From: Candidatus Coproplasma sp.
GTDB taxonomy: Bacteria; Bacillota; Clostridia; Christensenellales; Borkfalkiaceae
Length of the DNA: 64,000 nucleotides
Direction: 5' to 3'
Assembly: GCA_051884155.1 (NCBI GenBank)
Contig: JBJEVB010000008.1
Coordinates: forward strand, 5,745 to 69,744
Translations under genes and position numbers: made by a program
The notes under the pieces: generated by a model
The model's database searches: none
What the model saw: only the letters and a program-made list of their open reading frames with translations
Told to the model about the DNA's origin: nothing
Shown here: positions 1 to 64,000 of the stretch, piece after piece
How positions within the stretch are numbered: position 1 is the stretch's first letter
Layout: each line of letters starts with the position of its first letter

Positions 1-986
1 GCGCCTGCACCCTGCACAGGCTTATCTATCAGTCGCAGACAATTGAGCAGGAAGTCGAAGTAAACGGCAAAAAGATTAAGGTTGAAAAGCTGATTTTTAA
101 GCGCAGAGAGAGCATTGATAAGGCGATTAAACTTATCGTAATAGACGAAGCTTCTATGGTTTCCGACGAAGTGCTTTTAGATATTTTAAACTTCGGCGTT
201 AAAGTGCTTTTGTGCGGCGACGACGCGCAGCTGCCGCCCGTAGAAGGCTTTAACAGTTTTTTAAAGCACCCCGACCACACCTTGACGCAGATTGTAAGGC
301 AGCAGCAGGACAACCCCATAATTCAGCTTGCCACCCTTGCAAGGGAAGGTAAGCCCATACCCTTCGGCAATTTCGGGGGGAAGGCTTCGGTCGTGTCCCA
401 AAGAAATTTAACGGGCGAAAAACGGCAAGGGCTACTCACCCGTTGCGACCAGATTATCTGCGGACTAAACAGAACGAGAACTAAGCTTAACGACGAAGTA
501 AGGGCGATTTTGGGCTTTGAAGGGCTGCCCCAAAACGGTGAAAAGCTTATATGTACCTTCAACAATTGGGAACAATATATCGACGGCGAAATGCGCTTTA
601 ACCTTGTAAACGGCATAATCGGCACCGCGTTAGACCCCTTTTACGGCGCCAACCCGTATATGGGTTTTATGCAGTTTAAGCCCGACTTTTTAGACGAGAT
701 TTGCCCAGACGCCCTGCCGTTCGATACGGGTATTTTCGAAAGCGGCGAATACCGCTATAAGCACGGCGACAGCTTTCCAAAGTTCGACGAAAACGGCGAG
801 CCTATAGGCGTGTTTCAATTGAACAGGTTTGAGTTTGGCTACTGCATATCCTGCCATAAATCGCAGGGGTCGGAATTTGACAAGGTGGTCGCGTTTGACG
901 AGAGCTACGCCTTTAAGGAAGATAAAAACCGCTGGCTTTACACCGCCGTAACGAGAGCGAAGGAAAAGCTTGTACTTGTAAGGTAA
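1..986 (+). CDS. RecD/Pif1-like SF1 DNA helicase, C-terminal part (5' end outside window)
   Basis: Frame open from nt 3. Helicase motifs LIVIDEASMV (II), LLCGDDAQLPPV (III), CHKSQGSEFD (V), YTAVTRAKEKLVLV (VI). Confidence 0.8.
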   Translation, partial: ACTLHRLIYQSQTIEQEVEVNGKKIKVEKLIFKRRESIDKAIKLIVIDEASMVSDEVLLDILNFGVKVLLCGDDAQLPPVEGFNSFLKHPDHTLTQIVRQQQDNPIIQLATLAREGKPIPFGNFGGKASVVSQRNLTGEKRQGLLTRCDQIICGLNRTRTKLNDEVRAILGFEGLPQNGEKLICTFNNWEQYIDGEMRFNLVNGIIGTALDPFYGANPYMGFMQFKPDFLDEICPDALPFDTGIFESGEYRYKHGDSFPKFDENGEPIGVFQLNRFEFGYCISCHKSQGSEFDKVVAFDESYAFKEDKNRWLYTAVTRAKEKLVLVR

Positions 987-1049
987 GTTTATCTGCGTTA
1001 GTTAAGTAAATATTAAGGAATAAACAAAAGGCAAAATTAAGGCATAACG

Positions 1050-1976
1050 ATGGGTTTTGAAATTACGTTTTCCAACGTCCTATTGACGCTGATTTATATA
1101 ATTCCGGGATTTTTAATCTGCAAAGTTAAAAAGGCGTCGGCAGAGCATTTGCCAACACTTTCGGCGGTTTTGGTCTACGTACTGTCCCCGTGCATGATAA
1201 TTTCGTCGTTTATCTCACTCGATTATTCGACGGAAAACTTAATCAATATGGGGCTGTTTTTTATAGCCGTTTTGGTTTTGCAAATCGTGTTCATGCTCGT
1301 ACTGTTTTTGATTTTCAAAAGCAAATACGAAGACAGCAAGTACCGCATTTTAACGATAGGTTCGGTTCTCGGCAACGTAGGATTTTTCGGCTTGCCCATA
1401 ATAAAAGGGCTGTTCCCGAACAACCCCGAAGTTGCTTGCTACTCTTCCGTCTACGTCGTTGCAATGAACATTATCGTGTTTACCGTAGGCGTCTTCTGTT
1501 TGACCAACGATAAAAAATTTATGTCCTTGAAATCGACGCTGTTAAATCCGTCGACGATATCTTTCTTGGTCGCGCTTCCGCTGTTTATCTTCGGCGCAAA
1601 AAATTGGCTGCCCGATTTAGCTATCGAAGGCATTTCCCTTTTAGGCAAAATGACCACGCCGCTATGTATGATAATTCTCGGCATAAGGCTTGCAACCGTT
1701 TCCTTTAAAAAGCTGTTTTCAAGACCGATGGTATATATTATCTGCCTGTGTAAGCTTATAATTTTCCCGTTGTTTTGCTACCTTTGCGTGTACTTTATTC
1801 CCCTTGCGCAGACGTTTAAGGCGAGCGTGTTAATTCTTTCCGGCACGCCCTGCGCGGCGGTTATTTTAAGCCTTGCGGAAATGCACCGCAGCGAAATGGA
1901 GCTTTCGGCAAACTGCATACTACTAAGCACGCTTTTATGTATTGCCACCGTACCGCTTTTAACGCTTTTAATTTAG
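1050..1976 (+). CDS. AEC (auxin efflux carrier) family permease
   Basis: 308 aa with about 10 hydrophobic spans. N-terminus and overall layout are typical of AEC/malate-permease family proteins. Confidence 0.65.
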   Translation: MGFEITFSNVLLTLIYIIPGFLICKVKKASAEHLPTLSAVLVYVLSPCMIISSFISLDYSTENLINMGLFFIAVLVLQIVFMLVLFLIFKSKYEDSKYRILTIGSVLGNVGFFGLPIIKGLFPNNPEVACYSSVYVVAMNIIVFTVGVFCLTNDKKFMSLKSTLLNPSTISFLVALPLFIFGAKNWLPDLAIEGISLLGKMTTPLCMIILGIRLATVSFKKLFSRPMVYIICLCKLIIFPLFCYLCVYFIPLAQTFKASVLILSGTPCAAVILSLAEMHRSEMELSANCILLSTLLCIATVPLLTLLI

Positions 1977-1990
1977 CTAATAAAGATTGA

Positions 1991-2030
1991 AAAATCCCCC
2001 TGCAAGGCGAGCCTTGCAGGGGGATTTTTA
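1991..2030. terminator. Bidirectional intrinsic terminator between convergent genes
   Basis: 12-bp stem CCCCCTGCAAGG/CCTTGCAGGGGG (1996-2023) flanked by an A-run and a T-run. Confidence 0.75.
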
Positions 2031-2047
2031 TTGATTATTTTAATTAA

Positions 2048-2773
2048 TTATTCCTGTGCGGATTTTATAAGGTACTCTGCAATATCTAAGGCGCGGGGGC
2101 AGTTTACGGCGTCTGCGCCCACGTTGCAGAAGGAAACGAAGGTATTAACGTCATCCGCCTTATCTGCTTTTATAAGGCACTTGCCCTTTAACTTAGCCTT
2201 GACGGTGTTTACGATTTCGTTGTCTGCGCCGTTCAATCTTACGCAGTTTACGCCTGCGTCTGCGGCAACCTGACAGGCTTTTACAAGCTCGTTTTCCCTT
2301 AAAACGGCACAGTCGAAGGAAAGCCTTAGCGCACGCACCTTTGCCGCCTTTTTAAGCTTTTTGCACTCGCGCTTGAAGTACTGAAAATTGCCGTCCTTAA
2401 TTAAGGCGATAGGGGCGGAAACTTCCACTTCGTCCACGCCGTCCTTTACCGCACGCTTAACCGCGTCCGCCTTGACTTCGGTAGTATCTCCCCCGTGCGG
2501 ATAGGAAATTGCGGCGATTAGCGAAACCTTAGGGTCTTCACCCAAAAAGCCGACGCACGCCTTTACGAAGGCAGGATAGACGACGAGCGCGCCGATTTCC
2601 TGCACGTTCGCCCTGCGGCATATATCCTTTAAATACGCCTTATCGCACAGCGGGGTCAGGCAGTCGCACTCGATTTTTAAAGCGGTCGCCTTTGCTTCCT
2701 TTACGCGGTTAGCCCTTTTAAATTCTTCAAATTCTTCTTCCGTAGTCTTTGCGGAATTTTCCTGTATTCCCAT
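2048..2773 (-). CDS. DeoC/LacD-like aldolase-fold protein
   Basis: 241 aa. By-eye resemblance to deoxyribose-phosphate aldolase (AISYPHGG, GVDEVEV blocks). The expected catalytic lysines look replaced. Confidence 0.5.
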   Translation of the reverse strand: MGIQENSAKTTEEEFEEFKRANRVKEAKATALKIECDCLTPLCDKAYLKDICRRANVQEIGALVVYPAFVKACVGFLGEDPKVSLIAAISYPHGGDTTEVKADAVKRAVKDGVDEVEVSAPIALIKDGNFQYFKRECKKLKKAAKVRALRLSFDCAVLRENELVKACQVAADAGVNCVRLNGADNEIVNTVKAKLKGKCLIKADKADDVNTFVSFCNVGADAVNCPRALDIAEYLIKSAQE

Positions 2774-2836
2774 AATTACCCCTTTATAAACAAAATATTA
2801 CAGTATTTTACGCCGAAAGTAATTTATTATTGCTCT

Positions 2837-3061
2837 ATGGCGTTGAAAGGTTTTTTATATCTTATTTTAACTTTTGCGTTTTGCTTTATTGTCGTTCACT
2901 TTATCAAGCTTGCGTTGGTAGGGTTTTTAAGCCTTAAGGAAAAGAAACAGCCGCCGCCTAAGCCCGAAAAAAAGAGCGAGCCCGTCTACTATATCGTAGA
3001 AAAAAAGAAACCGCGAAAGGCGACCTATTCCGAGCCCAAAGAGATTGAGTTTAAAAAGTGA
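2837..3061 (+). CDS. Small membrane protein, hypothetical
   Basis: 74 aa with one N-terminal hydrophobic span followed by a Lys/Pro-rich tail. Confidence 0.4.
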   Translation: MALKGFLYLILTFAFCFIVVHFIKLALVGFLSLKEKKQPPPKPEKKSEPVYYIVEKKKPRKATYSEPKEIEFKK

Positions 3062-3102
3062 ATATTGCTATATTTTAGCTTAATTTGAGCTTTTAGGTAA
3101 AA

Positions 3103-3462
3103 TCAGTCTTCGTAACGGGTCAGATTTTTGCCGTCTTCCCAAAGGCGCTCTAAGTGATAGAAGTCTCTCATTTCGTCGTTGAACACATGCACGATTACGT
3201 CTCCGTAGTCAAGCACCGCCCACCTGCCTTCCCTTACGCCTTCTCTGCGGCGGGGCTCTAAATCGTAGTCCTTGCTCAGCTTTTCTTCCAGATTTTCGGC
3301 AAGCGATTTAACCTGCGTGGTCGAACGTCCGCTGCAAATAATGAAATAATCGCACAGCGAAGTCTTGCTTTCAACGTCGATATAGACGACGTCGTAAGCC
3401 TTTTTACTGCTTAAAATTCCGCAGATGAGATTGACCTTTTCTAAACTTTTCATTTCTTCCAT
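3103..3462 (-). CDS. rsfS: Ribosome silencing factor RsfS
   Basis: DYFIICSGRSTTQVKS...WAVLDYGDVIVHVF...YHLERLW is the iojap/RsfS signature. It lies downstream of nadD/yqeK, as in Firmicutes. Confidence 0.9.
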   Translation of the reverse strand: MEEMKSLEKVNLICGILSSKKAYDVVYIDVESKTSLCDYFIICSGRSTTQVKSLAENLEEKLSKDYDLEPRRREGVREGRWAVLDYGDVIVHVFNDEMRDFYHLERLWEDGKNLTRYED

Positions 3463-3494
3463 AGTTTACTCCTTTATCCTATGTGCTAAACGTT

Positions 3495-4619
3495 TTATCT
3501 GTTTTTAATCCATTCGTAGGCGCTTAAGGTCAAGCCGTCCATTTGGGCGCCCGTGCTTTGCAGATAGCGCACCTGATGATATAACGCTTCCTTAAAGCAT
3601 AGCTTTATATCTTCCTTAAAAAGCCCCCTTAAAAAGTCTACGCCGTCAAACTTTCTACCTTCTTCAAGCATATCGCAAAGATACAAAAGTATACCTGCGT
3701 CAGTCATATTTTCCCTGCCCGTAGTGTGGTACTTGATTGCGTCCAAAATAAGCTGGTCGTCTATTTTAAAGGTATGCTCTGCAACGTAAGCCCCCGAATA
3801 CTGATGAATCACAGGCTCGGAAGTGCCTTCGGGGCAGGTAAAGCCTTGAAGATAGGGGCTGTCTAAGCGCAAGTATTTCGCGCAGTCGTGCAACGCCGCC
3901 ATAACTATGGCACGCCTTTCTTCAAGCCCCACGCGCGACGCGTTTTCCGCACACATAATTGCAACGCGCAGGGTGTGTTCCCAACGGCTTCTTTTAAGCA
4001 TTTCCCTGACGGGCAGAACGTCGTTCATTATATACAAGCCGTTGTCCTTTATATATTGACAAACTTTTTTAGGAACATACCCACTGAAATCTTCGTCCAA
4101 AGCGGCGAGCGTGCGCACCGCAGTAGAGCTTACCTTTTCGCCGACGAAGGGAATTATCGAAACCTTACAGTTAAATTGCTCTTCCACCTTACGGGCGGCG
4201 ATTGAAAAACTATTCCTTTCTTCCCTTGCGCACGCGGCGAGCGTGAACAGACTTAAAATTTTATCGGGGTTCTTCCATTTGGGGAAGCTTGCAAGCATAT
4301 CTCCGCCGATAATTAAAAACCTTTCGGCGTCTGGGTACTGCCTTGCAATATGTTCGCAGGTTAAATAGGTGTAAGATACGCCGCCTTTAGTCAGCTCGTA
4401 GTTGGAAACTTCCGCTTCGGGGATATCTCCGAACGCCAAACGGCAGCATTCGTAGCGATGCCAAAAATCAACGGCAAGCTTGCCGCTTTTGTGCGGACTG
4501 ATTGCCGATGGCATAATGATTATTTTATCGAGCTTTAATTCCTTGACCGCCAGGCGTGCAAGGTGAACGTGCTCTCTGTGAACGGGGTTAAACGCACCCC
4601 CGAATACTGCTACCTTCAT
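3495..4619 (-). CDS. nadD: Nicotinate-nucleotide adenylyltransferase fused to YqeK-type HD hydrolase
   Basis: N-terminus GGAFNPVHREH (nucleotidyltransferase motif). C-terminal half RWEHTLRV...ALHDCAKY (HD domain) in the same ORF. Confidence 0.85.
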   Translation of the reverse strand: MKVAVFGGAFNPVHREHVHLARLAVKELKLDKIIIMPSAISPHKSGKLAVDFWHRYECCRLAFGDIPEAEVSNYELTKGGVSYTYLTCEHIARQYPDAERFLIIGGDMLASFPKWKNPDKILSLFTLAACAREERNSFSIAARKVEEQFNCKVSIIPFVGEKVSSTAVRTLAALDEDFSGYVPKKVCQYIKDNGLYIMNDVLPVREMLKRSRWEHTLRVAIMCAENASRVGLEERRAIVMAALHDCAKYLRLDSPYLQGFTCPEGTSEPVIHQYSGAYVAEHTFKIDDQLILDAIKYHTTGRENMTDAGILLYLCDMLEEGRKFDGVDFLRGLFKEDIKLCFKEALYHQVRYLQSTGAQMDGLTLSAYEWIKNR

Positions 4620-4658
4620 ACCGTTTTAAAATTAATCTGTTTTGTCAATAATTTGTGC

Positions 4659-5405
4659 GTGAGAAAAATTAATTTTGCCGTCCTATCCGACGTATTGTTT
4701 TTTACGCTGTGCGCGTTCTTAGTCAGCTTTACCGCATTGCGCTACTTTTTTAAAAGCGTTGCCGTTTCAATTATTATCTCTTGTTTAATTGCCGTTGCAG
4801 TCTTATTAATCTCGCTTTTTTTGACCTTAAAGAAAAGGCAAAAGCTGATTGCCACCACCGTCGGCGAAGGCGAAAGAAAACTGCTTGCAATCTATCTTTC
4901 AACCCTTTCGCCCGATAAACTGAAAAGCCTGTTTTTAGACGCATTAGACGGCGCATATGCCGTAGACAACCGTATAGAAGACGATGAAAACGAATACCGA
5001 TTTGCCTTTAAGCTATCGCCCATAAATTGCGACGATATTGCCGAGCAAATTAGGGGCAGGGGCGAAAAGCAACTTGTAATACTGTGCTGCTCTCTTGCGC
5101 CCGACGCAATAAGCTTTGCCAAAGACTTTTCAACTAAAACGCTGTGCGTGGGGGAAATATATCCCCTTTTAAAGAAAAAGGGGTTACTGCCCGAAAACTA
5201 CCCGTTTGCGTCTTCGGTCAAGAAGGGTGTGTTTAGCAAGGTTAAAAAGCGGTTTAATAGAAGACTTTGCCCTTCCCTTTTCTTTTCGGGACTGTTCCTT
5301 TTAATCTATTCCTTCTTTTCCTTTTATCCCGTATGGTATATAGTTACGGGAAGCGTGCTAACCCTTCTTTCCGCCGTTTGTCTTTTCTTTGCTGAGAGCG
5401 GTTAA
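4659..5405 (+). CDS. Hypothetical membrane protein
   Basis: The ORF-track start at 4563 overlaps nadD. TTG 4653 or GTG 4659 are more plausible starts. Hydrophobic spans at both ends. Confidence 0.5.
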   Translation: MRKINFAVLSDVLFFTLCAFLVSFTALRYFFKSVAVSIIISCLIAVAVLLISLFLTLKKRQKLIATTVGEGERKLLAIYLSTLSPDKLKSLFLDALDGAYAVDNRIEDDENEYRFAFKLSPINCDDIAEQIRGRGEKQLVILCCSLAPDAISFAKDFSTKTLCVGEIYPLLKKKGLLPENYPFASSVKKGVFSKVKKRFNRRLCPSLFFSGLFLLIYSFFSFYPVWYIVTGSVLTLLSAVCLFFAESG

Positions 5406-5695
5406 ATTTTGATGTGGTCGAAATCCTTTCTTGAAGAGCGGCGATAGAGCACGGCTTTTCTGCCTATTACGATAACGCACTCTGCCGAAAGCCTTTCTGC
5501 AAGCTCACGCCCCAGCTCTTTAGGGTCGCCGTCAGCGTTTTCCAAAATGGTTACTTTTATAAGCTCTCTCGCTTCTAAACAGTCTGAAAAGCTTTTAAGC
5601 ATGTTTTCGCCTATGCCTTCTTTGCCCACCTGACCTATGGGGTCTAAGTTGGCGGCGATTGATTTTAATTTACTGCGTTGTTTTGACGTCAACAT
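5402..5695 (-). CDS. yhbY: YhbY-like CRM-domain RNA-binding protein
   Basis: LTSKQRSKLKSIA...IGQVGKEGI...LIKV... pattern. Located between obg and nadD. Confidence 0.85.
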   Translation of the reverse strand: MLTSKQRSKLKSIAANLDPIGQVGKEGIGENMLKSFSDCLEARELIKVTILENADGDPKELGRELAERLSAECVIVIGRKAVLYRRSSRKDFDHIKI

Positions 5696-5729
5696 TATAT
5701 CTTCATCCTTAAATTATAGTTTGTTTCAA

Positions 5730-7013
5730 TCAGGGAACGTAGTCGAATTCCACGTCGCCGATAATTACTGTGTCGCCCTGCTTTAAACCCATTTTGAGCA
5801 GCTTTGAAATTACGCCCTTGTCCCTTAAAATCTTTTGGAAATAAGCCATAGACTCAGCGTCGTTTAAGGCGACGTTTCTGCACAGCATATCGACGAGCGA
5901 GCCTACCACGACGTAAGCGCCGTTTTCGTCTATATAGATTTCAAATTCAAGGTTGCCGCTTTTTCTGTAGGTAAACTCTTCGTCCACTTCTACAGGCTCT
6001 GCCTTAGGAAGAGTGGAAAGTATTTCCCACACGCCCTTTATAAGCTCTTCCGTGCCTTCTCCGCTTACTGCGGTAATGGGGTACAGCTTGTACTTTTTGG
6101 AAAACTTCTTTTTAAACGCCTTTAAGTTTTCTTCCGCGCCGGCAACGTCGCACTTATTAAGCGCAACAACCTGCGGAAGAGACGAAAGCTTTTCGGAATA
6201 CTCTTTAAGCTCTGCATTAATTTTGATAAAGTCGTCTATGGGGTCGCGCTCTTCACAGCCCGAAATATCGACGACGTGAACGAGCATTCTCGTCCTTTCG
6301 ATATGGCGCAAGAAGTCGTGCCCTAAGCCTGCGCCCTGCGCCGCGCCTTCTATAAGACCGGGAATGTCCGCCGCAACGAAGCTGTCGTCGTATAATTTGA
6401 CTACGCCTAAATTGGGCGAAAGCGTGGTAAAGTGATAGTTTGCAATCTTGGGGTGAGCCGCCGTTATCTTTGAAAGCAAGGTGGACTTACCCACGTTGGG
6501 GAAGCCGATAAGACCGACGTCTGCAATGACCTTAAGCTCTAAGGTTAGTTCGTGCAGTTCGGTCTTTTCGCCCTTTTGCGCAAAGTTGGGGGCGTGCCTT
6601 CTCGCAGTTGTAAAGCGCACGTTGCCCTTACCGCCCCTGCCGCCTTCTGCAATCAGCTTTTTATCTGCATCGTTGAACATATCGGCAATGATTGAACCCG
6701 TCTCTACGTCCTTAACGATTGTACCGACGGGTACTTTTATAATTACGTCCGCACCACTCTTGCCGAAGCACTGGTTAGTGCCGCCCCTTTCGCCGTTGCC
6801 TGCAACGTACTTGGTCTTGTACCTGAAGGGAAGAAGGGTGTTTAAAGAGCCGTCTGCAACGATATAGATATCGCCGCCCTTACCGCCGTCGCCGCCGTCC
6901 GGTCCGCAAGCAGGCTTGCCCTTGTACGCCTTGAACGAATTCATACCGTCGCCGCCGTCGCCCGCCTTAATCGTTATTTTAACCTTGTCTATAAAAATTG
7001 AATTATCTGCCAT
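5730..7013 (-). CDS. obg: GTPase Obg
   Basis: Gly-rich Obg fold (AGDGGDG, GGDGGKGGD), G1 motif GFPNVGKST, C-terminal OCT-like domain. Confidence 0.95.
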   Translation of the reverse strand: MADNSIFIDKVKITIKAGDGGDGMNSFKAYKGKPACGPDGGDGGKGGDIYIVADGSLNTLLPFRYKTKYVAGNGERGGTNQCFGKSGADVIIKVPVGTIVKDVETGSIIADMFNDADKKLIAEGGRGGKGNVRFTTARRHAPNFAQKGEKTELHELTLELKVIADVGLIGFPNVGKSTLLSKITAAHPKIANYHFTTLSPNLGVVKLYDDSFVAADIPGLIEGAAQGAGLGHDFLRHIERTRMLVHVVDISGCEERDPIDDFIKINAELKEYSEKLSSLPQVVALNKCDVAGAEENLKAFKKKFSKKYKLYPITAVSGEGTEELIKGVWEILSTLPKAEPVEVDEEFTYRKSGNLEFEIYIDENGAYVVVGSLVDMLCRNVALNDAESMAYFQKILRDKGVISKLLKMGLKQGDTVIIGDVEFDYVP

Positions 7014-8436
7014 GATAAACCCTTGTCAACGCCTTAGCCTTTAAACAAAACTCGGCGTTGTTTTCAGTATTGTTCATTGAAGAATACAGCTCTTCTTCCG
7101 TTAAGTTTTTTGAAAGCGCACCGCGTATTTGGGCGGACGCGTCGAGCTCTTGCGCTGAAAGTAAAAGCTCTTCCTTTCTCGCGCCCGAAGAGTGTACGTT
7201 TATTGCAGGGAATATCCTACGCTCTGCCATAGCGCGCGAAAGGGTCAATTCCATATTGCCCATCGACTTAAACTCTTCGTAGATTATATCGTCCAACTTA
7301 CTGCCCGTATCGACGAGCGCAGTAGCGATAATAGTAAGCGAGCCGCCGCAATCTATGTTGCGCGCAGAGCCGAAAATGCGCTTTGCTTCTACTATTGCCT
7401 GCGGGTCAAGTCCGCCCGAAAGCGTCCTGCCTGAATTGCTGAGCGCGTTATACGCACGGGTTAAACGGGTTATACTATCCAACAAAATAACCACGTCCCT
7501 GCCTTCTTCAACCTGCCTTTTTGCATAAGAGAGCGTAAGCGCGGCGACGTGCGTGTGGTGGTAATCGCCCTTGTCGAACGTCGAATAGATTATTTCCGCG
7601 CCTGCAACCGTACGGCGGAAGTCGGTCACTTCTTCAGGTCGTTCATCTATAAGCAATACGATAACCATCGTATCGGGGTGGTTTTCAATTATAGAATTTG
7701 CAATATCCTTAAGCATAGTCGTCTTACCTGCTTTAGGCGGCGAGACGATTAACGCCCTTTGACCAAACCCTATAGGCGAGAACAAATCGATTACTCTGTC
7801 GGTTAAGGTGCAACCCTTGCGCTCTAAGCTTATGCGCCTGTCGGGGAAACAAGCCGTAAGCTCTTCAAACGGGGTTGCCCTGTTAAACGACGGCGCTTTG
7901 CCGTTGACCGAAAGAATATAGATTACGCCCGGACACTCGTTAGGGCGGCGGCGCTTTGCCTTGCATACAATTTTGTCGCCTTCCCTTAAGCGGTATTTGT
8001 TTACGAAGGATACGTGCATAAACACGTCTTCCGTAGAAGATATCTGCATATTCTGCGTGCGGACGAACCAATATTTATCCGAAAATTCCAAAACGCCCGA
8101 ATAGGTTTCGGCGTCTTCTTTTTCTTCTAAAACGGCAACCGCGTCCGTACTCTCTATCTCTTTTTTAAGGCTTACGGAATTTTCTAAATAGCTGTCTCTG
8201 CAAGCGTTAATCTCTTCTAATATCTGATTATCGCAAGCCTGCGATTTGGGGCGCGCGCCGCGCGTTGCTGGCGGACAGGGCTCTGCCTTTGCCGACGCTA
8301 TATCTAAAATATCGCAGATAAGCTCGTCCCGCTTTTTCGTAGTGGGAAGAGAAACGCCTACCGCCCTGCCGATTTGCCTTAGCTCGTAGACGTTTTTATC
8401 CTTGAGTTTGTTCTTTAATTGCTCTAATAATTCCAT
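7003..8436 (-). CDS. rho: Transcription termination factor Rho
   Basis: Rho N-terminal domain, Walker A PPKAGKTTML, RecA-type core. Overlaps the obg start by 11 nt. Confidence 0.95.
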   Translation of the reverse strand: MELLEQLKNKLKDKNVYELRQIGRAVGVSLPTTKKRDELICDILDIASAKAEPCPPATRGARPKSQACDNQILEEINACRDSYLENSVSLKKEIESTDAVAVLEEKEDAETYSGVLEFSDKYWFVRTQNMQISSTEDVFMHVSFVNKYRLREGDKIVCKAKRRRPNECPGVIYILSVNGKAPSFNRATPFEELTACFPDRRISLERKGCTLTDRVIDLFSPIGFGQRALIVSPPKAGKTTMLKDIANSIIENHPDTMVIVLLIDERPEEVTDFRRTVAGAEIIYSTFDKGDYHHTHVAALTLSYAKRQVEEGRDVVILLDSITRLTRAYNALSNSGRTLSGGLDPQAIVEAKRIFGSARNIDCGGSLTIIATALVDTGSKLDDIIYEEFKSMGNMELTLSRAMAERRIFPAINVHSSGARKEELLLSAQELDASAQIRGALSKNLTEEELYSSMNNTENNAEFCLKAKALTRVYHGR

Positions 8437-8739
8437 TATAACGGTGATGCCCCCTGAAATCGAATTTTGAAAGTTTAGAAAAATCGGGAATAATTTTGCT
8501 ATTATCGGCGCTTATAACGCTGATAAACTGGTGAAATAAGGTACGGATTGAGCTGTTATAAACTACAGCCCGTATTGTAAAAACGTTTTGGAATGGCTTT
8601 CGTACTGCCGATAAAAGACGCGTGGCACTAACCTAAACTCAAGTGATAATGAAAGTGCCGACCGAAACGGTAAAATGAAAATATATTTAAGGCGTTACTT
8701 TATTGTAAAAGCGTTGCCTTGAGTATATAGGTTAAAGGC

Positions 8740-9390
8740 TTAGCTCCTGTTTAAGACGATAACGGTCGTTCTCTCGCCGTCGATATCTTCGCGAGAGAGC
8801 TCTATCTCGCCGTCAATTTCCTGAATTTCAACGTTTTCGCCGTCGAATTCGGAGAGAAATTCGTCCACCTTGTCGATATCCAAGTTACAGCCCTTAGTGC
8901 GGTAGTGCATAGGTATAACCACGTCGGGCATAATCCTGTCCACGTATTCCTTTGCCGTTGCACCGTCTATGGTGTACTTGCCGCCGACGGGAATGAGTAG
9001 CACGTTTACGGGCAGAATCGCTTCAATAAGCTCGGGGGTGCAATCTTCGCCCAAATCGCCGAGATGGCATACGTCCAACCCGTCCATACGGAATTTGAAT
9101 ATTACGTTTTCCCCACGCTTTTCGCCTGAAAGGTTGTCGTGAAAGCTCTTTATAGCGTTAATTTCCACACCGGGCAACTCATAGCCCTGCTCCTTATCCA
9201 ACACGACGGGATTGCCTGAAACGTTTTCAACCGCGTCGTGGTCGTAATGGTGATGGGAAACCGTAACCGCATCGGCGGAAACGGGCGGCATTTTGTAACC
9301 TATCTCTTCGCTGAACGGGTCGCACACGACGGTCGTGCCCGTACTCTCTTTAAGAAGGAAACAAGAATGTCCTAAATACTTGATTTTCAT
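8740..9390 (-). CDS. MBL-fold metal-dependent hydrolase
   Basis: MKIKYLGHSCFLL... and VSHHHYDH metal-binding motif. Confidence 0.8.
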   Translation of the reverse strand: MKIKYLGHSCFLLKESTGTTVVCDPFSEEIGYKMPPVSADAVTVSHHHYDHDAVENVSGNPVVLDKEQGYELPGVEINAIKSFHDNLSGEKRGENVIFKFRMDGLDVCHLGDLGEDCTPELIEAILPVNVLLIPVGGKYTIDGATAKEYVDRIMPDVVIPMHYRTKGCNLDIDKVDEFLSEFDGENVEIQEIDGEIELSREDIDGERTTVIVLNRS

Positions 9391-9473
9391 TGATAACCCC
9401 TATTTTTTATTATATGAAAAAATATTTATTTTAAGTAGTTTATTATTTATTTTGCGCCTATCAAGAGCTTAAT

Positions 9474-9827
9474 TCAATCTGCGCCCTTTGCTATAAGCGA
9501 AATATCTACCGACTTGCGCCCGTCGCCGTCGTCGAATACGACAATTATATCTTTCCCTAAGCCGAAGTCCTGAATATTGAGATATGAACAGTACACTTCG
9601 TACGGGGCGGACGCGTTTGAAAGCTTTATTCTGCCGACGGTGCGTTTGCCTTGAACGAATTCAACTTCCAACCCGTCGCCTAAGGCTTTATGCACGACTT
9701 TGTCCTTTTCGATTTTTAAAAGGAAGTCGGCGCCGTCTAACGCGTACAGAACCGTTATCGTTTCGCCCGTAAGCTTTACCTTTGCTTTTACGGGTGCGTT
9801 TTGCCCGAATTTAATAAAATATTCCAT
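9474..9827 (-). CDS. Hypothetical protein (beta-rich)
   Basis: 117-aa ORF whose start overlaps the stop of tyrA. No motif I can name with confidence. Confidence 0.55.
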   Translation of the reverse strand: MEYFIKFGQNAPVKAKVKLTGETITVLYALDGADFLLKIEKDKVVHKALGDGLEVEFVQGKRTVGRIKLSNASAPYEVYCSYLNIQDFGLGKDIIVVFDDGDGRKSVDISLIAKGAD

Positions 9828-10693
9828 TATTTAAGCTGAGTAACCGTTATGCCGTCGCCGACGAAATTTTCCGCCTTGCCGTTTCTGTACGCCGTTGCGC
9901 CCACGCTTAAAAATTTAGCAAGCCCGTCCGTACTGCCGCCCTTTTGCGCCCTTTCAAGCTCGTTTACAAAACCCTGCAGACAGGAAATTAAGTTGTTGCA
10001 TTTTTTTATAAGGTTGTCAGCGTTGTCTAAATACAGCGCCGCCCACGCGTTTTCGTCCACGCCTGCAATTCTCGTCATATCCTGAAAGCTACCGCCCGTA
10101 AAGCCGAGACAGCCTTCTATCTCTTCATCGTTGACGTAGGCGTTGGATACGACGTGCGCAAGCTGTGAAGTGTATGCAATCTTTCTGTCGTGAAGCTGTG
10201 CCGAACACTCTACAAGGTACTTAAATCCCATATCCTTGACCAAAGCTTTGATAGTTTCAAGCGAATTATAATCGGTAAACCTACCGTGCGTGATAACCAT
10301 ACTCGCCCTGTCGAAAAGGTCCGCACAGGCGTTCTCTATACCCGTAACTTCCTTGCCTGCCATAGGGTGCATACCCACGTAGTTTATAGAAAGATTTGCA
10401 CTATAAACCGCGTCTTCTATCAACCTTTTAACGCCGCATATATCCGCAACGATTGCACCCTTTTTAAAGGGCGTGTTTAAAATGAAGTCCACCGTTGCCT
10501 GCGGCGGAAGAGCGACTATAACCGCGTCGTACTTTTCAAACGAGCTTGCAGCCCCGTCCACTATGTTATTTTCAAGCGCGTACTGCAAAGGTTTAGGCGA
10601 ACGGTTAAAACCTTCTACCCTGTACCCTGCCCTTTTAAGCGCCATTGCCATAGAGCCGCCGATAAGCCCTAAGCCGACGATACAAATTTCCAT
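9827..10693 (-). CDS. tyrA: Prephenate dehydrogenase
   Basis: Rossmann motif IVGLGLIGGSMA and HPMAG block. Confidence 0.85.
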   Translation of the reverse strand: MEICIVGLGLIGGSMAMALKRAGYRVEGFNRSPKPLQYALENNIVDGAASSFEKYDAVIVALPPQATVDFILNTPFKKGAIVADICGVKRLIEDAVYSANLSINYVGMHPMAGKEVTGIENACADLFDRASMVITHGRFTDYNSLETIKALVKDMGFKYLVECSAQLHDRKIAYTSQLAHVVSNAYVNDEEIEGCLGFTGGSFQDMTRIAGVDENAWAALYLDNADNLIKKCNNLISCLQGFVNELERAQKGGSTDGLAKFLSVGATAYRNGKAENFVGDGITVTQLK

Positions 10694-10740
10694 ATTGCTT
10701 TTCCTTAAAGTATAAGTCTGTCAACAAAATATACGTAGAT

Positions 10741-10769
10741 ATTATAGCACAGTATTTTATTATTTACAA
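10741..10769 (-). promoter_or_regulatory. Candidate sigma70-type promoter for the tyrA operon
   Basis: TTGTAA-17 nt-TATAAT on the - strand, about 50 nt upstream of the tyrA start. Confidence 0.45.
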
Positions 10770-10838
10770 TTAAATAAATGCAGTTAATTAATATTTAACT
10801 TTACAAGATATTATTTAGTGCGGATTACGCTTATTGTG

Positions 10839-10867
10839 TTGACTTTAGGCTGAAAATTATTTATAAT
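10839..10867 (+). promoter_or_regulatory. Candidate promoter for pgk
   Basis: TTGACT-17 nt-TATAAT, 35 nt upstream of the pgk ATG (the RBS AAGGAG lies in between). Confidence 0.65.
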
Positions 10868-10901
10868 TTTTGTTGGAATTAAATGTAAGGAGTTTCTTTA
10901 T

Positions 10902-12212
10902 ATGAACAAAAAATCGGTTAAAGACTTAAGGTGCCTTAAAGGCAAGAAAGTTTTGGTAAGATGCGACTTTAACGTACCCATGAAGGACGGCGTAATTACC
11001 GACGAAAACAGAATTATCGGCGCACTGCCCACCATTAAATATTTATTGGACAAGGGCGCAAGAGTAACCCTTTGCTCGCATATGGGCAAGCCCCATTCCA
11101 TTTTCTCTTCCGAAGTTAAGCTCAACAAGAAGGACTTGAAGAAGGTTGAAAAGGGCGAAGCTACTAAGGAAGAAATCATAACTAAGGCTTTAAAGGACGA
11201 ACCCAAAAAGCTTACCCTTGCACCAGTTGCCGCAAGACTAAACGAGCTGCTCGGCGGCAAGGTTACCTTCGCAACCGACGTAATCGGTCCCGACGCTAAG
11301 GCAAAGAGAGACGCATTAAAAGACGGCGAAGCAGTCCTTTTGGAAAACCTTCGCTTCCACTGGGAAGAAGAGAAGAAGGACGAAGCGTTCTGCAGAGAGC
11401 TTGCATACGACGCAACCATCTACGTCAACGACGCTTTCGGTACGGCGCACCGTTCTCACGCTTCCACTGCGGCAATCGTCGAATACGGCATTATCAAGAC
11501 TGCTGTTTGCGGTTTCTTAATCGAAAAGGAACTCAACGTTATGGCGGCTACGCTTGAAAACCCCGTTCGCCCCTTCGTTGCAATCTTAGGCGGCGCAAAG
11601 GTTGCCGACAAGTTAAACGTAATTTCCAACCTTTTGGAAAAGTGCGACACGCTTATTATCGGCGGCGGTATGGCTTATACCTTCTTAAAGGCTAAGGGCT
11701 ACGAAATCGGCACTTCGCTTTTAGACGAAGAGAAGATTGACTACTGCAAAGAGATGATGGCTAAGGCAGAAAAAGAAGGCAAACAGCTTCTTTTACCCAT
11801 CGACACCGTTGTAACCAAGTCCTTCCCCGACCCCATCGACGCTGAAATCGAAGTTACCACCGTTGATTCCGACAAGATTCCTGCAGATATGATGGGTATG
11901 GATATCGGCGAAAAGACCCGTCAGCTCTATGCAGACGCCATTCACTCTGCAAAATCCGTAGTTTGGAACGGACCTATGGGCGTGTTCGAGAACCCCACCC
12001 TTGCAAAGGGTACGATAGCGGTTGCTCAGGCGCTTGCAGACGTATACGGCAAGTGCACCACCATTATCGGCGGCGGCGACTCTGCTGCGGCCGTTCAACA
12101 GCTCGGCTTTGCAGATAAGATGAGCCACATTTCAACGGGCGGCGGCGCTTCGCTTGAACTTTTCGAAGGCAAAGTCCTTCCCGGTATCGCTTGCCTTAAC
12201 GACAAGAAGTAA
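10902..12212 (+). CDS. pgk: Phosphoglycerate kinase
   Basis: [18 protein letters not shown] and STGGGASLE motifs. 436 aa, with an extra Lys/Glu-rich segment. Confidence 0.95.
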
Positions 12213-12272
12213 TTAAAAGGTTTTATATGCAGGGGAAGCTTAACCGCTTCCCCTTACGTTTATTTTGGAAAA

Positions 12273-13172
12273 ATGAAAAAGTTAGTTAAGCACAAATTAA
12301 TTAAAGAGAAAAAGCCGAAGTCGTTTTACGCAAAACGGGTTAAACCTATGCTTTTGCTATACTGTCTATCCATAGTGGTTTTGGGTGCAATCGTGATGAT
12401 TGTTACACTTTCCGTACCGTTTGAGAAAGCTGAGCTTGCCGCAACTATAAGCGGTGTTATAGCCATTGCTCTATTTATTGCAATTTCGCTCTCGGTGGTC
12501 TTTTTCTTTACACCGCTGCTTAAAAAGGCTCAGGCGAAAAGGGATTTTGCGCTCTGCGACTTTACCCCCTATATATCCGACGGCGAAAGCGAAATTTTTA
12601 CCTGCGAATACCATATGTGCAGGTATACTATGGACGCTTCCCCGTTCGATAGCGAAGGAAGTTTAACCTTTAAAAACAATCAAGAGACTGAAGAATATAT
12701 TTCTCAACACTTCGCACAGACCCTTTTAAGCACGCGGTTATATTACAACGGAACCAACCTATCGCCCTTTTTTATACACTATTTCTTCGACGGCGACGAC
12801 GGCATCTCTTTCCGCGTGGATAAAAAGACGGACGGAAAGATAACCACGCTTGATATCTACGAAATACATACCGCCGAATTTACGGCGGACGGACTTAAGC
12901 TCGGCGAGAAGTTGATTCCCTATAATCTTATAGAAGACGCCCACGTTAAAACGGGGTTTAGTAAGGATACGGATTTTTACGCCGCTATAAGACTGTTTAT
13001 TAATCACGAAGACGGATTTCTATCCTTTCAATTCTCTTCCCGCATTGCGGAAATTATCAAGCGTTATAATATAAAGGTTTGGAACAAAGACGTATTCGAC
13101 TACGTTTTGGATAACCCTGCCCGTGCCTTTGAACAGACGGCGTTGCAGTTGTGCTTGAGAAAACTTAAATAA
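12273..13172 (+). CDS. Hypothetical membrane protein
   Basis: 299 aa with two N-terminal hydrophobic spans. Sits between pgk and tpiA. Confidence 0.55.
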   Translation: MKKLVKHKLIKEKKPKSFYAKRVKPMLLLYCLSIVVLGAIVMIVTLSVPFEKAELAATISGVIAIALFIAISLSVVFFFTPLLKKAQAKRDFALCDFTPYISDGESEIFTCEYHMCRYTMDASPFDSEGSLTFKNNQETEEYISQHFAQTLLSTRLYYNGTNLSPFFIHYFFDGDDGISFRVDKKTDGKITTLDIYEIHTAEFTADGLKLGEKLIPYNLIEDAHVKTGFSKDTDFYAAIRLFINHEDGFLSFQFSSRIAEIIKRYNIKVWNKDVFDYVLDNPARAFEQTALQLCLRKLK

Positions 13173-13249
13173 TTTGGGTTGCCATTGTTGATTTTAGTTC
13201 TAAATGGTGGTATAATATTTTGAGTAAAATGATTTTGGGAGATAATAAT

Positions 13250-13993
13250 ATGAGAAAACCTTTTATTGCAGGCAATTGGAAGATGAACATGACCGCAGAG
13301 AGCGGCGCAAAGCTTATAAAAGAGCTTGCACCCCTCGTTGCCGACGCCGATTGCGACGTGGCGTTATGCGTACCCGCAATACTCATTCCTGCCATGACCA
13401 AAGCGGCAGAAGGCACTAACATTGCCATCGGTGCAGAGAACGTTCACTGGGCTGAAAAGGGTGCGTACACGGGTGAAATTTCCTGCGAGCAATTAAAAGA
13501 GTACGGCGTTAAATACGCAATAATCGGTCACAGCGAGAGAAGGCAGTACTTCGGCGAGACGGACGAAGGCGTAAACAAGCGTACCTTAGCCGCACTTGCT
13601 AATGGCATTACCCCCATAGTATGCGTAGGCGAAACGCTTGCAGAGCGCGAAGCTAACGTTACTGAACAGGTATTAGATAAACAGCTTACGGACGGTCTTA
13701 AGGGCGTTGAAGACTTGACCAAAGTCGTAATCGCATACGAACCCGTTTGGGCTATTGGCACGGGCAAAACCGCAACCGACGAGCAGGCTCAAGAGACGAT
13801 TGCATACATACGCAAAAAGTTAGGTCAGCTGTTCTGCCCTAAGTGCGCCGAAAAGGTTATAATTCAGTACGGCGGCTCTATGAACGCAGGCAACTGCAAG
13901 GGACTTATGGCTCAGCCCGATATCGACGGCGGTTTAATCGGCGGAGCTTCGCTTAAGCTTGATTTTGCAACTATCGTAAACTACAACAAATAA
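13250..13993 (+). CDS. tpiA: Triosephosphate isomerase
   Basis: FIAGNWKMN, IIGHSERR and YEPVWAIGTG motifs. ATG 13250 has a GGGAG RBS; the ORF-track start at 13220 is probably too early. Confidence 0.95.
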   Translation: MRKPFIAGNWKMNMTAESGAKLIKELAPLVADADCDVALCVPAILIPAMTKAAEGTNIAIGAENVHWAEKGAYTGEISCEQLKEYGVKYAIIGHSERRQYFGETDEGVNKRTLAALANGITPIVCVGETLAEREANVTEQVLDKQLTDGLKGVEDLTKVVIAYEPVWAIGTGKTATDEQAQETIAYIRKKLGQLFCPKCAEKVIIQYGGSMNAGNCKGLMAQPDIDGGLIGGASLKLDFATIVNYNK

Positions 13994-14017
13994 TCGAATA
14001 TACACGAGGACAATTAA

Positions 14018-15571
14018 ATGAAGAAAACACCTTACGCACTTATTATTATGGACGGCTACGGTCTTGCCGCCGCAGGCGAAGGAAACGCCATTTCAATCGA
14101 CGGCTCTAAGAACGTTAACGAATACCTTAAAAACTACCCTTCCGCAACGCTGGGCGCAAGCGGACTTTCGGTAGGTCTCCCCGACGGGCAGATGGGCAAC
14201 AGCGAAGTCGGTCACTTGAATATGGGTGCAGGCAGAATTGTTTACCAAGATTTAACCAAGATAACTAAGGCTATCGAAGACGGTGATTTCTTTGAAAACC
14301 CCGCCCTTTTAAAGGCAATGAACAACGCCGTAAATAGCGGCAAGAAGTTGCACCTTTACGGCTTACTTTCAACGGGCGGCGTTCACAGCCATATCGGGCA
14401 CATCTACGCCCTTTTAAAGATGGCAAAGGATTGCGGCGTTAAGGAGTGCTACGTCCATTGCTTTATGGACGGCAGAGACGTTTCCCCCACTTCGGGCGCA
14501 GGCTTCATCCGCGATTTGCAGGCTGAAATGGCAAGGCTTAACTACGGCAAAATCGCGTCCGTTACGGGCAGGTACTACGCAATGGACCGCGACAACAATT
14601 GGGACAGAATAGAAAAGGCTTACGATATGCTAACTCTCGGCACGGGTACCCCCTGCACCGACCCCGCTCAAGCGGTTGAAGAGAGTTATGCAAAAGGCGT
14701 GACTGACGAATTCTTAACCCCCATTAAGGTATACGAAGACGGCAAACCCATAGGTCTTATTGAAAAGGGCGACAGCATCGTAATGTTCAACTTCCGCCCC
14801 GACAGGGCAAGGCAGATTACGAGAGCCATGTCGCAGAGAGAGTTCATCGTGCCCAAGGGCACGGCGTTTGAGAGAAAGACGGGCTTTTTGGAACCCGTTT
14901 ACGTCTGCTTTACCGTTTACGACGCAGAGTTCAAGGACGTGGATATCGCCTTCCCCAAGACGAGACTTGACAACACCTTAGGCGAATACCTTGCTAAGTG
15001 CGGCAAAAAACAGCTTAGAATTGCAGAGACCGAGAAGTATGCTCACGTAACATTCTTTTTCAACGGCGGTATCGAAGCGCCCAACGAGAACGAAGTGAGA
15101 GACCTTATCCCTTCGCCCAAAGTTGCAACCTACGATTTGAAGCCCGAGATGAGCGCATACCTTGTAACCGACAAGGTGCTTGAAGAGCTTGACACTGGCG
15201 ACTTTGACGTGATTATCTTAAACTACGCCAACTGCGATATGGTAGGTCATACGGGCGTTATTCCTGCGGCAGTCAAAGCCGTGCATACCGTTGACGAGTG
15301 CGTAAAGAAGGTTATAGACAAAATTCTTTCAATGGGCGGAAGCGTGCTGTTGACCGCAGACCACGGCAATGCAGACAAGCTACTCGCTGAAGACGGCTCT
15401 TCGTTTACTGCGCACACCACCAACCCCGTACCCGTTGCGCTTATTTCCAAAGAGTACAAAGACGTACAGCTTCGCACGGACGGCATTTTAGCCGACCTTG
15501 CCCCCACTCTTCTCACGGTTATGGGCTTACCCGTCCCCAAAGAGATGACAGGCAAGTGCTTGATTAAGTAA
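14018..15571 (+). CDS. gpmI: 2,3-bisphosphoglycerate-independent phosphoglycerate mutase
   Basis: LIIMDGYG, NSEVGHLNMGAGR and ADHGNAD motifs. Confidence 0.95.
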   Translation: MKKTPYALIIMDGYGLAAAGEGNAISIDGSKNVNEYLKNYPSATLGASGLSVGLPDGQMGNSEVGHLNMGAGRIVYQDLTKITKAIEDGDFFENPALLKAMNNAVNSGKKLHLYGLLSTGGVHSHIGHIYALLKMAKDCGVKECYVHCFMDGRDVSPTSGAGFIRDLQAEMARLNYGKIASVTGRYYAMDRDNNWDRIEKAYDMLTLGTGTPCTDPAQAVEESYAKGVTDEFLTPIKVYEDGKPIGLIEKGDSIVMFNFRPDRARQITRAMSQREFIVPKGTAFERKTGFLEPVYVCFTVYDAEFKDVDIAFPKTRLDNTLGEYLAKCGKKQLRIAETEKYAHVTFFFNGGIEAPNENEVRDLIPSPKVATYDLKPEMSAYLVTDKVLEELDTGDFDVIILNYANCDMVGHTGVIPAAVKAVHTVDECVKKVIDKILSMGGSVLLTADHGNADKLLAEDGSSFTAHTTNPVPVALISKEYKDVQLRTDGILADLAPTLLTVMGLPVPKEMTGKCLIK

Positions 15572-15665
15572 TAAAAAGACAACTCAAATTTAAAAAACAA
15601 TCTTAACGCCCGCACGAATTTAGTGCGGGCGAGCTTATAAATTATAACGGCATATAAATAATAGT

Positions 15666-16694
15666 ATGGAAGAAAATCAATTGCAACAACTAAATAACGG
15701 CGAACTATCGCCGCCCACTAAAACTAAGGCGGAAAGTTTTTTTACCAAGCCTTGGGCGGTGGCGCTGTGTGCAATTTTCTGCTGCGTACTATGGGGCAGT
15801 GCGTTCCCCTGCGTTAAGACGGGGTATATTCTGTTTGATATTAACAGGAACCACGCTCCTTCGCTTATGCTGTTTGCCGGCGTGCGGTTTACGCTTGCCG
15901 GCTTAATGGTAATTGCATTCGGCTCTATCCAAAAGAAAAAGCTTTTAACGCCTAAACCCCGTAATATGTGGCGAGTATTGGTCGTTGCGCTATTTCAAAC
16001 CTGTTTGCAGTACACCTTTTTCTATATCGGGCTTGCGCACGTTTCGGGGGTTAAATCTTCGGTTTTAAACGGGCTTGGCGTATTCTTTACAATCCTTTTT
16101 GCCTGCTTTATATTCCGCACGGAAAAATTTAACCTTATCAAGCTTTTGGGCTGTATCTTAGGGTTTAGCGGCGTGGTGCTTATAAATTTAGGCGGTGATT
16201 TTTCCTTTACCTTTTCAATTATCGGCGAAGGGTTTTTAATCTTTTCGGGGCTTTCCGCAGCGACTGCGTCTGGGTTTGTTAAAATCTTTTCCAAGCACGA
16301 GAACACGACGGCTTTATGCGGCTATCAGTTTTTAATTGGCGGCGTGGCGCTTATAATTATAGGGCTAAGCTTCGGCGGCACGATTAACCAAATTAGCGTA
16401 GGTGCGGTATTCCTTTTACTGTACCTTGCGTTCCTTTCCGCCTGTGCGTTTACCTTACAGGGGTATCTATTTAAATACAACCCCGTATCCAAAGTGGCTG
16501 TCTATAAAAGCACCAACCCCCTTTTCGGGGCGTTGTTTTCCGCAATTATCTTGGGCGAGAGCGAACAGCTTTTAAGCTGGTTCACCCTTATTGCAATCGC
16601 GCTCGTCTGTCTTGGAATTTTTATAATAAACAAATTCGGCGAAAGCAGGGCGTTATTTAAAAGGAAGCAGAACATTTCACAAAAAAATAATTAA
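15666..16694 (+). CDS. EamA/DMT family transporter
   Basis: About 10 TM spans arranged as two EamA-like halves. Confidence 0.75.
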   Translation: MEENQLQQLNNGELSPPTKTKAESFFTKPWAVALCAIFCCVLWGSAFPCVKTGYILFDINRNHAPSLMLFAGVRFTLAGLMVIAFGSIQKKKLLTPKPRNMWRVLVVALFQTCLQYTFFYIGLAHVSGVKSSVLNGLGVFFTILFACFIFRTEKFNLIKLLGCILGFSGVVLINLGGDFSFTFSIIGEGFLIFSGLSAATASGFVKIFSKHENTTALCGYQFLIGGVALIIIGLSFGGTINQISVGAVFLLLYLAFLSACAFTLQGYLFKYNPVSKVAVYKSTNPLFGALFSAIILGESEQLLSWFTLIAIALVCLGIFIINKFGESRALFKRKQNISQKNN

Positions 16695-16721
16695 ATTTTT
16701 GTTATAACGACCCGTTTTTCA

Positions 16722-16750
16722 TTGTCAAAAGTTTTCGACCGTGTTATAAT
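16722..16750 (+). promoter_or_regulatory. Candidate promoter for secG
   Basis: TTGTCA-17 nt-TATAAT with a TGn extended -10. Confidence 0.6.
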
Positions 16751-16785
16751 ACCTTTCGTAATTGTACTTATATTGAGGTTTTAAA

Positions 16786-17085
16786 ATGTTAAATCTTCTT
16801 GCAGCAAGTTTTGATACGCCCCAATGGGTTGCTTATATCGTACTTACTTCAGTAGCTATCGCACTTATGTTCATTGCGGCTCTTTCCGCAATAGTTTTAG
16901 TTCTGTTACAGCAGAGCAATTCCGAAGGTATCGACGGTATTACAGGCTCTAGCGAAACTTTCTTCGGCAAAAACAAAGGTCAGTCGATTGAAAGCAAGCT
17001 TAAAAAGTGGACCTGGATTAGCCTTGCCGTGCTTGCGGTAATTGCAATCGTGTTCTACGTAGCAAGCATTTTGCTTAACGCTTAA
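16786..17085 (+). CDS. secG: Preprotein translocase subunit SecG
   Basis: 99 aa, two TM spans flanking a Gly-rich loop (LLQQSNSEGIDGITGSS). secG-rnr-smpB synteny. Confidence 0.75.
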   Translation: MLNLLAASFDTPQWVAYIVLTSVAIALMFIAALSAIVLVLLQQSNSEGIDGITGSSETFFGKNKGQSIESKLKKWTWISLAVLAVIAIVFYVASILLNA

Positions 17086-17100
17086 TCAAAAGAAAACTGT

Positions 17101-17128
17101 AGCGGAACCTATCGGTTCCGCTTTTTTT
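17101..17128 (+). terminator. Intrinsic terminator after secG
   Basis: AGCGGAACC-TATC-GGTTCCGCT followed by T7. Confidence 0.8.
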
Positions 17129-17138
17129 GTAAGAATTT

Positions 17139-19226
17139 TTGCATACTATTATTATGGATTTAAGAAAAACTATTCTATCCGCGTTCAAGAGCGGTAAACT
17201 TGAAAACAAGACGCAAAGCGAAATAATCTCTGCCCTGCACCTTCCCCCTTCGTATAAAAAACCTGCAAAAGCGGTCATAAAGAATTTATCGAGCGAAGGG
17301 CTGATTATCAAGGTTGACGGCGGCAAATACGTTTCCCCTGAAAAAGCAGGGGCGTTTTACGCTACCGTTAAAGCCAACGCAGGCGGCTATGCCTTTTTAA
17401 TCCCCGACGGCTTCAAAGAGCGTGAGAACGACTACTTCGTCCCTGCAAAAAGGCTTAACGGCGCACTCGATAAAGACAAGGTACTCGCAATTCCTTTGGG
17501 CAAGGGCGACGAAGCTATGATTTTAAAAATTATAAGTCGCGGCAGGCAGAGTATTACGGGCAGGCTAATCTACGAGCGCGGCAACTACTTTGTCATTTCC
17601 GACGACAGGGCGTACGGCGCCAACGTGCTTATCCCCCGTTCGCTTTTGTCGGGCGCAGCCGAAGGCGACAAGGTCGTTGCGGAAATTACGGCGCACCACC
17701 AGGATTTCGTAAACGGAAAAATTATAAAGGTGTTAGGCGCGGACGGCGATTTTATGACCGAAGAAGAAGCCATTATCGCCGCAGCAGAGCTTAACACGGA
17801 ATTTCCGCCCTACGTTTTAGAGACAGCCGAAAAGGTTTCAAGCGAAAAGGTTTTGCTTGGCGATAGGGTTGATTTACGCTCGCTTTTGACCGTAACGATA
17901 GACGGCGTTGATACGAGAGATATCGACGACGCCGTATCGCTTGAAATAATAGGCGGCAAGTTGCGCTTAGGCGTGCATATCGCCGACGTCAGCCACTACG
18001 TCAAGTTCAACGGCTGTATCGACAAGGAAGCGTATGCAAGGGGTACGAGCGTATACTTCCCCGACAGGGTTTTGCCTATGCTGCCCAAGAGCCTTTCCAA
18101 CAGCGCTTGCAGTCTTAACGAAGGCAAGGACAGATATGCAATGAGCTGTTTTATGACCTTTGATGAAAACGGTAAAAAGCTTGATTACGAGATTTTTGAA
18201 AGCGTGATAAACAGCGATAAGCGCCTTACCTACGACGAAGTAACTGCCGTTGTAGAAAGGGGTGAAACGGGCATAGTTACACCCGAAATAGCCGATATGC
18301 TTAAGGCTATGGCGTCGCTTTGCTTAAAGCTTGAAGCCATAAGAGAGCGCGACGGCGAAGTGAGCTTAGACGTAAAAGAAGCCCACATATACGTCGACGA
18401 AAGCGGTGAGATAGTTATTCCCGACTGTGACAGGGCGCTATCCCACCGACTTATAGAGCAGTTTATGGTGTCCGCCAACGAGAGCGTTGCCGACTTTGCC
18501 CTAAAGAGAAAAGCTCCCTTTTTATACCGCGTACACGAAAAGCCTACGCCTGAAAAGGTCAGTCTTTTATACGGGTTTATTAAGGAGCTTGGCATAAACG
18601 CTAACGGCGAAATAGAAGACGCGACACCTAAAGACTTTCAGAAAATTTTGAACCTTGTGGAAGATAAACCCTTTGCGCCCGTCGTAAACAAGGTTATGCT
18701 GCGCTCTATGCAAAAAGCGAGATATTGCGAAGAAAACTTAGGGCACTTTGGGCTTGCAAGCAAGTGCTACTGCCACTTTACTTCGCCCATACGCCGCTAC
18801 CCCGACCTGTTCGTACACCGCGTTTTAAAAGTGCTTTTGCACGGTTGGGACGACGGAATTTTAGCTAAATACTCGGCAATTGCCCCTACGGCGGCAACCG
18901 ATACGAGCGAGAGAGAACGGCGAGCAGAGCAAGCCGAAAGGGACGTGGACGACTTGTACAAGCTTGCGTATATGCAAAAGCATATCGGCGAGCAGTTCGA
19001 CGCAGTCGTGTCGGGCGTAATCGAGAGCGGAATTTTTGCAGAGCTTGCCAACACGGTTGAAGGATTTATTCACATCGACCTACTGCCCGACGACTATTAC
19101 GAGCATTTCCCCGAAAAGTTTTTACTCAAGGGCAGAAGGCACTCCTTTAAACTTGGCGACAGCATAAAGGTTAAGGCAATAGGCTGTGATTTATGCTCTC
19201 GCCGAATACAATTTTCGTTGGTTTAA
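17139..19226 (+). CDS. rnr: Ribonuclease R
   Basis: RNB domain TIDGVDTRDIDDAVS, HFTSPIRRYPD, C-terminal S1 domain. Confidence 0.95.
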   Translation: MHTIIMDLRKTILSAFKSGKLENKTQSEIISALHLPPSYKKPAKAVIKNLSSEGLIIKVDGGKYVSPEKAGAFYATVKANAGGYAFLIPDGFKERENDYFVPAKRLNGALDKDKVLAIPLGKGDEAMILKIISRGRQSITGRLIYERGNYFVISDDRAYGANVLIPRSLLSGAAEGDKVVAEITAHHQDFVNGKIIKVLGADGDFMTEEEAIIAAAELNTEFPPYVLETAEKVSSEKVLLGDRVDLRSLLTVTIDGVDTRDIDDAVSLEIIGGKLRLGVHIADVSHYVKFNGCIDKEAYARGTSVYFPDRVLPMLPKSLSNSACSLNEGKDRYAMSCFMTFDENGKKLDYEIFESVINSDKRLTYDEVTAVVERGETGIVTPEIADMLKAMASLCLKLEAIRERDGEVSLDVKEAHIYVDESGEIVIPDCDRALSHRLIEQFMVSANESVADFALKRKAPFLYRVHEKPTPEKVSLLYGFIKELGINANGEIEDATPKDFQKILNLVEDKPFAPVVNKVMLRSMQKARYCEENLGHFGLASKCYCHFTSPIRRYPDLFVHRVLKVLLHGWDDGILAKYSAIAPTAATDTSERERRAEQAERDVDDLYKLAYMQKHIGEQFDAVVSGVIESGIFAELANTVEGFIHIDLLPDDYYEHFPEKFLLKGRRHSFKLGDSIKVKAIGCDLCSRRIQFSLV

Positions 19227-19263
19227 CTTTACAAAGACTTATAATAAAGGTATAATATAGATA

Positions 19264-19713
19264 ATGAGTAAACAAATTGCCTATAACAAATCCGCTACGT
19301 TTGAATACTTTATCGAAGAGAAATACGAAGCGGGAATAGTTTTGGAAGGTGCGGAAGTTAAGTCTCTTAGGGCTGGCAACTGCAATTTAAAGGACAGCTT
19401 CTGCTTTATCCGCGACGGTCAGGTGACCTTGAAAAATATGCATATACCCGTCTACGATAAGAGCGGTGCGTTCAACTCTAAAGATTCCAAAAGGGACAGA
19501 CGGCTTTTGTTGCATAAAGCTGAAATCGACAAAATCGTCGGTAAAATCAACCAAAAGGGTATGACTTTAGTACCCATAGCCCTGTATTTTAAGGACAACC
19601 TTATAAAAGTTGAAATTGCCCTTTGCAAAGGCAAGCAGACCTTTGACAAGAAAGAGACGATTAAAAAACGCGATTTAGAGCGTGAGACGAGAAGACAGCT
19701 TAAAGACTATTAA
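19264..19713 (+). CDS. smpB: SsrA-binding protein SmpB
   Basis: NKSATFEYFIEEKYEAGIVLEGAEVKSLR... matches SmpB along its full length. Confidence 0.95.
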   Translation: MSKQIAYNKSATFEYFIEEKYEAGIVLEGAEVKSLRAGNCNLKDSFCFIRDGQVTLKNMHIPVYDKSGAFNSKDSKRDRRLLLHKAEIDKIVGKINQKGMTLVPIALYFKDNLIKVEIALCKGKQTFDKKETIKKRDLERETRRQLKDY

Positions 19714-19742
19714 TTTTAAAATTATTTTTAAAGGATAAACGT

Positions 19743-21014
19743 ATGAAAGAATTAAAACTTGACAGCTTGTGCGTTCAGGCAGGTTATTCCCCCAAGACGG
19801 GCGAAAGCAGAATACCCCCTATCTGCCAGTCGACCACCTTTTTCTACGGCGACACGCAGGAAATGGCTGACTGCTTTGACTTAAAGAGCGACGGGTACTT
19901 CTATTCCCGACTCGCTAACCCCACCGTTGCCGCGTTAGAAGGCAAGGTTGCCGCGTTAGAAGGCGGCGTTGCGGCTGTGGGCTGCGCTTCGGGTATGAGC
20001 GCGACTACGCTTGCGGCGTTCACCGTTGCTGGCGCCGGCGATAACGTAGTTATCTCTCAGGCTTGCTACGGCGGTACGTTCAACCTTTTCGGCACGACCC
20101 TGCCTAAGCTTGGCATAGAGTGCAGGTTCTTTAACCCCGACGACAACGCCGAAGAGATTGAAAAGCTCATAGACGATAAAACTAAGTTTATCTTCTGCGA
20201 GACGGTTGCTAACCCTTCTATCGTCGTTTTGGACTTCGATAAGATTGCTTCAATCTGCAAAAAGCACGAGTTGCTATTTCTTGTCGACAACACCTTAGCA
20301 ACCCCTGCTCTCTGCCGCCCGAAGGAATTTGGCGCAAATATCGTCATTCACTCGTCCACCAAGTACTTAGACGGTCACGCGGCGGCGCTCGGCGGTATGA
20401 TAGTCGATTTGGGCAACTTTAATTTTAAGGGCAACCCCAGATACGCATCTATGAATATCCCCGACGAGAGCTATCACGGCTTGGTTTATGCCGACCTGCC
20501 CGTAGCCTTTGCAACCAAGTGCAGGGCGCAGATGATTAGGGATATCGGCGCTATTATGGCGCCTATGAACGCATATATAACCTATCTTGGCTGCGACACT
20601 TTGGCTCTTCGTATGGCAAGACATTCTTCCAACGCTAAAACGGTTGCCGAATACCTTAGCAAGCACCCCAAGATTGAATGGGTTAAGCACGCGTCATTGC
20701 CCGATAATAAGTACCACGCTTTGGCACAAAAGTATTTACCCAACGGTCAGGGCGGCATGATGAGCTTCGGCATAAAGGGCGACGTTAAAAAGTGCGCAAC
20801 CTTTATGGAAGCTTTACAGATGATTACGCAGGAAACGCACGTTGCAGACGTAAGAAGCTGTGTGCTTCACCCTGCTTCCACCACTCACCGCCAGCTCTCT
20901 AAGGAAGATTTAGTCAAGGCAGGCGTACCCGAAAACCTTGTACGCCTTTCCGTCGGCATTGAAAACCCCGACGACATTATCGCCGACTTAGAGCAGGCTT
21001 TGGCAAAGATTTAA
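19743..21014 (+). CDS. metY: O-acetylhomoserine sulfhydrylase (PLP-dependent)
   Basis: Cys/Met-metabolism PLP family; HSSTKYLDGH carries the PLP lysine. Confidence 0.9.
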   Translation: MKELKLDSLCVQAGYSPKTGESRIPPICQSTTFFYGDTQEMADCFDLKSDGYFYSRLANPTVAALEGKVAALEGGVAAVGCASGMSATTLAAFTVAGAGDNVVISQACYGGTFNLFGTTLPKLGIECRFFNPDDNAEEIEKLIDDKTKFIFCETVANPSIVVLDFDKIASICKKHELLFLVDNTLATPALCRPKEFGANIVIHSSTKYLDGHAAALGGMIVDLGNFNFKGNPRYASMNIPDESYHGLVYADLPVAFATKCRAQMIRDIGAIMAPMNAYITYLGCDTLALRMARHSSNAKTVAEYLSKHPKIEWVKHASLPDNKYHALAQKYLPNGQGGMMSFGIKGDVKKCATFMEALQMITQETHVADVRSCVLHPASTTHRQLSKEDLVKAGVPENLVRLSVGIENPDDIIADLEQALAKI

Positions 21015-21100
21015 TTATCAATTAAAAACTATACACCTGACCACACCTTTGCGTTGGTTTGGTCAGGCGTTTTACTTTGAGAAAACGGAAAAGAAAGATT

Positions 21101-22009
21101 ATGCCTATCGTTATTGATAAACAACTTCCTGCATATTCCATATTAACAGGCGAAAGAATTTTCGTAATGGATAAAGACAGGGCAAGCTTACAGGACATTC
21201 GCCCCATAGAGATTGCCATATTGAACCTTATGCCCACCAAGGAGACGACGGAAACGCAGTTTATGAGACTACTCTCCAACTCGCCCTTGCAGGTAAACGT
21301 TACCTTAGTGCGCACCGCAAGCTATAACCCCACCCACACCGGTCAGGATTACTTGGACAGGTTTTACAAGGGCTTTGATGAAATAGTAAACAAAAAGTTC
21401 GACGGTATGATTATAACGGGTGCGCCCGTAGAAGATATGGAATTTGAGAGCGTTGCCTATTGGGACGAATTAGTCAAGATTTTTGAGTGGACTAAGACCA
21501 ACGTAACTTCTACCCTGTTCATCTGCTGGGGCGCACAGGCGGCGTTGCACTATTTCTACGGAATTAAGAAGTACCGCCTTAAGGAAAAGTGCTTTGGCAT
21601 TTTTGCCCATCAGCGCATTTTCGACGGCGAGATAGAACCGCTTATGCGCGGTATTTCCGACGAGTTCCATATGCCGCACTCAAGGCATACCATCATCTAC
21701 GCAGACGACATTAAAAAGTGCGATAACCTTAAAATTCTTGCCTATTCAAAACGGGCAGGCGCAAGCATAATTAAGAGCAGGGACAACAGGCAGGTGTTCG
21801 TGACGGGACATATGGAATACGACAGGGACACCTTAAAACGCGAATACGAGCGCGATAAGGCAAAGGGCTTACCCATTAAACCGCCCGCAAACTACTTTGC
21901 GGATAAGGAGATGACTAAGGTTAAGATGAATTGGTCGTCCACTTCTAATCTGTTCTACATTAACTGGCTTAACTACTACGTATATCAGGTTACGCCTTAC
22001 GTATTATAA
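21101..22009 (+). CDS. metA: Homoserine O-acyltransferase, MetA family
   Basis: MPIVIDKQLPA...IRPIEIAILNLMP... is a MetA N-terminus. ATG 21101 is preferred over the ORF-track start at 21059. Confidence 0.9.
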   Translation: MPIVIDKQLPAYSILTGERIFVMDKDRASLQDIRPIEIAILNLMPTKETTETQFMRLLSNSPLQVNVTLVRTASYNPTHTGQDYLDRFYKGFDEIVNKKFDGMIITGAPVEDMEFESVAYWDELVKIFEWTKTNVTSTLFICWGAQAALHYFYGIKKYRLKEKCFGIFAHQRIFDGEIEPLMRGISDEFHMPHSRHTIIYADDIKKCDNLKILAYSKRAGASIIKSRDNRQVFVTGHMEYDRDTLKREYERDKAKGLPIKPPANYFADKEMTKVKMNWSSTSNLFYINWLNYYVYQVTPYVL

Positions 22010-22044
22010 TCGGCTATTTAGCGTATTATATTTTGAGGTGACAA

Positions 22045-22980
22045 ATGGTTAAAGCCAAAGAGTTTATTTTGAATATGCTTAAGGGCGGCGCGATAGGCTT
22101 GGCGATGATTATCCCCGGCGTTTCGGGCGGAACGCTTGCCGTGCTACTCGGCGTTTACGACAAGATAATAGAGAGCATAAGCGGACTGTTTAAAAGCTTT
22201 AAGAAGAGCTTTACGTTCCTTCTGCCCATTCTGCTCGGCGCGGTGATAGCGTTTGCGGCGCTTTATTATCCCTTAAAGTACGCCCTGCAATACGCACCCT
22301 TCCCCACCATTATGCTGTTTGCAGGCTTTATGCTTGGCAGCTGCCCCGATATGATTTGGGGCGCGAAAAAGGACGGATTTAAAAAGTTTGATATTGCGTC
22401 CGTGCTTATCCCCCTTGCAGTAGTTATCGGTATTTGCTTTATACCTAATATGGGCAACGTAGACTTGAGCTCGGCTATGCCCTGGCACGGATACTTAGTG
22501 CTTGCCGTAATGGGCGTTTTAGCGAGCTGTGCGCTCGTCGTGCCTGGTATAAGCGGCTCTATGCTAATGCTGATTTTCGGATATTACGAGCCGTTGCTTG
22601 GCATGATTTCAGCTTTAAGGACGGACTTTGGTCATTCCGTTTTAGTGCTTGCAATCTTCGCCTTAGGCGTTGTGGTCGGCTTCTTTACGATAGCTAAGCT
22701 TATGAAGCTTTTATTAAACAAGTACCGTCGCTCTACAATGTGGGCAATCGTGGGATTCGTGCTTGGCTCTATCCCTGCGGTTATAATAACCTTCTTCCAC
22801 GAATACGGCGTAGCTTATTTGGATACTTTGCAGATTTGTTTAGGCGTGGCAACCTTTATAATAGGCGGCGTGGCAACGTTTTTTATTGCACGCTTTGCCG
22901 CAAAGAAAAATGCTGAAAAGCTTGAAACGGTTGAGACGACTGAAACAGCCCAAATATCGGACGATAAACCGCAAGAATAA
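22045..22980 (+). CDS. DUF368-family membrane protein
   Basis: IIPGVSGGTLAVLLGVYD and VPGISGSMLMLIFGYY are duplicated DUF368 signatures. Confidence 0.8.
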   Translation: MVKAKEFILNMLKGGAIGLAMIIPGVSGGTLAVLLGVYDKIIESISGLFKSFKKSFTFLLPILLGAVIAFAALYYPLKYALQYAPFPTIMLFAGFMLGSCPDMIWGAKKDGFKKFDIASVLIPLAVVIGICFIPNMGNVDLSSAMPWHGYLVLAVMGVLASCALVVPGISGSMLMLIFGYYEPLLGMISALRTDFGHSVLVLAIFALGVVVGFFTIAKLMKLLLNKYRRSTMWAIVGFVLGSIPAVIITFFHEYGVAYLDTLQICLGVATFIIGGVATFFIARFAAKKNAEKLETVETTETAQISDDKPQE

Positions 22981-22997
22981 ATTAATTAAAACTACAT

Positions 22998-23033
22998 TAG
23001 CCCGCACATATGTGCGGGCTAATTCATTTTTTT
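22998..23033 (+). terminator. Intrinsic terminator
   Basis: TAGCCCGCACA-TA-TGTGCGGGCTA followed by a T-rich tail. Confidence 0.75.
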
Positions 23034-23040
23034 AGGTTAA

Positions 23041-23135
23041 ATTTAAGGTGATAATTTAATTCAAACTCTATCGTCACGAGCTTTGGCTCGTGGCACTTTC
23101 CCTATTCTTTAGGGAAAGCAAGATTAAGGTGCAAA
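23041..23135. repeat. Copy A of a ~90-nt repeated intergenic element
   Basis: Shares TCAAACTCTnTCGTC, the hairpin CyTTCCCTA-5 nt-TAGGGAArG and GCAAGAyTAAGGT with 39781-39868. Confidence 0.6.
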
Positions 23136-23136
23136 A

Positions 23137-23469
23137 TTAATTATTGAGAGACCCTTTTACGTTTTTACAGCAGGCTGAAATAATCTGCAAACACTCGTCT
23201 AAAAGCGAGTTGGCTTCCTTATCAAGCTTCTTCGTTTTGATTGCGTCGTTGATTATAACCGCGCCGTAGTTGAATGCAGAAAACATATTTTTAAGCATAG
23301 GCTGTTGCTTTTCGTACGATTTTCCGCTTACGACGAAATAGTCGTACACCGCCTGTATTTTAACGCCGAGCTCTTTAAACTGAGATACGTTTCTCGTGGC
23401 GGCAATCTCTTCTGCCTTTTTTTGCACCTTATCAAGTAGGTCGCACAGCCTTAAATCTTCAAAATCCAT
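23137..23469 (-). CDS. Hypothetical helical protein
   Basis: 110-aa ORF directly downstream of rpoC. Confidence 0.55.
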   Translation of the reverse strand: MDFEDLRLCDLLDKVQKKAEEIAATRNVSQFKELGVKIQAVYDYFVVSGKSYEKQQPMLKNMFSAFNYGAVIINDAIKTKKLDKEANSLLDECLQIISACCKNVKGSLNN

Positions 23470-23525
23470 ATCTAACCTTTTTTAAAGGGGGAGACTTAAA
23501 TCTCCCCCCTTAGTTTTATTTTAAG

Positions 23526-27230
<3,705 letters not shown>

Positions 27231-27246
27231 TTACATTACCTCCCGC

Positions 27247-30200
27247 TTAGTCGTTATCCTCGTCGTCTTCATCGAACAACGTGAACTTGTCGCCCAAGTC
27301 GTCGTCGCCGAAATCGTCCATATCGTCGTCGCTGAACAAGTCTTTGCCGCTGAATTCGTCTTCGTCGTCGCCTTCGTCAAACAGCGAGATATCGCCGAAC
27401 TCTTCGTCGTCTTCTTCGCTGTGAGCAGTGAGCTCCAACTCTTCTTCGGGAATTTCCTTTTCCTTGTCTTCCTGCTCCCTTGCCTTTGCGTTGGGAATAG
27501 CTTCGTCGTCTTCGTCAAGCTCGTGAATGATAAGCTCTTCACCGCTTTCGGTGAGTACCTTAACGTCGAGTGCGAGCGACTGAAGTTCCTTTAAGAGCAC
27601 CTTGAAAGCTTCGGGGATACCGGGTTCGGAAATATTGTTGCCCTTAACGATTGATTCGTAGGTCTTTACACGACCGACGATATCGTCTGACTTAACGGTA
27701 AGAATTTCCTGCAAGATGTGCGCTGCACCGTAAGCTTCCAACGCCCAAACTTCCATTTCACCGAAACGCTGACCGCCGAACTGAGCTTTACCGCCAAGTG
27801 GCTGCTGAGTTACCAAGCTGTAAGGACCGATTGACCTTGCGTGAATCTTATCGTCCACAAGGTGGATAAGTTTAATCATATACTGTACGCCGACGGTTAC
27901 CCTGTTTTCGAAGGGTTCGCCCGTTCTGCCGTCGTACACCTGAATTTTACCGTCGACCGCGCCTTCGGGGTTGACGATGTTGTTCTCTTTGAATAACTGC
28001 TTAATATCCTGCTCGGTTGCACCGTCGAATACGGGGGTTGCAATCTTCCAGCCGAGCTGTTTGCAGACCAAACCTAAGTGAACTTCGAGCACCTGACCGA
28101 TGTTCATACGGGAAGGCACGCCCAAGGGGTTCAATAAAATCTGCAAAGGCGTACCGTCTGCAAGGAAGGGCATGTCCGCCTGGGGCAATACCCTTGAGAT
28201 GACGCCCTTGTTACCGTGACGGCCTGCCATCTTATCGCCGACCTGAATCTTTCTCTTCTGTGCGATATATACGCGAACCAACTTAGAAACGCCGGGTGAA
28301 AGCTCGTCTTTGTTCTCTCTGGTGAACACCTTGACGTCTACGACGATACCGCCTTCACCGTGTGGAACTTTTAACGAAGTATCCCTTACTTCCCTTGCCT
28401 TATCACCGAAGATTGCACGGAGAAGTCTCTCTTCGGGGGTAAGCTCGGTTTCGCCCTTAGGGGTAACCTTACCGACGAGAATATCGCCGGGGTGAACTTC
28501 CGCACCGATACGGATAATACCGTTTTCGTCCAAATCTTTAAGTGCGTCTTCGCCGACGTTGGGAATGTCGCGGGTAATCTCTTCAGGTCCTAACTTGGTG
28601 TCCCTTGCTTCGGTTTCGTGTTCTTCGATATGGATAGAAGTGAACACGTCGTCCTGAACGAGCTTTTCGGAAATGAGGATTGCGTCTTCGTAGTTGTAGC
28701 CTTCCCATTCCATATAGCCGATTAAGATATTCTTACCGAGTGCAAGCTCGCCGTTGCTGGTTGCAGGACCGTCGGCAATGATTTCGTTCTTTTCAACCCT
28801 GTCGCCCGTGTTGACGATAGGTCTCTGGTTCAAGCAGGTGTTCTGGTTAGAACGCTCGAACTTCTTTAATTTATATTCGGTGACGAGACCGCTATCTTCC
28901 CTAATCTTAATTAAATCGGAAGTACTGCCGATAACCTGACCGGCTTCCTTAGCGCGTACGATTACGCCGCTGTCGCGTGCGATTGCCGCTTCGATACCCG
29001 TTGCAACGATAGCGTTTTCCGTCTTCATAAGGGGAACTGCCTGACGCTGCATGTTCGAGCCCATCAACGCACGGTTGGTATCGTCGTTTTCAAGGAAGGG
29101 AATAAGCGCGGTTGCAACTGAAACGAGCTGTTTAGGGCTTACGTCCATATAATCCATATGGTCGGGGGTCATCTGGGTGATTAAATCCTGATGGCGGCAG
29201 CCGACGCGGGCGTTGGTAAAGTGACCGTTTTCGTCCAAAGGTTCGTTTGCCTGTGCAACGACGTATTTATCTTCTTCGTCTGCGGTGAGATAGTCAACGT
29301 GGTCGGTTACGGTTGCAATGCCGTTTTCGTCCTTAATAACCTTTCTGTAAGGGCTCATGATAAAGCCGTATTCGTTTACCTTAGAGAAGGTTGCAAGCGA
29401 AGATATAAGACCGATGTTCTGACCTTCGGGGGTTTCGATAGGGCACAATCTGCCGTAATGCGAGTGGTGAACGTCACGGACTTCGAAGGTCGCTCTGTCA
29501 CGGTTTAAACCGCCGGGACCGAGCGCGGAAAGCTTACGCTTGTGGGTGAGCTCTGCCGCAGGGTTGGTCTGGTCCATGAACTGAGAGAGCTGAGACGAAC
29601 CGAAGAATTCCCTGATAACTGCCGATACGGGACGAACGTTTACAAGACCCGAAGGGGTAACTTCCATTGCGTCCTGAGTTGCCATTCTCTCTTTGATGAG
29701 CTTTTCCAAACGGGAAATACCTATACGAAGCTGGTTGGTCAAGAGCTCGCCGACCGAACGTACGCGGCGGTTGCCCAAGTGGTCGATATTGTCGATAGTG
29801 CCGATGCCGTACTGCAAATCGATGTTTGAAGAGATTGCGGCAACGATATCGTCTACCGTGATGTGCTTGTGGCACAATTTTTCGATGATGGGCTTAATGG
29901 TCTTCTTTTCGTCGGAATCAAGCGCTTCCTTATCGCTTGCAAGAAGTGCAACGAACGCCTTACATGCTTCAACGAACTTAATTCTCTGGTCGCGGCGTTT
30001 TTCGCGGTTCTTCTTCTCTTCGGGCTTTTCGTCTTCGGTTTCTTCGACTTCAACCGTGTAGTAAAGTGCGTTAATCCTATCCATATACTTTGCGGCAACT
30101 TCTTCGCAGGAAGCGGTTTCACATTCCTTAGCAATCTCGTTGCAGAATACGAAGTTAGGATAATATACGGTGGGAAGAAGCCCGAAAATCTTGGGGTTCT

Positions 30201-31281
30201 TATCGGAAAGAGCTGACCAATTTACGCTGTAGTTACCGATAATCTTGTGCTTGATTTCGCCCTGCTCGGGGTCGTTAACCCATACGCGGACTGCGTTAGC
30301 ACCGTCGATATTTACGCCTGCGTCCTGAATTTTAACAGCCAACTCTTCGGATACGATTTCGCCTGCGGAAGCAATAATTTCGCCCGTTTCAGGGTTTAAC
30401 ACGTCTTCAGCAAGCTTGCAGCCGGGAAGACGGTAAGCCAAGTTGAGCTTTTTGTTGAACTTATATCTACCGACCTTAACTACGTCGTAACGTCTGGGGT
30501 CGAAGAATAAGTTGTTAAGGTGCTGCCTTACGGAAGCTTCGGTGGGAACTTCGCCGGGGCGGAGCTTTCTGTAAAGCTCTACCAAGCCGTCGCCTTCGGA
30601 CTTAGTGGTATCCTTTGCGATAGTGTTCTTTATCATCTTGTCGGAATCGAACAAGTCTAATAAGTACTTATCGGAACCAAAGCCCAAAGCCCTTAAAAGT
30701 ACGGTAGAGCAGATTTTACGCTTTCTGTCTACATGTACCCACTGAACGCCCTGTGCGTCCTGCTCGAACTCAAGCCAAGCACCCCTGTTGGGAATAACGG
30801 TCGTGCCGTACATTTCCTTACCGGTCTTATCCCTTTCCATAGCGTTGTAGCTGCCGGGAGAACGGACGAGCTGAGATACGATTACACGCTCTGCGCCGTT
30901 GATGATGAACGAACCTGAATCGGTCATCTTGGGGAAATCGCCCATAAAGACGTCGGATTCGATAATTTCGTCCTTAACTTTGTTGACAAGCCTTACCCTA
31001 ACGTGAAGGGGAAGAGCATAGGTTGCGTCGCGGTTGCGGCACTCCTTCTCGTCATACTTAGGTTTTTCGTCAAACCAGTGGTCGAGGAAGTACAATTCGA
31101 AGTGGTCCGAATAGTCGGTAATGGGCGAGAAATCTTCAAAGACTTCGCCTATACCTTCCTCAATGAAAGTGCGATAGCTCGCTTTCTGAATCTCAACCAA
31201 GTCAGGAATGTCGATGACTTCGTTAATCTTGCCGAACTTACGCCTTTCGGTCTTGCCATACTTGTGAATCGGTAAATTCAT
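27247..31281 (-). CDS. rpoB: RNA polymerase beta subunit (with internal insertion and acidic C-terminal tail)
   Basis: [29 protein letters not shown] and [15 protein letters not shown] blocks. 1344 aa. Confidence 0.98.
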
Positions 31282-31716
31282 TAAACGGTTTTACTCCTTT
31301 ACTTTGTTCTATCACGTGTTTGGCGATTATGCGTATATATCTTTTCACCGCAAAAAATCTAACGTTACCAAATTTAAATCGGGTTTGGGTCGAAATAAAA
31401 ATTTTTCAACCGTCTTGACAAAATTCCGCCGCAAAAAAATTTTTTTGCTTGAAAGAATTATGTCCACGCCCTTTACATTTTATATTATATAGTGTATAAT
31501 TTTAATGCAAATGCGACTTGATTTGCCCACGATTTTGCCCTGAACGATAAGGTAAAATAGGCAAAAAGGGCATAAAACGCATTGTAATATAGGTTAAATT
31601 ATATTACTTATAAAACTTGCTGTCAAGTCATTTTTTTTATTTTGCAAATTTAATTTTAAAAAGCCCCTTTTAAGGTTAAAAACATACCTTAAAAACGGCT
31701 TAAAAAGATAGGTATT

Positions 31717-31959
31717 ATGCGTATTGATAAATTTTTAAAGGTTTCCCGTATACTTAAAAGGCGCACTGTGGCAAGAGAAGCCTGCGACGGCGGTAAGGTG
31801 ATTATTAACGGCAGAGAAGTTAAGCCGTCCCACCAAATAAAAGTCGGCGACGTGGTTGAGATTGACTACGCTACGGGTGTGTTAAAGTTTAAAATATTAG
31901 AGATTAAAGAGACCGTTAAAAAGGACGAAGCCGCATCTCTTTACGAGATAATTTCATAG
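31717..31959 (+). CDS. S4-domain RNA-binding protein (Hsp15/YabO/RqcP-like)
   Basis: MRIDKFLKVSRILKRRTVA...INGREVKPS is an S4 fold. 80 aa. Confidence 0.8.
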   Translation: MRIDKFLKVSRILKRRTVAREACDGGKVIINGREVKPSHQIKVGDVVEIDYATGVLKFKILEIKETVKKDEAASLYEIIS

Positions 31960-31974
31960 GCGGAGAAAAGAGCG

Positions 31975-33045
31975 ATGAAATTAAACTACAAGAAAGGCGA
32001 TTTGAAAGCCGTTAACTTTCTGGCACTACTTGTCGCAGGCGCAATCAACGCTTGCGGCGTAACGCTGTTGCTTGCCCCCGTCGGGCTGTACGACAGCGGC
32101 GTTTCAGGTCTTGCAATGTTTTTGGATATGCTCGTTTCGGTTGTACCGCTATGGGCGTGGCTGATTATAATAAACTTCCCCATCTTCTTATTCGGTATGA
32201 AAAAGCAGGGCTTGGCGTTTACAGTCTATTCACTGTTCGCAATCGCCGTCTACTCGCTTTTTTCGCTGCTGTTTCAAAACATAATCCCCGTCTTTGTACC
32301 CGACTTTTTTACAAACGGCTCGCCAATCGTCGGCAACGAAGCCGTGCTTTGCTGTGTGTTCGGCGGTGTTCTCTCGGGCATTGGCAGCGGCATAACCATA
32401 CGCTTTGGCGGCGCTATGGACGGTATGGAAACGCTTGGCGTTATCTTTGCAAAAAGGCTTAATTTAACCGTTGGAAATTTCGTTATGATTTTTAACGTTA
32501 TATTATATCTCGTAATAGGCGTAACGGTGGTAAGCACGGGCAAGGGCGATTTTTCCATTCCGCTTTATTCGATTATCGCATACTTTATAAACAGCAAGGC
32601 GGTTGACTTTATAACCTTAGGTCTTGACCAAGCAAAGGGAGCTTTGATTATTACCGCCGAATACGATACGGTCGCTCCCGCCCTTTCGGAAGAATTCGGC
32701 AGGGGATTGACGGTATTGGACGGCAAGGGCTTTTATTCGCAAACCGACAAAAAGGTCATTTATTGCGTGGTCAACCGCTTCCAGCTACATAGACTGCGTA
32801 CGGTTGTATCCCGTTGCGACAAGCACGCCTTCGTAACCATTATGGACATAACCGACGTGTTCGGAACGTCAATCAAAAACAGCAGAGCCGTAGAAAAGAA
32901 ACGTGCAGAGCAATTGCGCAAATCAAAGGCGAATAGCGAAAATACAACGGGCAAGGACGAAATTATAGCCGAGCTTGCAGTAAGCGATACAAAAAAGGAT
33001 ATTTCAAACGCAACGCCTGTTAAAGACGGAGAAAATGAATTATGA
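31975..33045 (+). CDS. YitT-family membrane protein with DUF2179 C-terminal domain
   Basis: Five or six TM spans followed by a soluble domain (VIYCVVNRFQLHRLRTVV...VTIMDITDVFG). Confidence 0.75.
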   Translation: MKLNYKKGDLKAVNFLALLVAGAINACGVTLLLAPVGLYDSGVSGLAMFLDMLVSVVPLWAWLIIINFPIFLFGMKKQGLAFTVYSLFAIAVYSLFSLLFQNIIPVFVPDFFTNGSPIVGNEAVLCCVFGGVLSGIGSGITIRFGGAMDGMETLGVIFAKRLNLTVGNFVMIFNVILYLVIGVTVVSTGKGDFSIPLYSIIAYFINSKAVDFITLGLDQAKGALIITAEYDTVAPALSEEFGRGLTVLDGKGFYSQTDKKVIYCVVNRFQLHRLRTVVSRCDKHAFVTIMDITDVFGTSIKNSRAVEKKRAEQLRKSKANSENTTGKDEIIAELAVSDTKKDISNATPVKDGENEL

Positions 33046-34220
33046 AGATAAGCGTTATAGTATGTGCCGCAGGCAAGGGCGAAAGGGCAGGTTTTAACAA
33101 AAACAAGCTTTTAGTACCGCTCAACGGTGCGCCTGCATTGCACTACACCCTATCCGCATTCGACGAGTTCGATTGCGAATATACGGGGGGCAAGCTTGAA
33201 AAAATAGCCGTGTGCAGCGAGAACGATTGCGAGACGAGAAAGTTTTGTCAAGCCTACGGCTGGCAGGTTGTGACGGGCGGCGAAACGAGAACGGAAAGCG
33301 TATATAACGCGTTAAAAGCCGTAACGGGCGATATAGTTTTAATCCACGACGGCGCACGCCCCTTCGTAACCGAAGAGATAATAGAAAGCTGCGTAGAGTG
33401 CGTTAAGGAATACGGCAGCGCAATCTGCGCCACCCCTGCTATCGACACGGTTGCAATAGCTAAGGACGGATTTATAGGCGAAGTACCCCAAAGAAACCGT
33501 GTGTATAACGTGCAAACGCCGCAAGCGTTTTTAACCCGTGAAATAAAAGCCGCGTACGATAAGGCGATTGAAAGCGGCGAAAGCTTTACCGACGACGGCT
33601 CGGTTTACTCCCGTTATATCAAGCCTGCAAAAATCTGCCCCTGCGGTACACAAAGTAACAAAAAGCTGACCTTTAAAGAAGATTTTGAAAACTTTTTTAG
33701 TTACCCCACCGCGCTCTTTTTCGACGAAGAGCAGCCAAAAGTTGGGTTCGGCGTAGACGTCCACGCATTCGGCAAGGAACAAAACTTTATAACGCTGTGC
33801 GGCGTTAAAATACCCTGCGACACGGGGCTTATTGCCCACAGCGACGGCGACGTTGCAGTCCACGCCGTTATGGACGCCCTACTCTCTGCGGCAGGGCTTA
33901 GGGATATAGGCTACTACTTCCCCGACAGCGACGATAAATTTAAGGGTGCGGACAGCATAAAACTGCTTGAAAGGGTTATAGAAATTATTGCCGAAAAGGG
34001 CTTTAAGCCTTTGGGTCTTTCGGTTGCAGTTCAGGCGGAAAAGCCGAGATTGAGTAATTATATCGAGCAGATGGCTGCAAATATTTCCGCCGCAACGGGC
34101 GTTGAACGCGAAGATATTTCGATAACCGCAGGCACTTGCGAAGGACTTGGGTTCGTCGGGCGCAAGCGCGGTATCTGCGTCTACTGCACGGCGGTAATTA
34201 AGGAGATAAAAAATGGCTAA
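33042..34220 (+). CDS. ispDF: Bifunctional IspD/IspF (MEP cytidylyltransferase / MEcPP synthase)
   Basis: N-terminus VIVCAAGKGERAG (IspD). C-terminus GFGVDVHAF...AHSDGDVAVHAVMDALL (IspF). Confidence 0.9.
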   Translation: MKISVIVCAAGKGERAGFNKNKLLVPLNGAPALHYTLSAFDEFDCEYTGGKLEKIAVCSENDCETRKFCQAYGWQVVTGGETRTESVYNALKAVTGDIVLIHDGARPFVTEEIIESCVECVKEYGSAICATPAIDTVAIAKDGFIGEVPQRNRVYNVQTPQAFLTREIKAAYDKAIESGESFTDDGSVYSRYIKPAKICPCGTQSNKKLTFKEDFENFFSYPTALFFDEEQPKVGFGVDVHAFGKEQNFITLCGVKIPCDTGLIAHSDGDVAVHAVMDALLSAAGLRDIGYYFPDSDDKFKGADSIKLLERVIEIIAEKGFKPLGLSVAVQAEKPRLSNYIEQMAANISAATGVEREDISITAGTCEGLGFVGRKRGICVYCTAVIKEIKNG

Positions 34221-35589
34221 ACCGACTAAAGCGACCACCATATTCACCTGTTCAGAGTGCGGCGCAACAAGCCCACGTTGGCTTGGCAGGTGCCCTTCCT
34301 GCGGACAATTCAATACTATGGCGGAAGAGATAGTTAAGCCTGCCGTAAAGGCTGAAACAGCGGCTAAGAGCATATATTCCTATCAGGCAAAGCCGCTTAA
34401 AGAGATATCCTACGAACGGTACGAGAGAGTAAGCTCGGGTGTTTCGGAATTCGACACGGTGTTAGGCGGCGGAATAGTTCCCGGCTCCTTAGTGCTTTTG
34501 GGCGGCGACCCGGGAATCGGCAAGTCCACCCTATTAACGCAGATTGCGGCATACCTTTCAAAGGCGCACAAGGTACTGTACTTTTCGGCTGAAGAGAGCT
34601 GTTCTCAGGTGAAGATGCGCTGCGACAGGTTGGACGTCGGAGGCGAAAATATGCTGCTTGTAAACGCAACCTGTATAGACGGACTTGAAGAGCAGCTAAA
34701 AGGCGTTGAGTTCTGCGTGATTGACTCTATTCAAGCGGTATACACGGACGAGATGTCGTCTTCGTCGGGCTCGGTCGGTCAGGTGCGCGAGTGCGCAACC
34801 AAGCTTATGAGAATTGCTAAATCGCAGAATATCACCTTCTTCATCATCGGTCACGTTACCAAAGAAGGCGCTTTGGCAGGGCCAAAGGTATTAGAGCACG
34901 TTATGGACACCGTGCTGTACTTCGAAGGTGAAAACCAGGAAAACTACCGCATCTTAAGGGCGGTTAAAAATAGGTTTGGCAACGTTTCGGAAGTGGGCGT
35001 GTTTGAAATGACGGGCGAAGGCATTATCCCCGTCACCGACTATTCGGGCATATTCCTTTCCGAAAGCAGGGGCGAAGAAGCCGGCTGCGCCGTTACCCCT
35101 GCACAGACGGGCAATCGCTGTATGAACGTTGAAATTCAAACGCTTATAAACCGCACGGCGTTCGGTCAGCCGAGAAGAATGTCGCTCGGCGTGGACTACA
35201 ATAAACTCGCCCTGCTTTTGGCGGTGCTTGAAAAGAGATGCAACCTGCACTACTCGTCTCAGGACGTGTATATAAACGTTATGGGCGGAATTAAGCTTAA
35301 CGAACCTGCAACCGATTTGGCGCTGTGTGCGGCACTTGCTTCCGCCTATTTTGAAAGGCCGATTGACAAGTACACTGCGGTATTCGGAGAAGTGGGTTTA
35401 ACGGGCGAAGTCCGCGCCGTGCAATACGCGGAAAAACGCGTTTCGGAATGCGTTAAAATGGGCTTTAAGCGAGTATTATTACCTGCTAAAAATATGAAGT
35501 CCGTTGCAAAGTATGCGGACAAGATAAGCATTGTTCCCGTGTTATATTTAGGCACGATGTTAAAATCGCTGTTCCCCAAAGAACAGTAA
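34213..35589 (+). CDS. radA: DNA repair protein RadA/Sms
   Basis: Zn ribbon CSECGATSPRWLGRCPSCG, Walker A GGDPGIGKST, KNRFG motif, Lon-like C-terminus. Confidence 0.95.
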   Translation: MAKPTKATTIFTCSECGATSPRWLGRCPSCGQFNTMAEEIVKPAVKAETAAKSIYSYQAKPLKEISYERYERVSSGVSEFDTVLGGGIVPGSLVLLGGDPGIGKSTLLTQIAAYLSKAHKVLYFSAEESCSQVKMRCDRLDVGGENMLLVNATCIDGLEEQLKGVEFCVIDSIQAVYTDEMSSSSGSVGQVRECATKLMRIAKSQNITFFIIGHVTKEGALAGPKVLEHVMDTVLYFEGENQENYRILRAVKNRFGNVSEVGVFEMTGEGIIPVTDYSGIFLSESRGEEAGCAVTPAQTGNRCMNVEIQTLINRTAFGQPRRMSLGVDYNKLALLLAVLEKRCNLHYSSQDVYINVMGGIKLNEPATDLALCAALASAYFERPIDKYTAVFGEVGLTGEVRAVQYAEKRVSECVKMGFKRVLLPAKNMKSVAKYADKISIVPVLYLGTMLKSLFPKEQ

Positions 35590-35629
35590 GCAAACTTAAC
35601 TATTTCTACTATATAGTAGGGGGTATATT

Positions 35630-36241
35630 ATGATTATTACTATTTCAAGACAATTCGGAAGCGGCGGCAGAGAAGTCGGAAAAAGGTTATCTGACGAGCT
35701 TGGCTACGCCTACTACGACAAAGAGCTCGTATCCGAAATTTCTAAAAATACGGCGTTGAACGAAGAATACGTCAATTCCGTTTTGGAAAACGGCGGCTAT
35801 TCTAACTATGCGTTCAGCTTTGCGCACACTATGCCGCTTGTGTCGCCCGTACCCGACTGCGCGACCGAAGTGCTTGTAAGTCAGCAAAAGGTCATTAAGG
35901 CGATAGGCGAGAAGGGAAACTGCGTTATAGTCGGACGTTGCGCGGACATAATTTTACACGACCTTAAGCCCGTTAAAATCTTCGTCTATGCGGACGACGA
36001 TTCCAAGATTAAGCGTTGTAAAGAACGCGCCGCCGAAGGCGAAGACGTTTCCGATAAGCGCATCCTAAAGAACGCAAGGGCTATAGATAAGAGCAGAGCA
36101 AGGCTTTGCGACCTGCTCTCTTCCCACCCTTGGGGCAATAAGGAATCCTACGATATAATGCTTAACACGTCAAGCGTTGATATCAAGAGCATTATTCCTG
36201 CCCTTGCCGAAATGTGCAAAGCTATCGGTGAGAGAAAATAA
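35630..36241 (+). CDS. Cytidylate kinase-like family protein
   Basis: MIITISRQFGSGGREVGKRLSDELGY is the typical N-terminus of this family. Confidence 0.7.
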   Translation: MIITISRQFGSGGREVGKRLSDELGYAYYDKELVSEISKNTALNEEYVNSVLENGGYSNYAFSFAHTMPLVSPVPDCATEVLVSQQKVIKAIGEKGNCVIVGRCADIILHDLKPVKIFVYADDDSKIKRCKERAAEGEDVSDKRILKNARAIDKSRARLCDLLSSHPWGNKESYDIMLNTSSVDIKSIIPALAEMCKAIGERK

Positions 36242-36345
36242 CGCCCTATAGAAGTTCGCGCACTTCATTTGAAAACTTAAGCTGCTCATAACTTAGGCTA
36301 CTCATAAAACGTTACCTTGCCGCATTCAGCTACGGCACCATTTTT

Positions 36346-37725
36346 ATGCAGAAACAGATTACAGACAAACAACCAAACAATTTACCCATAGACGAAACTT
36401 CGCAATTTGCACGCTCGTTCACGTTTAAGCGCCTTATAAAATTCGTACTGCCGTCGGTTATTATGATGGTATTCACGTCAATTTACGGCGTCGTGGACGG
36501 CATTTTCGTATCCAACTTTGCAGGCGAGACGGCGTTTGCCGCCGTCAATTTAATTATGCCCGTGCTTATGGCGTTTGCCACGCTCGGCTTTATGATAGGC
36601 GCGGGCGGCGCTGCGCTCGTTTCAAAAATTTTAGGTCAAGGCGACAAAAGAAAAGCTAACGGATTATTTTCCTTTTTAATTGCCGTGACTTTTACGCTCG
36701 GCTTAATCGCGACCGCAATCGGCGAAATCTTTATGCCCGATTTAGCAAGGCTTTTAAAAGCCGAAGGCGAGATGCTTGACAACTGCGTTTTGTACGGCAG
36801 AATTAACATGGCAGGGATAACCCTGTTTATGCTGCAAAACGTGTTCCAAAGCTTTTTCCCCGTTGCCGAAAAGCCAAAGTTAGGTCTTGCTTTCATCGTA
36901 TCCGCAGGCGTGACCAACGCCGTATTGGACGCGGTGTTTTTGGCAGGGTTTAAATGGGGCATAGTCGGCGCGGCGGCGGCAACCGTGACGGGTCAGGCGG
37001 TAGGCGGTTTAGCACCCATACTGTACTTTACCATAAACCGCAAGGGCGTCTTGCGCTTAGGCAAGCCCACGTTCGATTTTAAAGCTTTGGCTAAGACGTG
37101 CGCAAACGGCTCTTCCGAGCTTATGACTAATTTGTCGCTCTCGCTCGTCAACATTTTATATAACTACCAGCTTATGCGCCTTATCGGCGAAAGCGGCGTA
37201 TCGGCATACGGCGTTTTAATGTACGTCAACTTTATTTTCGTCTCCGTCTTTTTGGGCTATTCGGTGGGCGTAAGCCCGATAATAGGCTTTAACTTCGGGG
37301 CAGAAAACAGGGCAGAGCTTAAAAACGTATTTAAAAAGAGCCTTATAATTATTGCAGTGACGTCCGCCTGTATGTTCGCAATTGCAATGGCGCTTTCATA
37401 CCCCTTACCCTACGTCTTCGTAGGGTATAACGAAGAGTTATTTGCTCTAACTAAAAGGGGCTTTATGATTTGCTCTTCAATGTTTTTGGTGGTGGGCTTT
37501 AACATATTCGGCTCGGCATTCTTCACCGCCTTGAACAACGGGTTGCTCTCTGCAATTCTTTCCTTTATGCGCACCCTTTTACTGCAGATTGTCTGCGTAA
37601 TCGTCTTACCCTTAATTTGGGGCGTAGACGGCATTTGGGCGGCAAACGTGTTTGCAGAGCTTTTTGCAATTATTCTTACCACCACCTTTATTCTCTGTTT
37701 TAAAAAGAAATACGGTTATTTATAA
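36346..37725 (+). CDS. MATE family efflux transporter
   Basis: 459 aa, 12 TM spans, MATE-like N-terminal helix pattern. Confidence 0.8.
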   Translation: MQKQITDKQPNNLPIDETSQFARSFTFKRLIKFVLPSVIMMVFTSIYGVVDGIFVSNFAGETAFAAVNLIMPVLMAFATLGFMIGAGGAALVSKILGQGDKRKANGLFSFLIAVTFTLGLIATAIGEIFMPDLARLLKAEGEMLDNCVLYGRINMAGITLFMLQNVFQSFFPVAEKPKLGLAFIVSAGVTNAVLDAVFLAGFKWGIVGAAAATVTGQAVGGLAPILYFTINRKGVLRLGKPTFDFKALAKTCANGSSELMTNLSLSLVNILYNYQLMRLIGESGVSAYGVLMYVNFIFVSVFLGYSVGVSPIIGFNFGAENRAELKNVFKKSLIIIAVTSACMFAIAMALSYPLPYVFVGYNEELFALTKRGFMICSSMFLVVGFNIFGSAFFTALNNGLLSAILSFMRTLLLQIVCVIVLPLIWGVDGIWAANVFAELFAIILTTTFILCFKKKYGYL

Positions 37726-37879
37726 TTAACTATTAAAATCAATAAGATAAACGTTTTTTTGCCGCCGTGCGTTAGATTTAGCGCACGGCGGCTTCCATAT
37801 GCTAAGGTTACAAAAAATACCAACTGCGCAAGGGTATATCCGCCCCGTTTTGGCACAAGATAACGTTACGGAGGGCACT

Positions 37880-38476
37880 ATGGAATTTGACGAAACTAAA
37901 ACTTATTTGAACTTAGCCCGTGCATTTGCGGGTGAAAGTCAGGCGGGTATGCGCTATCAACTTATTGCAAGGGAAGCTACGGCACAGGGATTTATTGCGC
38001 TTGCCGACGAGATTAAGACGCTTGCCAAAAACGAAACCGTCCATGCAAGGAGGTTTTTTGAAGAGTTGACCAAAAGAGGCAAAAAGCTGGATAATATCGA
38101 AATCGACGCAGGCTACCCCTATCATACAGGGGAACTGACCGAGATGCTTAAGCTTGCCGCAATAGACGAGAAAAACGAACACGAACGCATTTACCCTGCT
38201 TTTGCAAAGGACGCCGCTTGCGAAGGCTTTGACGACGTTGCCGCGTTATTTAATATGATTGCCAACGTTGAAAAGCATCACGAGCAGATTTTTAACTACC
38301 TTTACGAAGCTATGGAAAGCGGTAATCTGTATAAAAACGAAGTACCCATTCTTTACGTCTGCAAGGAATGTGGATTTATGCAAACCACGACTGAAGCGTG
38401 GACGGTTTGCCCTTTGTGTAAAGAAAGTCAAGGTTTCGTCACGTTAAATGTGCCCTACGGGAAGGAGAAATCATGA
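37880..38476 (+). CDS. rbr: Rubrerythrin
   Basis: Ferritin-like ESQAGMRYQ...E..H repeats plus a C-terminal CKECG...CPLC rubredoxin-like site. ATG 37880 has a GGAGG RBS. Confidence 0.9.
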   Translation: MEFDETKTYLNLARAFAGESQAGMRYQLIAREATAQGFIALADEIKTLAKNETVHARRFFEELTKRGKKLDNIEIDAGYPYHTGELTEMLKLAAIDEKNEHERIYPAFAKDAACEGFDDVAALFNMIANVEKHHEQIFNYLYEAMESGNLYKNEVPILYVCKECGFMQTTTEAWTVCPLCKESQGFVTLNVPYGKEKS

Positions 38477-38565
38477 AGAAAGCTAACAATCAGGAAAACA
38501 AGCAGACTAAAAACTGCGGTACAAAGAACTGCGGCTCTTCCAAAAGCACTAAAAACTGTAAATAA
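38473..38565 (+). CDS. 30-codon Lys/Asn/Cys-rich small ORF, possibly the 5' part of a frame-split gene
   Basis: GAAGGAG RBS; its ATG overlaps the rubrerythrin stop (ATGA). Product is MKKANNQENKQTKNCGTKNCGSSKSTKNCK. Confidence 0.4.
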   Translation: MKKANNQENKQTKNCGTKNCGSSKSTKNCK

Positions 38566-38682
38566 CTTTTACAGCTTAGACGACCCGTTCGGCAGTTATA
38601 CGGGCATTTGCGCCGACTCGCGTGAAAAGCCCGTTCAGGATGCAGACGACCTTTAACTTTTCTGCCTGCGGTAAATTAATAG

Positions 38683-38716
38683 GAACGCCCCTTGCAAGCT
38701 TTTGCAGGGGGCGTTC
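38683..38716. terminator. Terminator-like hairpin between convergent genes
   Basis: 15-bp stem GAACGCCCCTTGCAA/TTGCAGGGGGCGTTC with 1 mismatch. No clean U-tract. Confidence 0.5.
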
Positions 38717-38756
38717 TCGTATTACCTTTACATCTTTTAACCTATATTTTGCGCAT

Positions 38757-39680
38757 TTATAATATGCGCTGAGCCTGTATATAGTAACCCCAACGCTTAG
38801 TCGAAATCTGCTCTATTCGGGCGTAGTCTGAAGACGTGTGCAGAATGTAGTTGTCGCCGAGATATAGAGCAACGTGTCCAACTCTTTCAATCCCCACGTT
38901 GTTTTTACGGGCGTCGTTGGTAAAGAACAGCAAATCTCCCCTGCGGATTTCCGATTTTTTAACCGTAGTCCCTTGATAAATCTGCGTTCGTGTGTTGAGC
39001 TTTAAGTTTACGTCAGCGCCCAACTTAAAGATATATTGCATTAGCGAAGAGCAGTCGAATTGATTTTTATTAAAGCTTGAAATGCGCTTGCCGTTTTCGT
39101 CTAAATATCTCGTTGCGCCGTAGACGTAGGGCACGCCCAAGCACTTTGCGCCTTCTGAAATGACCGCTTCCACCTTTTTATTTTCGCTTGCGTCCATATA
39201 GGTTAGCGTGCAATAGTTTGCGGAAATATATGCCGTTTTATGCTTATAAGAAGTCTTTATCCAACTGCCGCTACGCCCTTCGTATATGTATACTGAATTC
39301 TTTTCGGCAACGCCTAACACCGAATAGTTCGTGCCTGCGCCGCTGCGAATATTTACGCTATCTGCATTGATTTTGATATATTCTGCCTTAGCCGGCTTTG
39401 GCGTCTCGACGGGGGTCTCAACTTGCGCAGGGGGGTTGACTTCTTCTGCGGGCGGTGCCGAGTTGGGCGGCGTAGTCCCGTCCGCTTCAGGCGTTTCGCC
39501 TTGAGTGGGCGGATTTTCTTCCGCGTCGGGCGAGCTTGCGGGCGGCAGTTCTTCCACTATTCCGCTTTCAGGGGTCTGCGCTCCGTTGTCTTTGGGCGCA
39601 CTGCACCCGAACGCGGCTACGCACGAAGTCATAGTAATAAACGCCGCGTAAACTAAAATGATTTTCCTTTTCATTCTCAT
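38757..39680 (-). CDS. NlpC/P60 cell-wall hydrolase lipoprotein with SH3b domain
   Basis: Lipobox AAFGC, Pro-rich linker, SH3b-like segment, catalytic FDCSSLMQYIF and GHVALYLG. Confidence 0.85.
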   Translation of the reverse strand: MRMKRKIILVYAAFITMTSCVAAFGCSAPKDNGAQTPESGIVEELPPASSPDAEENPPTQGETPEADGTTPPNSAPPAEEVNPPAQVETPVETPKPAKAEYIKINADSVNIRSGAGTNYSVLGVAEKNSVYIYEGRSGSWIKTSYKHKTAYISANYCTLTYMDASENKKVEAVISEGAKCLGVPYVYGATRYLDENGKRISSFNKNQFDCSSLMQYIFKLGADVNLKLNTRTQIYQGTTVKKSEIRRGDLLFFTNDARKNNVGIERVGHVALYLGDNYILHTSSDYARIEQISTKRWGYYIQAQRIL

Positions 39681-39780
39681 TTTCTCCTTTTGGTATTTTC
39701 CCCATTATAACCCAAAGTTGGTTGGCTGTTCAATGCAAAAAATTTTCCAAAAAAAGAAGTTTAAGGCAATCAAGTTAATT

Positions 39781-39868
39781 ATTAGAACAATCAAACTCTT
39801 TCGTCGCATCGCTGCTACGCTTGCGCCGCCTTCCCTATTCCTTAGGGAAGGCAAGACTAAGGTTAATA
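39781..39868. repeat. Copy B of the ~90-nt repeated intergenic element
   Basis: Same three conserved blocks as 23041-23135. The stem differs by a compensatory T-A to C-G change. Confidence 0.6.
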
Positions 39869-40700
39869 TTAAATACTAAGCTTTGAGAAGGTTTCGCCGA
39901 TAGGGGCGTTAATCAAAAGCTGCGCACCGCTATCTGCCGAAGTCGCACTCTTGTTTATAACAACCAAATGCTTGCCGTTAAAATAGTTTACAAGTCCTGC
40001 GGCAGGATAGACGATTAACGACGTGCCGCCTATAATCAGCGTATCTGCCCTTGAAATGGCGTTTAGCGCACCGCTTACGACGCTGTCGTCAAGCGACTCG
40101 CCGTATAGAACCACGTCGGGCTTGATTACGCAATCGAGCTTACCCACGCTTTCCGCACGGGCTAAAAACAGGTGCGCGGCGTTGGGCTTTGCGTCTTGAA
40201 AAATCATCTTGTCGCGATAAAAGCGGTAAAATTCTTTGGTGTTTGCGTAGAAGAAATCGTGAGAAATAATCTCTTCGGGCGGATAGGCGTACTTTTGATT
40301 ATACAGCCCGTCCGCAGAGCGAAAGTCGGGTATACCGCTTTCGGTTGACACCCCTGCGCCGCCAAAATTACCATAGGCGTAACAATCCCCATCACTAATC
40401 TCTTGAATGAAGCTTTTTGCCCCTGTCTGCGTTGAGCGGTCTTGATGTACGTCTTTGTACATCTGCACCCACTCGCCTTGACAGATGCCTAAGAATCTTC
40501 TATTCAAGACGCTTGCGGTTTTAAGCTGAAAAATTCAAAGAGAAAGTTGTGGAAGTCCTTGTAGCTGTACACGGACGTACTGCAAAAGGACTTACGCAAG
40601 TTTATCAAAGAATTTTGCGCTTAAAACAATTAGGGGTAGGAATTGTTACGCCTACTTTACTGTCGTCTAAAATACTTTGTAAACGCTCTATTTCGTCCAT
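39869..40700 (-). pseudogene. cobB: Decayed NAD-dependent deacylase (Sir2/CobB family)
   Basis: GGAGVSTESGIPDFRS and IKPDVVLYGE...GGTSLIVYPAAGL are present. The QNIDxLH / catalytic-His / Zn-Cys segment is absent. The N-terminus MDEIERLQSILDDSK (from 40700) is separated from the body by a ~280-bp insert. Confidence 0.6.
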
Positions 40701-40790
40701 TTTATCACCTTTTATTACCTTATACAAAAGCCGCCGTGATAAACGGCGGCTTAGTTCTTACCTTACGTGGTTTTTAAGCGGAATTAAAAA

Positions 40791-40988
40791 TTATTCCACG
40801 CCTTCGTTGAGCTTTGCTAAAAGCTTGTCCAAATCGTTGCCGTGAACGAATACCGCTTCTTCAATCGTTTCGCCATGAGCCATTGCACAGCCTATGCAGT
40901 GCATACCTACCGCCTGAAGTATTTCCGCGCTGTTGGGGTTGATTTTAAGACAATCTGCAATTAAGGTGTCCTTAGTTATTTTTGCCAT
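40791..40988 (-). CDS. DUF1858-type small redox-disulfide domain protein
   Basis: 65 aa. The MHCIGCAMAHGETIEEA motif is typical of the hybrid-cluster-associated domain. Confidence 0.65.
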   Translation of the reverse strand: MAKITKDTLIADCLKINPNSAEILQAVGMHCIGCAMAHGETIEEAVFVHGNDLDKLLAKLNEGVE

Positions 40989-41054
40989 TTTATATATCTC
41001 CTATATCGTTAGTTTGCCCTTTCGGGATAAATTTATTTAGACTTATTTAAAAAC

Positions 41055-42344
41055 TTATTCAGCCTTTTCCGACTTCTCTTCTTCCTGCTCTTGCTCGGAA
41101 AGCTTAACGACCTTAAGCTCGTTAATTCTCCTAAACTCGGTTAAAGATACGGTTATTCTTAAGTTTGCATACGTCAGCTCGTCGCCCATAGAAGGCACTT
41201 TGCCGAGCATTTCAATGACCCAACCGCCGACGGTCGCGCTTTCGCAGTCGACGTCTTTAATATCGAAGTATTCGCAGAAGTCGTTTAAAGAAGTCGAGCC
41301 GAGAACCTTAAATTCGGTTTCGCTTACTTCGGTTATGTCGGATTCAACTTCGTCGTGCTCGTCCCAGATTTCGCCGACAAGCTCTTCCAAAATGTCTTCC
41401 ATCGTAATAATGCCAACCGTCTCGCCGAACTCGCCCGAAACGACTGCCATATGCGACTTTTTCTTTTGAAGCTGTTGCAGTACGGCGCTGATTTTCGTGG
41501 TTGATACAACGAAGATTGCAGGCTTTGCCGCCTTTTCAAGCGAAAAACCGGGGTCCATACGCTGTTTAATGAAGTCCTTCTCGTGCAGGATACCTATAAT
41601 GTTATCAATGCTGTCCTTGTACACGGGCAGACGGGAATAACGGGTATCGAAGAAGATTTTGTCAATCTCGTCGAAGGGCGCGTTGCAATCTACCGCGACT
41701 ACGTCTACTCGGGGGATAAGGATATCCTTTGCCTCCAAATCGTTAAACTCGATTGCGCTTTTAATTAAAGTACTCTCCTGAGCGTTTATGCCGCCTTCCT
41801 GCTCGGCTTCGTCTACCATAATCATAAGCTCGTCGTCGGTGATTGCCGTATCTTCCTTGTGCTTAAAGATTTTGGTGAGCATCTTTTTCCACAGCCAGAA
41901 AAAGGCGTTTAGCGGCGTAAGCACGTACGCGAGCACATTGATAATAGGCGCAGACATTCTTGCGAACCCTTCGGGGTGTTCTTTAGCAAGGGTTTTTGGC
42001 GTGACTTCGCCGAAGATTAAAATGATTATCGTCAACACTAAAGTTGAAAGAACGGTTGCAAGGCTTTCGTTATTCTTCACCCATTCGACGAAGAGCAAGG
42101 TTGCAAGCGACGACGCCAGAATATTTACTATATTGTTGCCTATTAAAATGGTCGAGAGCAGTCTGTCGTAGTTGTCGGCAAGCTTAAGTACGCGCTTTGC
42201 GCCCTTATCGCCGTCGTCCGCCTTTGCCCTTAACCTTATTTTGTTTATTGCGGTAAACGCCGTTTCGGTCGCCGAAAAATAGCCCGAAAGCAAGACGCAC
42301 ACCGCTACTATTATTACTAAAATTATTTGTGTCGTTGTATCCAT
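41055..42344 (-). CDS. CNNM/CorC-type transporter (DUF21-CBS-CorC_HlyC)
   Basis: N-terminal 4-TM DUF21, a tandem CBS pair, and a C-terminal CorC domain. Confidence 0.9.
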   Translation of the reverse strand: MDTTTQIILVIIVAVCVLLSGYFSATETAFTAINKIRLRAKADDGDKGAKRVLKLADNYDRLLSTILIGNNIVNILASSLATLLFVEWVKNNESLATVLSTLVLTIIILIFGEVTPKTLAKEHPEGFARMSAPIINVLAYVLTPLNAFFWLWKKMLTKIFKHKEDTAITDDELMIMVDEAEQEGGINAQESTLIKSAIEFNDLEAKDILIPRVDVVAVDCNAPFDEIDKIFFDTRYSRLPVYKDSIDNIIGILHEKDFIKQRMDPGFSLEKAAKPAIFVVSTTKISAVLQQLQKKKSHMAVVSGEFGETVGIITMEDILEELVGEIWDEHDEVESDITEVSETEFKVLGSTSLNDFCEYFDIKDVDCESATVGGWVIEMLGKVPSMGDELTYANLRITVSLTEFRRINELKVVKLSEQEQEEEKSEKAE

Positions 42345-42553
42345 AAATCCTCCAAAACGTTATAAAGAAATCTCGACTAATCCCTACAACGTAAGAAGAA
42401 TTCTTTTTAACTCAAAATGCGCCCTCGACGTCATTCGGGGCGTATCTAAAAAAAGTTTAAAGCGACATGCTCGTCGCTTAGATGGGTCGTCCATAATCTC
42501 CTCTTAAAAAATTACTGCGGAATTGTATATTATTTGTTTGACCGCTTTTTTAT

Positions 42554-42582
42554 ATTATAACACAACGTTTGCCGTTATGCAA
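42554..42582 (-). promoter_or_regulatory. Promoter for the CNNM/CorC gene
   Basis: TTGCAT-17 nt-TATAAT on the - strand, implying a ~200-nt leader. Confidence 0.6.
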
Positions 42583-42603
42583 TCATTTATAGCAATAATT
42601 TTG

Positions 42604-42619
42604 CGCCCTGCACTTACGC
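42604..42619 (+). repeat. Left copy of the 16-bp direct repeat CGCCCTGCACTTACGC
   Basis: Identical to 55911-55926. Confidence 0.8.
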
Positions 42620-42635
42620 TGTAAAGTTTTACAAT

Positions 42636-42676
42636 GGTATAGAACAGTAAAGGAACTGCTCTATACCGTTTTTTTA
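42636..42676 (+). terminator. Intrinsic-terminator-like hairpin just inside the left end
   Basis: GGTATAGAACAG-8 nt-CTGCTCTATACC (1 mismatch) followed by GT7. Confidence 0.55.
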
Positions 42677-42791
42677 TTGTTCTAATACGGGCGGCGGCAT
42701 TACGCAAAGGACAGAAACGGAGCTGTGCTATCGGCTTATCGGGCAAATACATTTATTTAACTAAGTATAAATAACAAAGGAATTTGAAAAT

Positions 42792-43415
42792 ATGAACGGA
42801 ACGGATATGTATATTGAAACGGTCAAATACCTTGCCAAACTTTACGACTATTGCAACGAGAAGTTTTTTAACGGTGAGTTGCAAAGACCTGTAATAACCA
42901 TACAGCGTGACGAGCGCAACAAAACTAACGGTTGGTTCTCACTCCAAAAGGTTTGGAAGTGCAAATCTTCGCAAGAAGAAGATTACGAGCTGAATATTAC
43001 AGCTCAACAGCTTAACCGCCCTATCAGTGCAATAGCGGCAACTATGATACACGAAATGGTACATCAGTTCGCTAAGGTCAACAATATGCAAGATACTTCC
43101 CGTTCGGGTTCGTATCACAACAAATTGTTTAAGCGTCTTGCCGAAAATCACGGGCTTAACGTTGAGTGTATGCCTACTATCGGTTGGTCACATACAACGC
43201 TTACCCCCTCTTCCGAAAAGCTTATCGCAGAGTTTGTTAAGGACAACCCCGATAACATAATTTATCGTTTACCCGTATTCAAGGGGCAAAGCGTTAAATC
43301 TACGAGTACACGCAAATATGAGTGTCCTTGCTGCGGTAACAGCGTGAGAGCTACAAAGCAACTCAATATTATTTGCGGTGACTGTAACGAGCCTATGCTC
43401 GAAGATAAAGATTAA
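42792..43415 (+). CDS. SprT-like zinc metalloprotease with C-terminal Zn ribbon
   Basis: HExxH motif in MIHEMVHQF, plus CPCCG...CGDC. Confidence 0.75.
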   Translation: MNGTDMYIETVKYLAKLYDYCNEKFFNGELQRPVITIQRDERNKTNGWFSLQKVWKCKSSQEEDYELNITAQQLNRPISAIAATMIHEMVHQFAKVNNMQDTSRSGSYHNKLFKRLAENHGLNVECMPTIGWSHTTLTPSSEKLIAEFVKDNPDNIIYRLPVFKGQSVKSTSTRKYECPCCGNSVRATKQLNIICGDCNEPMLEDKD

Positions 43416-43629
43416 AACAACTGACTTCAACGCCGCTTTATCCCTCCCTTGCGGCGAAAGTATAAAAGCGAGGTTCTGCCAAGCCTCGCCCATATCGGGA
43501 AATGGTGTAAAAGTAGCACACAGACGGCAAAGTTTGTAGAGGCGGTGCAATTCCGTGTTTTCCGACCAACGCCCTTAAGGGTGAATTAATTGACAGCACG
43601 GACAGACGGCAAAGTGAGGTATTTATCAA

Positions 43630-44076
43630 ATGGATAAGGAAACGAAAAAGACGGCAAACGTGGTAACGGAAACGCTTAACGGCAATCTTGTAATGGTTAG
43701 AGAGCCTATTGTTGGCAAGGACGGTAAACAGCTTATAACTAAAGACGGCAGACCGTTTTTTGCATACATAGTGCGTGGTAACGTGCGTGGTCAGGAAAAG
43801 AAGATTGACTTTATCCCTAAGGATAAGGGTGGTTATGAGCCTTTGGATATTATCTTCGATATATCCGATAAAGCAGAGCTTGTAATGACTGAAGAAGTTA
43901 TGACCAACGACGACGGAACTAAAACACCTTACACTTCATATAAGGCGCAGACGGTTGACGAGGACGGTGAAATTTGGGCTTGCGGTGTAAAGCCTCAACG
44001 TGACAGTGACAAGGCATTGCTTAATTTCTTGCTTATTTGTCTGCGTAAGTCGCAGAAGTCTAACACAGCGGCATAA
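43630..44076 (+). CDS. Hypothetical protein (island)
   Basis: 148-aa ORF with a GAGG RBS. No motif recognised. Confidence 0.6.
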   Translation: MDKETKKTANVVTETLNGNLVMVREPIVGKDGKQLITKDGRPFFAYIVRGNVRGQEKKIDFIPKDKGGYEPLDIIFDISDKAELVMTEEVMTNDDGTKTPYTSYKAQTVDEDGEIWACGVKPQRDSDKALLNFLLICLRKSQKSNTAA

Positions 44077-44091
44077 TTGAAATAAATATCA

Positions 44092-44133
44092 AGGGGGCGG
44101 CTGTAAATCAACTACCCCCTTTTTCTTCTTTTT
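44092..44133 (+). terminator. Intrinsic terminator
   Basis: AGGGGG-17 nt-CCCCCT followed by a T-rich run. Confidence 0.55.
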
Positions 44134-44142
44134 GTGAATATT

Positions 44143-44172
44143 CCCCGTACGGGGTGTTGTTCCCTGCAAGGG
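44143..44172 (+). promoter_or_regulatory. Double-hairpin motif, copy 1
   Basis: CCCCgtacGGGG-TGTTGTT-CCCTgcaAGGG. Near-identical copy at 53241-53270. Confidence 0.5.
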
Positions 44173-44195
44173 TGATTAAATACGAGGTGACGGAA

Positions 44196-44405
44196 TTGAA
44201 AGGCTTTATCGAAGTAACGGAACGTATGGAAAATTGTTCGGTGCTGTGTCCTATCGGGAAAATTACGGCGGTTATAGATACGGGTGACGGTGTATTTATC
44301 GAAACGGGTTTTGACGGTCGAGGCAAAAGCACGGGAATTTGCGTAACGGAAAGTTACGATATTATCAAACAAAAAATAAGCAAATGCGAGGTGAAATATG
44401 GCTAA
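44196..44405 (+). CDS. Hypothetical small protein (island)
   Basis: The ORF-track start at 44154 lies inside the hairpin motif. TTG 44196 follows a GAGGTG RBS. Confidence 0.45.
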   Translation: MKGFIEVTERMENCSVLCPIGKITAVIDTGDGVFIETGFDGRGKSTGICVTESYDIIKQKISKCEVKYG

Positions 44406-44763
44406 AAGAGTACCTTATTACAGTCCTGATAGGAAAATTTATCCTATGACTAAAACAGATTACGTTAAGCGTGGAAGTCGTTGGGTAGAAGTAAACAAAG
44501 AAACAGAGCTTATATCTCTTAATCAAACAAAAATGGTGCTGAATAAGCAGGGTTTGCCTTTTGAACGTTCTCACCGTTTGGAAAAGCGTGATAAATACGG
44601 ACATTTTAAGCCTTACGATACTTTTTCTTCCATTTCCCCTGACGGTCAGAATAAAAGTACGTGGTACGTAGATTGGGTTAAGGGTGACGATAATTATCGT
44701 AGGTTGCAATACCAAAGTGTTGGAGCTAAACAGGCTTGGCGAAAAAGAAAAGGTAATAAGTAG
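44398..44763 (+). CDS. Hypothetical basic protein (island)
   Basis: 121 aa, Lys/Arg-rich. Its start overlaps the stop of the upstream ORF. Confidence 0.55.
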   Translation: MAKRVPYYSPDRKIYPMTKTDYVKRGSRWVEVNKETELISLNQTKMVLNKQGLPFERSHRLEKRDKYGHFKPYDTFSSISPDGQNKSTWYVDWVKGDDNYRRLQYQSVGAKQAWRKRKGNK

Positions 44764-44773
44764 GTAAAAAGCT

Positions 44774-45454
44774 ATGTCAAATTACGATTTAAACAGACAT
44801 AAAAAGGGTGATAAGGTCAAATGGGTTTTGACCTTAATTGTAGGAATATTGCTCGCTGCTGCTTGTGCGGCGGCATTGACAATGGGCATTAAAAATAACG
44901 GTTGGTTTAAGCCTACCGAAAACACGCCCGTTGAAGATACGGGTGGAATTACAGACCCTGATGATAATACAGGTGAAGATAATGGCGGTGGAATTACTGA
45001 CCCTGACGACAATACGGGCGAGGATAACGGCGGTGAGACAACTGACCCTGACGATAACACGGGTGAGGATAACGGCGGTGAAACAATCGTTACTGTTCTT
45101 CAAAGTGCAACTTTTGACGGTGCAGACGGTATTTCAAGTAATAGCTTTTTTACCGTAACGGGTAATCAGTCCACGGGTACTTATACAACGCCCGTTGGTG
45201 AGCTGACTAAGGCATTAAAGGTTGAAAGTTCTACTTCCATTGCGTTTACTACGGAAGTCACCACCACCGTTACGATTTATACAACTGAAACATATGTTGG
45301 TAAAACTATTAAGGTGGACGGAACGGCTTATACATTTGCCGCAGACGAGGACGGCTATATTGTAGCTAAGGCAGAGCTTGCGGCAGGCGCACACACAATT
45401 ACTAAGGGCGATACGGCGGTGTTTACATACTTAACGTTGACTACGGTTAAATAA
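44774..45454 (+). CDS. N-terminally membrane-anchored protein with acidic 15-aa repeats
   Basis: MSNYDLNRHKKGDKVKW followed by a TM span, then three copies of G(G/E)(I/T)TDPDDNTGEDNG. Confidence 0.65.
   Translation: MSNYDLNRHKKGDKVKWVLTLIVGILLAAACAAALTMGIKNNGWFKPTENTPVEDTGGITDPDDNTGEDNGGGITDPDDNTGEDNGGETTDPDDNTGEDNGGETIVTVLQSATFDGADGISSNSFFTVTGNQSTGTYTTPVGELTKALKVESSTSIAFTTEVTTTVTIYTTETYVGKTIKVDGTAYTFAADEDGYIVAKAELAAGAHTITKGDTAVFTYLTLTTVK
44942..45076 (+). repeat. 3 x 45-bp in-frame tandem repeat
   Basis: The copies differ mainly at synonymous positions. Confidence 0.8.
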
Positions 45455-45482
45455 AAAATAATAAAAAGGCGGGTAAAATTTT

Positions 45483-46535
45483 ATGTCAAATTACTATTTA
45501 AACAGGCACAAAAAGAGCGACAAGGTTAAGTGGTTTTTCACAGGCTTAGCGTTTTTCCTTGTCATTATAACGATTGTGGGAATGTGTTTACAGCTTTGGG
45601 GCAAAGGTAAGGTTAAGCCTTCCGAGTGGTTTAAGCACGAAGAAACCGAGCAGACTACCCCTACTACGCCCGAAAACGAGAATAGCGCAGTAGTAAGCGA
45701 CGGTGATAGCAACGGTATGTTGTTAGTTGCAAGCGCAATTCCCCTTAATTCTTATGAAGAATACGGCGTATCTGCTTTAGCGGAAAACGCGCAGTTGATA
45801 ACTGCAACCTTTACCCCTGAAGCTACTACTAACAAAAACGTTACTTGGTCTTGTAGTGATACAAGCGGTAAAGTAACTGTTACACCCGTGAGTGGTAATC
45901 CTTTGCAAGCAACTGTTGCTGTATCGGGTGCTTTTGGTACTCAGGTAACTATAACCTGTACCTCTCAGGCGAATTCCGCAATTAAAGCAACCTGCACTGT
46001 TGATTATGTGAAACATTATGCTTGGAACAGTGTACTTCTTTCGGATAATACTTCAATAAAAGACGAGTGGTCTGGTTATTTATATCCTTCTTTTGGTACG
46101 GGTACTTTAAGTCCTACGTCCTGCGTTGGTGAAGTATGGTTGTATTTAGACGGGAATTTATACACCTATCTTAAGGCTAATCATAGTACTGTTCAATCTT
46201 CAAAATGCCTTAATTCAAGTGCTGACGAAATGAATAACGAAGGTTCTTACTACATTAAAGACCTTTTCGGTACGACTAATGAAAGCGAGATTAACAGCAT
46301 TTACGCCGATATTGCTAAGTACTATTACGGTCAAGAAGACGTTGAAGTAGGAACGTTAACTTATGAAAATGTTCACTTCTATTATAACGGCATTGAAACG
46401 AGTTACGCCGACGGGGATAGTGTTGTTGAGACCACTTTAATTATAAATTCCTTCTCGGATATAAACGTTGCCCCTACAAGCCTTTCGCTTAGCGACGGCG
46501 GTTTAATCTTTGGGGCAAACGGCGCAATAGCTTAA
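45483..46535 (+). CDS. N-terminally membrane-anchored protein with Ig-like (Big_2-like) segment
   Basis: The anchor MSNYYLNRHKKSDKVKW+TM is paralogous to that of the previous gene. VTWSCSD...VTITCTSQ... is Ig-like. Confidence 0.65.
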   Translation: MSNYYLNRHKKSDKVKWFFTGLAFFLVIITIVGMCLQLWGKGKVKPSEWFKHEETEQTTPTTPENENSAVVSDGDSNGMLLVASAIPLNSYEEYGVSALAENAQLITATFTPEATTNKNVTWSCSDTSGKVTVTPVSGNPLQATVAVSGAFGTQVTITCTSQANSAIKATCTVDYVKHYAWNSVLLSDNTSIKDEWSGYLYPSFGTGTLSPTSCVGEVWLYLDGNLYTYLKANHSTVQSSKCLNSSADEMNNEGSYYIKDLFGTTNESEINSIYADIAKYYYGQEDVEVGTLTYENVHFYYNGIETSYADGDSVVETTLIINSFSDINVAPTSLSLSDGGLIFGANGAIA

Positions 46536-46549
46536 TTTTGGGGTGAAGT

Positions 46550-47164
46550 ATGAGCAATAAAATGTCACGGGGCGGTGTTGGCTCTAAAATAGCATATGCA
46601 ATAATCGTCGTTTTCGTCGTGCTTTTATTGCTTGCTGTCGTCGGTTTCTTTGCTAAGTTCACTAACGGTTTTACTTCCGATTTTGCACCGTTTTACGTAG
46701 AGTACGACGGTAAGACGATAACTTCCGATAAAGACGGATACAGTTTTGTAGTTGGTAACAAATACGAATTTAAGGTTGGGTATTCTTTGGACTTTTTGAA
46801 TAAAGACAAGCTTACCTATAGCGTAAAAGTCGTACCAAACGTTACGGAAAATACGGACTTTAAATATGAAACAGCAGACGGACTTTACAAGTTTTCGGAT
46901 ATAGAAGATTTAACGCAGTTTTTCGAGATTGAAAAGGGCGAAAACGGGTTCACTCTGTCTACGAATTATACTTTGCAAAAAATGTTTACGCAGATTTACG
47001 GTGAAACGGTTTCGGGTGTTCCAACGGAATATGGTTCGGAAGATTATTTAAAGCTTGTTGTGTCGAGCGAGGACGGTTCTAAGATTATTAATTTGTCTTT
47101 CAATACTATCTTTGTTCTTCCTGAAAGTATTGTGCTGAATAAGACTTCTTTAGTCTTTTGGTGA
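46550..47164 (+). CDS. N-terminally membrane-anchored protein
   Basis: 204 aa with a single TM span near the N-terminus. Confidence 0.6.
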   Translation: MSNKMSRGGVGSKIAYAIIVVFVVLLLLAVVGFFAKFTNGFTSDFAPFYVEYDGKTITSDKDGYSFVVGNKYEFKVGYSLDFLNKDKLTYSVKVVPNVTENTDFKYETADGLYKFSDIEDLTQFFEIEKGENGFTLSTNYTLQKMFTQIYGETVSGVPTEYGSEDYLKLVVSSEDGSKIINLSFNTIFVLPESIVLNKTSLVFW

Positions 47165-47168
47165 GTTT

Positions 47169-48587
47169 ATGAAAAAGATTTTAACTAAAGTTACATATAC
47201 GATAGCGGCTTTGGTTGCTATGTTCATATTCATTATCTCCTCCATTGTGGGTGGCGGTGTGGGGTCAGCCTATGCCGCCACTTCCACTATTGAATATTCC
47301 AACGTTTTGGACGACTTGAAAAAGGACAGTAGTTTCAATGCTTCTTACTATCCGGAAAAGGCAGACGATTACAGCTTGCAGATAATTCAGCTTGCTGAAA
47401 GTTCGGACAAGGAATTGTTCGTGTATGTGTATCAACCGAGCGGACAGATTAAAAAGCTTACGGCGTGTTCAATCAATATTTCCACTACGATAAATGACGA
47501 TATAAGCTTCAACAACTATAAGCTCCAACTGCTTAATTCAAGCGGCGTATTTTTTAAATACAAGGTGAACGATTTTACAGTTAAGAGCGAGCCTACCCGT
47601 TATTATGCGATAAGTTCCATATACCGCCCTTTTGACGAAACGATAGACAGCGGTGCAGAATACGGCAATACCATTACGGAAGTAAATTACGACGTAAGTA
47701 AGCAATATTGCTTTTCTACGATTAACGGCAATCCTTTTGTGCAGGTTGTAGATATTGAAACGATAACAATAACGGATAAGTTCGTAGGTTTTGTTCGGTA
47801 TTCGGGCGGACACCATTTTTGGACTAATACGATGCCGTCGTGCGACGGTCATTTTATAGCGTTCAGTACGGACAAGCCTATTGAGAACCTTATTGAAGCG
47901 GACGTCTTTTTTACTAGTCAAAGCTATTACAGAGAGCGTGGCGTAGGCACTTCAAACAGTGAAAAATATGGCGATAAACTCGATAACACCGTCTGCGTTA
48001 CAGATAAAAAAGTCACCTATAACGGCGGCGGTTGGTGGGCTGGAACTTATAGTTGGGAACGTATCCAAACGGTTGACGAGTTCATTGCCGAAAACGACTT
48101 AACGCAGAACGTGTATTCGGGTGCAGTGTTTGACGTGAACGTGGCAAACAAAATTACCGACGAAGGCAAAGCAGCTTTACAAGATAAGCAATGGGTGTTG
48201 AATTTCTTTGAAACTGAATATAAATTCCAAATTACAGGCAGTGCCGCTTCTGGTACATATTCAGATAATACGTCGTTTACCATAGTTGGCGACGTAACAA
48301 TACTTCGCTTAAAGTTTGAAACGGACGGCGTTACTTACAATCTCGGCACGATAGATAACAAGGTTATAGGTAGCGATAAGCCGATAAACGAAGAAACGCA
48401 CGACGTTGTTGTAAACAATAGTGGTAATTTTATAGCCCTTATATTAGGCTTAATCGTTTTAATATTCTTGATAGTTCTTTTTGCGCCTCTTTTCGGTTCT
48501 ATAATAGGTCTTGTTGTAAAAGGCGTTGTGTGGGTGGTTTGCTTGCCGTTCAAGCTTATAGGTAAGCTGTTTAAGAAAAAGGAGTAA
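47169..48587 (+). CDS. Secreted protein with signal peptide and C-terminal membrane anchor (adsorption/spike-like architecture)
   Basis: Signal peptide ending AYA|AT. C-terminal hydrophobic spans followed by KLFKKKE. Confidence 0.65.
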   Translation: MKKILTKVTYTIAALVAMFIFIISSIVGGGVGSAYAATSTIEYSNVLDDLKKDSSFNASYYPEKADDYSLQIIQLAESSDKELFVYVYQPSGQIKKLTACSINISTTINDDISFNNYKLQLLNSSGVFFKYKVNDFTVKSEPTRYYAISSIYRPFDETIDSGAEYGNTITEVNYDVSKQYCFSTINGNPFVQVVDIETITITDKFVGFVRYSGGHHFWTNTMPSCDGHFIAFSTDKPIENLIEADVFFTSQSYYRERGVGTSNSEKYGDKLDNTVCVTDKKVTYNGGGWWAGTYSWERIQTVDEFIAENDLTQNVYSGAVFDVNVANKITDEGKAALQDKQWVLNFFETEYKFQITGSAASGTYSDNTSFTIVGDVTILRLKFETDGVTYNLGTIDNKVIGSDKPINEETHDVVVNNSGNFIALILGLIVLIFLIVLFAPLFGSIIGLVVKGVVWVVCLPFKLIGKLFKKKE

Positions 48588-48592
48588 TTATT

Positions 48593-49057
48593 ATGGCACA
48601 TAAGAAAAATAGTTTTCATTGTAAATCTGAAAAACAAAGAAAGGCAATAGCGGCAAGTTATGCGAGAAGAGCGACGGAAAGTAAATCAGTTTCTTCTCCT
48701 TTTGAAATGCATTTAGCTAAGATACAGAACGATTATATGTTTACTTCAAATGAACCACTTGGCGTGCATACTTACGCTGTATATACCGAGAATAACGAAG
48801 TTCGTGCAATTCCGACTACTCATTTATATGTTCCTGATAAAGAAAGAATGGATAAGCTTCATAAAGGTTTATTGTGTAAGGTTAAGTTTGCTGGATATGA
48901 AACGCCGAGTGGCGTAGAAAATCGTTATTACAACACTAATGCACAGGGTGGTAAAATTGATTTACAAGATAAACGTGTGCAAATTGATAAATCGCCACTT
49001 CCGCAAAAGCAAGCACTTACGATAAAAGAATTTGCAAAATTCTCTCGTAAACGGTGA
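48593..49057 (+). CDS. Hypothetical protein, distant paralogue of 52097-52555
   Basis: 154 aa. Shares a [YC]AV..E.N....P block and its position with the 152-aa ORF. Confidence 0.6.
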   Translation: MAHKKNSFHCKSEKQRKAIAASYARRATESKSVSSPFEMHLAKIQNDYMFTSNEPLGVHTYAVYTENNEVRAIPTTHLYVPDKERMDKLHKGLLCKVKFAGYETPSGVENRYYNTNAQGGKIDLQDKRVQIDKSPLPQKQALTIKEFAKFSRKR

Positions 49058-49059
49058 TA

Positions 49060-49200
49060 AAAAAAGAAAGGTCGCAGGCATGTTACTTTAAGCTCCTGCG
49101 ACTGAAAGAATTATAAAATTGCTTTTCCGGTAATATAACGGCGGACGTGTACGCCCCTATTCAAATAGGAAGTCCGACAAACGGAAATCGTCGTTACTGT
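49060..49200 (-). ncRNA. Candidate small RNA 1 (- strand, ~140 nt)
   Basis: Lies downstream of the TTGACT-17-TATAAT promoter. Ends at the GTCGCAGG/CCTGCGAC hairpin followed by CUUUCUUUUUUU. Confidence 0.55.
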
Positions 49201-49205
49201 TTGCA

Positions 49206-49234
49206 ATTATAAGGGATATTTAATAAAAAGTCAA
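49206..49234 (-). promoter_or_regulatory. Consensus sigma70 promoter for sRNA 1
   Basis: TTGACT-17 nt-TATAAT on the - strand. Confidence 0.7.
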
Positions 49235-49257
49235 ACGATTTTTGGCTTGTAAATAAA

Positions 49258-49278
49258 ATTGAAAATACACTTTCAAAA
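49258..49278 (+). promoter_or_regulatory. Palindromic motif ATTGAAAATACACTTTCAAAA, copy 1
   Basis: TTGAAA-6 nt-TTTCAA, 13 nt upstream of the ORF at 49291. Identical copies at 52943 and 55698. Confidence 0.5.
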
Positions 49279-49290
49279 AGGACGGTTATT

Positions 49291-49464
49291 ATGAAAGAAA
49301 ATCGCAGATTTAGAAAACGTACATATATTCAAGACTATTACGCAAAAAAGCGTAAGGCTGAACAAATTGACTGTTTATGCCCTTTATGTAAGCACTTTGA
49401 CGAAAAGTGTGGCGGTTGTACAAAAGGTCGTGAAAAGACCGAACGTGACGGGGTTTGGACATAA
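49291..49464 (+). CDS. 57-aa Cys-rich (Zn-ribbon-like) basic protein
   Basis: Too short for the ORF track. AAGGA RBS. CLCPLC...CGGC. Its stop overlaps the next start (TAATG). Confidence 0.5.
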   Translation: MKENRRFRKRTYIQDYYAKKRKAEQIDCLCPLCKHFDEKCGGCTKGREKTERDGVWT

Positions 49465-49688
49465 TGAATACAATGGATAGTCCTGTTCTGTCGGACAGGC
49501 AATATGAGAGATTTTTAAACTTGTGTGCTCGTGCAATCGGTACAATAAATAAGTTTATTAGTCTTAGGCAAATAACGGATATGGGTGACGGTAAATATAA
49601 GATTAACGTAGCGTATAAGGGTTATTACCCTTATCAAATGGTTTATGACGGAAAAAGAATTATTGAGTGTATGCGATTGTTGTGTTAA
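49464..49688 (+). CDS. Hypothetical small protein (island)
   Basis: ATG 49464 is translationally coupled to the upstream ORF. Confidence 0.5.
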   Translation: MNTMDSPVLSDRQYERFLNLCARAIGTINKFISLRQITDMGDGKYKINVAYKGYYPYQMVYDGKRIIECMRLLC

Positions 49689-49715
49689 ATAAAAGAATAT
49701 ATACGGGTTTATGAT

Positions 49716-49940
49716 ATGACTATTAATCAAATAATTATCTTAGTTGTTGCTGTCGTTATTATTGCTATTCTCGTGCCTGTTTTGATTGATATTATCAAGT
49801 CGGGCGTATTGCAAAGGTTTTTTGAACGAATTAGACGAATGCACGGTTTTAAAACGTTCAAGCGCATTATGTATGTACTTCTCGGTGTGTTGGTTGTGTT
49901 TGTTATAGGTTACTTTATTTATACGGCGGTGCAGTTGTGA
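49716..49940 (+). CDS. Small two-TM membrane protein
   Basis: 74 aa: two hydrophobic spans separated by a basic loop. Overlaps the next start. Confidence 0.6.
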   Translation: MTINQIIILVVAVVIIAILVPVLIDIIKSGVLQRFFERIRRMHGFKTFKRIMYVLLGVLVVFVIGYFIYTAVQL

Positions 49941-52093
49941 TGGAAAAGAAACGGTTTAATTATCGGTATATAATTTGCATACTTATCACTATAGGTTTTC
50001 TCGCCTGTGGCGTGTTTGTGTTTCCTAATGCTCTTGCCCGTTTGGTTGAGAGTGGTCGGGACTTTGGTTTATCCGTAGCATATTATTTTTGCGAGGTGTT
50101 CGGAATACCTCACGGTATTACGCCAACGGTCAACGATTTGCCGTCTATGCAAATAATACCGCCTATAGGTGGTAGTGCTACTACTACCTTGCCCGAAACG
50201 TGGGACGGTTTTAAATCTAATTGGGGTACATATTGGCAGTTGTGGGTGACAAAAGATAATTTTACGGGTTATTTGTCGTATGTTGGCAATTTACTCTTTA
50301 CACTTTGCAAGGTTATAATTATAGCCTTGCCGTTCGTACTTTTATTGTACATATGGTTAAGCCGTTACCTTAAAAATGAGAATAACGACTACGACAGGGA
50401 TAGCCGTCCGCTTTGTGCTTTTAAGTGGGTTACGGCGCATATATATACGCCTGTTAAAGCTTGGCTTATAGAGCTTTATTGCTTTATAAGAGAGCGTAAA
50501 GGCTATTGGGTAACGTGGCTCTGCTTGTGGCTTTTCTACTTCAATGTGTTCACTATAGTTATTGAGTTCTTTGCTTTCTATTTTTATTTCGTCGTTACGT
50601 TCGACGTGCTGAATATCTATCGGCAGGTGTACAAGCTTTTTTTAGACTTGTGGACGGTGTTAAACTTTGTGCCTATATGGCTGTGGGTGATTATCGGGCT
50701 AATAGTCTTTGACCATTGCCGTAAAAAGATTGCCTATTCACGGTTACACCATTTTGAAATGCGCAATCGTGGGTTTATCAATGCCCGACCTATCGTCTAT
50801 ATGGTGTGCGGTACAATGGGTAAGAAAAAGACAACCGCTATTACAGATATGGCGTTGTCGCAAGAGATAATGTTTAGGGATAAAGCTTTTGAAAAGCTGC
50901 TTGAGAACGATTTGAAGTTTCCCAACTTCCCTTGGATAAATCTTGAAAACGAGCTTAAACGGGCTATGGAATATCACGTTGTGTATAACCTTGCTACGGT
51001 TAAAATATGGGTGCATAAAAAGGCTTATCGTTGGAATAAGACACCAACCCGTAATAGGTTATTCAACTACGATTACGAGCGTTACGGGCTTACATATGAT
51101 GATAAATTAAAGGTCATAAACGTGTGGGAAGCGATAGAAACGTATGCACAACTTTACTTTATCTACGTTATTCAATCTTCCCTGTTAATTGCAAACTACT
51201 CTGTAAGAGTTGATAGTGTTCTTGCCGATTTAGGCAACTTCCCTATGTGGAATAGTGACTTTTTCAAAAGTGATAGCCGTCTTATAGACAGTTACAGTCG
51301 TCACGCCCATATTCTTGACTTTGACAGCCTACGCCTTGGGCGAAAGATTGTTGAGAATAACCGCAACGCAGACTGTTTTGAATTTGGCGTAATTGTGATT
51401 ACGGAAGTCGGCAAGGAACGTGGGAATAAGGTTGAGTTACAGGAAAAGAAAAAGCAAGATGATAGCACTAACCAAAAGAACGATTTATTTAACAGTTGGC
51501 TTAAAATGGTTCGTCACTCTGCAACGGTGGATAACTTCCCGTTTGTGCGTGTGATTACGGACGAGCAACGCCCTGCAAATTGGGGTGCAGACGCCCGTGA
51601 GCTGTGTGAGATTGTGCATATCCGTAACAGCGGTGAAATGTGTCTTGCTATGCCGTTTTTCTCGCTTGCGGAATTGCTGTACGGTTGGTTGTTCGGCAAG
51701 TTTGTTGGGTTGTATTACAAATACCGTTTTGTGCGTTCGGATAATACGTTGCCTATGTATCTGCTTAAAGCGTTTGCGGCAAAAGTACATCATTATTACA
51801 CGGGTATATATAATCGTTTTGGTTTTTGTACTCTCTCTGTGCAGATTGAAAGCGGAACGCAGGACGGACAGTTTGATGAAAATAAGTATTTCTTAATGTC
51901 GAAAAAGATTTACAGTAAACGTTTTTCAACGGACTGTTTTTCAGATTTCTTTATGGAAAAGGCGTTACGTTCATCTATCGGCATAGACGATTTACGGGAA
52001 TACGCAACTGAAAAAGCAACCTTTGATGAGTTGCAGTTGCAAAACAGTTACTTTATCAATGACCTGTTGAATGGTCTTTTAAATAATAATTAA
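49937..52093 (+). CDS. Polytopic membrane protein fused to a P-loop NTPase with Zot/pI-like motifs
   Basis: About 6 TM spans in the first 280 aa, then VCGTMGKKKTT, VIVITEVG and VRHS...VRVITDEQ. Confidence 0.7.
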   Translation: MMEKKRFNYRYIICILITIGFLACGVFVFPNALARLVESGRDFGLSVAYYFCEVFGIPHGITPTVNDLPSMQIIPPIGGSATTTLPETWDGFKSNWGTYWQLWVTKDNFTGYLSYVGNLLFTLCKVIIIALPFVLLLYIWLSRYLKNENNDYDRDSRPLCAFKWVTAHIYTPVKAWLIELYCFIRERKGYWVTWLCLWLFYFNVFTIVIEFFAFYFYFVVTFDVLNIYRQVYKLFLDLWTVLNFVPIWLWVIIGLIVFDHCRKKIAYSRLHHFEMRNRGFINARPIVYMVCGTMGKKKTTAITDMALSQEIMFRDKAFEKLLENDLKFPNFPWINLENELKRAMEYHVVYNLATVKIWVHKKAYRWNKTPTRNRLFNYDYERYGLTYDDKLKVINVWEAIETYAQLYFIYVIQSSLLIANYSVRVDSVLADLGNFPMWNSDFFKSDSRLIDSYSRHAHILDFDSLRLGRKIVENNRNADCFEFGVIVITEVGKERGNKVELQEKKKQDDSTNQKNDLFNSWLKMVRHSATVDNFPFVRVITDEQRPANWGADARELCEIVHIRNSGEMCLAMPFFSLAELLYGWLFGKFVGLYYKYRFVRSDNTLPMYLLKAFAAKVHHYYTGIYNRFGFCTLSVQIESGTQDGQFDENKYFLMSKKIYSKRFSTDCFSDFFMEKALRSSIGIDDLREYATEKATFDELQLQNSYFINDLLNGLLNNN

Positions 52094-52096
52094 GAG

Positions 52097-52555
52097 GTGA
52101 ATTTTATGTTTAAACACGGTAAGACGGGCGAAGTTTATTATTCCGTCCGTGAGAAGATTAATCACTATAAAAAGCGTATAGATGATAAGAGTTTAACTGT
52201 TGCACAGCGAGAATACGCAAAGCAACGTATTGGTGAGTTAACTTATTTAAATAATTTGTCTTATAAAGAGCCTGAACTCATTGTTACGGACGATAAGGTT
52301 TTTGGTAATGGAATAAGTAAACCACGTCTTTGTGCTGTTATTGATGAAGATAATTACGGTCGTTTATACGTTGCACCTATTATGGAACGTACTTCAAAGT
52401 CTATTATTCTTGATAATGACTATAGTCGTCAAATTGGTGATAAACGTAAATGGATAGACCGTAGTAATGTTTACGAAAACAAATATATTGACGGAGTTAA
52501 ACCTCTTACAACTAATGACAAATCAAAAATAAAAATAATTTTAAGAAAAAAATAA
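52097..52555 (+). CDS. Hypothetical protein, distant paralogue of 48593-49057
   Basis: 152 aa, the last ORF before the next sRNA-bearing spacer. Confidence 0.6.
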   Translation: MNFMFKHGKTGEVYYSVREKINHYKKRIDDKSLTVAQREYAKQRIGELTYLNNLSYKEPELIVTDDKVFGNGISKPRLCAVIDEDNYGRLYVAPIMERTSKSIILDNDYSRQIGDKRKWIDRSNVYENKYIDGVKPLTTNDKSKIKIILRKK

Positions 52556-52664
52556 CAACGACTTATTAGGTCGTTGTTTAATGGGATATTTCCCGTCCAC
52601 CGCTGAAGGAAGCGGTGCTTATTCGATAGACCACGCTATTTAATAGCGGAAAGTTACTATCACT
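52545..52664 (-). ncRNA. Candidate small RNA 2 (- strand, ~120 nt)
   Basis: Promoter TTGACT-17-TAAACT. Terminator AACAACGAC/GTCGTTGTT followed by AU7. Confidence 0.5.
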
Positions 52665-52670
52665 GTTATT

Positions 52671-52699
52671 AGTTTAAACAATTCTATGGTAAAAGTCAA
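52671..52699 (-). promoter_or_regulatory. Promoter for sRNA 2
   Basis: TTGACT-17 nt-TAAACT on the - strand. Confidence 0.6.
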
Positions 52700-52758
52700 A
52701 CATTTTTTTATTGCGTAAATAAAATTGATAAGTTTGATAATAAAATCGACTTTATAAG

Positions 52759-52885
52759 TAAAAAAATAACGACGGCTTATTAGGTCGTCGTTGTTGTGGT
52801 CACTATGCCACCCACCGCTTAGAGGAAGCGGTGCTTACTTTGCGGGGCAGAACGTAGTTACTAACCGTTTACCTTCCGCATTTCG
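52759..52885 (-). ncRNA. Candidate small RNA 3 (- strand, ~125 nt)
   Basis: Promoter TTGACT-17-TAAAAT. Terminator AACGACG/CGTCGTT followed by AU7. Shares the CACCGCUUCC..AGCGGUG hairpin with sRNA 2. Confidence 0.5.
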
Positions 52886-52891
52886 TTTATT

Positions 52892-52920
52892 ATTTTAAGG
52901 CATTGTTTTGCAAAAGTCAA
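52892..52920 (-). promoter_or_regulatory. Promoter for sRNA 3
   Basis: TTGACT-17 nt-TAAAAT on the - strand. Confidence 0.65.
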
Positions 52921-52942
52921 TTAAATTTTACTTACTAATAAA

Positions 52943-52963
52943 ATTGAAAATACACTTTCAAAA
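52943..52963 (+). promoter_or_regulatory. Palindromic motif, copy 2
   Basis: Identical 21-mer, 14 nt upstream of the ORF at 52977. Confidence 0.5.
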
Positions 52964-52976
52964 GGCAGGTTCATAA

Positions 52977-53219
52977 ATGAAATCTTTAGTCGAAAAATAC
53001 AATTATAATTCTAAGCTTGATACGGGCTTTTCTCACGGCTATTGTACGGGTGTAAGGTATTACCGTAATCATGGCAATTGTTCGACTGCGGAAAAGCAAA
53101 AGCGAAACGCATTTATAGACGATATGAAAGTAGCGGCGTTAAAAGGTCATTCTTATGCCAAGGGCTTTATGTGTGCCATTCGTGATTGCGCAAACGAGCG
53201 TAAAGGCAAAAAGCAATAA
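52977..53219 (+). CDS. Hypothetical 80-aa Cys/His-containing protein
   Basis: First ORF of the Rep transcription unit. Confidence 0.55.
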   Translation: MKSLVEKYNYNSKLDTGFSHGYCTGVRYYRNHGNCSTAEKQKRNAFIDDMKVAALKGHSYAKGFMCAIRDCANERKGKKQ

Positions 53220-53240
53220 ATTATCTTCTATTTGTTCTAT

Positions 53241-53270
53241 CCCCTTTAGGGGTGTTGCTCCCTGCAAGGG
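53241..53270 (+). promoter_or_regulatory. Double-hairpin motif, copy 2
   Basis: CCCCtttaGGGG-TGTTGCT-CCCTgcaAGGG, 24 nt upstream of the Rep start. Confidence 0.5.
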
Positions 53271-53293
53271 TGTTTAAAATGTGAGATATAAAG

Positions 53294-54280
53294 ATGAACG
53301 CAGTAGACTTACAACCTTTGGACGAATTAGGCTGTCCGTTTCCGTTCTTAGACGAACCGGCACAGCCAACCAAACAGTTTTATAAAATATATCACGACGG
53401 CGGCAGTTACGTTGCAACCCGTTGTTTTCGTAGTCAGTTAAAGCGTAAGGGTAATTCTCATAGTCGAGAGGCTATAGATATTCTCTTCGACAGCCTGTAT
53501 TATCAGGCAACGAAAGACGGGTTGAAAGATACTAAGCTTGAAACGCCGTTTACTGACTATATCAAAACGGGAATACTTAAGGTGTTCCCGTACTTTGCTA
53601 ACGTTGAGAATTATATTGAAGAAAAGGTTAAACGCAAGCGCCATAATTTACAGGTGCGAAAAAAGCGGTTCAGGCGTAAGGCAAACTTAAACTGTTGGAA
53701 CTACTTCGTAACGTTTACTTACGACGATAACAAGCAAACGCCCGACAGTTTTCGGAAGAAGTTACGCAGGTGTTTATCCAACCTGCATACAAGGCGTGGT
53801 TGGCGTTATATGGGCGTATTCGAGTGTGCGCCTGAAACAGGGCGTTTGCACTTCCACGGGCTTTTATACGTTCCTGATGGTGAAATGATAGGACGGTTAA
53901 CGGAAAAAGAAGATTATAGCACGGCACAGCAAAAAATGCAGACAAGAACCGAAAACAGCTTTTTTGAAAAGGCTTTCGGCAGAAACGATTTTACAGGGTT
54001 AAGCGAAATGCAATTAAGGTACGGTCATACATTAGATTACATAGTAAAGTACATAGGCAAGACTGACGAAAAGATAGTTTATTCACGGGGAATACCGACG
54101 GAAGTTTATAAGAAGTTGACGGAAGATAGTATTATTACTGAATTTACGGACTTTGTTGAAAAGTTTGTCCTCTTCGACAACGTTGTTGATTGGGAAGAGG
54201 ATATATTGTGCTATAAATATAAAAAGCAGATGTCAATAATTGATATACTCTGCAACCCACCGCAGTATAACATTGCGTAA
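53294..54280 (+). CDS. HUH-superfamily rolling-circle replication initiator (Rep)
   Basis: Motif 1 NYFVTFTYDD, motif 2 GRLHFHGLLYV, motif 3 LDYIVKYIGK (YxxxY). Confidence 0.85.
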   Translation: MNAVDLQPLDELGCPFPFLDEPAQPTKQFYKIYHDGGSYVATRCFRSQLKRKGNSHSREAIDILFDSLYYQATKDGLKDTKLETPFTDYIKTGILKVFPYFANVENYIEEKVKRKRHNLQVRKKRFRRKANLNCWNYFVTFTYDDNKQTPDSFRKKLRRCLSNLHTRRGWRYMGVFECAPETGRLHFHGLLYVPDGEMIGRLTEKEDYSTAQQKMQTRTENSFFEKAFGRNDFTGLSEMQLRYGHTLDYIVKYIGKTDEKIVYSRGIPTEVYKKLTEDSIITEFTDFVEKFVLFDNVVDWEEDILCYKYKKQMSIIDILCNPPQYNIA

Positions 54281-54491
54281 ATAGTACCCATAATTGAATA
54301 ATTTTCGGACTTGCGCCTATGGCTTTCATACGGCGTTTTTTGGCGTTGACCAAAGATTAACTTAAGACAGAAAACTACCCCCTTTGCTTATTTTGTACCC
54401 TGTAAAATAATAGACGGTGCGACTTTGCAAGCGGTTTAGCGCAAAACGCACCCTTTTTTACAGCGAAAATGCGGTCTATCTGTCTGTCAAA

Positions 54492-54551
54492 AGGCGACAC
54501 CTTGCACTGCCGAGCGCAGCTCGGCACTCGTTTTAGTGCAAGGTGTCGCCT
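54492..54551. other. Nested perfect hairpin (17-bp outer stem, 7-bp inner stem)
   Basis: AGGCGACACCTTGCACT...AGTGCAAGGTGTCGCCT encloses GCCGAGC-GCA-GCTCGGC. Confidence 0.7.
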
Positions 54552-54641
54552 AATACTCTCTCTATCTTTTTGAGAGCTAAAATAGCTTGAATTTTAACGG
54601 AAAATATAAGAAAATACTACGGAAAAGGACGGTTACGGAAA

Positions 54642-55691
54642 ATGAAACGGAAAGGAACGAAAGATTTAACGCTGACACAACGGCGTTCTTTGGAAGATTT
54701 ACTAAAGGCAGGGGTGCATAAAAAACAAATAGCCAAACAGTTGGGCGTGTGTCTTGCAACTGTGTATAACGAAATTAAACGTGGCAGGTGTGAACAGCGT
54801 AAAAAGGTTTACGACGTGTACGGTGATGTCATAGGCTATAAAACGTATATAGTTTATAGTGCGGATATAGCGGAATATAACTACCGCTTTAATCAATCTT
54901 CGCACGGTGCGCCTTTAAAAATCGGCAATGATTATGGGCTTATACGGGAAATTGAAAATCGTGTTATAAACGATAAAATTTCTGCGTGTGCCGCATTGGG
55001 GCGTATCAAGCGTGAAAATGCTTGTCGTACAATTATTAGCAAAACTACGCTTTATAGGTACATACGTTCGGGATATATATTTACCCGTCTGACAATGCAG
55101 GACGTGAAAATCAAGCCTAAACATTATCAAAAGACAACCATTAAACGTGCGCCAAAAGGTACAAGCATTGAAAAACGCCCTGCCGAGATTGCAGAGCGTA
55201 ATTCGTTCGGTCATTGGGAAATGGACTGTGTATTAGGCAGGCAGGGTACTAAACCAACCATTTTAGCCTTTACGGAACGACTAACACGTTATGAGATTGT
55301 TTATAAAATGCCCGACCATAAGACTGCGACCGTCGTTCACTTTGTCAATAAGCTTGAAAAGCGTTACGGAAAGTTGTTCCGCAAGCTGTTTAAAAGTATA
55401 ACCGTTGATAACGGTGTTGAGTTTAGCGACTTTAACGGGCTTGAAAAGTCTATCTATGGCGGTAAGCGGACTAACGTCTATTACTGTCACCCTTATACTT
55501 CGTGCGAACGTGGTTCTAACGAGCGTTTAAACCGTGAAATACGCCGATTGATACCGAAAGGCACTGACCTATCTAATTATAGCGATAAGGACATTAAGGC
55601 GGTTGAAACATGGGTAAACGCATACCCTCGTGAAATCCTCGGGTATGCAACGAGTGCCGAACTTTTTAACGAGCAATTATCCGCAATATAA
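54642..55691 (+). CDS. IS30-family DDE transposase
   Basis: N-terminal HTH (KQIAKQLGVCLATVYNEIKRG). Catalytic triad in GHWEMD, TVDNGVEF and GSNERLN. Confidence 0.9.
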   Translation: MKRKGTKDLTLTQRRSLEDLLKAGVHKKQIAKQLGVCLATVYNEIKRGRCEQRKKVYDVYGDVIGYKTYIVYSADIAEYNYRFNQSSHGAPLKIGNDYGLIREIENRVINDKISACAALGRIKRENACRTIISKTTLYRYIRSGYIFTRLTMQDVKIKPKHYQKTTIKRAPKGTSIEKRPAEIAERNSFGHWEMDCVLGRQGTKPTILAFTERLTRYEIVYKMPDHKTATVVHFVNKLEKRYGKLFRKLFKSITVDNGVEFSDFNGLEKSIYGGKRTNVYYCHPYTSCERGSNERLNREIRRLIPKGTDLSNYSDKDIKAVETWVNAYPREILGYATSAELFNEQLSAI

Positions 55692-55697
55692 TATAAT

Positions 55698-55717
55698 TTG
55701 AAAATACACTTTCAAAA
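55698..55717 (+). promoter_or_regulatory. Palindromic motif, copy 3
   Basis: TTGAAAATACACTTTCAAAA, 7 nt after the transposase stop. Confidence 0.5.
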
Positions 55718-55910
55718 ACAATGCAAGCCGCCGAAAGACGGCTATTTTGTCGTACAACGTTATTGAGCTTAAACCGCTGTTCCGTCTGTCTTTGGCTAAA
55801 GACAGATGATTAAAACCCGTTGAAGTAATCTCTCCAACGGGTATTTTACTATACTCTAAAAAAATTTTTTGAAATCGTAAAAAAATTCTAAAAAAATACT
55901 TGACTTTTCA

Positions 55911-55926
55911 CGCCCTGCACTTACGC
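55911..55926 (+). repeat. Right copy of the 16-bp direct repeat
   Basis: Identical to 42604-42619. Confidence 0.8.
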
Positions 55927-56005
55927 ACAATTTTGCCGCAAAAAAACAGCGGAAAGCCTATTTTTTTAAGCCTTCCGCCTTGACAGTAATAAAATTATTA
56001 ATCTC

Positions 56006-57346
56006 TCAACAATTCTTTCGGGTTTTATTCTTATGCTTTCTGTTGATGATATTCTTCTTTATTATATCCCTTACGGTTATGCAAAGACCTACTATTATAT
56101 AGATATAGTAGACGGCAAGTCGCCAGACGAGAACCGACCAGGCAAGCGTATTGCCTGCCGCTGCGGAGAACGCAAGCGCCGCCATACCTTCCATAACGCC
56201 GGAATTGCCGGGCGTAGGTATGAACGATACGCCGAAGGTTGCGAATGCGTTAAGCGCCATAACCGTTATAAGCTGACCCTCTACGTTGCACGAAAAAGCT
56301 TTCATAACGAAGAAGGGTACCGAGAAGGTTAAAAACGCTTCTGCAAAGCTGACTATAATTAGCAGTACGAGCATTAACGGCGAAGTCGCCATAACCTTGA
56401 AGGAATGCTTGAAATCGTCTACGACCTTAGTTGCCTTTTTAAGCGCCTTCTCTTCGTCCTTGACAATTCGCATCTTTTTGCCTAATCTTACCAACCCCCT
56501 TGTAAGCTTAGTCATCGCCTTAGGGAAAATCAGGAAGAATGCAATGAAGATGGGTATAATAAGGTTTACGCCTACGCCTACCCAGCCCGTAACAAGAAGC
56601 AGCGTCTTACCCGTAGTACCGTCTAAAACGTGTCTTACCGTACCCAAAATCATAAGCACCGAGCCAAGCATTACCCAAGTTATAATGCTTGAGAAATAGC
56701 GGATAAGCACGATTGCAGTTGAGTTGCCGCCGCTTATACCCTTTGAGTTAAGGTAATAAATCTGCATAGGCTGACCGCCCGTTGCAAAGGGGGTTACGGC
56801 GTCGTAGTACTTGCCCAAAAAGCTCGTCTTGATGGACGAAGAAAACCTGAAACTACCCGTAACGGTTTTATCTATTATGCAGAATTTAGTGCAGTCTAAA
56901 AGCATAATGCAGAGCACGACACAGACCAAAAGCACCATAAACCAGGGGCTTGCATTGCTGAAAACGGCAACAAATGACGAACCCGAACCGGGCTTTATTT
57001 CGCCCACTATTCCAAAGAGCGAATAAATACCCAAGGCGATAAGCGCAACTAAAACTACGTTCAAAATTATTTTGGACGCCTTGCTCTTTTGCGGCTTTGC
57101 CTGCTCTGCAGCCTGAGTTTGGTCAGGGGTTCCTTGTTCAACAGCCTGAGTTTGGTTTGAAACTTCTTGCTCTACAGTTTGAGTTTCGGCAATATTTTCC
57201 TGTTCTGCATTCTGTAATTGGTCGGTAACTTCTTGCTCTACGCAGTCTGTTGGAATTGTTTCCGCCGCAGCGTCGTTGCTCTCTATTTTAACGCTATCAT
57301 CAAGCGGTGTATCAAGTTTTAAATTCTCTTCGTCTATCGACAACAC
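56006..57346 (-). CDS. Flippase-like / lysyl-phosphatidylglycerol-synthase TM-region family membrane protein
   Basis: 8 TM spans and a TPFATGGQPMQIYYL motif. The N-terminal extension has Gln/Glu-rich repeats (QxVEQ). Confidence 0.7.
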   Translation of the reverse strand: MLSIDEENLKLDTPLDDSVKIESNDAAAETIPTDCVEQEVTDQLQNAEQENIAETQTVEQEVSNQTQAVEQGTPDQTQAAEQAKPQKSKASKIILNVVLVALIALGIYSLFGIVGEIKPGSGSSFVAVFSNASPWFMVLLVCVVLCIMLLDCTKFCIIDKTVTGSFRFSSSIKTSFLGKYYDAVTPFATGGQPMQIYYLNSKGISGGNSTAIVLIRYFSSIITWVMLGSVLMILGTVRHVLDGTTGKTLLLVTGWVGVGVNLIIPIFIAFFLIFPKAMTKLTRGLVRLGKKMRIVKDEEKALKKATKVVDDFKHSFKVMATSPLMLVLLIIVSFAEAFLTFSVPFFVMKAFSCNVEGQLITVMALNAFATFGVSFIPTPGNSGVMEGMAALAFSAAAGNTLAWSVLVWRLAVYYIYIIVGLCITVRDIIKKNIINRKHKNKTRKNC

Positions 57347-57390
57347 TTCACCTCATACAAGCGCATACTGCGCCTGCGGTTAATTAATAA

Positions 57391-58527
57391 TTAATCTTCT
57401 ACCTTTAAGCCCCAACACCTGAACGTCTTAGAATAGAGCACTTCAAAATTCTTCCACAAATTCTGAACGTGCCTGTTTTGTTCAAGTTCGGGACCTGCTT
57501 CTAAGTACTTGACGTTATTTTTTATTAAGCCTTCGATACAGTGGGTTAAAATCAATGCAGGAAGTCCCTTATTTGAATGCGCCTTTGCAATTGCGATATG
57601 TAACAGGTCTACCACTTCAGGGTGGCTCATAGTCTTTATAAGGGGGATAATACCGCCGGGAATGATATGCCCCTTGCCCTTCTGCATAACTTCCTTCATT
57701 GAAGGAATCATATATCCGTACGCAACGACCTTATCGTTTTGCGTTACGACGGTTGCAAACTCGGGGACTAAGATAGAAAGCATAGTCTTCATAAGTCTGC
57801 GCTTCTGCTTTTCGTTAGTAGGGCTTGTGCCGTACAAATCTTCAAACGCTTCGTCCATAACTTCAAGCGCCTGCATAACGTACTCTTCCAGCTTCTTTTT
57901 GTCGTGCTTAGCAAGATAGCCCACGTCTAATATTTCATAGCCGTACTTTTCCATTACGTCCTTTGCAAGCTTTTGCATTCTCGGGTCGATTGAAGTAGGC
58001 GAAACAATGCGGAAGGCGTTCCAGTCAACCACCTTGTACGCGCCGAGCTTTTCCATATGCTCTATATAGTAGGGATAGTTGTAAATCTCTATGTAGTTGC
58101 TATCCTTGTCGAAACCGTCGATGAGCATACCTTCTTCGTTTAAATCGGAGAAGCTCATAGGTCCGATAATCTCGTTCATACCCAGCTCTTTTGCCCACTC
58201 GTAGAGCTTTGCAAACAGGGCTTTTGTCACTTCGAAATCGTCGATGACGTCGAAACGGGTAAAGCGAAGCTGTTTATAGCCGAACTTTTCGTTTACGCCC
58301 TTATGCCAGATGCCTGCAATCCTTCCTGCAAGCTTGCCGTCCTTATAGGCTAAGAACATCTTGCACTCTGCAAAGCGGAACGCGTCGTTGACTTCGGGGT
58401 CGAACTCGGCAAATTCGTCGGCGTACATATTAGGGCAAGCGTGGGGGTTGCCCTTGTATAAATCGAAAATAAATTTGAAAAACTTCTTCTTATCTCTCTT
58501 AGAAGATATTTCCTTAACTTCTATCAT
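57391..58527 (-). CDS. GNAT-like acyltransferase-fold protein, paralogue 2
   Basis: MIEVKEISSKRDKKKFFKF... is highly similar along its full length to the upstream gene. ATG 58527 is preferred over the ORF-track start at 58620. Confidence 0.6.
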   Translation of the reverse strand: MIEVKEISSKRDKKKFFKFIFDLYKGNPHACPNMYADEFAEFDPEVNDAFRFAECKMFLAYKDGKLAGRIAGIWHKGVNEKFGYKQLRFTRFDVIDDFEVTKALFAKLYEWAKELGMNEIIGPMSFSDLNEEGMLIDGFDKDSNYIEIYNYPYYIEHMEKLGAYKVVDWNAFRIVSPTSIDPRMQKLAKDVMEKYGYEILDVGYLAKHDKKKLEEYVMQALEVMDEAFEDLYGTSPTNEKQKRRLMKTMLSILVPEFATVVTQNDKVVAYGYMIPSMKEVMQKGKGHIIPGGIIPLIKTMSHPEVVDLLHIAIAKAHSNKGLPALILTHCIEGLIKNNVKYLEAGPELEQNRHVQNLWKNFEVLYSKTFRCWGLKVED

Positions 58528-58556
58528 TTGTCTTTTTTTCTCTCTATTAATTAAAA

Positions 58557-59690
58557 CTATTTGACTTCCAAACCCCAGCAACGGTGCTTTTTTGCAATCT
58601 CTCTCTCGAAATCCTTCCAAAGGTTTTGAACGTTGTTGTTGTACTCAAGCTCGGGACCCGTCTCCAGATATTTAACGCCAAGCTTTTTAAGTCCGTGCAA
58701 GCACTCGCTCATAATAATCGCAACCGTGCCCTTGTTTGCGTGGTCTTTAGCAACGCCGATACTCATCATTTCCGCAACTTCGACGTGCTTCATTGCCTTG
58801 ATATAGGGTATTATTCCCAAGGGGAAGATATACCCCTTTCCCTTTTGCATAACGTCCTTTATGCAGGGCATCATGAAGCCGTACGCTACGACCTTATCGT
58901 CCTTTAATACTACGCAAGCAAGCTCGGGAACGAGAATGGTCAAAATAGTGTCCATCTCTCTCTTCTTCTGTTTTTCGTTTATAGGGCTCGTGCCGTATAA
59001 ATCTTCAAACGCTTCGTCCAATACGTCCAAAGCCTGCATTATGTATTTTTTTAATTTTTCCTTGTCGTGCTTGACGAGATACGCGACGTCGACCGTCTCG
59101 TAACCGCCGCGCTTTTTAACGGCGGCGGCAAGCCTGTCTAACCTTTCGTCGCAAGTTTCAGGCACTTTAATACGGTAACAATTCCAGTCCACCACCTTGT
59201 ATGCGCCGAGCTTTTGCATATGCTCTACGTAATAGGGTGCGTTGTAGATTTCTATGTAGGTGCTGTCCCTGTCGAAACCTTCTATAAGCATTCCTTCTTC
59301 GTTTAAATCGGAAAAGCTCATAGGTCCGATAATCTCTTCCATACCTAACTCTTTCGCCCATTCGTAGAGCCTTGCAAACAGAGCCTTAGTAACTTCGAAA
59401 TCGTCAATTACGTCGAAACGGGTGAAGCGCAGTTGCTTTTTGCCCGTCTTTTCGTTTACGCCCTTGTGCCAGATAGCGGCAATGCGCCCTGCGATTTTGC
59501 CGTCCTTATAGGCTAAAAACATCTTGCACTCTGCAAAACGGAACGCGTCGTTGACTTCGGGGTCGAACTCGGCAAATTCGTCCATATACAGATTGCAGTA
59601 CGCGTGGGGATTTTTCCCGTAGAGCGTGCGCTGAAATTTGAAAAACTTCTTTTGCTCTCTTTTAGAGTGTATTTCCTTAACTTCTATCAT
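58557..59690 (-). CDS. GNAT-like acyltransferase-fold protein, paralogue 1
   Basis: Tandem duplicate of 57391-58527. Its start overlaps the degV stop. Confidence 0.6.
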   Translation of the reverse strand: MIEVKEIHSKREQKKFFKFQRTLYGKNPHAYCNLYMDEFAEFDPEVNDAFRFAECKMFLAYKDGKIAGRIAAIWHKGVNEKTGKKQLRFTRFDVIDDFEVTKALFARLYEWAKELGMEEIIGPMSFSDLNEEGMLIEGFDRDSTYIEIYNAPYYVEHMQKLGAYKVVDWNCYRIKVPETCDERLDRLAAAVKKRGGYETVDVAYLVKHDKEKLKKYIMQALDVLDEAFEDLYGTSPINEKQKKREMDTILTILVPELACVVLKDDKVVAYGFMMPCIKDVMQKGKGYIFPLGIIPYIKAMKHVEVAEMMSIGVAKDHANKGTVAIIMSECLHGLKKLGVKYLETGPELEYNNNVQNLWKDFEREIAKKHRCWGLEVK

Positions 59691-60571
59691 TATTCTTTCT
59701 CCAAGGGGATAGGGCGTTTATCGCCTATAAATATTACGCCGAGCGTGCCGGGTCCGCAATGCGTGCCGATAACGGGACCTATTATCTGACGGACGATATT
59801 TGCGTCGGGGCGTTTTTCCTTGATGAGAGCTGCAAGCTCGTCGCCGTCGTCTTTGCAGTCCGCGTCTAAAACGTATACGGGATAAGCGGTATCGGTAAGC
59901 CCGTCTATGACCTTTTGAGCAAGCGAACGGATAGCCTTTCTCTTACCGGACGCCTTTTCAAACACGCTCAGTCCGCCCTTCTCGTTGACGGTTAAGATGG
60001 GCTTTATGCTGAGTATCGTACCTGCAACCGCCGATACGGCAGAGAGCCTGCCGCCCCTTTTTAAGTGCATTAAGTCGTCCACCGAGAAGTAAACGCAGAC
60101 CTTGTTGGTAAAGTCCTTTAAAAACTCTACTATTTCTTCGTCGGTCGCGCCCTGCTGTTTTTTCTCAGCCGCCGCAAGCATTTGAATACCTGCGCCGAGC
60201 GAGATAGACTTAGTGTCGAACACGGTGCATTTTCTTTCGGGGAACTGCTCTTTAAGCTCTACTAACGCAGCGTTAAGCTGATTGAAGGTGCCACTCATTG
60301 CGTGGGAAAAGCTGATATATAATACGTCTTCCCCCGCCTTGAAATAGGGCGTTAAAATATCCTTGTAGTTTTCGGGGTTCAACGCCATAGTTTTAGGCAC
60401 GTTGCCCGCCCTTACCGCCGAATAAAAAGCGGCAAAATCGGTGTGTTCGCCAAGGTCGTAGCTATACTCCTTATCGCAGTAGCAATAGGGCATGGATATG
60501 TAATCCATACCGAGCTCTTTAACCTTATCAAACCAGAGCTCGCCGTTGCTGTCGCATAATAAAATACTCAT
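59690..60571 (-). CDS. degV: DegV-family fatty-acid-binding protein
   Basis: SGTFNQ, HLKRGGRLS and IGPVIGTHCGPG blocks. Confidence 0.9.
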   Translation of the reverse strand: MSILLCDSNGELWFDKVKELGMDYISMPYCYCDKEYSYDLGEHTDFAAFYSAVRAGNVPKTMALNPENYKDILTPYFKAGEDVLYISFSHAMSGTFNQLNAALVELKEQFPERKCTVFDTKSISLGAGIQMLAAAEKKQQGATDEEIVEFLKDFTNKVCVYFSVDDLMHLKRGGRLSAVSAVAGTILSIKPILTVNEKGGLSVFEKASGKRKAIRSLAQKVIDGLTDTAYPVYVLDADCKDDGDELAALIKEKRPDANIVRQIIGPVIGTHCGPGTLGVIFIGDKRPIPLEKE

Positions 60572-60665
60572 ACTTTTTCTCTCTTAAAATACTCTTTTTT
60601 AACCAAGCCGAAAGGGCTTTGTTCAGTTAATTTTGCAGCTTACCCGATTATAAGAAAAATATGGT

Positions 60666-60708
60666 AAACCTATAGGTTTATGATATCATTTTAGCTAATA
60701 TATGTCAA
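60666..60708 (-). promoter_or_regulatory. degV-operon promoter with adjacent 14-bp palindrome
   Basis: TTGACA-17 nt-TATCAT on the - strand (60680-60708), directly followed by AAACCTATAGGTTT (60666-60679). Confidence 0.6.
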
Positions 60709-60830
60709 CAATTTTTATTACATTTTGCCGCCAGCGCCATTCGTACACCGAGATTTCACATAAAAAACGGCAATAAAGACAATTGCTAAAAATACTCGGG
60801 GAAACGGCGTGACTTAACCATTAAATTATG

Positions 60831-60857
60831 TGATACAAAATACTATATTTTGTATCA
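60831..60857. promoter_or_regulatory. Perfect 12-bp-arm palindrome
   Basis: TGATACAAAATA-cta-TATTTTGTATCA. Confidence 0.5.
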
Positions 60858-60938
60858 TAAAAATACAGCCGATTAAACGGCAATAATAACAAATTATCTT
60901 ACTCAAAATTACGCTTTGAAAAGCTGTTTTTTGGCAAT

Positions 60939-60964
60939 CAAAAAGCGGTGCAGACGGCACCGCT
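60939..60964 (-). terminator. Intrinsic terminator after metH
   Basis: GCGGTGC/GCACCGC stem followed by U5 on the - strand. Confidence 0.7.
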
Positions 60965-60995
60965 TAAGCAGCTTTATAAGTTATTGCTTTACAAG

Positions 60996-63365
60996 TTATT
61001 TTGTCAAACCGCCTTCGACTTCTTCGGCAAAGCGAACGGTCTGCATAGCGTCCTTGCAGTACCTGTCCGCGCCGATTTGCTCGGCGTATTCTCTATTTAA
61101 AACCGCACCGCCGACGCAGATTAGAACGGAAGGACACTCTTTTTTCAACAGCTCTATCGTCTCCTTCATAGAGACGACGGTAGTAGTCATAAGCGCGGAT
61201 AAGCCCACGACCTGTGCGCCCACTTCTTTAACCTTTGCAACCACCGTTTCGGGGGGTACGTCTTTACCCAAGTCGTACACCTTAAAGCCGTAGTTAGATA
61301 AGAGAGTTGAAACGATATTTTTGCCGATATCGTGAATATCGCCCTTGACCGTCGCGAGTACGATTTTAGTATTTTTTGCGTTCTCGTTCGAAGAGAGCCT
61401 TTCCTTAACTTTATCGAAAGCCGCCCTTGCCGCTTCCGCACTCATTAAAAGCTGCGGCAGGAAAATCGTCTTATTTTCAAAGCCTGCGCCCACTTCGTCT
61501 AAGGCAGGGATAATTTCGCAATTTACGACTTCCATAGGCGAGAGAGTTGCCAAAAGCTTTTCCGCCGCGCTCGCCGCTTCGTCCTTAAGCCCCTTTATAA
61601 CGCAGTACTTCAAGTCCTTATCGGTCTGCGCTTTTTGTGCGGCAGGCTGAGCCTGTCCGTTTGCAAACGCAATATAGCCTTCGAAATTTTTATCCTTACC
61701 CGTAAGCGCAAGGAAGGACTTGTACGTCTTGTTCATCTCCTGCGAGTAGGGGTTATAGATTGCCGCCGAAAGTCCGCTAGTCAGCGCCATACTAAAGAAG
61801 GTGGAATTTATAAAGTCCCTTTGGGGAAGCCCGAAGGATATGTTTGAAACGCCCAACGACGTGTGACAGCCGAGCGTATAGCGGATTGCCTTTAACGCGT
61901 CGAGCGCTGCATTCGCCGCGGTGGGGTCAGCCGATACAGCCATTGCAAGCGTATCGAAAATAAGCCTTTCTTTTTCAATGCCGTATTCCTTTGCAACGGA
62001 TATAATCTTTTTGGCAATCTCAATTCTGCCTTCAGCAGTAGAAGGGATTCCCGTCTCGTCGAGCGTTAAGCAGATTACACAGCCGCCGTACTTTTTAACG
62101 AGCGGAAAGACGGCTTGCATACTCTCTTTCTTGCCGTTTACCGAATTGATTATCGCAACGCCGTTGTATATACGCATAGCGTTTTCCATAGCCTTGAACG
62201 ACGACGTGTCTATCTGCAAGGGCAGGTTGGTGACCGCCTGAATTTCTTCTATGCAACGGGGTAAAATCTCTTCTTCGTTAATTTCAGGCAAGCCCACGTT
62301 TACGTCCAACGCGTGCGCACCGTTTTCCGACTGGGCAACCGCTTCGCCTAAGATATACGCTATATCGTTTTCCCTTAGCGCTTCCTTTAGTTTTTTCTTA
62401 CCCGTAGGGTTAATTCGTTCGCCTATAAGTACGGGGGTATCGCCAAAATACAGCGCGTGAGTGTACGACGAGCAGACGGTTAAACGCTTATCCGTCGGCT
62501 TTTTGAACTCTACGCCATTTAATTTTTGCGTTAGTTCAAGGATATATCGGGGTGTAGTGCCGCAACAGCCGCCTAAAACGGTTGCGCCCATTTCCGCTAA
62601 AACGCGCATATCACGCGCGAAATCTTCGGCGGAAAGCGAATAGGTCGTCTTGCCGTCTCTCTCTTCGGGCAAGCCTGCGTTGGGCTTGATAATTATGGGC
62701 GTCGACGAAGCCTTTAACATTCTTTCCACAACTTGAGTAAGCTCTGCAGGGGCGAGCGAACAGTTTACGCCGAGCGCGTCTACCCCCAACCCTTCCAAAA
62801 GGGCGACGGCAGCTTCGGGCGTGCCGCCCGACATGGTAAGGCAATCTCTGCCGAACACTACGCTTGCAAACACGGGCAAATCACAGCACTCTTTTGCGGC
62901 GAGAACGGCGGCCTTAAGCTCGTACAAGTCGTTCATAGTTTCAACGAAGATAATATCCGCACCTGCAGCAACGCCTGATTTAATCGTGCGCTTAAAAATC
63001 TCTACCGCACTTTCAAATTCAAGGTCGCCAAGCGGCTTTAACAGCCTGCCCGTAGGACCGACGTCCAACGCGACGAAAGCTTCCTTAAAGTCCTTTGCCG
63101 CACTCTTTGCATTCTGTACTGCGGCGGCGACCACTTCTTCCGTTCTGTCGCCAAACTTTAAGCAGTTTGCACCAAAGGTGTTGGCGCAGATTACGTTTGA
63201 ACCCGCCTTTAAATAGTCGGTATGCACCTTAATAACTTTTTCAGGGTGGGTCAGATTCCACTCTTCGGGCAGAGTACCCAAAGGCAGACCTGCCGCCTGA
63301 AGCTGAGTACCCATACCGCCGTCTAATATTATTATTGAGTTTTTTAACTTCTCTTTAATGCTCAT
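60996..63365 (-). CDS. metH: Methionine synthase core (Hcy-binding, pterin-binding and B12-binding modules; no activation domain)
   Basis: ILDGGMGTQL, DVNVGLP, and the B12 motif GDIHDIGKN. Confidence 0.9.
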   Translation of the reverse strand: MSIKEKLKNSIIILDGGMGTQLQAAGLPLGTLPEEWNLTHPEKVIKVHTDYLKAGSNVICANTFGANCLKFGDRTEEVVAAAVQNAKSAAKDFKEAFVALDVGPTGRLLKPLGDLEFESAVEIFKRTIKSGVAAGADIIFVETMNDLYELKAAVLAAKECCDLPVFASVVFGRDCLTMSGGTPEAAVALLEGLGVDALGVNCSLAPAELTQVVERMLKASSTPIIIKPNAGLPEERDGKTTYSLSAEDFARDMRVLAEMGATVLGGCCGTTPRYILELTQKLNGVEFKKPTDKRLTVCSSYTHALYFGDTPVLIGERINPTGKKKLKEALRENDIAYILGEAVAQSENGAHALDVNVGLPEINEEEILPRCIEEIQAVTNLPLQIDTSSFKAMENAMRIYNGVAIINSVNGKKESMQAVFPLVKKYGGCVICLTLDETGIPSTAEGRIEIAKKIISVAKEYGIEKERLIFDTLAMAVSADPTAANAALDALKAIRYTLGCHTSLGVSNISFGLPQRDFINSTFFSMALTSGLSAAIYNPYSQEMNKTYKSFLALTGKDKNFEGYIAFANGQAQPAAQKAQTDKDLKYCVIKGLKDEAASAAEKLLATLSPMEVVNCEIIPALDEVGAGFENKTIFLPQLLMSAEAARAAFDKVKERLSSNENAKNTKIVLATVKGDIHDIGKNIVSTLLSNYGFKVYDLGKDVPPETVVAKVKEVGAQVVGLSALMTTTVVSMKETIELLKKECPSVLICVGGAVLNREYAEQIGADRYCKDAMQTVRFAEEVEGGLTK

Positions 63366-63955
63366 AAATCTTTAATGCCCACCATTGCCGTAACCGATTT
63401 CGTCGGCGTCATAAAATAGTCCTGCGATAGGGTTATGCCCAACCGCTTAGTTATAAAGAGCGCATCGAAAATTTTGCGCTGTAGGCTTATGTCGCAGTCG
63501 CCGAACCCACAGGAAAAACGAGACGGATTGACGTTGTATTTTTCTTTAAGTTTAGCGCAGATTTCGTCGCACCAGCTTTCGATTAAAGCCGCGCCCATAG
63601 CCTGCAAAACCGCCGCCTTTGACGGGGAAATTTTTGAGTACTTGACGATAAGCCTGTCCACTCCTGCGCCTGCGGTCGCCGCGAACAACGCCACGCGCGA
63701 ACAACCCTTTAAGTTTAGTCCGAGCGAATGGCTTTTTATCTTTGCATAGCCCAAATCAAGCTCGTCGCCGTCGGCAGAAAAATCGTAGACGTCGTATACA
63801 GCCTTTAAGTCCTGAACCTGCAAAATAAGCCTTTCGCACTCGTCGAAGAGCGCCGCCACTTCTTTAGTAGGCGCACTTCCCTTCGTGTAGCCGAGATAGT
63901 ACTGCGTCTCGATTCGGTCTATAGAGTTTAATCTGGTCGATAAAAACGTCGTCAT
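63362..63955 (-). CDS. Stand-alone methionine synthase activation-domain-like protein
   Basis: 197 aa, start-stop overlap with metH. This is the split arrangement known from Clostridia and Thermotoga. Confidence 0.7.
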   Translation of the reverse strand: MTTFLSTRLNSIDRIETQYYLGYTKGSAPTKEVAALFDECERLILQVQDLKAVYDVYDFSADGDELDLGYAKIKSHSLGLNLKGCSRVALFAATAGAGVDRLIVKYSKISPSKAAVLQAMGAALIESWCDEICAKLKEKYNVNPSRFSCGFGDCDISLQRKIFDALFITKRLGITLSQDYFMTPTKSVTAMVGIKDL

Positions 63956-64000
63956 ATAATGCTTGAAAGATTTGCCTTAATTGACGCGGCAACTTCGGGC

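Follow-up and report, generated by a model that had tools for sequence, protein, structure and literature searches.

A repeat-bounded 13.3-kb island in a Candidatus Coproplasma genome as a probable copy of a transposable, Rep-encoding, phage-like element of gut Clostridia

How did a 13.3-kb island, in which every sizeable open reading frame lies on the plus strand, come to sit between two minus-strand host genes of a Candidatus Coproplasma MAG, and does it leave its host as a phage? We consider it to be one copy of a transposable, Rep-encoding, phage-like element (a probability of roughly 0.6), the features of which, within the window (the whole 64,000-nt stretch of DNA analyzed), are collected in Table 1. 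That a perfect 16-bp direct repeat bounds the island, as had been noticed from the sequence alone, was confirmed: CGCCCTGCACTTACGC occurs in the whole window, with up to two mismatches allowed, only at the two tabulated sites, two or more copies of it turned up in 0 of 100 shuffled sequences, and its length is exactly 16 bp, the bases 5' of the two copies being g and a, and those 3' t and a. The neighboring genes, CNNM/CBS/CorC_HlyC (41055-42344) and LPG_synthase_TM (56006-57346), are both on the minus strand and, as had also been claimed, neither is broken by the insertion, the right repeat copy lying just past the minus-strand terminator of the latter (stem 55979-55948). AATTTTGC, said to abut the repeat on both outer sides, is near it on both, but overlaps its first base on the left and begins 2 nt past it on the right. 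Composition, which the sequence-only reading had singled out for comparison, deviates as well, with a GC content of ~0.40 for the island vs. ~0.46 outside and a GC skew of ~+0.13 vs. slightly negative values outside (a strong excess of G over C on the coding strand). As a side observation, it is the non-coding strand of the island that carries its best sigma-70-like matches.

Table 1. Features of the island and its boundaries (window positions; "loci" are the 79 related loci compared).
Feature	Position	Strand	Details
Left copy of 16-bp repeat, read as target-site duplication	42604..42619	.	
Mobile element	42620..55910	+	13,291 bp; ends base-exact by comparison with L003-L009 and L014-L019
Left end TGTAAAGTTTTACAATGG	42620..42637	+	Bases 11-16 (42630-42635, TACAAT): -10 half of predicted junction promoter
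Left-end hairpin GGTATAGAACAG/CTGCTCTATACC, then T7	42636..42675	+	Kept in L003, L014
SprT-like metalloprotease-fold protein, C-terminal Cys4 ribbon	42792..43415	+	PF10263 3.9e-7; phrog_6361 2e-30
Conserved soluble 148-aa protein	43630..44076	+	24/79 loci
Twin GC hairpins, copy 1	44142..44180	+	Copy 2 at 53240-53278; 87% identity over 39 nt
N-terminal-TM-anchored protein	44774..45454	+	3 x 15-aa acidic repeats + CBM77 module (PF18283 2e-19)
N-terminal-TM-anchored protein	45483..46535	+	Ig-like (Big_2-like) region
N-terminal-TM-anchored 204-aa protein	46550..47164	+	TM prediction; 20/79 loci
472-aa protein	47169..48587	+	Signal peptide + C-terminal TM anchor; 29/79 loci
74-aa 2-TM peptide	49716..49940	+	Overlaps NTPase start codon
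Orphan 718-aa NTPase	49937..52093	+	N-terminal helical membrane domain (~270 aa), then P-loop domain
Non-coding region	52556..52976	.	Repeated hairpins; two AAAAGTCAA motifs (52691, 52912); palindrome at 52944
HUH rolling-circle Rep	53294..54280	+	PF23343 3e-11; PHROG RCR initiators
Conserved hairpin A	54414..54456	+	Invariant loop CAAGCGGTTTAGCGC, then T-run
Conserved long hairpin B (GGCGACACCTTGCAC...GTGCAAGGTGTCGCC)	54493..54550	+	Encloses inner GC hairpin
IS30-family DDE transposase	54642..55691	+	NF033563 2e-64; phrog_4646 3e-108
Right end CTTGACTTTTCA	55899..55910	+	TTGACT (55900-55905): outward-facing -35 half of predicted junction promoter
Right copy of 16-bp repeat, read as target-site duplication	55911..55926	.	

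The origin of the repeat is settled by comparison with near-identical and related elements, which occupy more than 25 distinct chromosomal sites in other gut Clostridia, share the ends YGTAAAGTTTTAYAAT... on the left and ...CTTGACTTTTCR on the right, and carry next to these, at the position equivalent to that of the 16-mer, other repeats of 14-17 bp (most commonly 15 bp), each copy having its own sequence. An element with an NTPase 84% identical to that of the window is present at no fewer than five loci with base-identical ends and its own 15-bp repeat at each, a 77%-identity relative at two sites likewise, and about 20 further insertions in GTDB genomes are bordered by repeats of 14-17 bp, while the mutual divergence of L003-L009 and L014-L019 begins exactly at the element ends. 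Since the flanking repeats vary by site while the ends are constant, the comparison identifies the 16-bp repeat as a target-site duplication and not an att site, and the element it delimits, as had been proposed, as a genuinely mobile one. The DDE transposase is judged responsible, because it is the last gene in every element and the repeat length follows its family, duplications being ~15 bp for the IS30-type but 26-28 bp in a sister clade whose last gene encodes an IS481-like transposase. The enzyme of the window (NF033563 218 bits, cut-off 80) is 29% identical to SpV1-R8A2B ORF3, and an IS30 transposase lies 3' of the NTPase in 48 of the 79 related loci; the statements of the sequence-only reading that SpV1 carries an IS30-like transposase and that IS30-type IS1630 makes long duplications (16-26 bp) are both borne out by the literature, and the DDE-mediated insertion conjectured from them is strongly supported. 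That the repeat is an att core produced by site-specific recombination, with Xer of the host or some unrecognised recombinase at work, or that it arose by chance, is refuted by the multi-site comparison: although a July 2026 preprint on a relative takes its own 15-bp direct repeat as site-specific recombination, and long terminal inverted repeats are lacking here, a repeat that differs at each site and changes length with the transposase family does not fit an att core, Pfam and PHROGs reveal no recombinase gene, and the shuffles exclude chance.

Does the element pass through a circle, as IS30 does, whose circles and dimers have their inverted repeats abutted with 2-bp spacing, forming the Pjunc promoter? 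Four contigs of relatives carry a right end joined to a left end over exactly 2 nt, the arrangement of that junction: L020 (spacer TT; the contig is an inverted chimera), L064 (AA, identical to the two bases with which its right flank begins, in an overlap of 55 nt at the start of the contig), L066 (TA, a mid-contig tandem, which might be a chromosomal tandem instead of a circle) and L099 (GT; the contig was read short of its end). Unlike IS30, the element has no long terminal inverted repeats, its ends having only TGnAAAGT in common. Such joining builds a conserved TTGACT-N17-TACAAT promoter, and in the IS30 clade 10 nt separate the -10-like hexamer from the tip; tail plus head amount to 15 nt in both transposase clades despite differing end sequences, and "tail 5 + head 10 + repeat 15 = 30" holds for 18/29 insertions. 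All four junctions stem from relatives; for the element of the window, neither a circular junction nor an empty site was found, the sole other contig with the locus being occupied as well. A 2-bp circle or dimer junction is, on these joins, quite likely, and the predicted promoter is rather likely to function. The terminator-like left-end hairpin with its T7 probably shields the element from read-in transcription.

Rolling-circle replication is likely, judging by domains and covariation. The Rep has the motifs FVTFTY (138), HFHGLL (186) and YIVKYIGK (249, two tyrosines) and is 25% identical to a microvirus Rep, and in the non-coding region upstream of it, 52691-52710 is a 90% inverted copy of the element right end. 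Hairpin A, with compensatory changes across 23 loci, is a candidate origin (either the nick site of a double-strand origin or a single-strand origin of the ssoA kind), and hairpin B, the region of which shows compensatory changes at 29/39 pairs, a candidate single-strand origin or packaging signal.

Such elements, found in 468 stretches of species-representative genomes, are very common in gut Clostridia and almost undescribed. Their conserved core is the NTPase with the membrane-protein block, around which Rep and transposase are swapped, a pattern also described for inoviruses. The NTPase (1070 clusters at 50% identity) is the hallmark gene; its Walker A reads GTMGKKKTT in the window vs. a family consensus of GxMGxGKTT, E490 and D542-Q544-R545 vary little or not at all, and the C-terminal 30 aa of the 74-aa peptide preceding it correspond to a conserved single-TM peptide with a basic N-terminus (a 30-aa ORF, MKTFKRIMWVLLGVLVLAVIGYFIYTAVQL, in L003). 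The AF2 model of the NTPase (pLDDT 80) gave best Foldseek E-values of 0.19 (PDB) and 7.5e-3 (BFVD), hhalign gave 26% against SpV1 ORF2 and 5% against M13 pI, and no Zot/pI likeness was detectable by Pfam, PHROG, PDB profile, Foldseek or hhalign, so the "filamentous-phage logic" of the sequence-only reading is an analogy only; nor, for the likenesses it drew to plasmaviruses and pleolipoviruses, did the tests support specific homology with morphogenesis proteins. Its gene calls (SprT-like protein, HUH Rep, IS30 transposase, polytopic P-loop NTPase, four membrane or secreted proteins, 2-TM peptide) stood, as did the absence of capsid, portal, terminase, tail, lysin, tyrosine/serine recombinase and conjugation domains (Pfam, PHROGs); capsid, coat or morphogenesis homology was undetected for every island protein.

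In the mechanism that we propose, the right-end transposase makes cuts with a 15-16-bp stagger in AT-rich intergenic DNA beside a T-tract and inserts the element there in its entirety, repair of the stagger leaving the flanking direct repeat. The active form would be a circle or head-to-tail dimer with ends abutted over a 2-bp spacer (cf. the copy-out-paste-in of IS30), setting the right-end -35 and left-end -10 at 17-bp spacing; the promoter, which no form but the circle or tandem possesses, would drive transcription of the one-strand gene array from a start inside the left-end terminator hairpin. The two-tyrosine HUH Rep would copy the circle by the rolling-circle route, and the conserved hairpins that separate rep from tnp probably serve as an origin, a single-strand origin or signals for packaging. 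The core (the orphan membrane NTPase, 30-aa TM peptide, signal-peptide/C-anchor protein and N-anchored surface proteins) most likely builds DNA-containing particles and exports them through the membrane. Comparative sequence evidence shows the integration and circle-intermediate steps, while export is the most likely reading of the gene content and of a relative reported in virus-like particles (VLPs); the element would then most likely be a temperate, non-lytic phage, functionally akin to transposing plectroviruses.

That report is the July 2026 preprint, whose 15-kb unknown MGE (15-bp direct repeat, IS30 at the margin, Rep of the "inovirus gp2 family") stood out as a sharp, enriched 15-kb block among VLPs that had been passed through a 0.2-um filter, treated with DNase and banded in CsCl. 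It belongs to the same family, because its inverted-repeat strings occur in L075 (exact) and L039 (one mismatch), so "undescribed type" was nearly right: a relative has been reported, and how it moves was left unexplained. Together with the ssDNA-phage-type Rep and the structured intergenic region, this makes a phage-like nature probable, as the sequence-only reading had supposed; the odds of a self-encoded particle are about even, and an ssDNA rod or filament is doubtful, the preprint library having been made by dsDNA ligation, which gives no indication of ssDNA packaging.

It is rather improbable that the element is a large IS30-family transposon with a rolling-circle plasmid-like module, spreading by transposition, circular episome and host-offered transfer, for which the membrane and surface proteins would be mere cargo and which would make no particle of its own. 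This would suit the lack of a structural hallmark gene, the absence of the window clade from IMG/VR, a Rep type also present in plasmids and the host-adaptive look of the CBM77, Big_2 and Flg_new domains, but cargo is normally variable, and here the NTPase and membrane block, not Rep and transposase, are conserved across the 1070 clusters, and the relative is specifically enriched in VLPs. The loop of hairpin A (TAGCG[C/T]), which we take to resemble the plasmid ssoA CS-6 motif, would also suit such a transposon. Unlikelier still is a phage satellite with its own excision and replication, packaged in a helper-phage capsid: the missing capsid genes, the CsCl density (1.35-1.5) and dsDNA library of the relative, fitting tailed-phage capsids, and the satellite status that the preprint proposes for another, Zot-bearing MGE are set against the lack of terS-like, capsid-remodelling or helper-sensing genes (Pfam, PHROGs), a large conserved membrane machinery without a role in known satellites, and the 468 stretches without an obvious common helper. 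Least likely of the three is an integrative cell-to-cell element, in which the NTPase, whose TM helices followed by a P-loop recall T4CP or TraB, would work as DNA translocase or as coupling protein, with the Rep as relaxase. ICEs with DDE transposases do exist (TnGBS, mycoplasma ICEs). The preprint's MGE annotation also has a TraG/TraD-type domain match, but no TraG, VirD4, FtsK or VirB4 match was obtained (window proteins at E <= 10; 52 diverse family members), Foldseek gave no FtsK/HerA or T4CP fold for the NTPase, the island has no T4SS genes, and the VLP signal of the relative is DNase-protected.

Among the remaining genes of the putative phage-like element, the 148-aa protein matched nothing in Pfam, PHROG or PDB, and a DNA-binding role for it would be speculation only, while the 472-aa protein, with no family match in Pfam, PHROG or PDB profiles, has a topology like that of an adsorption or spike protein. 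The SprT-like gene is found in 15 of the 79 loci, and the protein encoded from 45483 has an N-terminal motif in common with the one encoded from 44774.

The 16-bp direct repeat CGCCCTGCACTTACGC, which the sequence-only reading took to bound a one-strand island, is present in two copies, and in those two only, when the 64-kb window is searched with <=2 mismatches allowed, and two or more copies were seen in 0/100 dinucleotide-preserving shuffles. What this repeat represents becomes apparent from relatives of the 13,291-bp island (the window element): an element of ~13.4 kb whose NTPase is 84% identical occupies at least five different loci with unrelated host genes on either side, and in the locus alignment divergence starts exactly at two points, the left-hand TGTAAAGTTTTACAATGG and the right-hand CTTGACTTTTCA, which are the very bases adjoining the 16-mer in the window. 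Each copy among these relatives has a private flanking repeat (TATAATACAAAGGAT, CACTGCGGCGGAAAA, CTTATTTTGAAAAAT), a 77%-identical relative provides 2 further sites, each with its own 15-bp repeat, and ~20 additional complete insertions follow the same pattern (the family scan, using one genome per GTDB species, yielded 468 stretches encoding an NTPase relative, and 79 loci were fetched). As the repeats are private to each site and the element ends are constant, a site-specific att core is excluded, and integration at an att site or through Xer was rejected, the flanking repeats being different at every site; the 16-bp repeat is instead a target-site duplication.

To remove a 1-2 nt ambiguity of the boundaries, the lengths of the tail (-35-like box to repeat), the repeat, and the head (repeat to -10-like box) were added, which gave 30 (5 + 15 + 10) in 18 of 29 insertions, 31 in the window and three others (i.e., a 16-bp duplication), and 29 in one. 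The duplications measure 14-17 bp, most commonly 15 bp, with 16 bp in the window. Targets are intergenic and AT-rich (74%), and in 10-14 of 18 a T-tract precedes the duplicated segment on its left side at a distance of 2-7 nt, a pattern matched by the window's AATAATTTTG; inclusion of AATTTTGC in the duplication was rejected, as it reflects this general left-side T-tract preference. An empty site, the search for which had been proposed among relatives and metagenomes, was not found for the window: the exact CorC protein occurs on one other contig only, where the island is present too, the three remaining flanking proteins have no other record, and the empty sites reconstructed for 35 insertions had 0 matches among the collected loci.

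The IS30-type transposase invariably occupies the last gene position, read toward the right end; it lies 3' of the NTPase gene in 48 of the 79 loci, many of the remaining ones being truncated. In a sister clade (loci L058, L068, L079, and L087, together with L010), the last gene encodes a DDE transposase called IS481-like from its best NCBIfam match, the 168-200 bits of which are below the curated cut-off, and it is in exactly these elements that the flanking repeats are unusually long (26-28 bp). That repeat length follows the transposase family amounts to a natural swap experiment, and it is the terminal transposase that makes the insertions. The multi-site repeats and this length dependence bear out the earlier thought that a DDE-mediated insertion with a 16-bp duplication was conceivable, and the long duplications that it cited for the IS30-type IS1630 are found in the literature as well (16, 23, 25, and 26 bp). 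A length of 14-17 bp departs from the short (2-3 bp) duplications expected of IS30 and fits IS1630-like behaviour, and terminal inverted repeats of about 20-30 bp, also expected of IS30, are absent, the ends sharing TGnAAAGT only (7/8 nt).

In IS30 minicircles and (IS30)2 dimers, IRL and IRR are abutted with 2-bp spacing, and a strong promoter, Pjunc, is present. The same spacer between the abutted right and left ends of the window element (RE-NN-LE) would place TTGACT of RE 17 nt from TACAAT of LE (positions 11-16). A metagenome scan for a right end, 0-25 nt of any sequence, and a left end returned a single contig (L020) with a spacer of exactly 2 nt (TT); the contig is chimeric, being inverted about the junction, and even so only a template with abutted ends could give its 62-nt RE-TT-LE stretch. 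Three more RE-2nt-LE junctions came to light among the genome loci (L064, L066, and L099), which brings the total to four, all in relatives. In L064, the junction is at the contig start with a 55-nt overlap (L064:1-55), and its spacer, AA, equals the first two host-flank bases at the integrated right end of the same element, as copy-out predicts, the attack of one end being directed at a point 2 nt beyond the other. The exactness of that 55-nt overlap indicates an assembly-graph edge leading from right end to left end. In L066 (L066:6565, spacer TA, lying mid-way along a MAG contig of 449 kb), the order NTPase, Rep, Tnp and then p148, p83, p204, p472 makes a head-to-tail tandem, comparable to the head-to-tail tandem prophages of CTXphi arrays, and the 14.6-kb contig L099 (spacer GT) may be a permuted circle. 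In the samples behind L064 and L066, the integrated form is present alongside the joined one. A junction of right end to left end was seen in four relatives, with 2-nt spacers, which supply the 2-bp-spaced circle or dimer and promoter geometry characteristic of IS30, and was obtained neither for the window's own copy nor in IMG/VR with exact and degenerate patterns, the left end being absent there too.

Tail and head sum to 15 nt in both transposase clades, as 5 + 10 (IS30) and 8 + 7 (IS481-like), with differing end sequences, and this retention of the -35/17/-10 geometry across clades is taken as evidence for a functional junction promoter, a prediction that we consider rather probable. The left end runs into a 12-bp hairpin followed by T7, and a transcript starting 6-8 nt past the -10 box would have its first base in the 5' arm of this hairpin, which might block read-in transcription in the integrated state and let junction-initiated transcripts escape; if true, the junction promoter of the 2-bp-spaced circle would be a switch from the silent integrated to a productive state. 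On the - strand, the left-end tip TGTAAA reads outward as a -35-like TTTACA, which the promoter scan pairs with CAAAAT in the host flank, facing the CorC-type gene; a hybrid promoter may have arisen through the insertion.

As for what is being moved, the island holds about 17-20 ORFs, all on the + strand, between - strand genes for a CNNM/CBS/CorC_HlyC protein and an LPG_synthase_TM protein, so that ORF and domain calling agreed with the one-strand block described earlier, and the GC deviation that was to be checked amounts to about 0.40 in the island vs. about 0.46 in the rest of the window, with a GC skew that is strongly positive in the island and slightly negative in the flanks. Profile and TM analyses confirmed all of the initial gene calls (SprT-like protein, HUH Rep, IS30-family transposase, and a polytopic P-loop protein, the 718-aa NTPase), along with four consecutive membrane or secreted proteins and a small 2-TM peptide, and Pfam, NCBIfam, and PHROGs showed, as had been claimed, no capsid, terminase, tail, lysin, recombinase, or conjugation domains in the window element. 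With the same three databases no domain was detected of the relaxase and T4CP/VirB4 or FtsK-like translocase that would mark an ICE/IME, and the NTPase has no such fold. The sequence comes from a Candidatus Coproplasma MAG (class Clostridia), and the ORFs are open under the standard code.

The conserved p472 (472 aa) has an SP and a C-anchor, N-anchored membrane proteins carry CBM77 and Ig-like domains, and a conserved 30-aa TM peptide with a basic N-terminus overlaps the NTPase start codon and is coupled to the NTPase gene, this peptide being the observation made on the small hydrophobic major coat protein that characterizes Tubulavirales; the predicted topologies of these proteins are compatible with virion or surface proteins. 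PDB sequences gave no useful match for p148, p472, or Rep. Two adjacent membrane proteins have in common the N-terminus MSNY[D/Y]LNRHKK[G/S]DKVKW and, next to it, a TM helix (89 nt, 75% DNA identity); their homologues in the related loci L003 and L014 begin MNELKRHKKSDKIKW, and this shared N-terminus may serve as a tag for sorting or assembly on the cytoplasmic side. Acidic linkers resembling GGITDPDDNTGEDNG are encoded by three tandem 45-nt repeats preceding the CBM77 module, a carbohydrate-binding module unusual for a mobile element.

Features of the window element and its surroundings, with coordinates in the window
Feature	Coordinates	Strand	Details
CorC-type gene leader	42345-42603		260 nt
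Hairpin + T-run in CorC leader	42479-42460	-	
Outward promoter-like match at left tip	42598-42625	-	TTTACA with CAAAAT
Left copy of repeat	42604-42619		CGCCCTGCACTTACGC
Window element	42620..55910	+	13,291 bp
Left-end hairpin and T7	42636-42675		
SprT-like protein	42792..43415	+	PF10263
p148	43630..44076	+	
Twin GC-rich hairpin, first copy	44142-44180		5' of p83
Shared N-terminus, first protein	44774-44835		
Tandem 45-nt repeats	44942-45076		three units
Shared N-terminus, second protein	45483-45545		
p204	46550..47164	+	
p472	47169..48587	+	
9-mer AAAAGTCAA	49226, 52691, 52912	+	internal copies
Palindrome TTGAAAATACACTTTCAA	49259-49276, 52944-52961, 55698-55715		identical copies
NTPase	49937..52093	+	718 aa
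Inverted copy of right end	52691-52710		20 nt, 90%
Twin GC-rich hairpin, second copy	53240-53278		5' of Rep
HUH Rep	53294..54280	+	PF23343 REP_ORF2-G2P, 43.9 bits vs cut-off 27.8
Hairpin A	about 54414-54456		invariant loop CAAGCGGTTTAGCGC
Hairpin B	54493-54550		long stem with inner GC hairpin
IS30-family transposase (Tnp)	54642..55691	+	NF033563, 217.9 bits vs cut-off 80; phrog_4646, 3e-108
9-mer AAAAGTCAA	55900	-	right end
Right copy of repeat	55911-55926		CGCCCTGCACTTACGC
Predicted empty site			AATAATTTTG-CGCCCTGCACTTACGC-ACAATTTTGCC
Predicted RE-NN-LE junction			ATACTTGACTTTTCA-NN-TGTAAAGTTTTACAATGG

Homologues of the NTPase number in the thousands (1070 clusters at 50% identity, 540 with E below 1e-30) and have a uniform architecture of 700-750 aa. 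Nothing specific was found for it in Pfam (E <= 10), NCBIfam, or PHROGs, with Pfam also blank for 52 diverse members; PDB profiles searched with two alignments gave only ATPTB1 at a marginal E of 0.0031, with the matched part outside the P-loop core; an AF2 model of pLDDT 80, the alignment behind which was widened by querying with a distant representative, had no significant Foldseek match in PDB or BFVD; and a phage-database search gave a single match, to one unclassified contig. A Zot/pI-like ATPase, by which Tubulavirales are recognized, was not detected through PF05707 (E <= 10), hhalign, or Foldseek, single-sequence templates limiting the sensitivity, and the hhalign probabilities were 26% vs. 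SpV1 ORF2, where the match comprises only TM and Walker A, and 5% vs. M13 pI. For the plasmavirus/pleolipovirus comparison, the membrane proteins had no match in PHROGs, and Foldseek of the NTPase against BFVD was insignificant. No Zot/pI, coat, or pIII homology was detectable in the searches. The NTPase is an orphan by every test run, and is a candidate for a new DNA-export or assembly motor. The 715-aa length match between SpV1 ORF1 and the NTPase was dismissed as a coincidence, ORF1 being an SP/C-anchor protein and the SpV1 P-loop protein being ORF2.

Most members have the PF23343 Rep beside the transposase, and the copy in the cultured Pumilibacter intestinalis CLA-AA-M10 (element at L042 about 1921-17360) has instead a CRESS-like Rep (L042:2938-4104; Rep_OBD PF01719 and S3H helicase PF00910) at the left end, so the Rep modules are swapped within the family. 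The transposases around the NTPase core are IS30- or IS481-like, and more distant members have no adjacent transposase. Some MAGs hold two different family members each (L023+L029, L026+L030, L033+L037, and L025+L093, the NTPases being 54-77% identical to that of the window).

Among described systems, the SpV1-type plectroviruses come closest in concept; according to the ICTV, they carry no p2-like Rep but a transposase in its place, and their circular genome is a packaged transposition intermediate. SpV1-R8A2B and SpV1-C74 (Vespertiliovirus) resemble the window element in having a small one-strand genome, an IS30-family transposase (29% identity to the window's, E 2e-15, in line with what the sequence-only reading had stated), insertion into the chromosome through transposition, a P-loop protein that is membrane-anchored and has TM helices at its N-terminus (ORF2), and a large SP/C-anchor protein (ORF1). 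They have the transposase and no Rep, whereas the window element has both, their genomes are 4.5-8.3 kb vs. 13.3-17 kb for the element family, the window element being twice as large, and their hosts are Mollicutes, whereas the element resides in Clostridia (Christensenellales-like) with the standard code; blastp of the window proteins against SpV1 found no similarity beyond the transposase. Vespertiliovirus, being delimited by a transposase that replaces the p2-like Rep, a Mollicute host with UGA=Trp, and >50% CoaB and maturation-protein similarity, does not accommodate an element with a Rep, a Clostridia MAG as its source, and transposase-only similarity. The window element is therefore classed as a transposing, Rep-type phage-like element.

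Mechanistically, it behaves like a genome-sized IS30/IS1630 element, sharing the transposase family, the 2-bp circle/dimer junction and junction promoter as in IS30, the variable 16-26 bp duplications as in IS1630, and the TG...CA-type tips; IS30 proper, however, makes 2-bp duplications, and the window element is 10 times longer, with about 20 other genes, almost lacks terminal inverted repeats (7/8 nt), and has its junction promoter facing away from the transposase gene, into the remaining genome. Inoviridae/Tubulavirales (Ff, CTXphi, cryptic inoviruses) share with it a compact one-strand genome, an ORF2/G2P-type HUH Rep, a series of membrane-inserted proteins with a membrane NTPase after it, an intergenic region with secondary structure, and replication/integration modules exchangeable around a conserved morphogenesis core, but the NTPase has its membrane domain first, opposite to the pI topology, and no clear major-coat candidate is seen. 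The likeness to phage Mu (37-kb tailed dsDNA, 5-bp duplication, no Rep, no circular junction), i.e., a phage inserted by a DDE transposase at many sites with target duplication, is conceptual, with homology limited to the DDE fold.

A hint of particles comes from a preprint (bioRxiv 10.64898/2026.07.08.737213, July 2026), in which a ~15-kb MGE of the Pumilibacteraceae MGBC157735 MAG, reported as unknown, showed strong enrichment in VLPs prepared by 0.2-um filtration, DNase treatment, and CsCl banding (collected at the 1.35/1.5 g/mL interface, with a library method that captures dsDNA). Its edge carries part of an IS30, one of its proteins is assigned to the 'inovirus gp2 family', and it is flanked by a 15-bp repeat, which the preprint's authors, who could not determine the mobilisation mechanism, ascribed to site-specific recombination. 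Both of its IR strings are exact in L075 and have one mismatch in L039, family members with an NTPase 64% identical to the window's and with SprT, p148, Rep, and Tnp all present, so a relative of the window element (same family, but a different member in a different host) reaches nuclease-protected particles. A density of 1.35/1.5 g/mL is heavier than that of classical inoviruses and lipid-rich virions, and near that of plectroviruses. For circular ssDNA packaged as a rod or filament, a further trait of Tubulavirales, the indications in the window element are indirect, namely the Rep type, the strand skew, and the hairpins.

That these elements constitute a new family-level or higher lineage of temperate gut-Clostridia viruses, with an orphan NTPase morphogenesis module unrelated to Zot/pI and with rolling-circle replication combined with DDE transposition, is a reading to which we assign a probability of about 0.4; if true, such "transposable RCR phages" have been missed by current virus-calling tools, though they are in hundreds of gut species. 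The mode of movement is now explained for a very widespread gut mobile element (468 stretches, 1070 NTPase clusters), and its exact ends, duplication rules, and junction sequence can be used to annotate members, to design PCR assays, and to detect circles and empty sites in reads. A Rep and an IS30-/IS481-type transposase co-exist in one small genome, both exchanged around a constant membrane-NTPase core, which extends the SpV1 idea of a phage genome as a transposition intermediate from Mollicutes to Clostridia; insertion sequences, rolling-circle plasmids, and small phages are linked through this family, and the cultured carrier CLA-AA-M10 makes the matter testable.

With regard to replication, the Rep motifs (FVTFTY, HFHGLL, and YIVKYIGK, with two tyrosines) are those of an HUH Rep, in a two-tyrosine arrangement as in phiX174 gpA, and the protein matches the ORF2/G2P model, PHROG rolling-circle initiators and, weakly, microvirus Rep. 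The 360-nt rep-tnp spacer is conserved more than the adjoining genes and folds into hairpins A and B, with compensatory changes in 29 of 39 pairs (23-locus alignment); both are candidates for a double-strand origin, a single-strand origin, or a packaging signal, and TAGCG[T/C] of hairpin A bears what we presume to be a resemblance to the CS-6 element of plasmid ssoA origins.

Several smaller repeats accompany these structures. The 9-mer AAAAGTCAA, a right-end motif, has four copies in the 64-kb window, all in the island, and its three internal inverted copies score highest as sigma-70-like promoters, though they face the non-coding (-) strand; the longer inverted copy of the right end could, together with the right end itself, bracket a 3.2-kb p80-Rep-ori-Tnp sub-element. 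Two copies of the palindrome TTGAAAATACACTTTCAA lie directly 5' of the ribosome-binding sites of the small genes p57 and p80 and the third just past the transposase stop codon; it may be an operator or an RNA hairpin, and the twin GC-rich hairpins (TCCCCGTACGGGG...CCCTGCAAGGG), 87% identical and each immediately 5' of a gene start, may be a shared translational or regulatory site. An Rfam scan of the entire window gave no match, so no known riboswitch is present in the CorC leader, the - strand hairpin and T-run of which may be an uncharacterised attenuator.

Follow-up and report, generated by a model that had tools for sequence, protein, structure and literature searches.

Convergent candidate small-RNA genes at operon boundaries of a Tubulavirales-like element family in gut Clostridia

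A one-strand island with three opposing units

What might three promoter-to-terminator units be doing on the − strand of a mobile island in which every ORF lies on the + strand? The island occupies ~13.3 kb of low-GC DNA (~42.6–55.9 kb of the window, that is, of the whole 64,000-nt stretch analysed here) and encodes a rolling-circle Rep of the ORF2/G2P family (PF23343, E = 3e-11, above the Pfam cut-off), an IS30-family transposase and a 718-aa protein with a P-loop (GTMGKKKT), whose gene is preceded by small ORFs and which had no match in Pfam, PHROG, NCBIfam or PDB. Judging from its genes, the carrier appears to be an integrated Tubulavirales-like (plectrovirus/inovirus-like) element that may package ssDNA. 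With the integrated elements of Plectroviridae and Tubulavirales (PMC8295915; Roux et al. 2019, PMC6813254) it shares an ORF2/G2P-family Rep, a transposase, genes on one strand, small membrane proteins and a P-loop protein, and it differs from them in its hosts (walled gut Clostridia), its length of 13 kb and the joint presence of Rep and an IS30-family transposase. A scan of IMG/VR with the Rep alignment found no relative of the element, and its sole relative in the GenBank phage set was one unannotated metagenomic record. The term "non-coding" is absent from the main text of the inovirus survey, and every toxin-antitoxin pair that the survey (Roux et al. 2019, PMC6813254) describes belongs to type II or type IV.

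The three units, hereafter U1 to U3, consist of the following promoters and predicted RNAs.

49206..49234, − strand: U1 promoter, TTGACT-17-TATAAT, 11 of 12 consensus matches; the same promoter type is found in the homologous units L222, L223 and L004
49059..49199, − strand: U1 RNA, class H, ~140 nt, 5' end predicted
52671..52699, − strand: U2 promoter, TTGACT-17-TAAACT, 9 of 12 consensus matches
52547..52664, − strand: U2 RNA, class G, ~117 nt, 5' end predicted
52892..52920, − strand: U3 promoter, TTGACT-17-TAAAAT, 10 of 12 consensus matches
52760..52885, − strand: U3 RNA, class G, paralog of U2, ~125 nt, 5' end predicted

All three units had been proposed in a sequence-only reading of the window, and each is present on the − strand with its promoter and terminator at the coordinates given there. 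The predicted U1 RNA comprises a closing stem (GUAACGaCG/CGcCGUUAU), an internal domain and a terminator whose stem (GTCGCAGG/CCTGCGAC, 49102–49071) carries a 16-nt loop (AGCUUAAAGUAACAUG) and is followed by CUUUC and U7 (49065–49059). U2 begins with a three-way domain (GUGAUAGUAAC..GGUCUAUC) and continues with the hairpin CACCGCUUCCUUCAGCGGUG, a short variable hairpin and a terminator (stem AACAACGAC/GTCGTTGTT, 52578–52554, then AUUUUUUU) that extends into the stop codon of a 152-aa gene; its fold reaches −38.6 kcal/mol (z = −5.6). In U3, a 5' hairpin with AGUAAC in its loop is followed by the hairpin CACCGCUUCCUCUAAGCGGUG, a variable hairpin and a terminator (stem AACGACG/CGTCGTT, 52792–52768, loop CCUAAUAAG, then AUUUUUUU). 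The U2 promoter abuts the U3 terminator, and the two units form complete tandem genes, each with its own promoter, ahead of the Rep block. The AGUAAC motif near the 5' end of all three RNAs and the CACCGCUUCCU..AGCGGUG hairpin common to U2 and U3, both pointed out earlier, were seen again; AGTAAC is clearly concentrated in the three window RNAs, in a test that was post hoc. The proposal of one family of three had to be given up: U2 and U3 are paralogs (70% identity), whereas U1 is a separate RNA class with homologs of its own and has only the promoter type and the AGUAAC motif in common with them.

A U-tract follows the terminator hairpins only on the − strand. The + strand continues after them with TGAAAGAA (U1), TTTAATGG (U2) and GTTGTGG (U3), and no shared bidirectional terminator was found, the scan listing no + strand terminator at these hairpins. 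Terminator-like + strand sites are present 3' of Rep and of the transposase gene, and the same scan found no intrinsic + strand terminator at the end of either upstream operon.

Chance, coding and known-family tests

We compared the units with chance expectation by scanning the − strand of the island for paired promoters and terminators, which returned two units (dinucleotide shuffles, mean 0.28; 8 of 200 reached 2); U1 was missed by this automatic scan because 5 nt separate its stem from the U-run. Promoter-like sites alone were not enriched (36 found against 32.7 expected), and the weight therefore rests on the pairing of promoter with terminator and on conservation in relatives. No credible ORF was found inside the units, which hold only frames of 20–35 codons without an SD, so that a reading as small coding genes was rejected. 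The Rfam scan suggested with the sequence-only reading gave 0 matches in the window at the gathering threshold and noise only at E up to 10, leaving the units without a known Rfam family. The same search on eight related loci returned tRNAs only, and ARAGORN detected no tRNA in the units. A single motif common to all RNA classes was also considered and dropped, with GTAAC and TAAGC being only marginally above shuffles. Matches to the pattern CACCGCUUCY..AGCGGUG, examined in 7 viral loci and in 80 of the 120 metagenome stretches that fitted the pattern, were all attributable to chance by covariance model.

Conservation in related elements

A strict promoter-plus-terminator scan of 80 Rep-related loci and the window yielded 51 matches on the strand opposite Rep and 19 on the Rep strand. 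At least one − strand unit lies within 5 kb upstream of Rep in 39 of the 52 loci with enough upstream sequence (gut Clostridia/Christensenellales); related elements have thus kept the promoter/terminator pairs, whose lack had been named as a point against the original proposal. A linear −35/−10 arrangement with 17-nt spacing is kept in all RNA classes. These results suggest that the units belong to an undescribed, fast-diversifying set of sRNA genes that spans a large element family of gut Clostridia/Christensenellales.

A second conserved feature stands beside the promoters of U1 and U3.

49259..49276, no strand assigned: 18-bp palindrome TTGAAAATACACTTTCAA, separated from the U1 −35 by 24 nt and immediately preceding the SD and ATG (49291) of the next operon
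52944..52961, no strand assigned: 18-bp palindrome TTGAAAATACACTTTCAA, separated from the U3 −35 by 23 nt and immediately preceding the SD and ATG (52977) of an 80-aa ORF and the Rep block

This palindrome is highly conserved and heads the next operon; 41 units have it upstream, and the distance from the −35 to the palindrome is 23–25 nt in 37 of them. The statement that each promoter stands back-to-back with a palindrome was borne out for U1 and U3 and failed for U2, which has none beside it. Neither by eye nor by scan did we find a convincing sigma-70-type promoter for the + strand operons beside the palindrome.

The RNA is often better conserved than the adjacent gene, its identity exceeding that of neighbouring gene DNA in three comparisons (94 vs 71%, 82 vs 67% and 93 vs 74%). 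The first of these sets U3 against the single unit of locus L220 (94% identity), the cassette gene DNA of that locus being only 71% identical; the last sets U1 RNA against L222 (93%; adjacent gene, 74%).

RNA structure and functional strand

We next asked how far the folds are conserved, and on which strand. In class G, 94% of cells are paired and both partners have been replaced in four pairs; covariation scores 0.206, a value that none of 500 shuffles reached (shuffles, 0.093) and that slid controls stayed below; the AAUAAG loop of the class G terminators is conserved. Class H has seven pairs with compensatory changes among 3 homologs, and in its terminator the stem covaries, the 16-nt loop being conserved. 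Of 49 units compared, 34 fold more stably in the RNA sense than as the complement (Wilcoxon p = 0.007), with G-U pairs at 113 against 78. As a strand test, the G-U versus A-C asymmetry points to the RNA sense across the units as a whole; it fails to do so in classes G and H, to which the window RNAs belong and whose + strand complement folds equally well or better, so that structure alone does not fix the functional strand there.

Units converge on basic-protein genes

The most informative feature of the units, missed by the sequence-only reading, is their convergent pairing with the gene of a small basic protein. In nearly all cases the gene on which the unit converges closes a + strand operon, and no earlier description of such a pairing is known. 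For 64 candidate units, among them all those placed in an RNA class, an ORF ends no more than ~45 nt from the unit's 3' end, and the stop codon of this cassette gene abuts or overlaps the RNA terminator. The cassette gene, last in its operon, has no promoter of its own, and the sRNA promoter converges on it. The window holds two such genes.

48593..49057, + strand: cassette gene partnered with U1, encoding a basic protein of 154 aa; it closes the structural operon, and its stop codon adjoins the end of the U1 U-tract
52097..52555, + strand: cassette gene partnered with U2 (and U3), encoding a basic protein of 152 aa (149 aa if started at ATG 52106); it closes the operon of the 718-aa P-loop protein

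The arrangement recurs wherever homologs of the two proteins were examined. For the 152-aa protein, whose C-terminal KK is encoded by the A-run complementary to the U2 U-tract, a terminator or complete − strand unit follows the stop codon directly in 14/14 contigs with homologs (one contig being cut inside the unit). For the 154-aa protein, whose family comprises 111 representative clusters, a terminator or complete unit does so in 5/5 loci examined; two contigs in total were cut inside a unit across the two sets. Cassette proteins are 110–170 aa long and basic, with Lys/Arg-rich tails and without a membrane segment, and among classified units the protein clusters correspond to the RNA classes without exception, a co-variation that could reflect physical linkage alone.

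We further searched for structural and functional relatives of these proteins. The AF2 models of both window proteins are beta-rich and globular (pLDDT 81 for the 154-aa and 92 for the 152-aa protein). Against the PDB, the best Foldseek E values of the two were 0.56 and 0.31, without a ToxN/MazF-like fold; the 154-aa protein had no Foldseek match in PDB and no Pfam, NCBIfam or PADLOC match, and the 152-aa protein had no significant match in PDB or BFVD. PADLOC and Pfam gave no hit above cut-off. A MazF/PemK-like identity, first noticed by eye as a motif, was rejected as a family assignment and remains no more than a weak lead: two sub-threshold Pfam hits (E = 7e-4 and 2e-3) fall in one other cassette family, a sequence-profile search found no PDB match for the likeness, and Foldseek lent it no support in the two window proteins. 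The cassette families appear to be partly related to each other; hhalign, applied to the idea of a single superfamily, linked A8 with A6 (probability 86%) and gave no support for A5–A6, A5–A9 or A9–A6.

A candidate cis-antisense role

We favour, at a probability of roughly 0.45, a reading in which U1 to U3 are real sRNA genes, driven by sigma-70-type promoters and intrinsically terminated, that would act in cis as antisense RNAs on the cassette mRNA and on read-through transcripts. It builds on what was observed (the units, their conservation and structure, the cassette linkage and the absence of + strand terminators), from which we infer transcription, pairing and the consequence of pairing. 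With no terminator closing either upstream operon, + strand transcription should run on into the sRNA gene; this makes plausible the earlier prediction, likewise drawn from sequence, that the RNAs are antisense to + strand transcripts crossing the spacers. With the U-tract or terminator meeting or overlapping the last codons and no + strand terminator before the unit, complementarity to the 3' part of the mRNA is expected. A strongly expressed, structured sRNA would then pair with the complementary 3' or intercistronic + strand RNA, probably beginning at the terminator loops, and the outcome could be control of the cassette protein mRNA and limited read-through into the next operon. The operons shielded in this way would be the morphogenesis block (first) and the Rep block (second). 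Targets in trans within the island were considered and rejected: the longest complementarity of the RNAs to other + strand island sites is 10–11 nt, which 58–131 of 200 shuffles reach. No second complementary region was found at the start of the cassette gene.

Under the antisense reading, the units resemble in function both operon-insulating counter-transcripts and those antisense RNAs that overlap the 3' end of their partner in Gram-positive type I toxin-antitoxin loci. Gram-positive mobile elements offer precedents in par RNA II (PMC7472228) and SR6/yonT (PMC5848175). The par locus of pAD1 in Enterococcus (RNA II/Fst; PMC7472228) likewise lies on a Gram-positive mobile element and has a small structured RNA that meets the coding transcript at a terminator stem-loop; its two promoters converge, and here the sRNA promoter converges on a cassette gene within a longer operon. 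As there, complementary terminator loops could start pairing, and YUNR-like CUAA, CUUA and CUGA occur in the loops here. The two differ in that par uses a shared bidirectional terminator, whereas the present terminator is one-directional, without a + strand U-tract, and in that the direct repeats that would give a second pairing site over the start codon are missing here. The RNAs are also longer (75–140 nt against ~40 nt), and the partner is a basic soluble protein of 110–170 aa that ends a long operon, whereas Fst is a 33-aa membrane peptide with its own promoter. SR6/yonT, RatA/txpA and SR4/bsrG are antisense/toxin pairs of Bacillus subtilis prophages (PMC5848175), and in SR6/yonT, much as predicted for the units, a prophage antisense RNA of ~100 nt overlaps a gene's 3' end and occupies the interval up to the following gene of a polycistronic transcript. 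The toxins of that group are below 60 aa; here the overlap with the coding sequence covers only the last few codons, and the cassette recurs at two fixed positions across the whole element family. Type I toxins are small (<60 aa) hydrophobic membrane peptides, which the partner proteins do not fit; this, together with the lack of a second complementary region at the start of the cassette gene, speaks against the antisense reading.

The likeness to the counter-transcripts that control Rep in rolling-circle plasmids, drawn by the sequence-only reading, is not supported by the positions of the units. In plasmids, pT181 RNA I/II, pMV158 RNA II and pIP501 RNA III are encoded within the leader of the rep mRNA and work either through attenuation or by blocking the start of rep. 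Like the units as predicted, they are small antisense RNAs, rich in stem-loops and strongly expressed, from a replicon that encodes Rep, and in both cases different RNA types would let different elements co-exist. The units, however, lie outside the Rep leader, upstream of the start of the Rep block and diverging from it, and no + strand attenuator terminator precedes the next start codon; U1 adjoins the morphogenesis block, not Rep, and the U3 promoter sits upstream of the SD of the 80-aa/Rep block and points away from it.

If expressed, these would be, to our knowledge, the first non-coding RNA genes to be recognised as a standing component of filamentous-phage-like (Tubulavirales-like) elements, and they would point to a widespread and so far uncatalogued family of elements among the Clostridia of human and animal guts. 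The layout of basic protein gene, convergent sRNA gene, conserved promoter and conserved palindrome forms a compact, easily testable module that could explain how operons are separated in one-strand genomes lacking terminators and how Rep stays silent while the element is integrated; another possibility is that the module is a new system of addiction or immunity built from RNA and protein. The analysis further gives eight or more new structured RNA classes, a conserved operator-like palindrome, and two new protein families whose folds are predicted with confidence and lack structural relatives; all can be cloned and assayed.

Alternative explanations

Perfect complementarity in cis needs neither conserved loops nor an RNA better conserved than its neighbour, and both features therefore point to a sequence-specific partner and favour a competing account in which the sRNA binds the convergent basic protein, as a type III-like RNA antitoxin and toxin or as another ribonucleoprotein, within a stabilising, immunity or incompatibility module. 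We regard this as possible, though doubtful. The exception-free agreement of protein family with RNA class, the covarying stems and conserved non-coding loops, the conservation of RNA over gene, and the basic proteins with their Lys/Arg-rich tails are consistent with it, as are the sub-threshold PemK/MazF hits and the partial relatedness of the families (A8 vs A6). The window itself resembles the outcome of a cassette replacement in which the incoming protein gene brought U2 and the resident U3 was left behind. Against this stand the confident models of both window proteins, which show no MazF/ToxN-like or other significant match, the lack of PADLOC and Pfam hits, and fixed syntenic positions in nearly every element, which look like those of core genes rather than an accessory toxin-antitoxin locus; co-variation, moreover, may be linkage only. 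Type III systems (ToxIN, CptIN, TenpIN) have an RNA of tandem repeats that precedes the toxin gene and runs in its direction. They too pair a protein specifically with a non-coding RNA, in families each having its cognate RNA, but the present RNAs are single structured units on the opposite strand and not a repeat array upstream of a toxin. A more specific version, to which we lend rather little credence, is that sRNA and basic protein form a new kind of RNA-protein module, with a non-repetitive, convergent RNA and a new fold, that acts as an immunity, incompatibility or addiction determinant of a large, so far unrecognised family of filamentous-phage-like elements and sets element co-existence by type switching. 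If true, rapid switching among more than eight unrelated RNA-protein types would decide which elements co-exist in, or superinfect, one gut bacterium.

Convergent transcription could also matter in itself, the act and not the RNA blocking read-out between operons and perhaps occluding a + strand promoter or operator at the palindrome. The near-consensus promoters at a fixed distance from the palindrome, the location of units exactly at operon boundaries without + strand terminators and the two tandem units before the Rep block agree with such an insulator, yet we think it unlikely, since interference alone selects neither for the architecture kept by the RNA bodies, with compensatory changes in non-terminator helices, nor for RNA sequence conserved beyond the neighbouring gene. 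The sequence-only reading had also envisaged primer RNAs for complementary-strand synthesis, the units being minus-strand origins whose transcripts would prime conversion of + ssDNA to the double-stranded form. Known origins of this kind include the sso types ssoA, ssoU, ssoT and ssoW and the M13 minus-strand origin, and an sso yields a short primer. The units resemble sso in being strand-specific, highly structured non-coding cassettes of several unrelated types near a rolling-circle replication module, with RNA of − polarity; this polarity suits a + strand ssDNA genome with an ORF2/G2P-type rolling-circle Rep, unrelated structured types swap at one position as sso types do in rolling-circle plasmids, and as ssDNA the U2/U3 spacer has a strong + strand fold (z = −6.4). 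We nevertheless consider it very improbable, because the −35 and −10 share a strand at 17-nt spacing and so depend on duplex DNA. When the + strand is folded as ssDNA, these elements lie outside any defined hairpin, with no inverted copy nearby, and an sso-like ssDNA promoter found no support. A single-strand origin, by definition, works only in single-stranded form (PMC4595007), as folded ssDNA, whereas the units combine a canonical duplex promoter with an intrinsically terminated RNA of ~100 nt (range 75–140 nt) in place of a short primer. The primer account also leaves the tie to a specific protein family unexplained, and it presupposes the packaging of ssDNA that we only infer for the element. 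Least credible of all is that there is no functional RNA and that the units are chance promoter/terminator look-alikes or 3' UTR hairpins of + strand genes. The region is not enriched in promoter-like hexamer pairs taken alone, and the + strand complement of the window's classes folds as well as the RNA or better, which would suit this view; set against it are the strand asymmetry of 51 vs 19 and the retention of promoter, spacing, terminator polarity and position in dozens of elements whose Reps are only 50–65% identical.

Minus-strand small-RNA units in the island

Three minus-strand promoters with terminators, noticed earlier from sequence alone, are present in the filamentous-phage-like element of the window (hereafter the island), and define three predicted small-RNA (sRNA) units, U1, U2 and U3:

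49234-49059, minus strand: U1 unit; promoter with 11/12 consensus matches, TTGACT, 17-nt spacer
49102-49071, minus strand: U1 terminator; stem GTCGCAGG/CCTGCGAC, 16-nt loop, then CUUUC and U7
52699-52547, minus strand: U2 unit; promoter with 9/12 consensus matches, TTGACT, 17-nt spacer
52920-52760, minus strand: U3 unit; promoter with 10/12 consensus matches, TTGACT, 17-nt spacer
52792-52768, minus strand: U3 terminator; stem AACGACG/CGTCGTT, then AU7

A consensus scan placed these promoters among the top-ranked of the 14-kb region and also listed the U2 terminator, those of U1 and U3 being evident from reading the sequence. The predicted RNAs are ~140 (U1), ~117 (U2) and ~125 nt (U3) long, and no credible ORF was found inside any of them. 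A combined promoter-plus-terminator search automatically recovered two units on the island minus strand versus 0.28 in dinucleotide shuffles (8/200 shuffles reached two); U1 escaped it only because its stem and U-run stand 5 nt apart. Relative to shuffles, folding was far better for U2 (z = -5.6), moderately better for U3 (z = -2.4) and weakly better for U1 (z = -1.5). The sequence-only reading had further proposed a single RNA family with every promoter back-to-back with a palindromic motif. U2 and U3 are indeed paralogs (70% identical, with a common four-part layout), but U1 cannot be aligned to either; likewise, the palindrome adjoins U1 and U3 only, while the U2 promoter abuts the U3 terminator.

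Conservation in related loci

The presence of the units and their conservation are solidly established. We scanned 1.26 Mb of Rep-oriented loci under strict settings (TTGACN, 16-18 nt, TAnnnT, followed within 50-260 nt by a terminator with a perfect stem) and obtained 51 matches opposite the strand of Rep, the rolling-circle replication protein, versus 19 on the Rep strand. Sequence reached 5 kb or more upstream of Rep in 52 loci, 39 of which carried a unit inside that 5-kb stretch, with positions clustering at 0-1 kb and 2-4 kb, and those without one were the most distant Rep relatives; the expectation of the same units in related elements was thus borne out. The promoter TTGACTTTT..TATAAT is kept across units, and the RNA bodies sort into eight or more classes, none of them alignable to another and none matching Rfam. 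A covariance model of U2, U3 and four homologs (class G; U1 belongs to class H), combined with BLAST, recovered class G units in the Rep-related loci L001, L002, L014 and L015, and more weakly in L035, L036 and L039. Identity to the window was often higher for the RNA than for the neighbouring gene DNA, as in L220 (94 vs 71%), L015 (82 vs 67%) and L222 (93 vs 74%).

Comparison of the class G-like unit L212:594-690 with L211:3459-3575 revealed a natural deletion variant, in which one copy is short of ~30 nt of the 5' domain and keeps promoter and terminator. Of the 23 copies of the hexamer AGTAAC across the window (both strands), four fall within the ~390 nt of the three RNAs (49082, 49193, 52653 and 52857, minus strand). 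GTAAC and TAAGC are the 5-mers most widely common to the RNA classes, only marginally above shuffles; these short sequences may be a common recognition motif. The strict scan also flagged 285 nt of flanking host DNA beyond the island (60424-60708, minus strand).

An 18-bp palindrome (TTGAAA-RTRYAC-TTTCAA) stands upstream of 41 units, and its distance to the -35 element is 23-25 nt in 37 of them. We counted 118 copies in L001-L080 and the window, with up to six per element; those of the window are:

49259-49276: palindrome
52944-52961: palindrome
55698-55715: palindrome

The palindrome usually lies directly before the Shine-Dalgarno sequence and ATG of the first gene in a plus-strand block, or directly after a stop codon (e.g., that of the transposase), and none of the proteins of these elements comes near it in conservation. 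No convincing sigma-70-type plus-strand promoter was seen beside it; its candidate roles are operator, RNA hairpin and transposase site.

Convergent cassette genes matched to RNA class

An ORF ends within ~45 nt of the unit 3' end at 64 candidate units, including every class-assigned unit, where these convergent ORFs span 110-231 aa. They encode basic "cassette" proteins, whose terminal lysines are specified by an A-run complementary to the U-tract of the RNA. Two such ORFs lie in the window:

48593-49057, plus strand: 154-aa ORF facing U1
52097-52555, plus strand: 152-aa ORF facing U2

When proteins and RNAs were clustered independently, the two partitions agreed without exception across the classified units. 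For instance, class G pairs with the MFKHGKTG.. family, class H with the family of the window 154-aa protein, class B with the ..ERPVVVIETN.. family, and both A and E with the ..VGKIGYCDNK.. family. A terminator or complete minus-strand unit directly followed the stop codon for homologs of the 152-aa protein in 14/14 contigs fetched and for those of the 154-aa protein in all fetched loci, two contigs of these sets ending inside the unit. A given cassette family can occupy either of two sites, ahead of the morphogenesis block or ahead of the Rep block. The tandem U2 and U3 look like the outcome of cassette replacement: the 152-aa protein and U2 resemble the L208 type, and U3 shares 94% identity with the only unit of L220, an element whose Rep (P0002) matches the window Rep at 83% identity.

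Neither window protein matched Pfam, NCBIfam, PHROG or PADLOC. Their AlphaFold models are confident (pLDDT 92 for the 152-aa and 81 for the 154-aa protein) and predict a common core of a beta-strand, a short helix and a long beta-hairpin, plus a C-terminal helix; Foldseek gave no significant match in PDB for either model, nor in BFVD for the one searched. The 154-aa family comprises only 111 representative clusters among 1.8 billion, and its distant members carry no known domains. One other cassette family has PemK/MazF matches just below the Pfam threshold and is related to a second cassette family (hhalign probability 86%). As links from these families to the window families are weak or absent, a MazF-like identity was not adopted.

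Small antisense RNAs on mobile elements are already known; what is new is that sRNA units occur regularly in a family of Tubulavirales-like elements, converge on a basic protein gene of matching family and keep a fixed spacing to a conserved palindrome. In a large inovirus survey, the term "non-coding" is absent from the main text, and the toxin-antitoxin pairs are all of protein-protein types (PMC6813254).

RNA structure

When nine class G units were aligned under guidance of the model, 94% of cells were paired, four pairs were changed on both sides, and the covariation score was 0.206 versus 0.093 in column shuffles (0/500 reached it), with every slid control lower. Most of this signal lies in the terminator, the CACCGC..GCGGUG hairpin being nearly invariant. 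The 5' domain and third hairpin were poorly realigned by MAFFT or the model and were read directly, revealing pairing kept with changed sequence in the third hairpin (GUGG..CCAC, GCGG..CCGC, GGGA..UCCC, GAGG..CCUC and UGGAA..UUCCA) and in the inner 5' hairpin (CGCUA..UAGCG vs ACUA..UAGU). For class H (U1, L222 and L004), RNAalifold recovered the terminator and a long closing stem, and in seven pairs both partners differ among the three sequences; in L224 and L225 the terminator stem is altered again and the 16-nt loop unchanged. Of 49 non-identical units, 34 folded more stably in the RNA sense than as the complement (Wilcoxon P = 0.007), and across the set the RNA sense had more G-U pairs (113 versus 78). 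Classes G and H are the exception, so the direction of function for the window units rests on promoter and terminator polarity rather than wobble pairs.

Possible roles of the sRNAs

Plus-strand terminator-like sites were found downstream of Rep (54508) and of the transposase gene (55726), whereas the scan found none at the ends of the structural or morphogenesis operon, where the sole hairpin-plus-U-tract is the minus-strand one. Any plus-strand transcript of these two operons is therefore expected to enter the sRNA gene, to whose product it would be perfectly complementary. The simplest reading is that the sRNAs are cis-antisense counter-transcripts (probability roughly 0.45), whose targets would be the 3' end of the cassette-gene mRNA and any read-through into the following operon. 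The 3'-overlapping antisense RNA SR6 of prophage SPbeta offers a model for such action (PMC5848175), and par RNA II, whose first target contact is at the terminator loop, an alternative one (PMC7472228). Control of Rep as by the counter-transcripts of rolling-circle plasmids, suggested previously, does not match the arrangement here: the units lie outside the Rep leader and are not followed by an attenuator.

A cis-antisense role fits poorly with the conservation of non-coding loops (class G, AAUAAG; class H, the 16-nt loop) and of the RNA beyond its neighbouring gene. Both features, together with the match of protein family to RNA class, leave a specific RNA-protein module as the main rival, although we consider it unlikely. 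A pure interference or insulator role, improbable in our view, would leave the conserved RNA architecture unexplained. The proposal that the RNAs prime complementary-strand synthesis or mark its origin is very improbable, as the promoters are of the duplex type and both the ssDNA folds and the RNA length argue against it.

Carrier element

The island has a GC content of 37-42% versus 45-50% in its flanks, and 21-nt direct repeats (TTT(TG/CA)CGCCCTGCACTTACGC) at its two ends, 13,307 bp apart, are candidate attachment or target-duplication sites delimiting an element of ~13.3 kb. All sizeable ORFs are on the plus strand. Besides small ORFs, the features are:

42599-42619 and 55906-55926: 21-nt direct repeats
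49937-52093, plus strand: 718-aa protein; P-loop GTMGKKKT, hydrophobic N-terminal third
54642-55691, plus strand: IS30-family transposase (NF033563, E 2e-64)
Plus strand: rolling-circle Rep, ORF2/G2P family (PF23343, E 3e-11)
Plus strand: SprT-like protein
Plus strand: several surface-type proteins, anchored at the N terminus, with CBM77 or Big_2-like domains

In gene content the island most resembles Tubulavirales and, among them, plectrovirus-like elements, which replicate via rolling circle or transposition (PMC8295915), and we infer that the element produces ssDNA virions. The 718-aa protein, presumed to be a morphogenesis ATPase, had no detected relatives in Pfam, PHROGs, NCBIfam, PADLOC or PDB sequences, and is 51% identical to a region of metagenomic record MT835493. 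Rep had no relatives in IMG/VR and only one unannotated metagenomic record as a relative in the GenBank phage set; more than 1,500 were found in the protein collection, and 282 stretches in species-representative genomes, nearly all gut Clostridia/Christensenellales MAGs, encode a Rep relative.

The transposase gene has the same upstream RBS context (GAAAAGGACGGTTA) as operon-first genes and a palindrome downstream, and the enzyme seems to be an integrase belonging to the element, not part of an inserted IS. Between the Rep and transposase genes, a plus-strand terminator-like hairpin is flanked by the arms of a perfect 17-nt inverted repeat (AGGCGACACCTTGCACT; 54492-54508/54535-54551). Two copies of a 39-nt double-hairpin sequence (TCCCCnnnnGGGGTGTTGnTCCCTGCAAGGGTG), 87% identical, lie at the head of the structural block (44142-44180) and just upstream of Rep (53240-53278); the sequence is a candidate for a plus-strand origin or a 5' UTR element. 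Within the surface-protein genes, three tandem 45-nt repeats (44942-45076) encode GGITDPDDNTGEDN in a CBM77-domain protein, and two neighbouring genes have duplicated 5' ends (44744-44832/45453-45541; MSNY.LNRHKK..KVKW).
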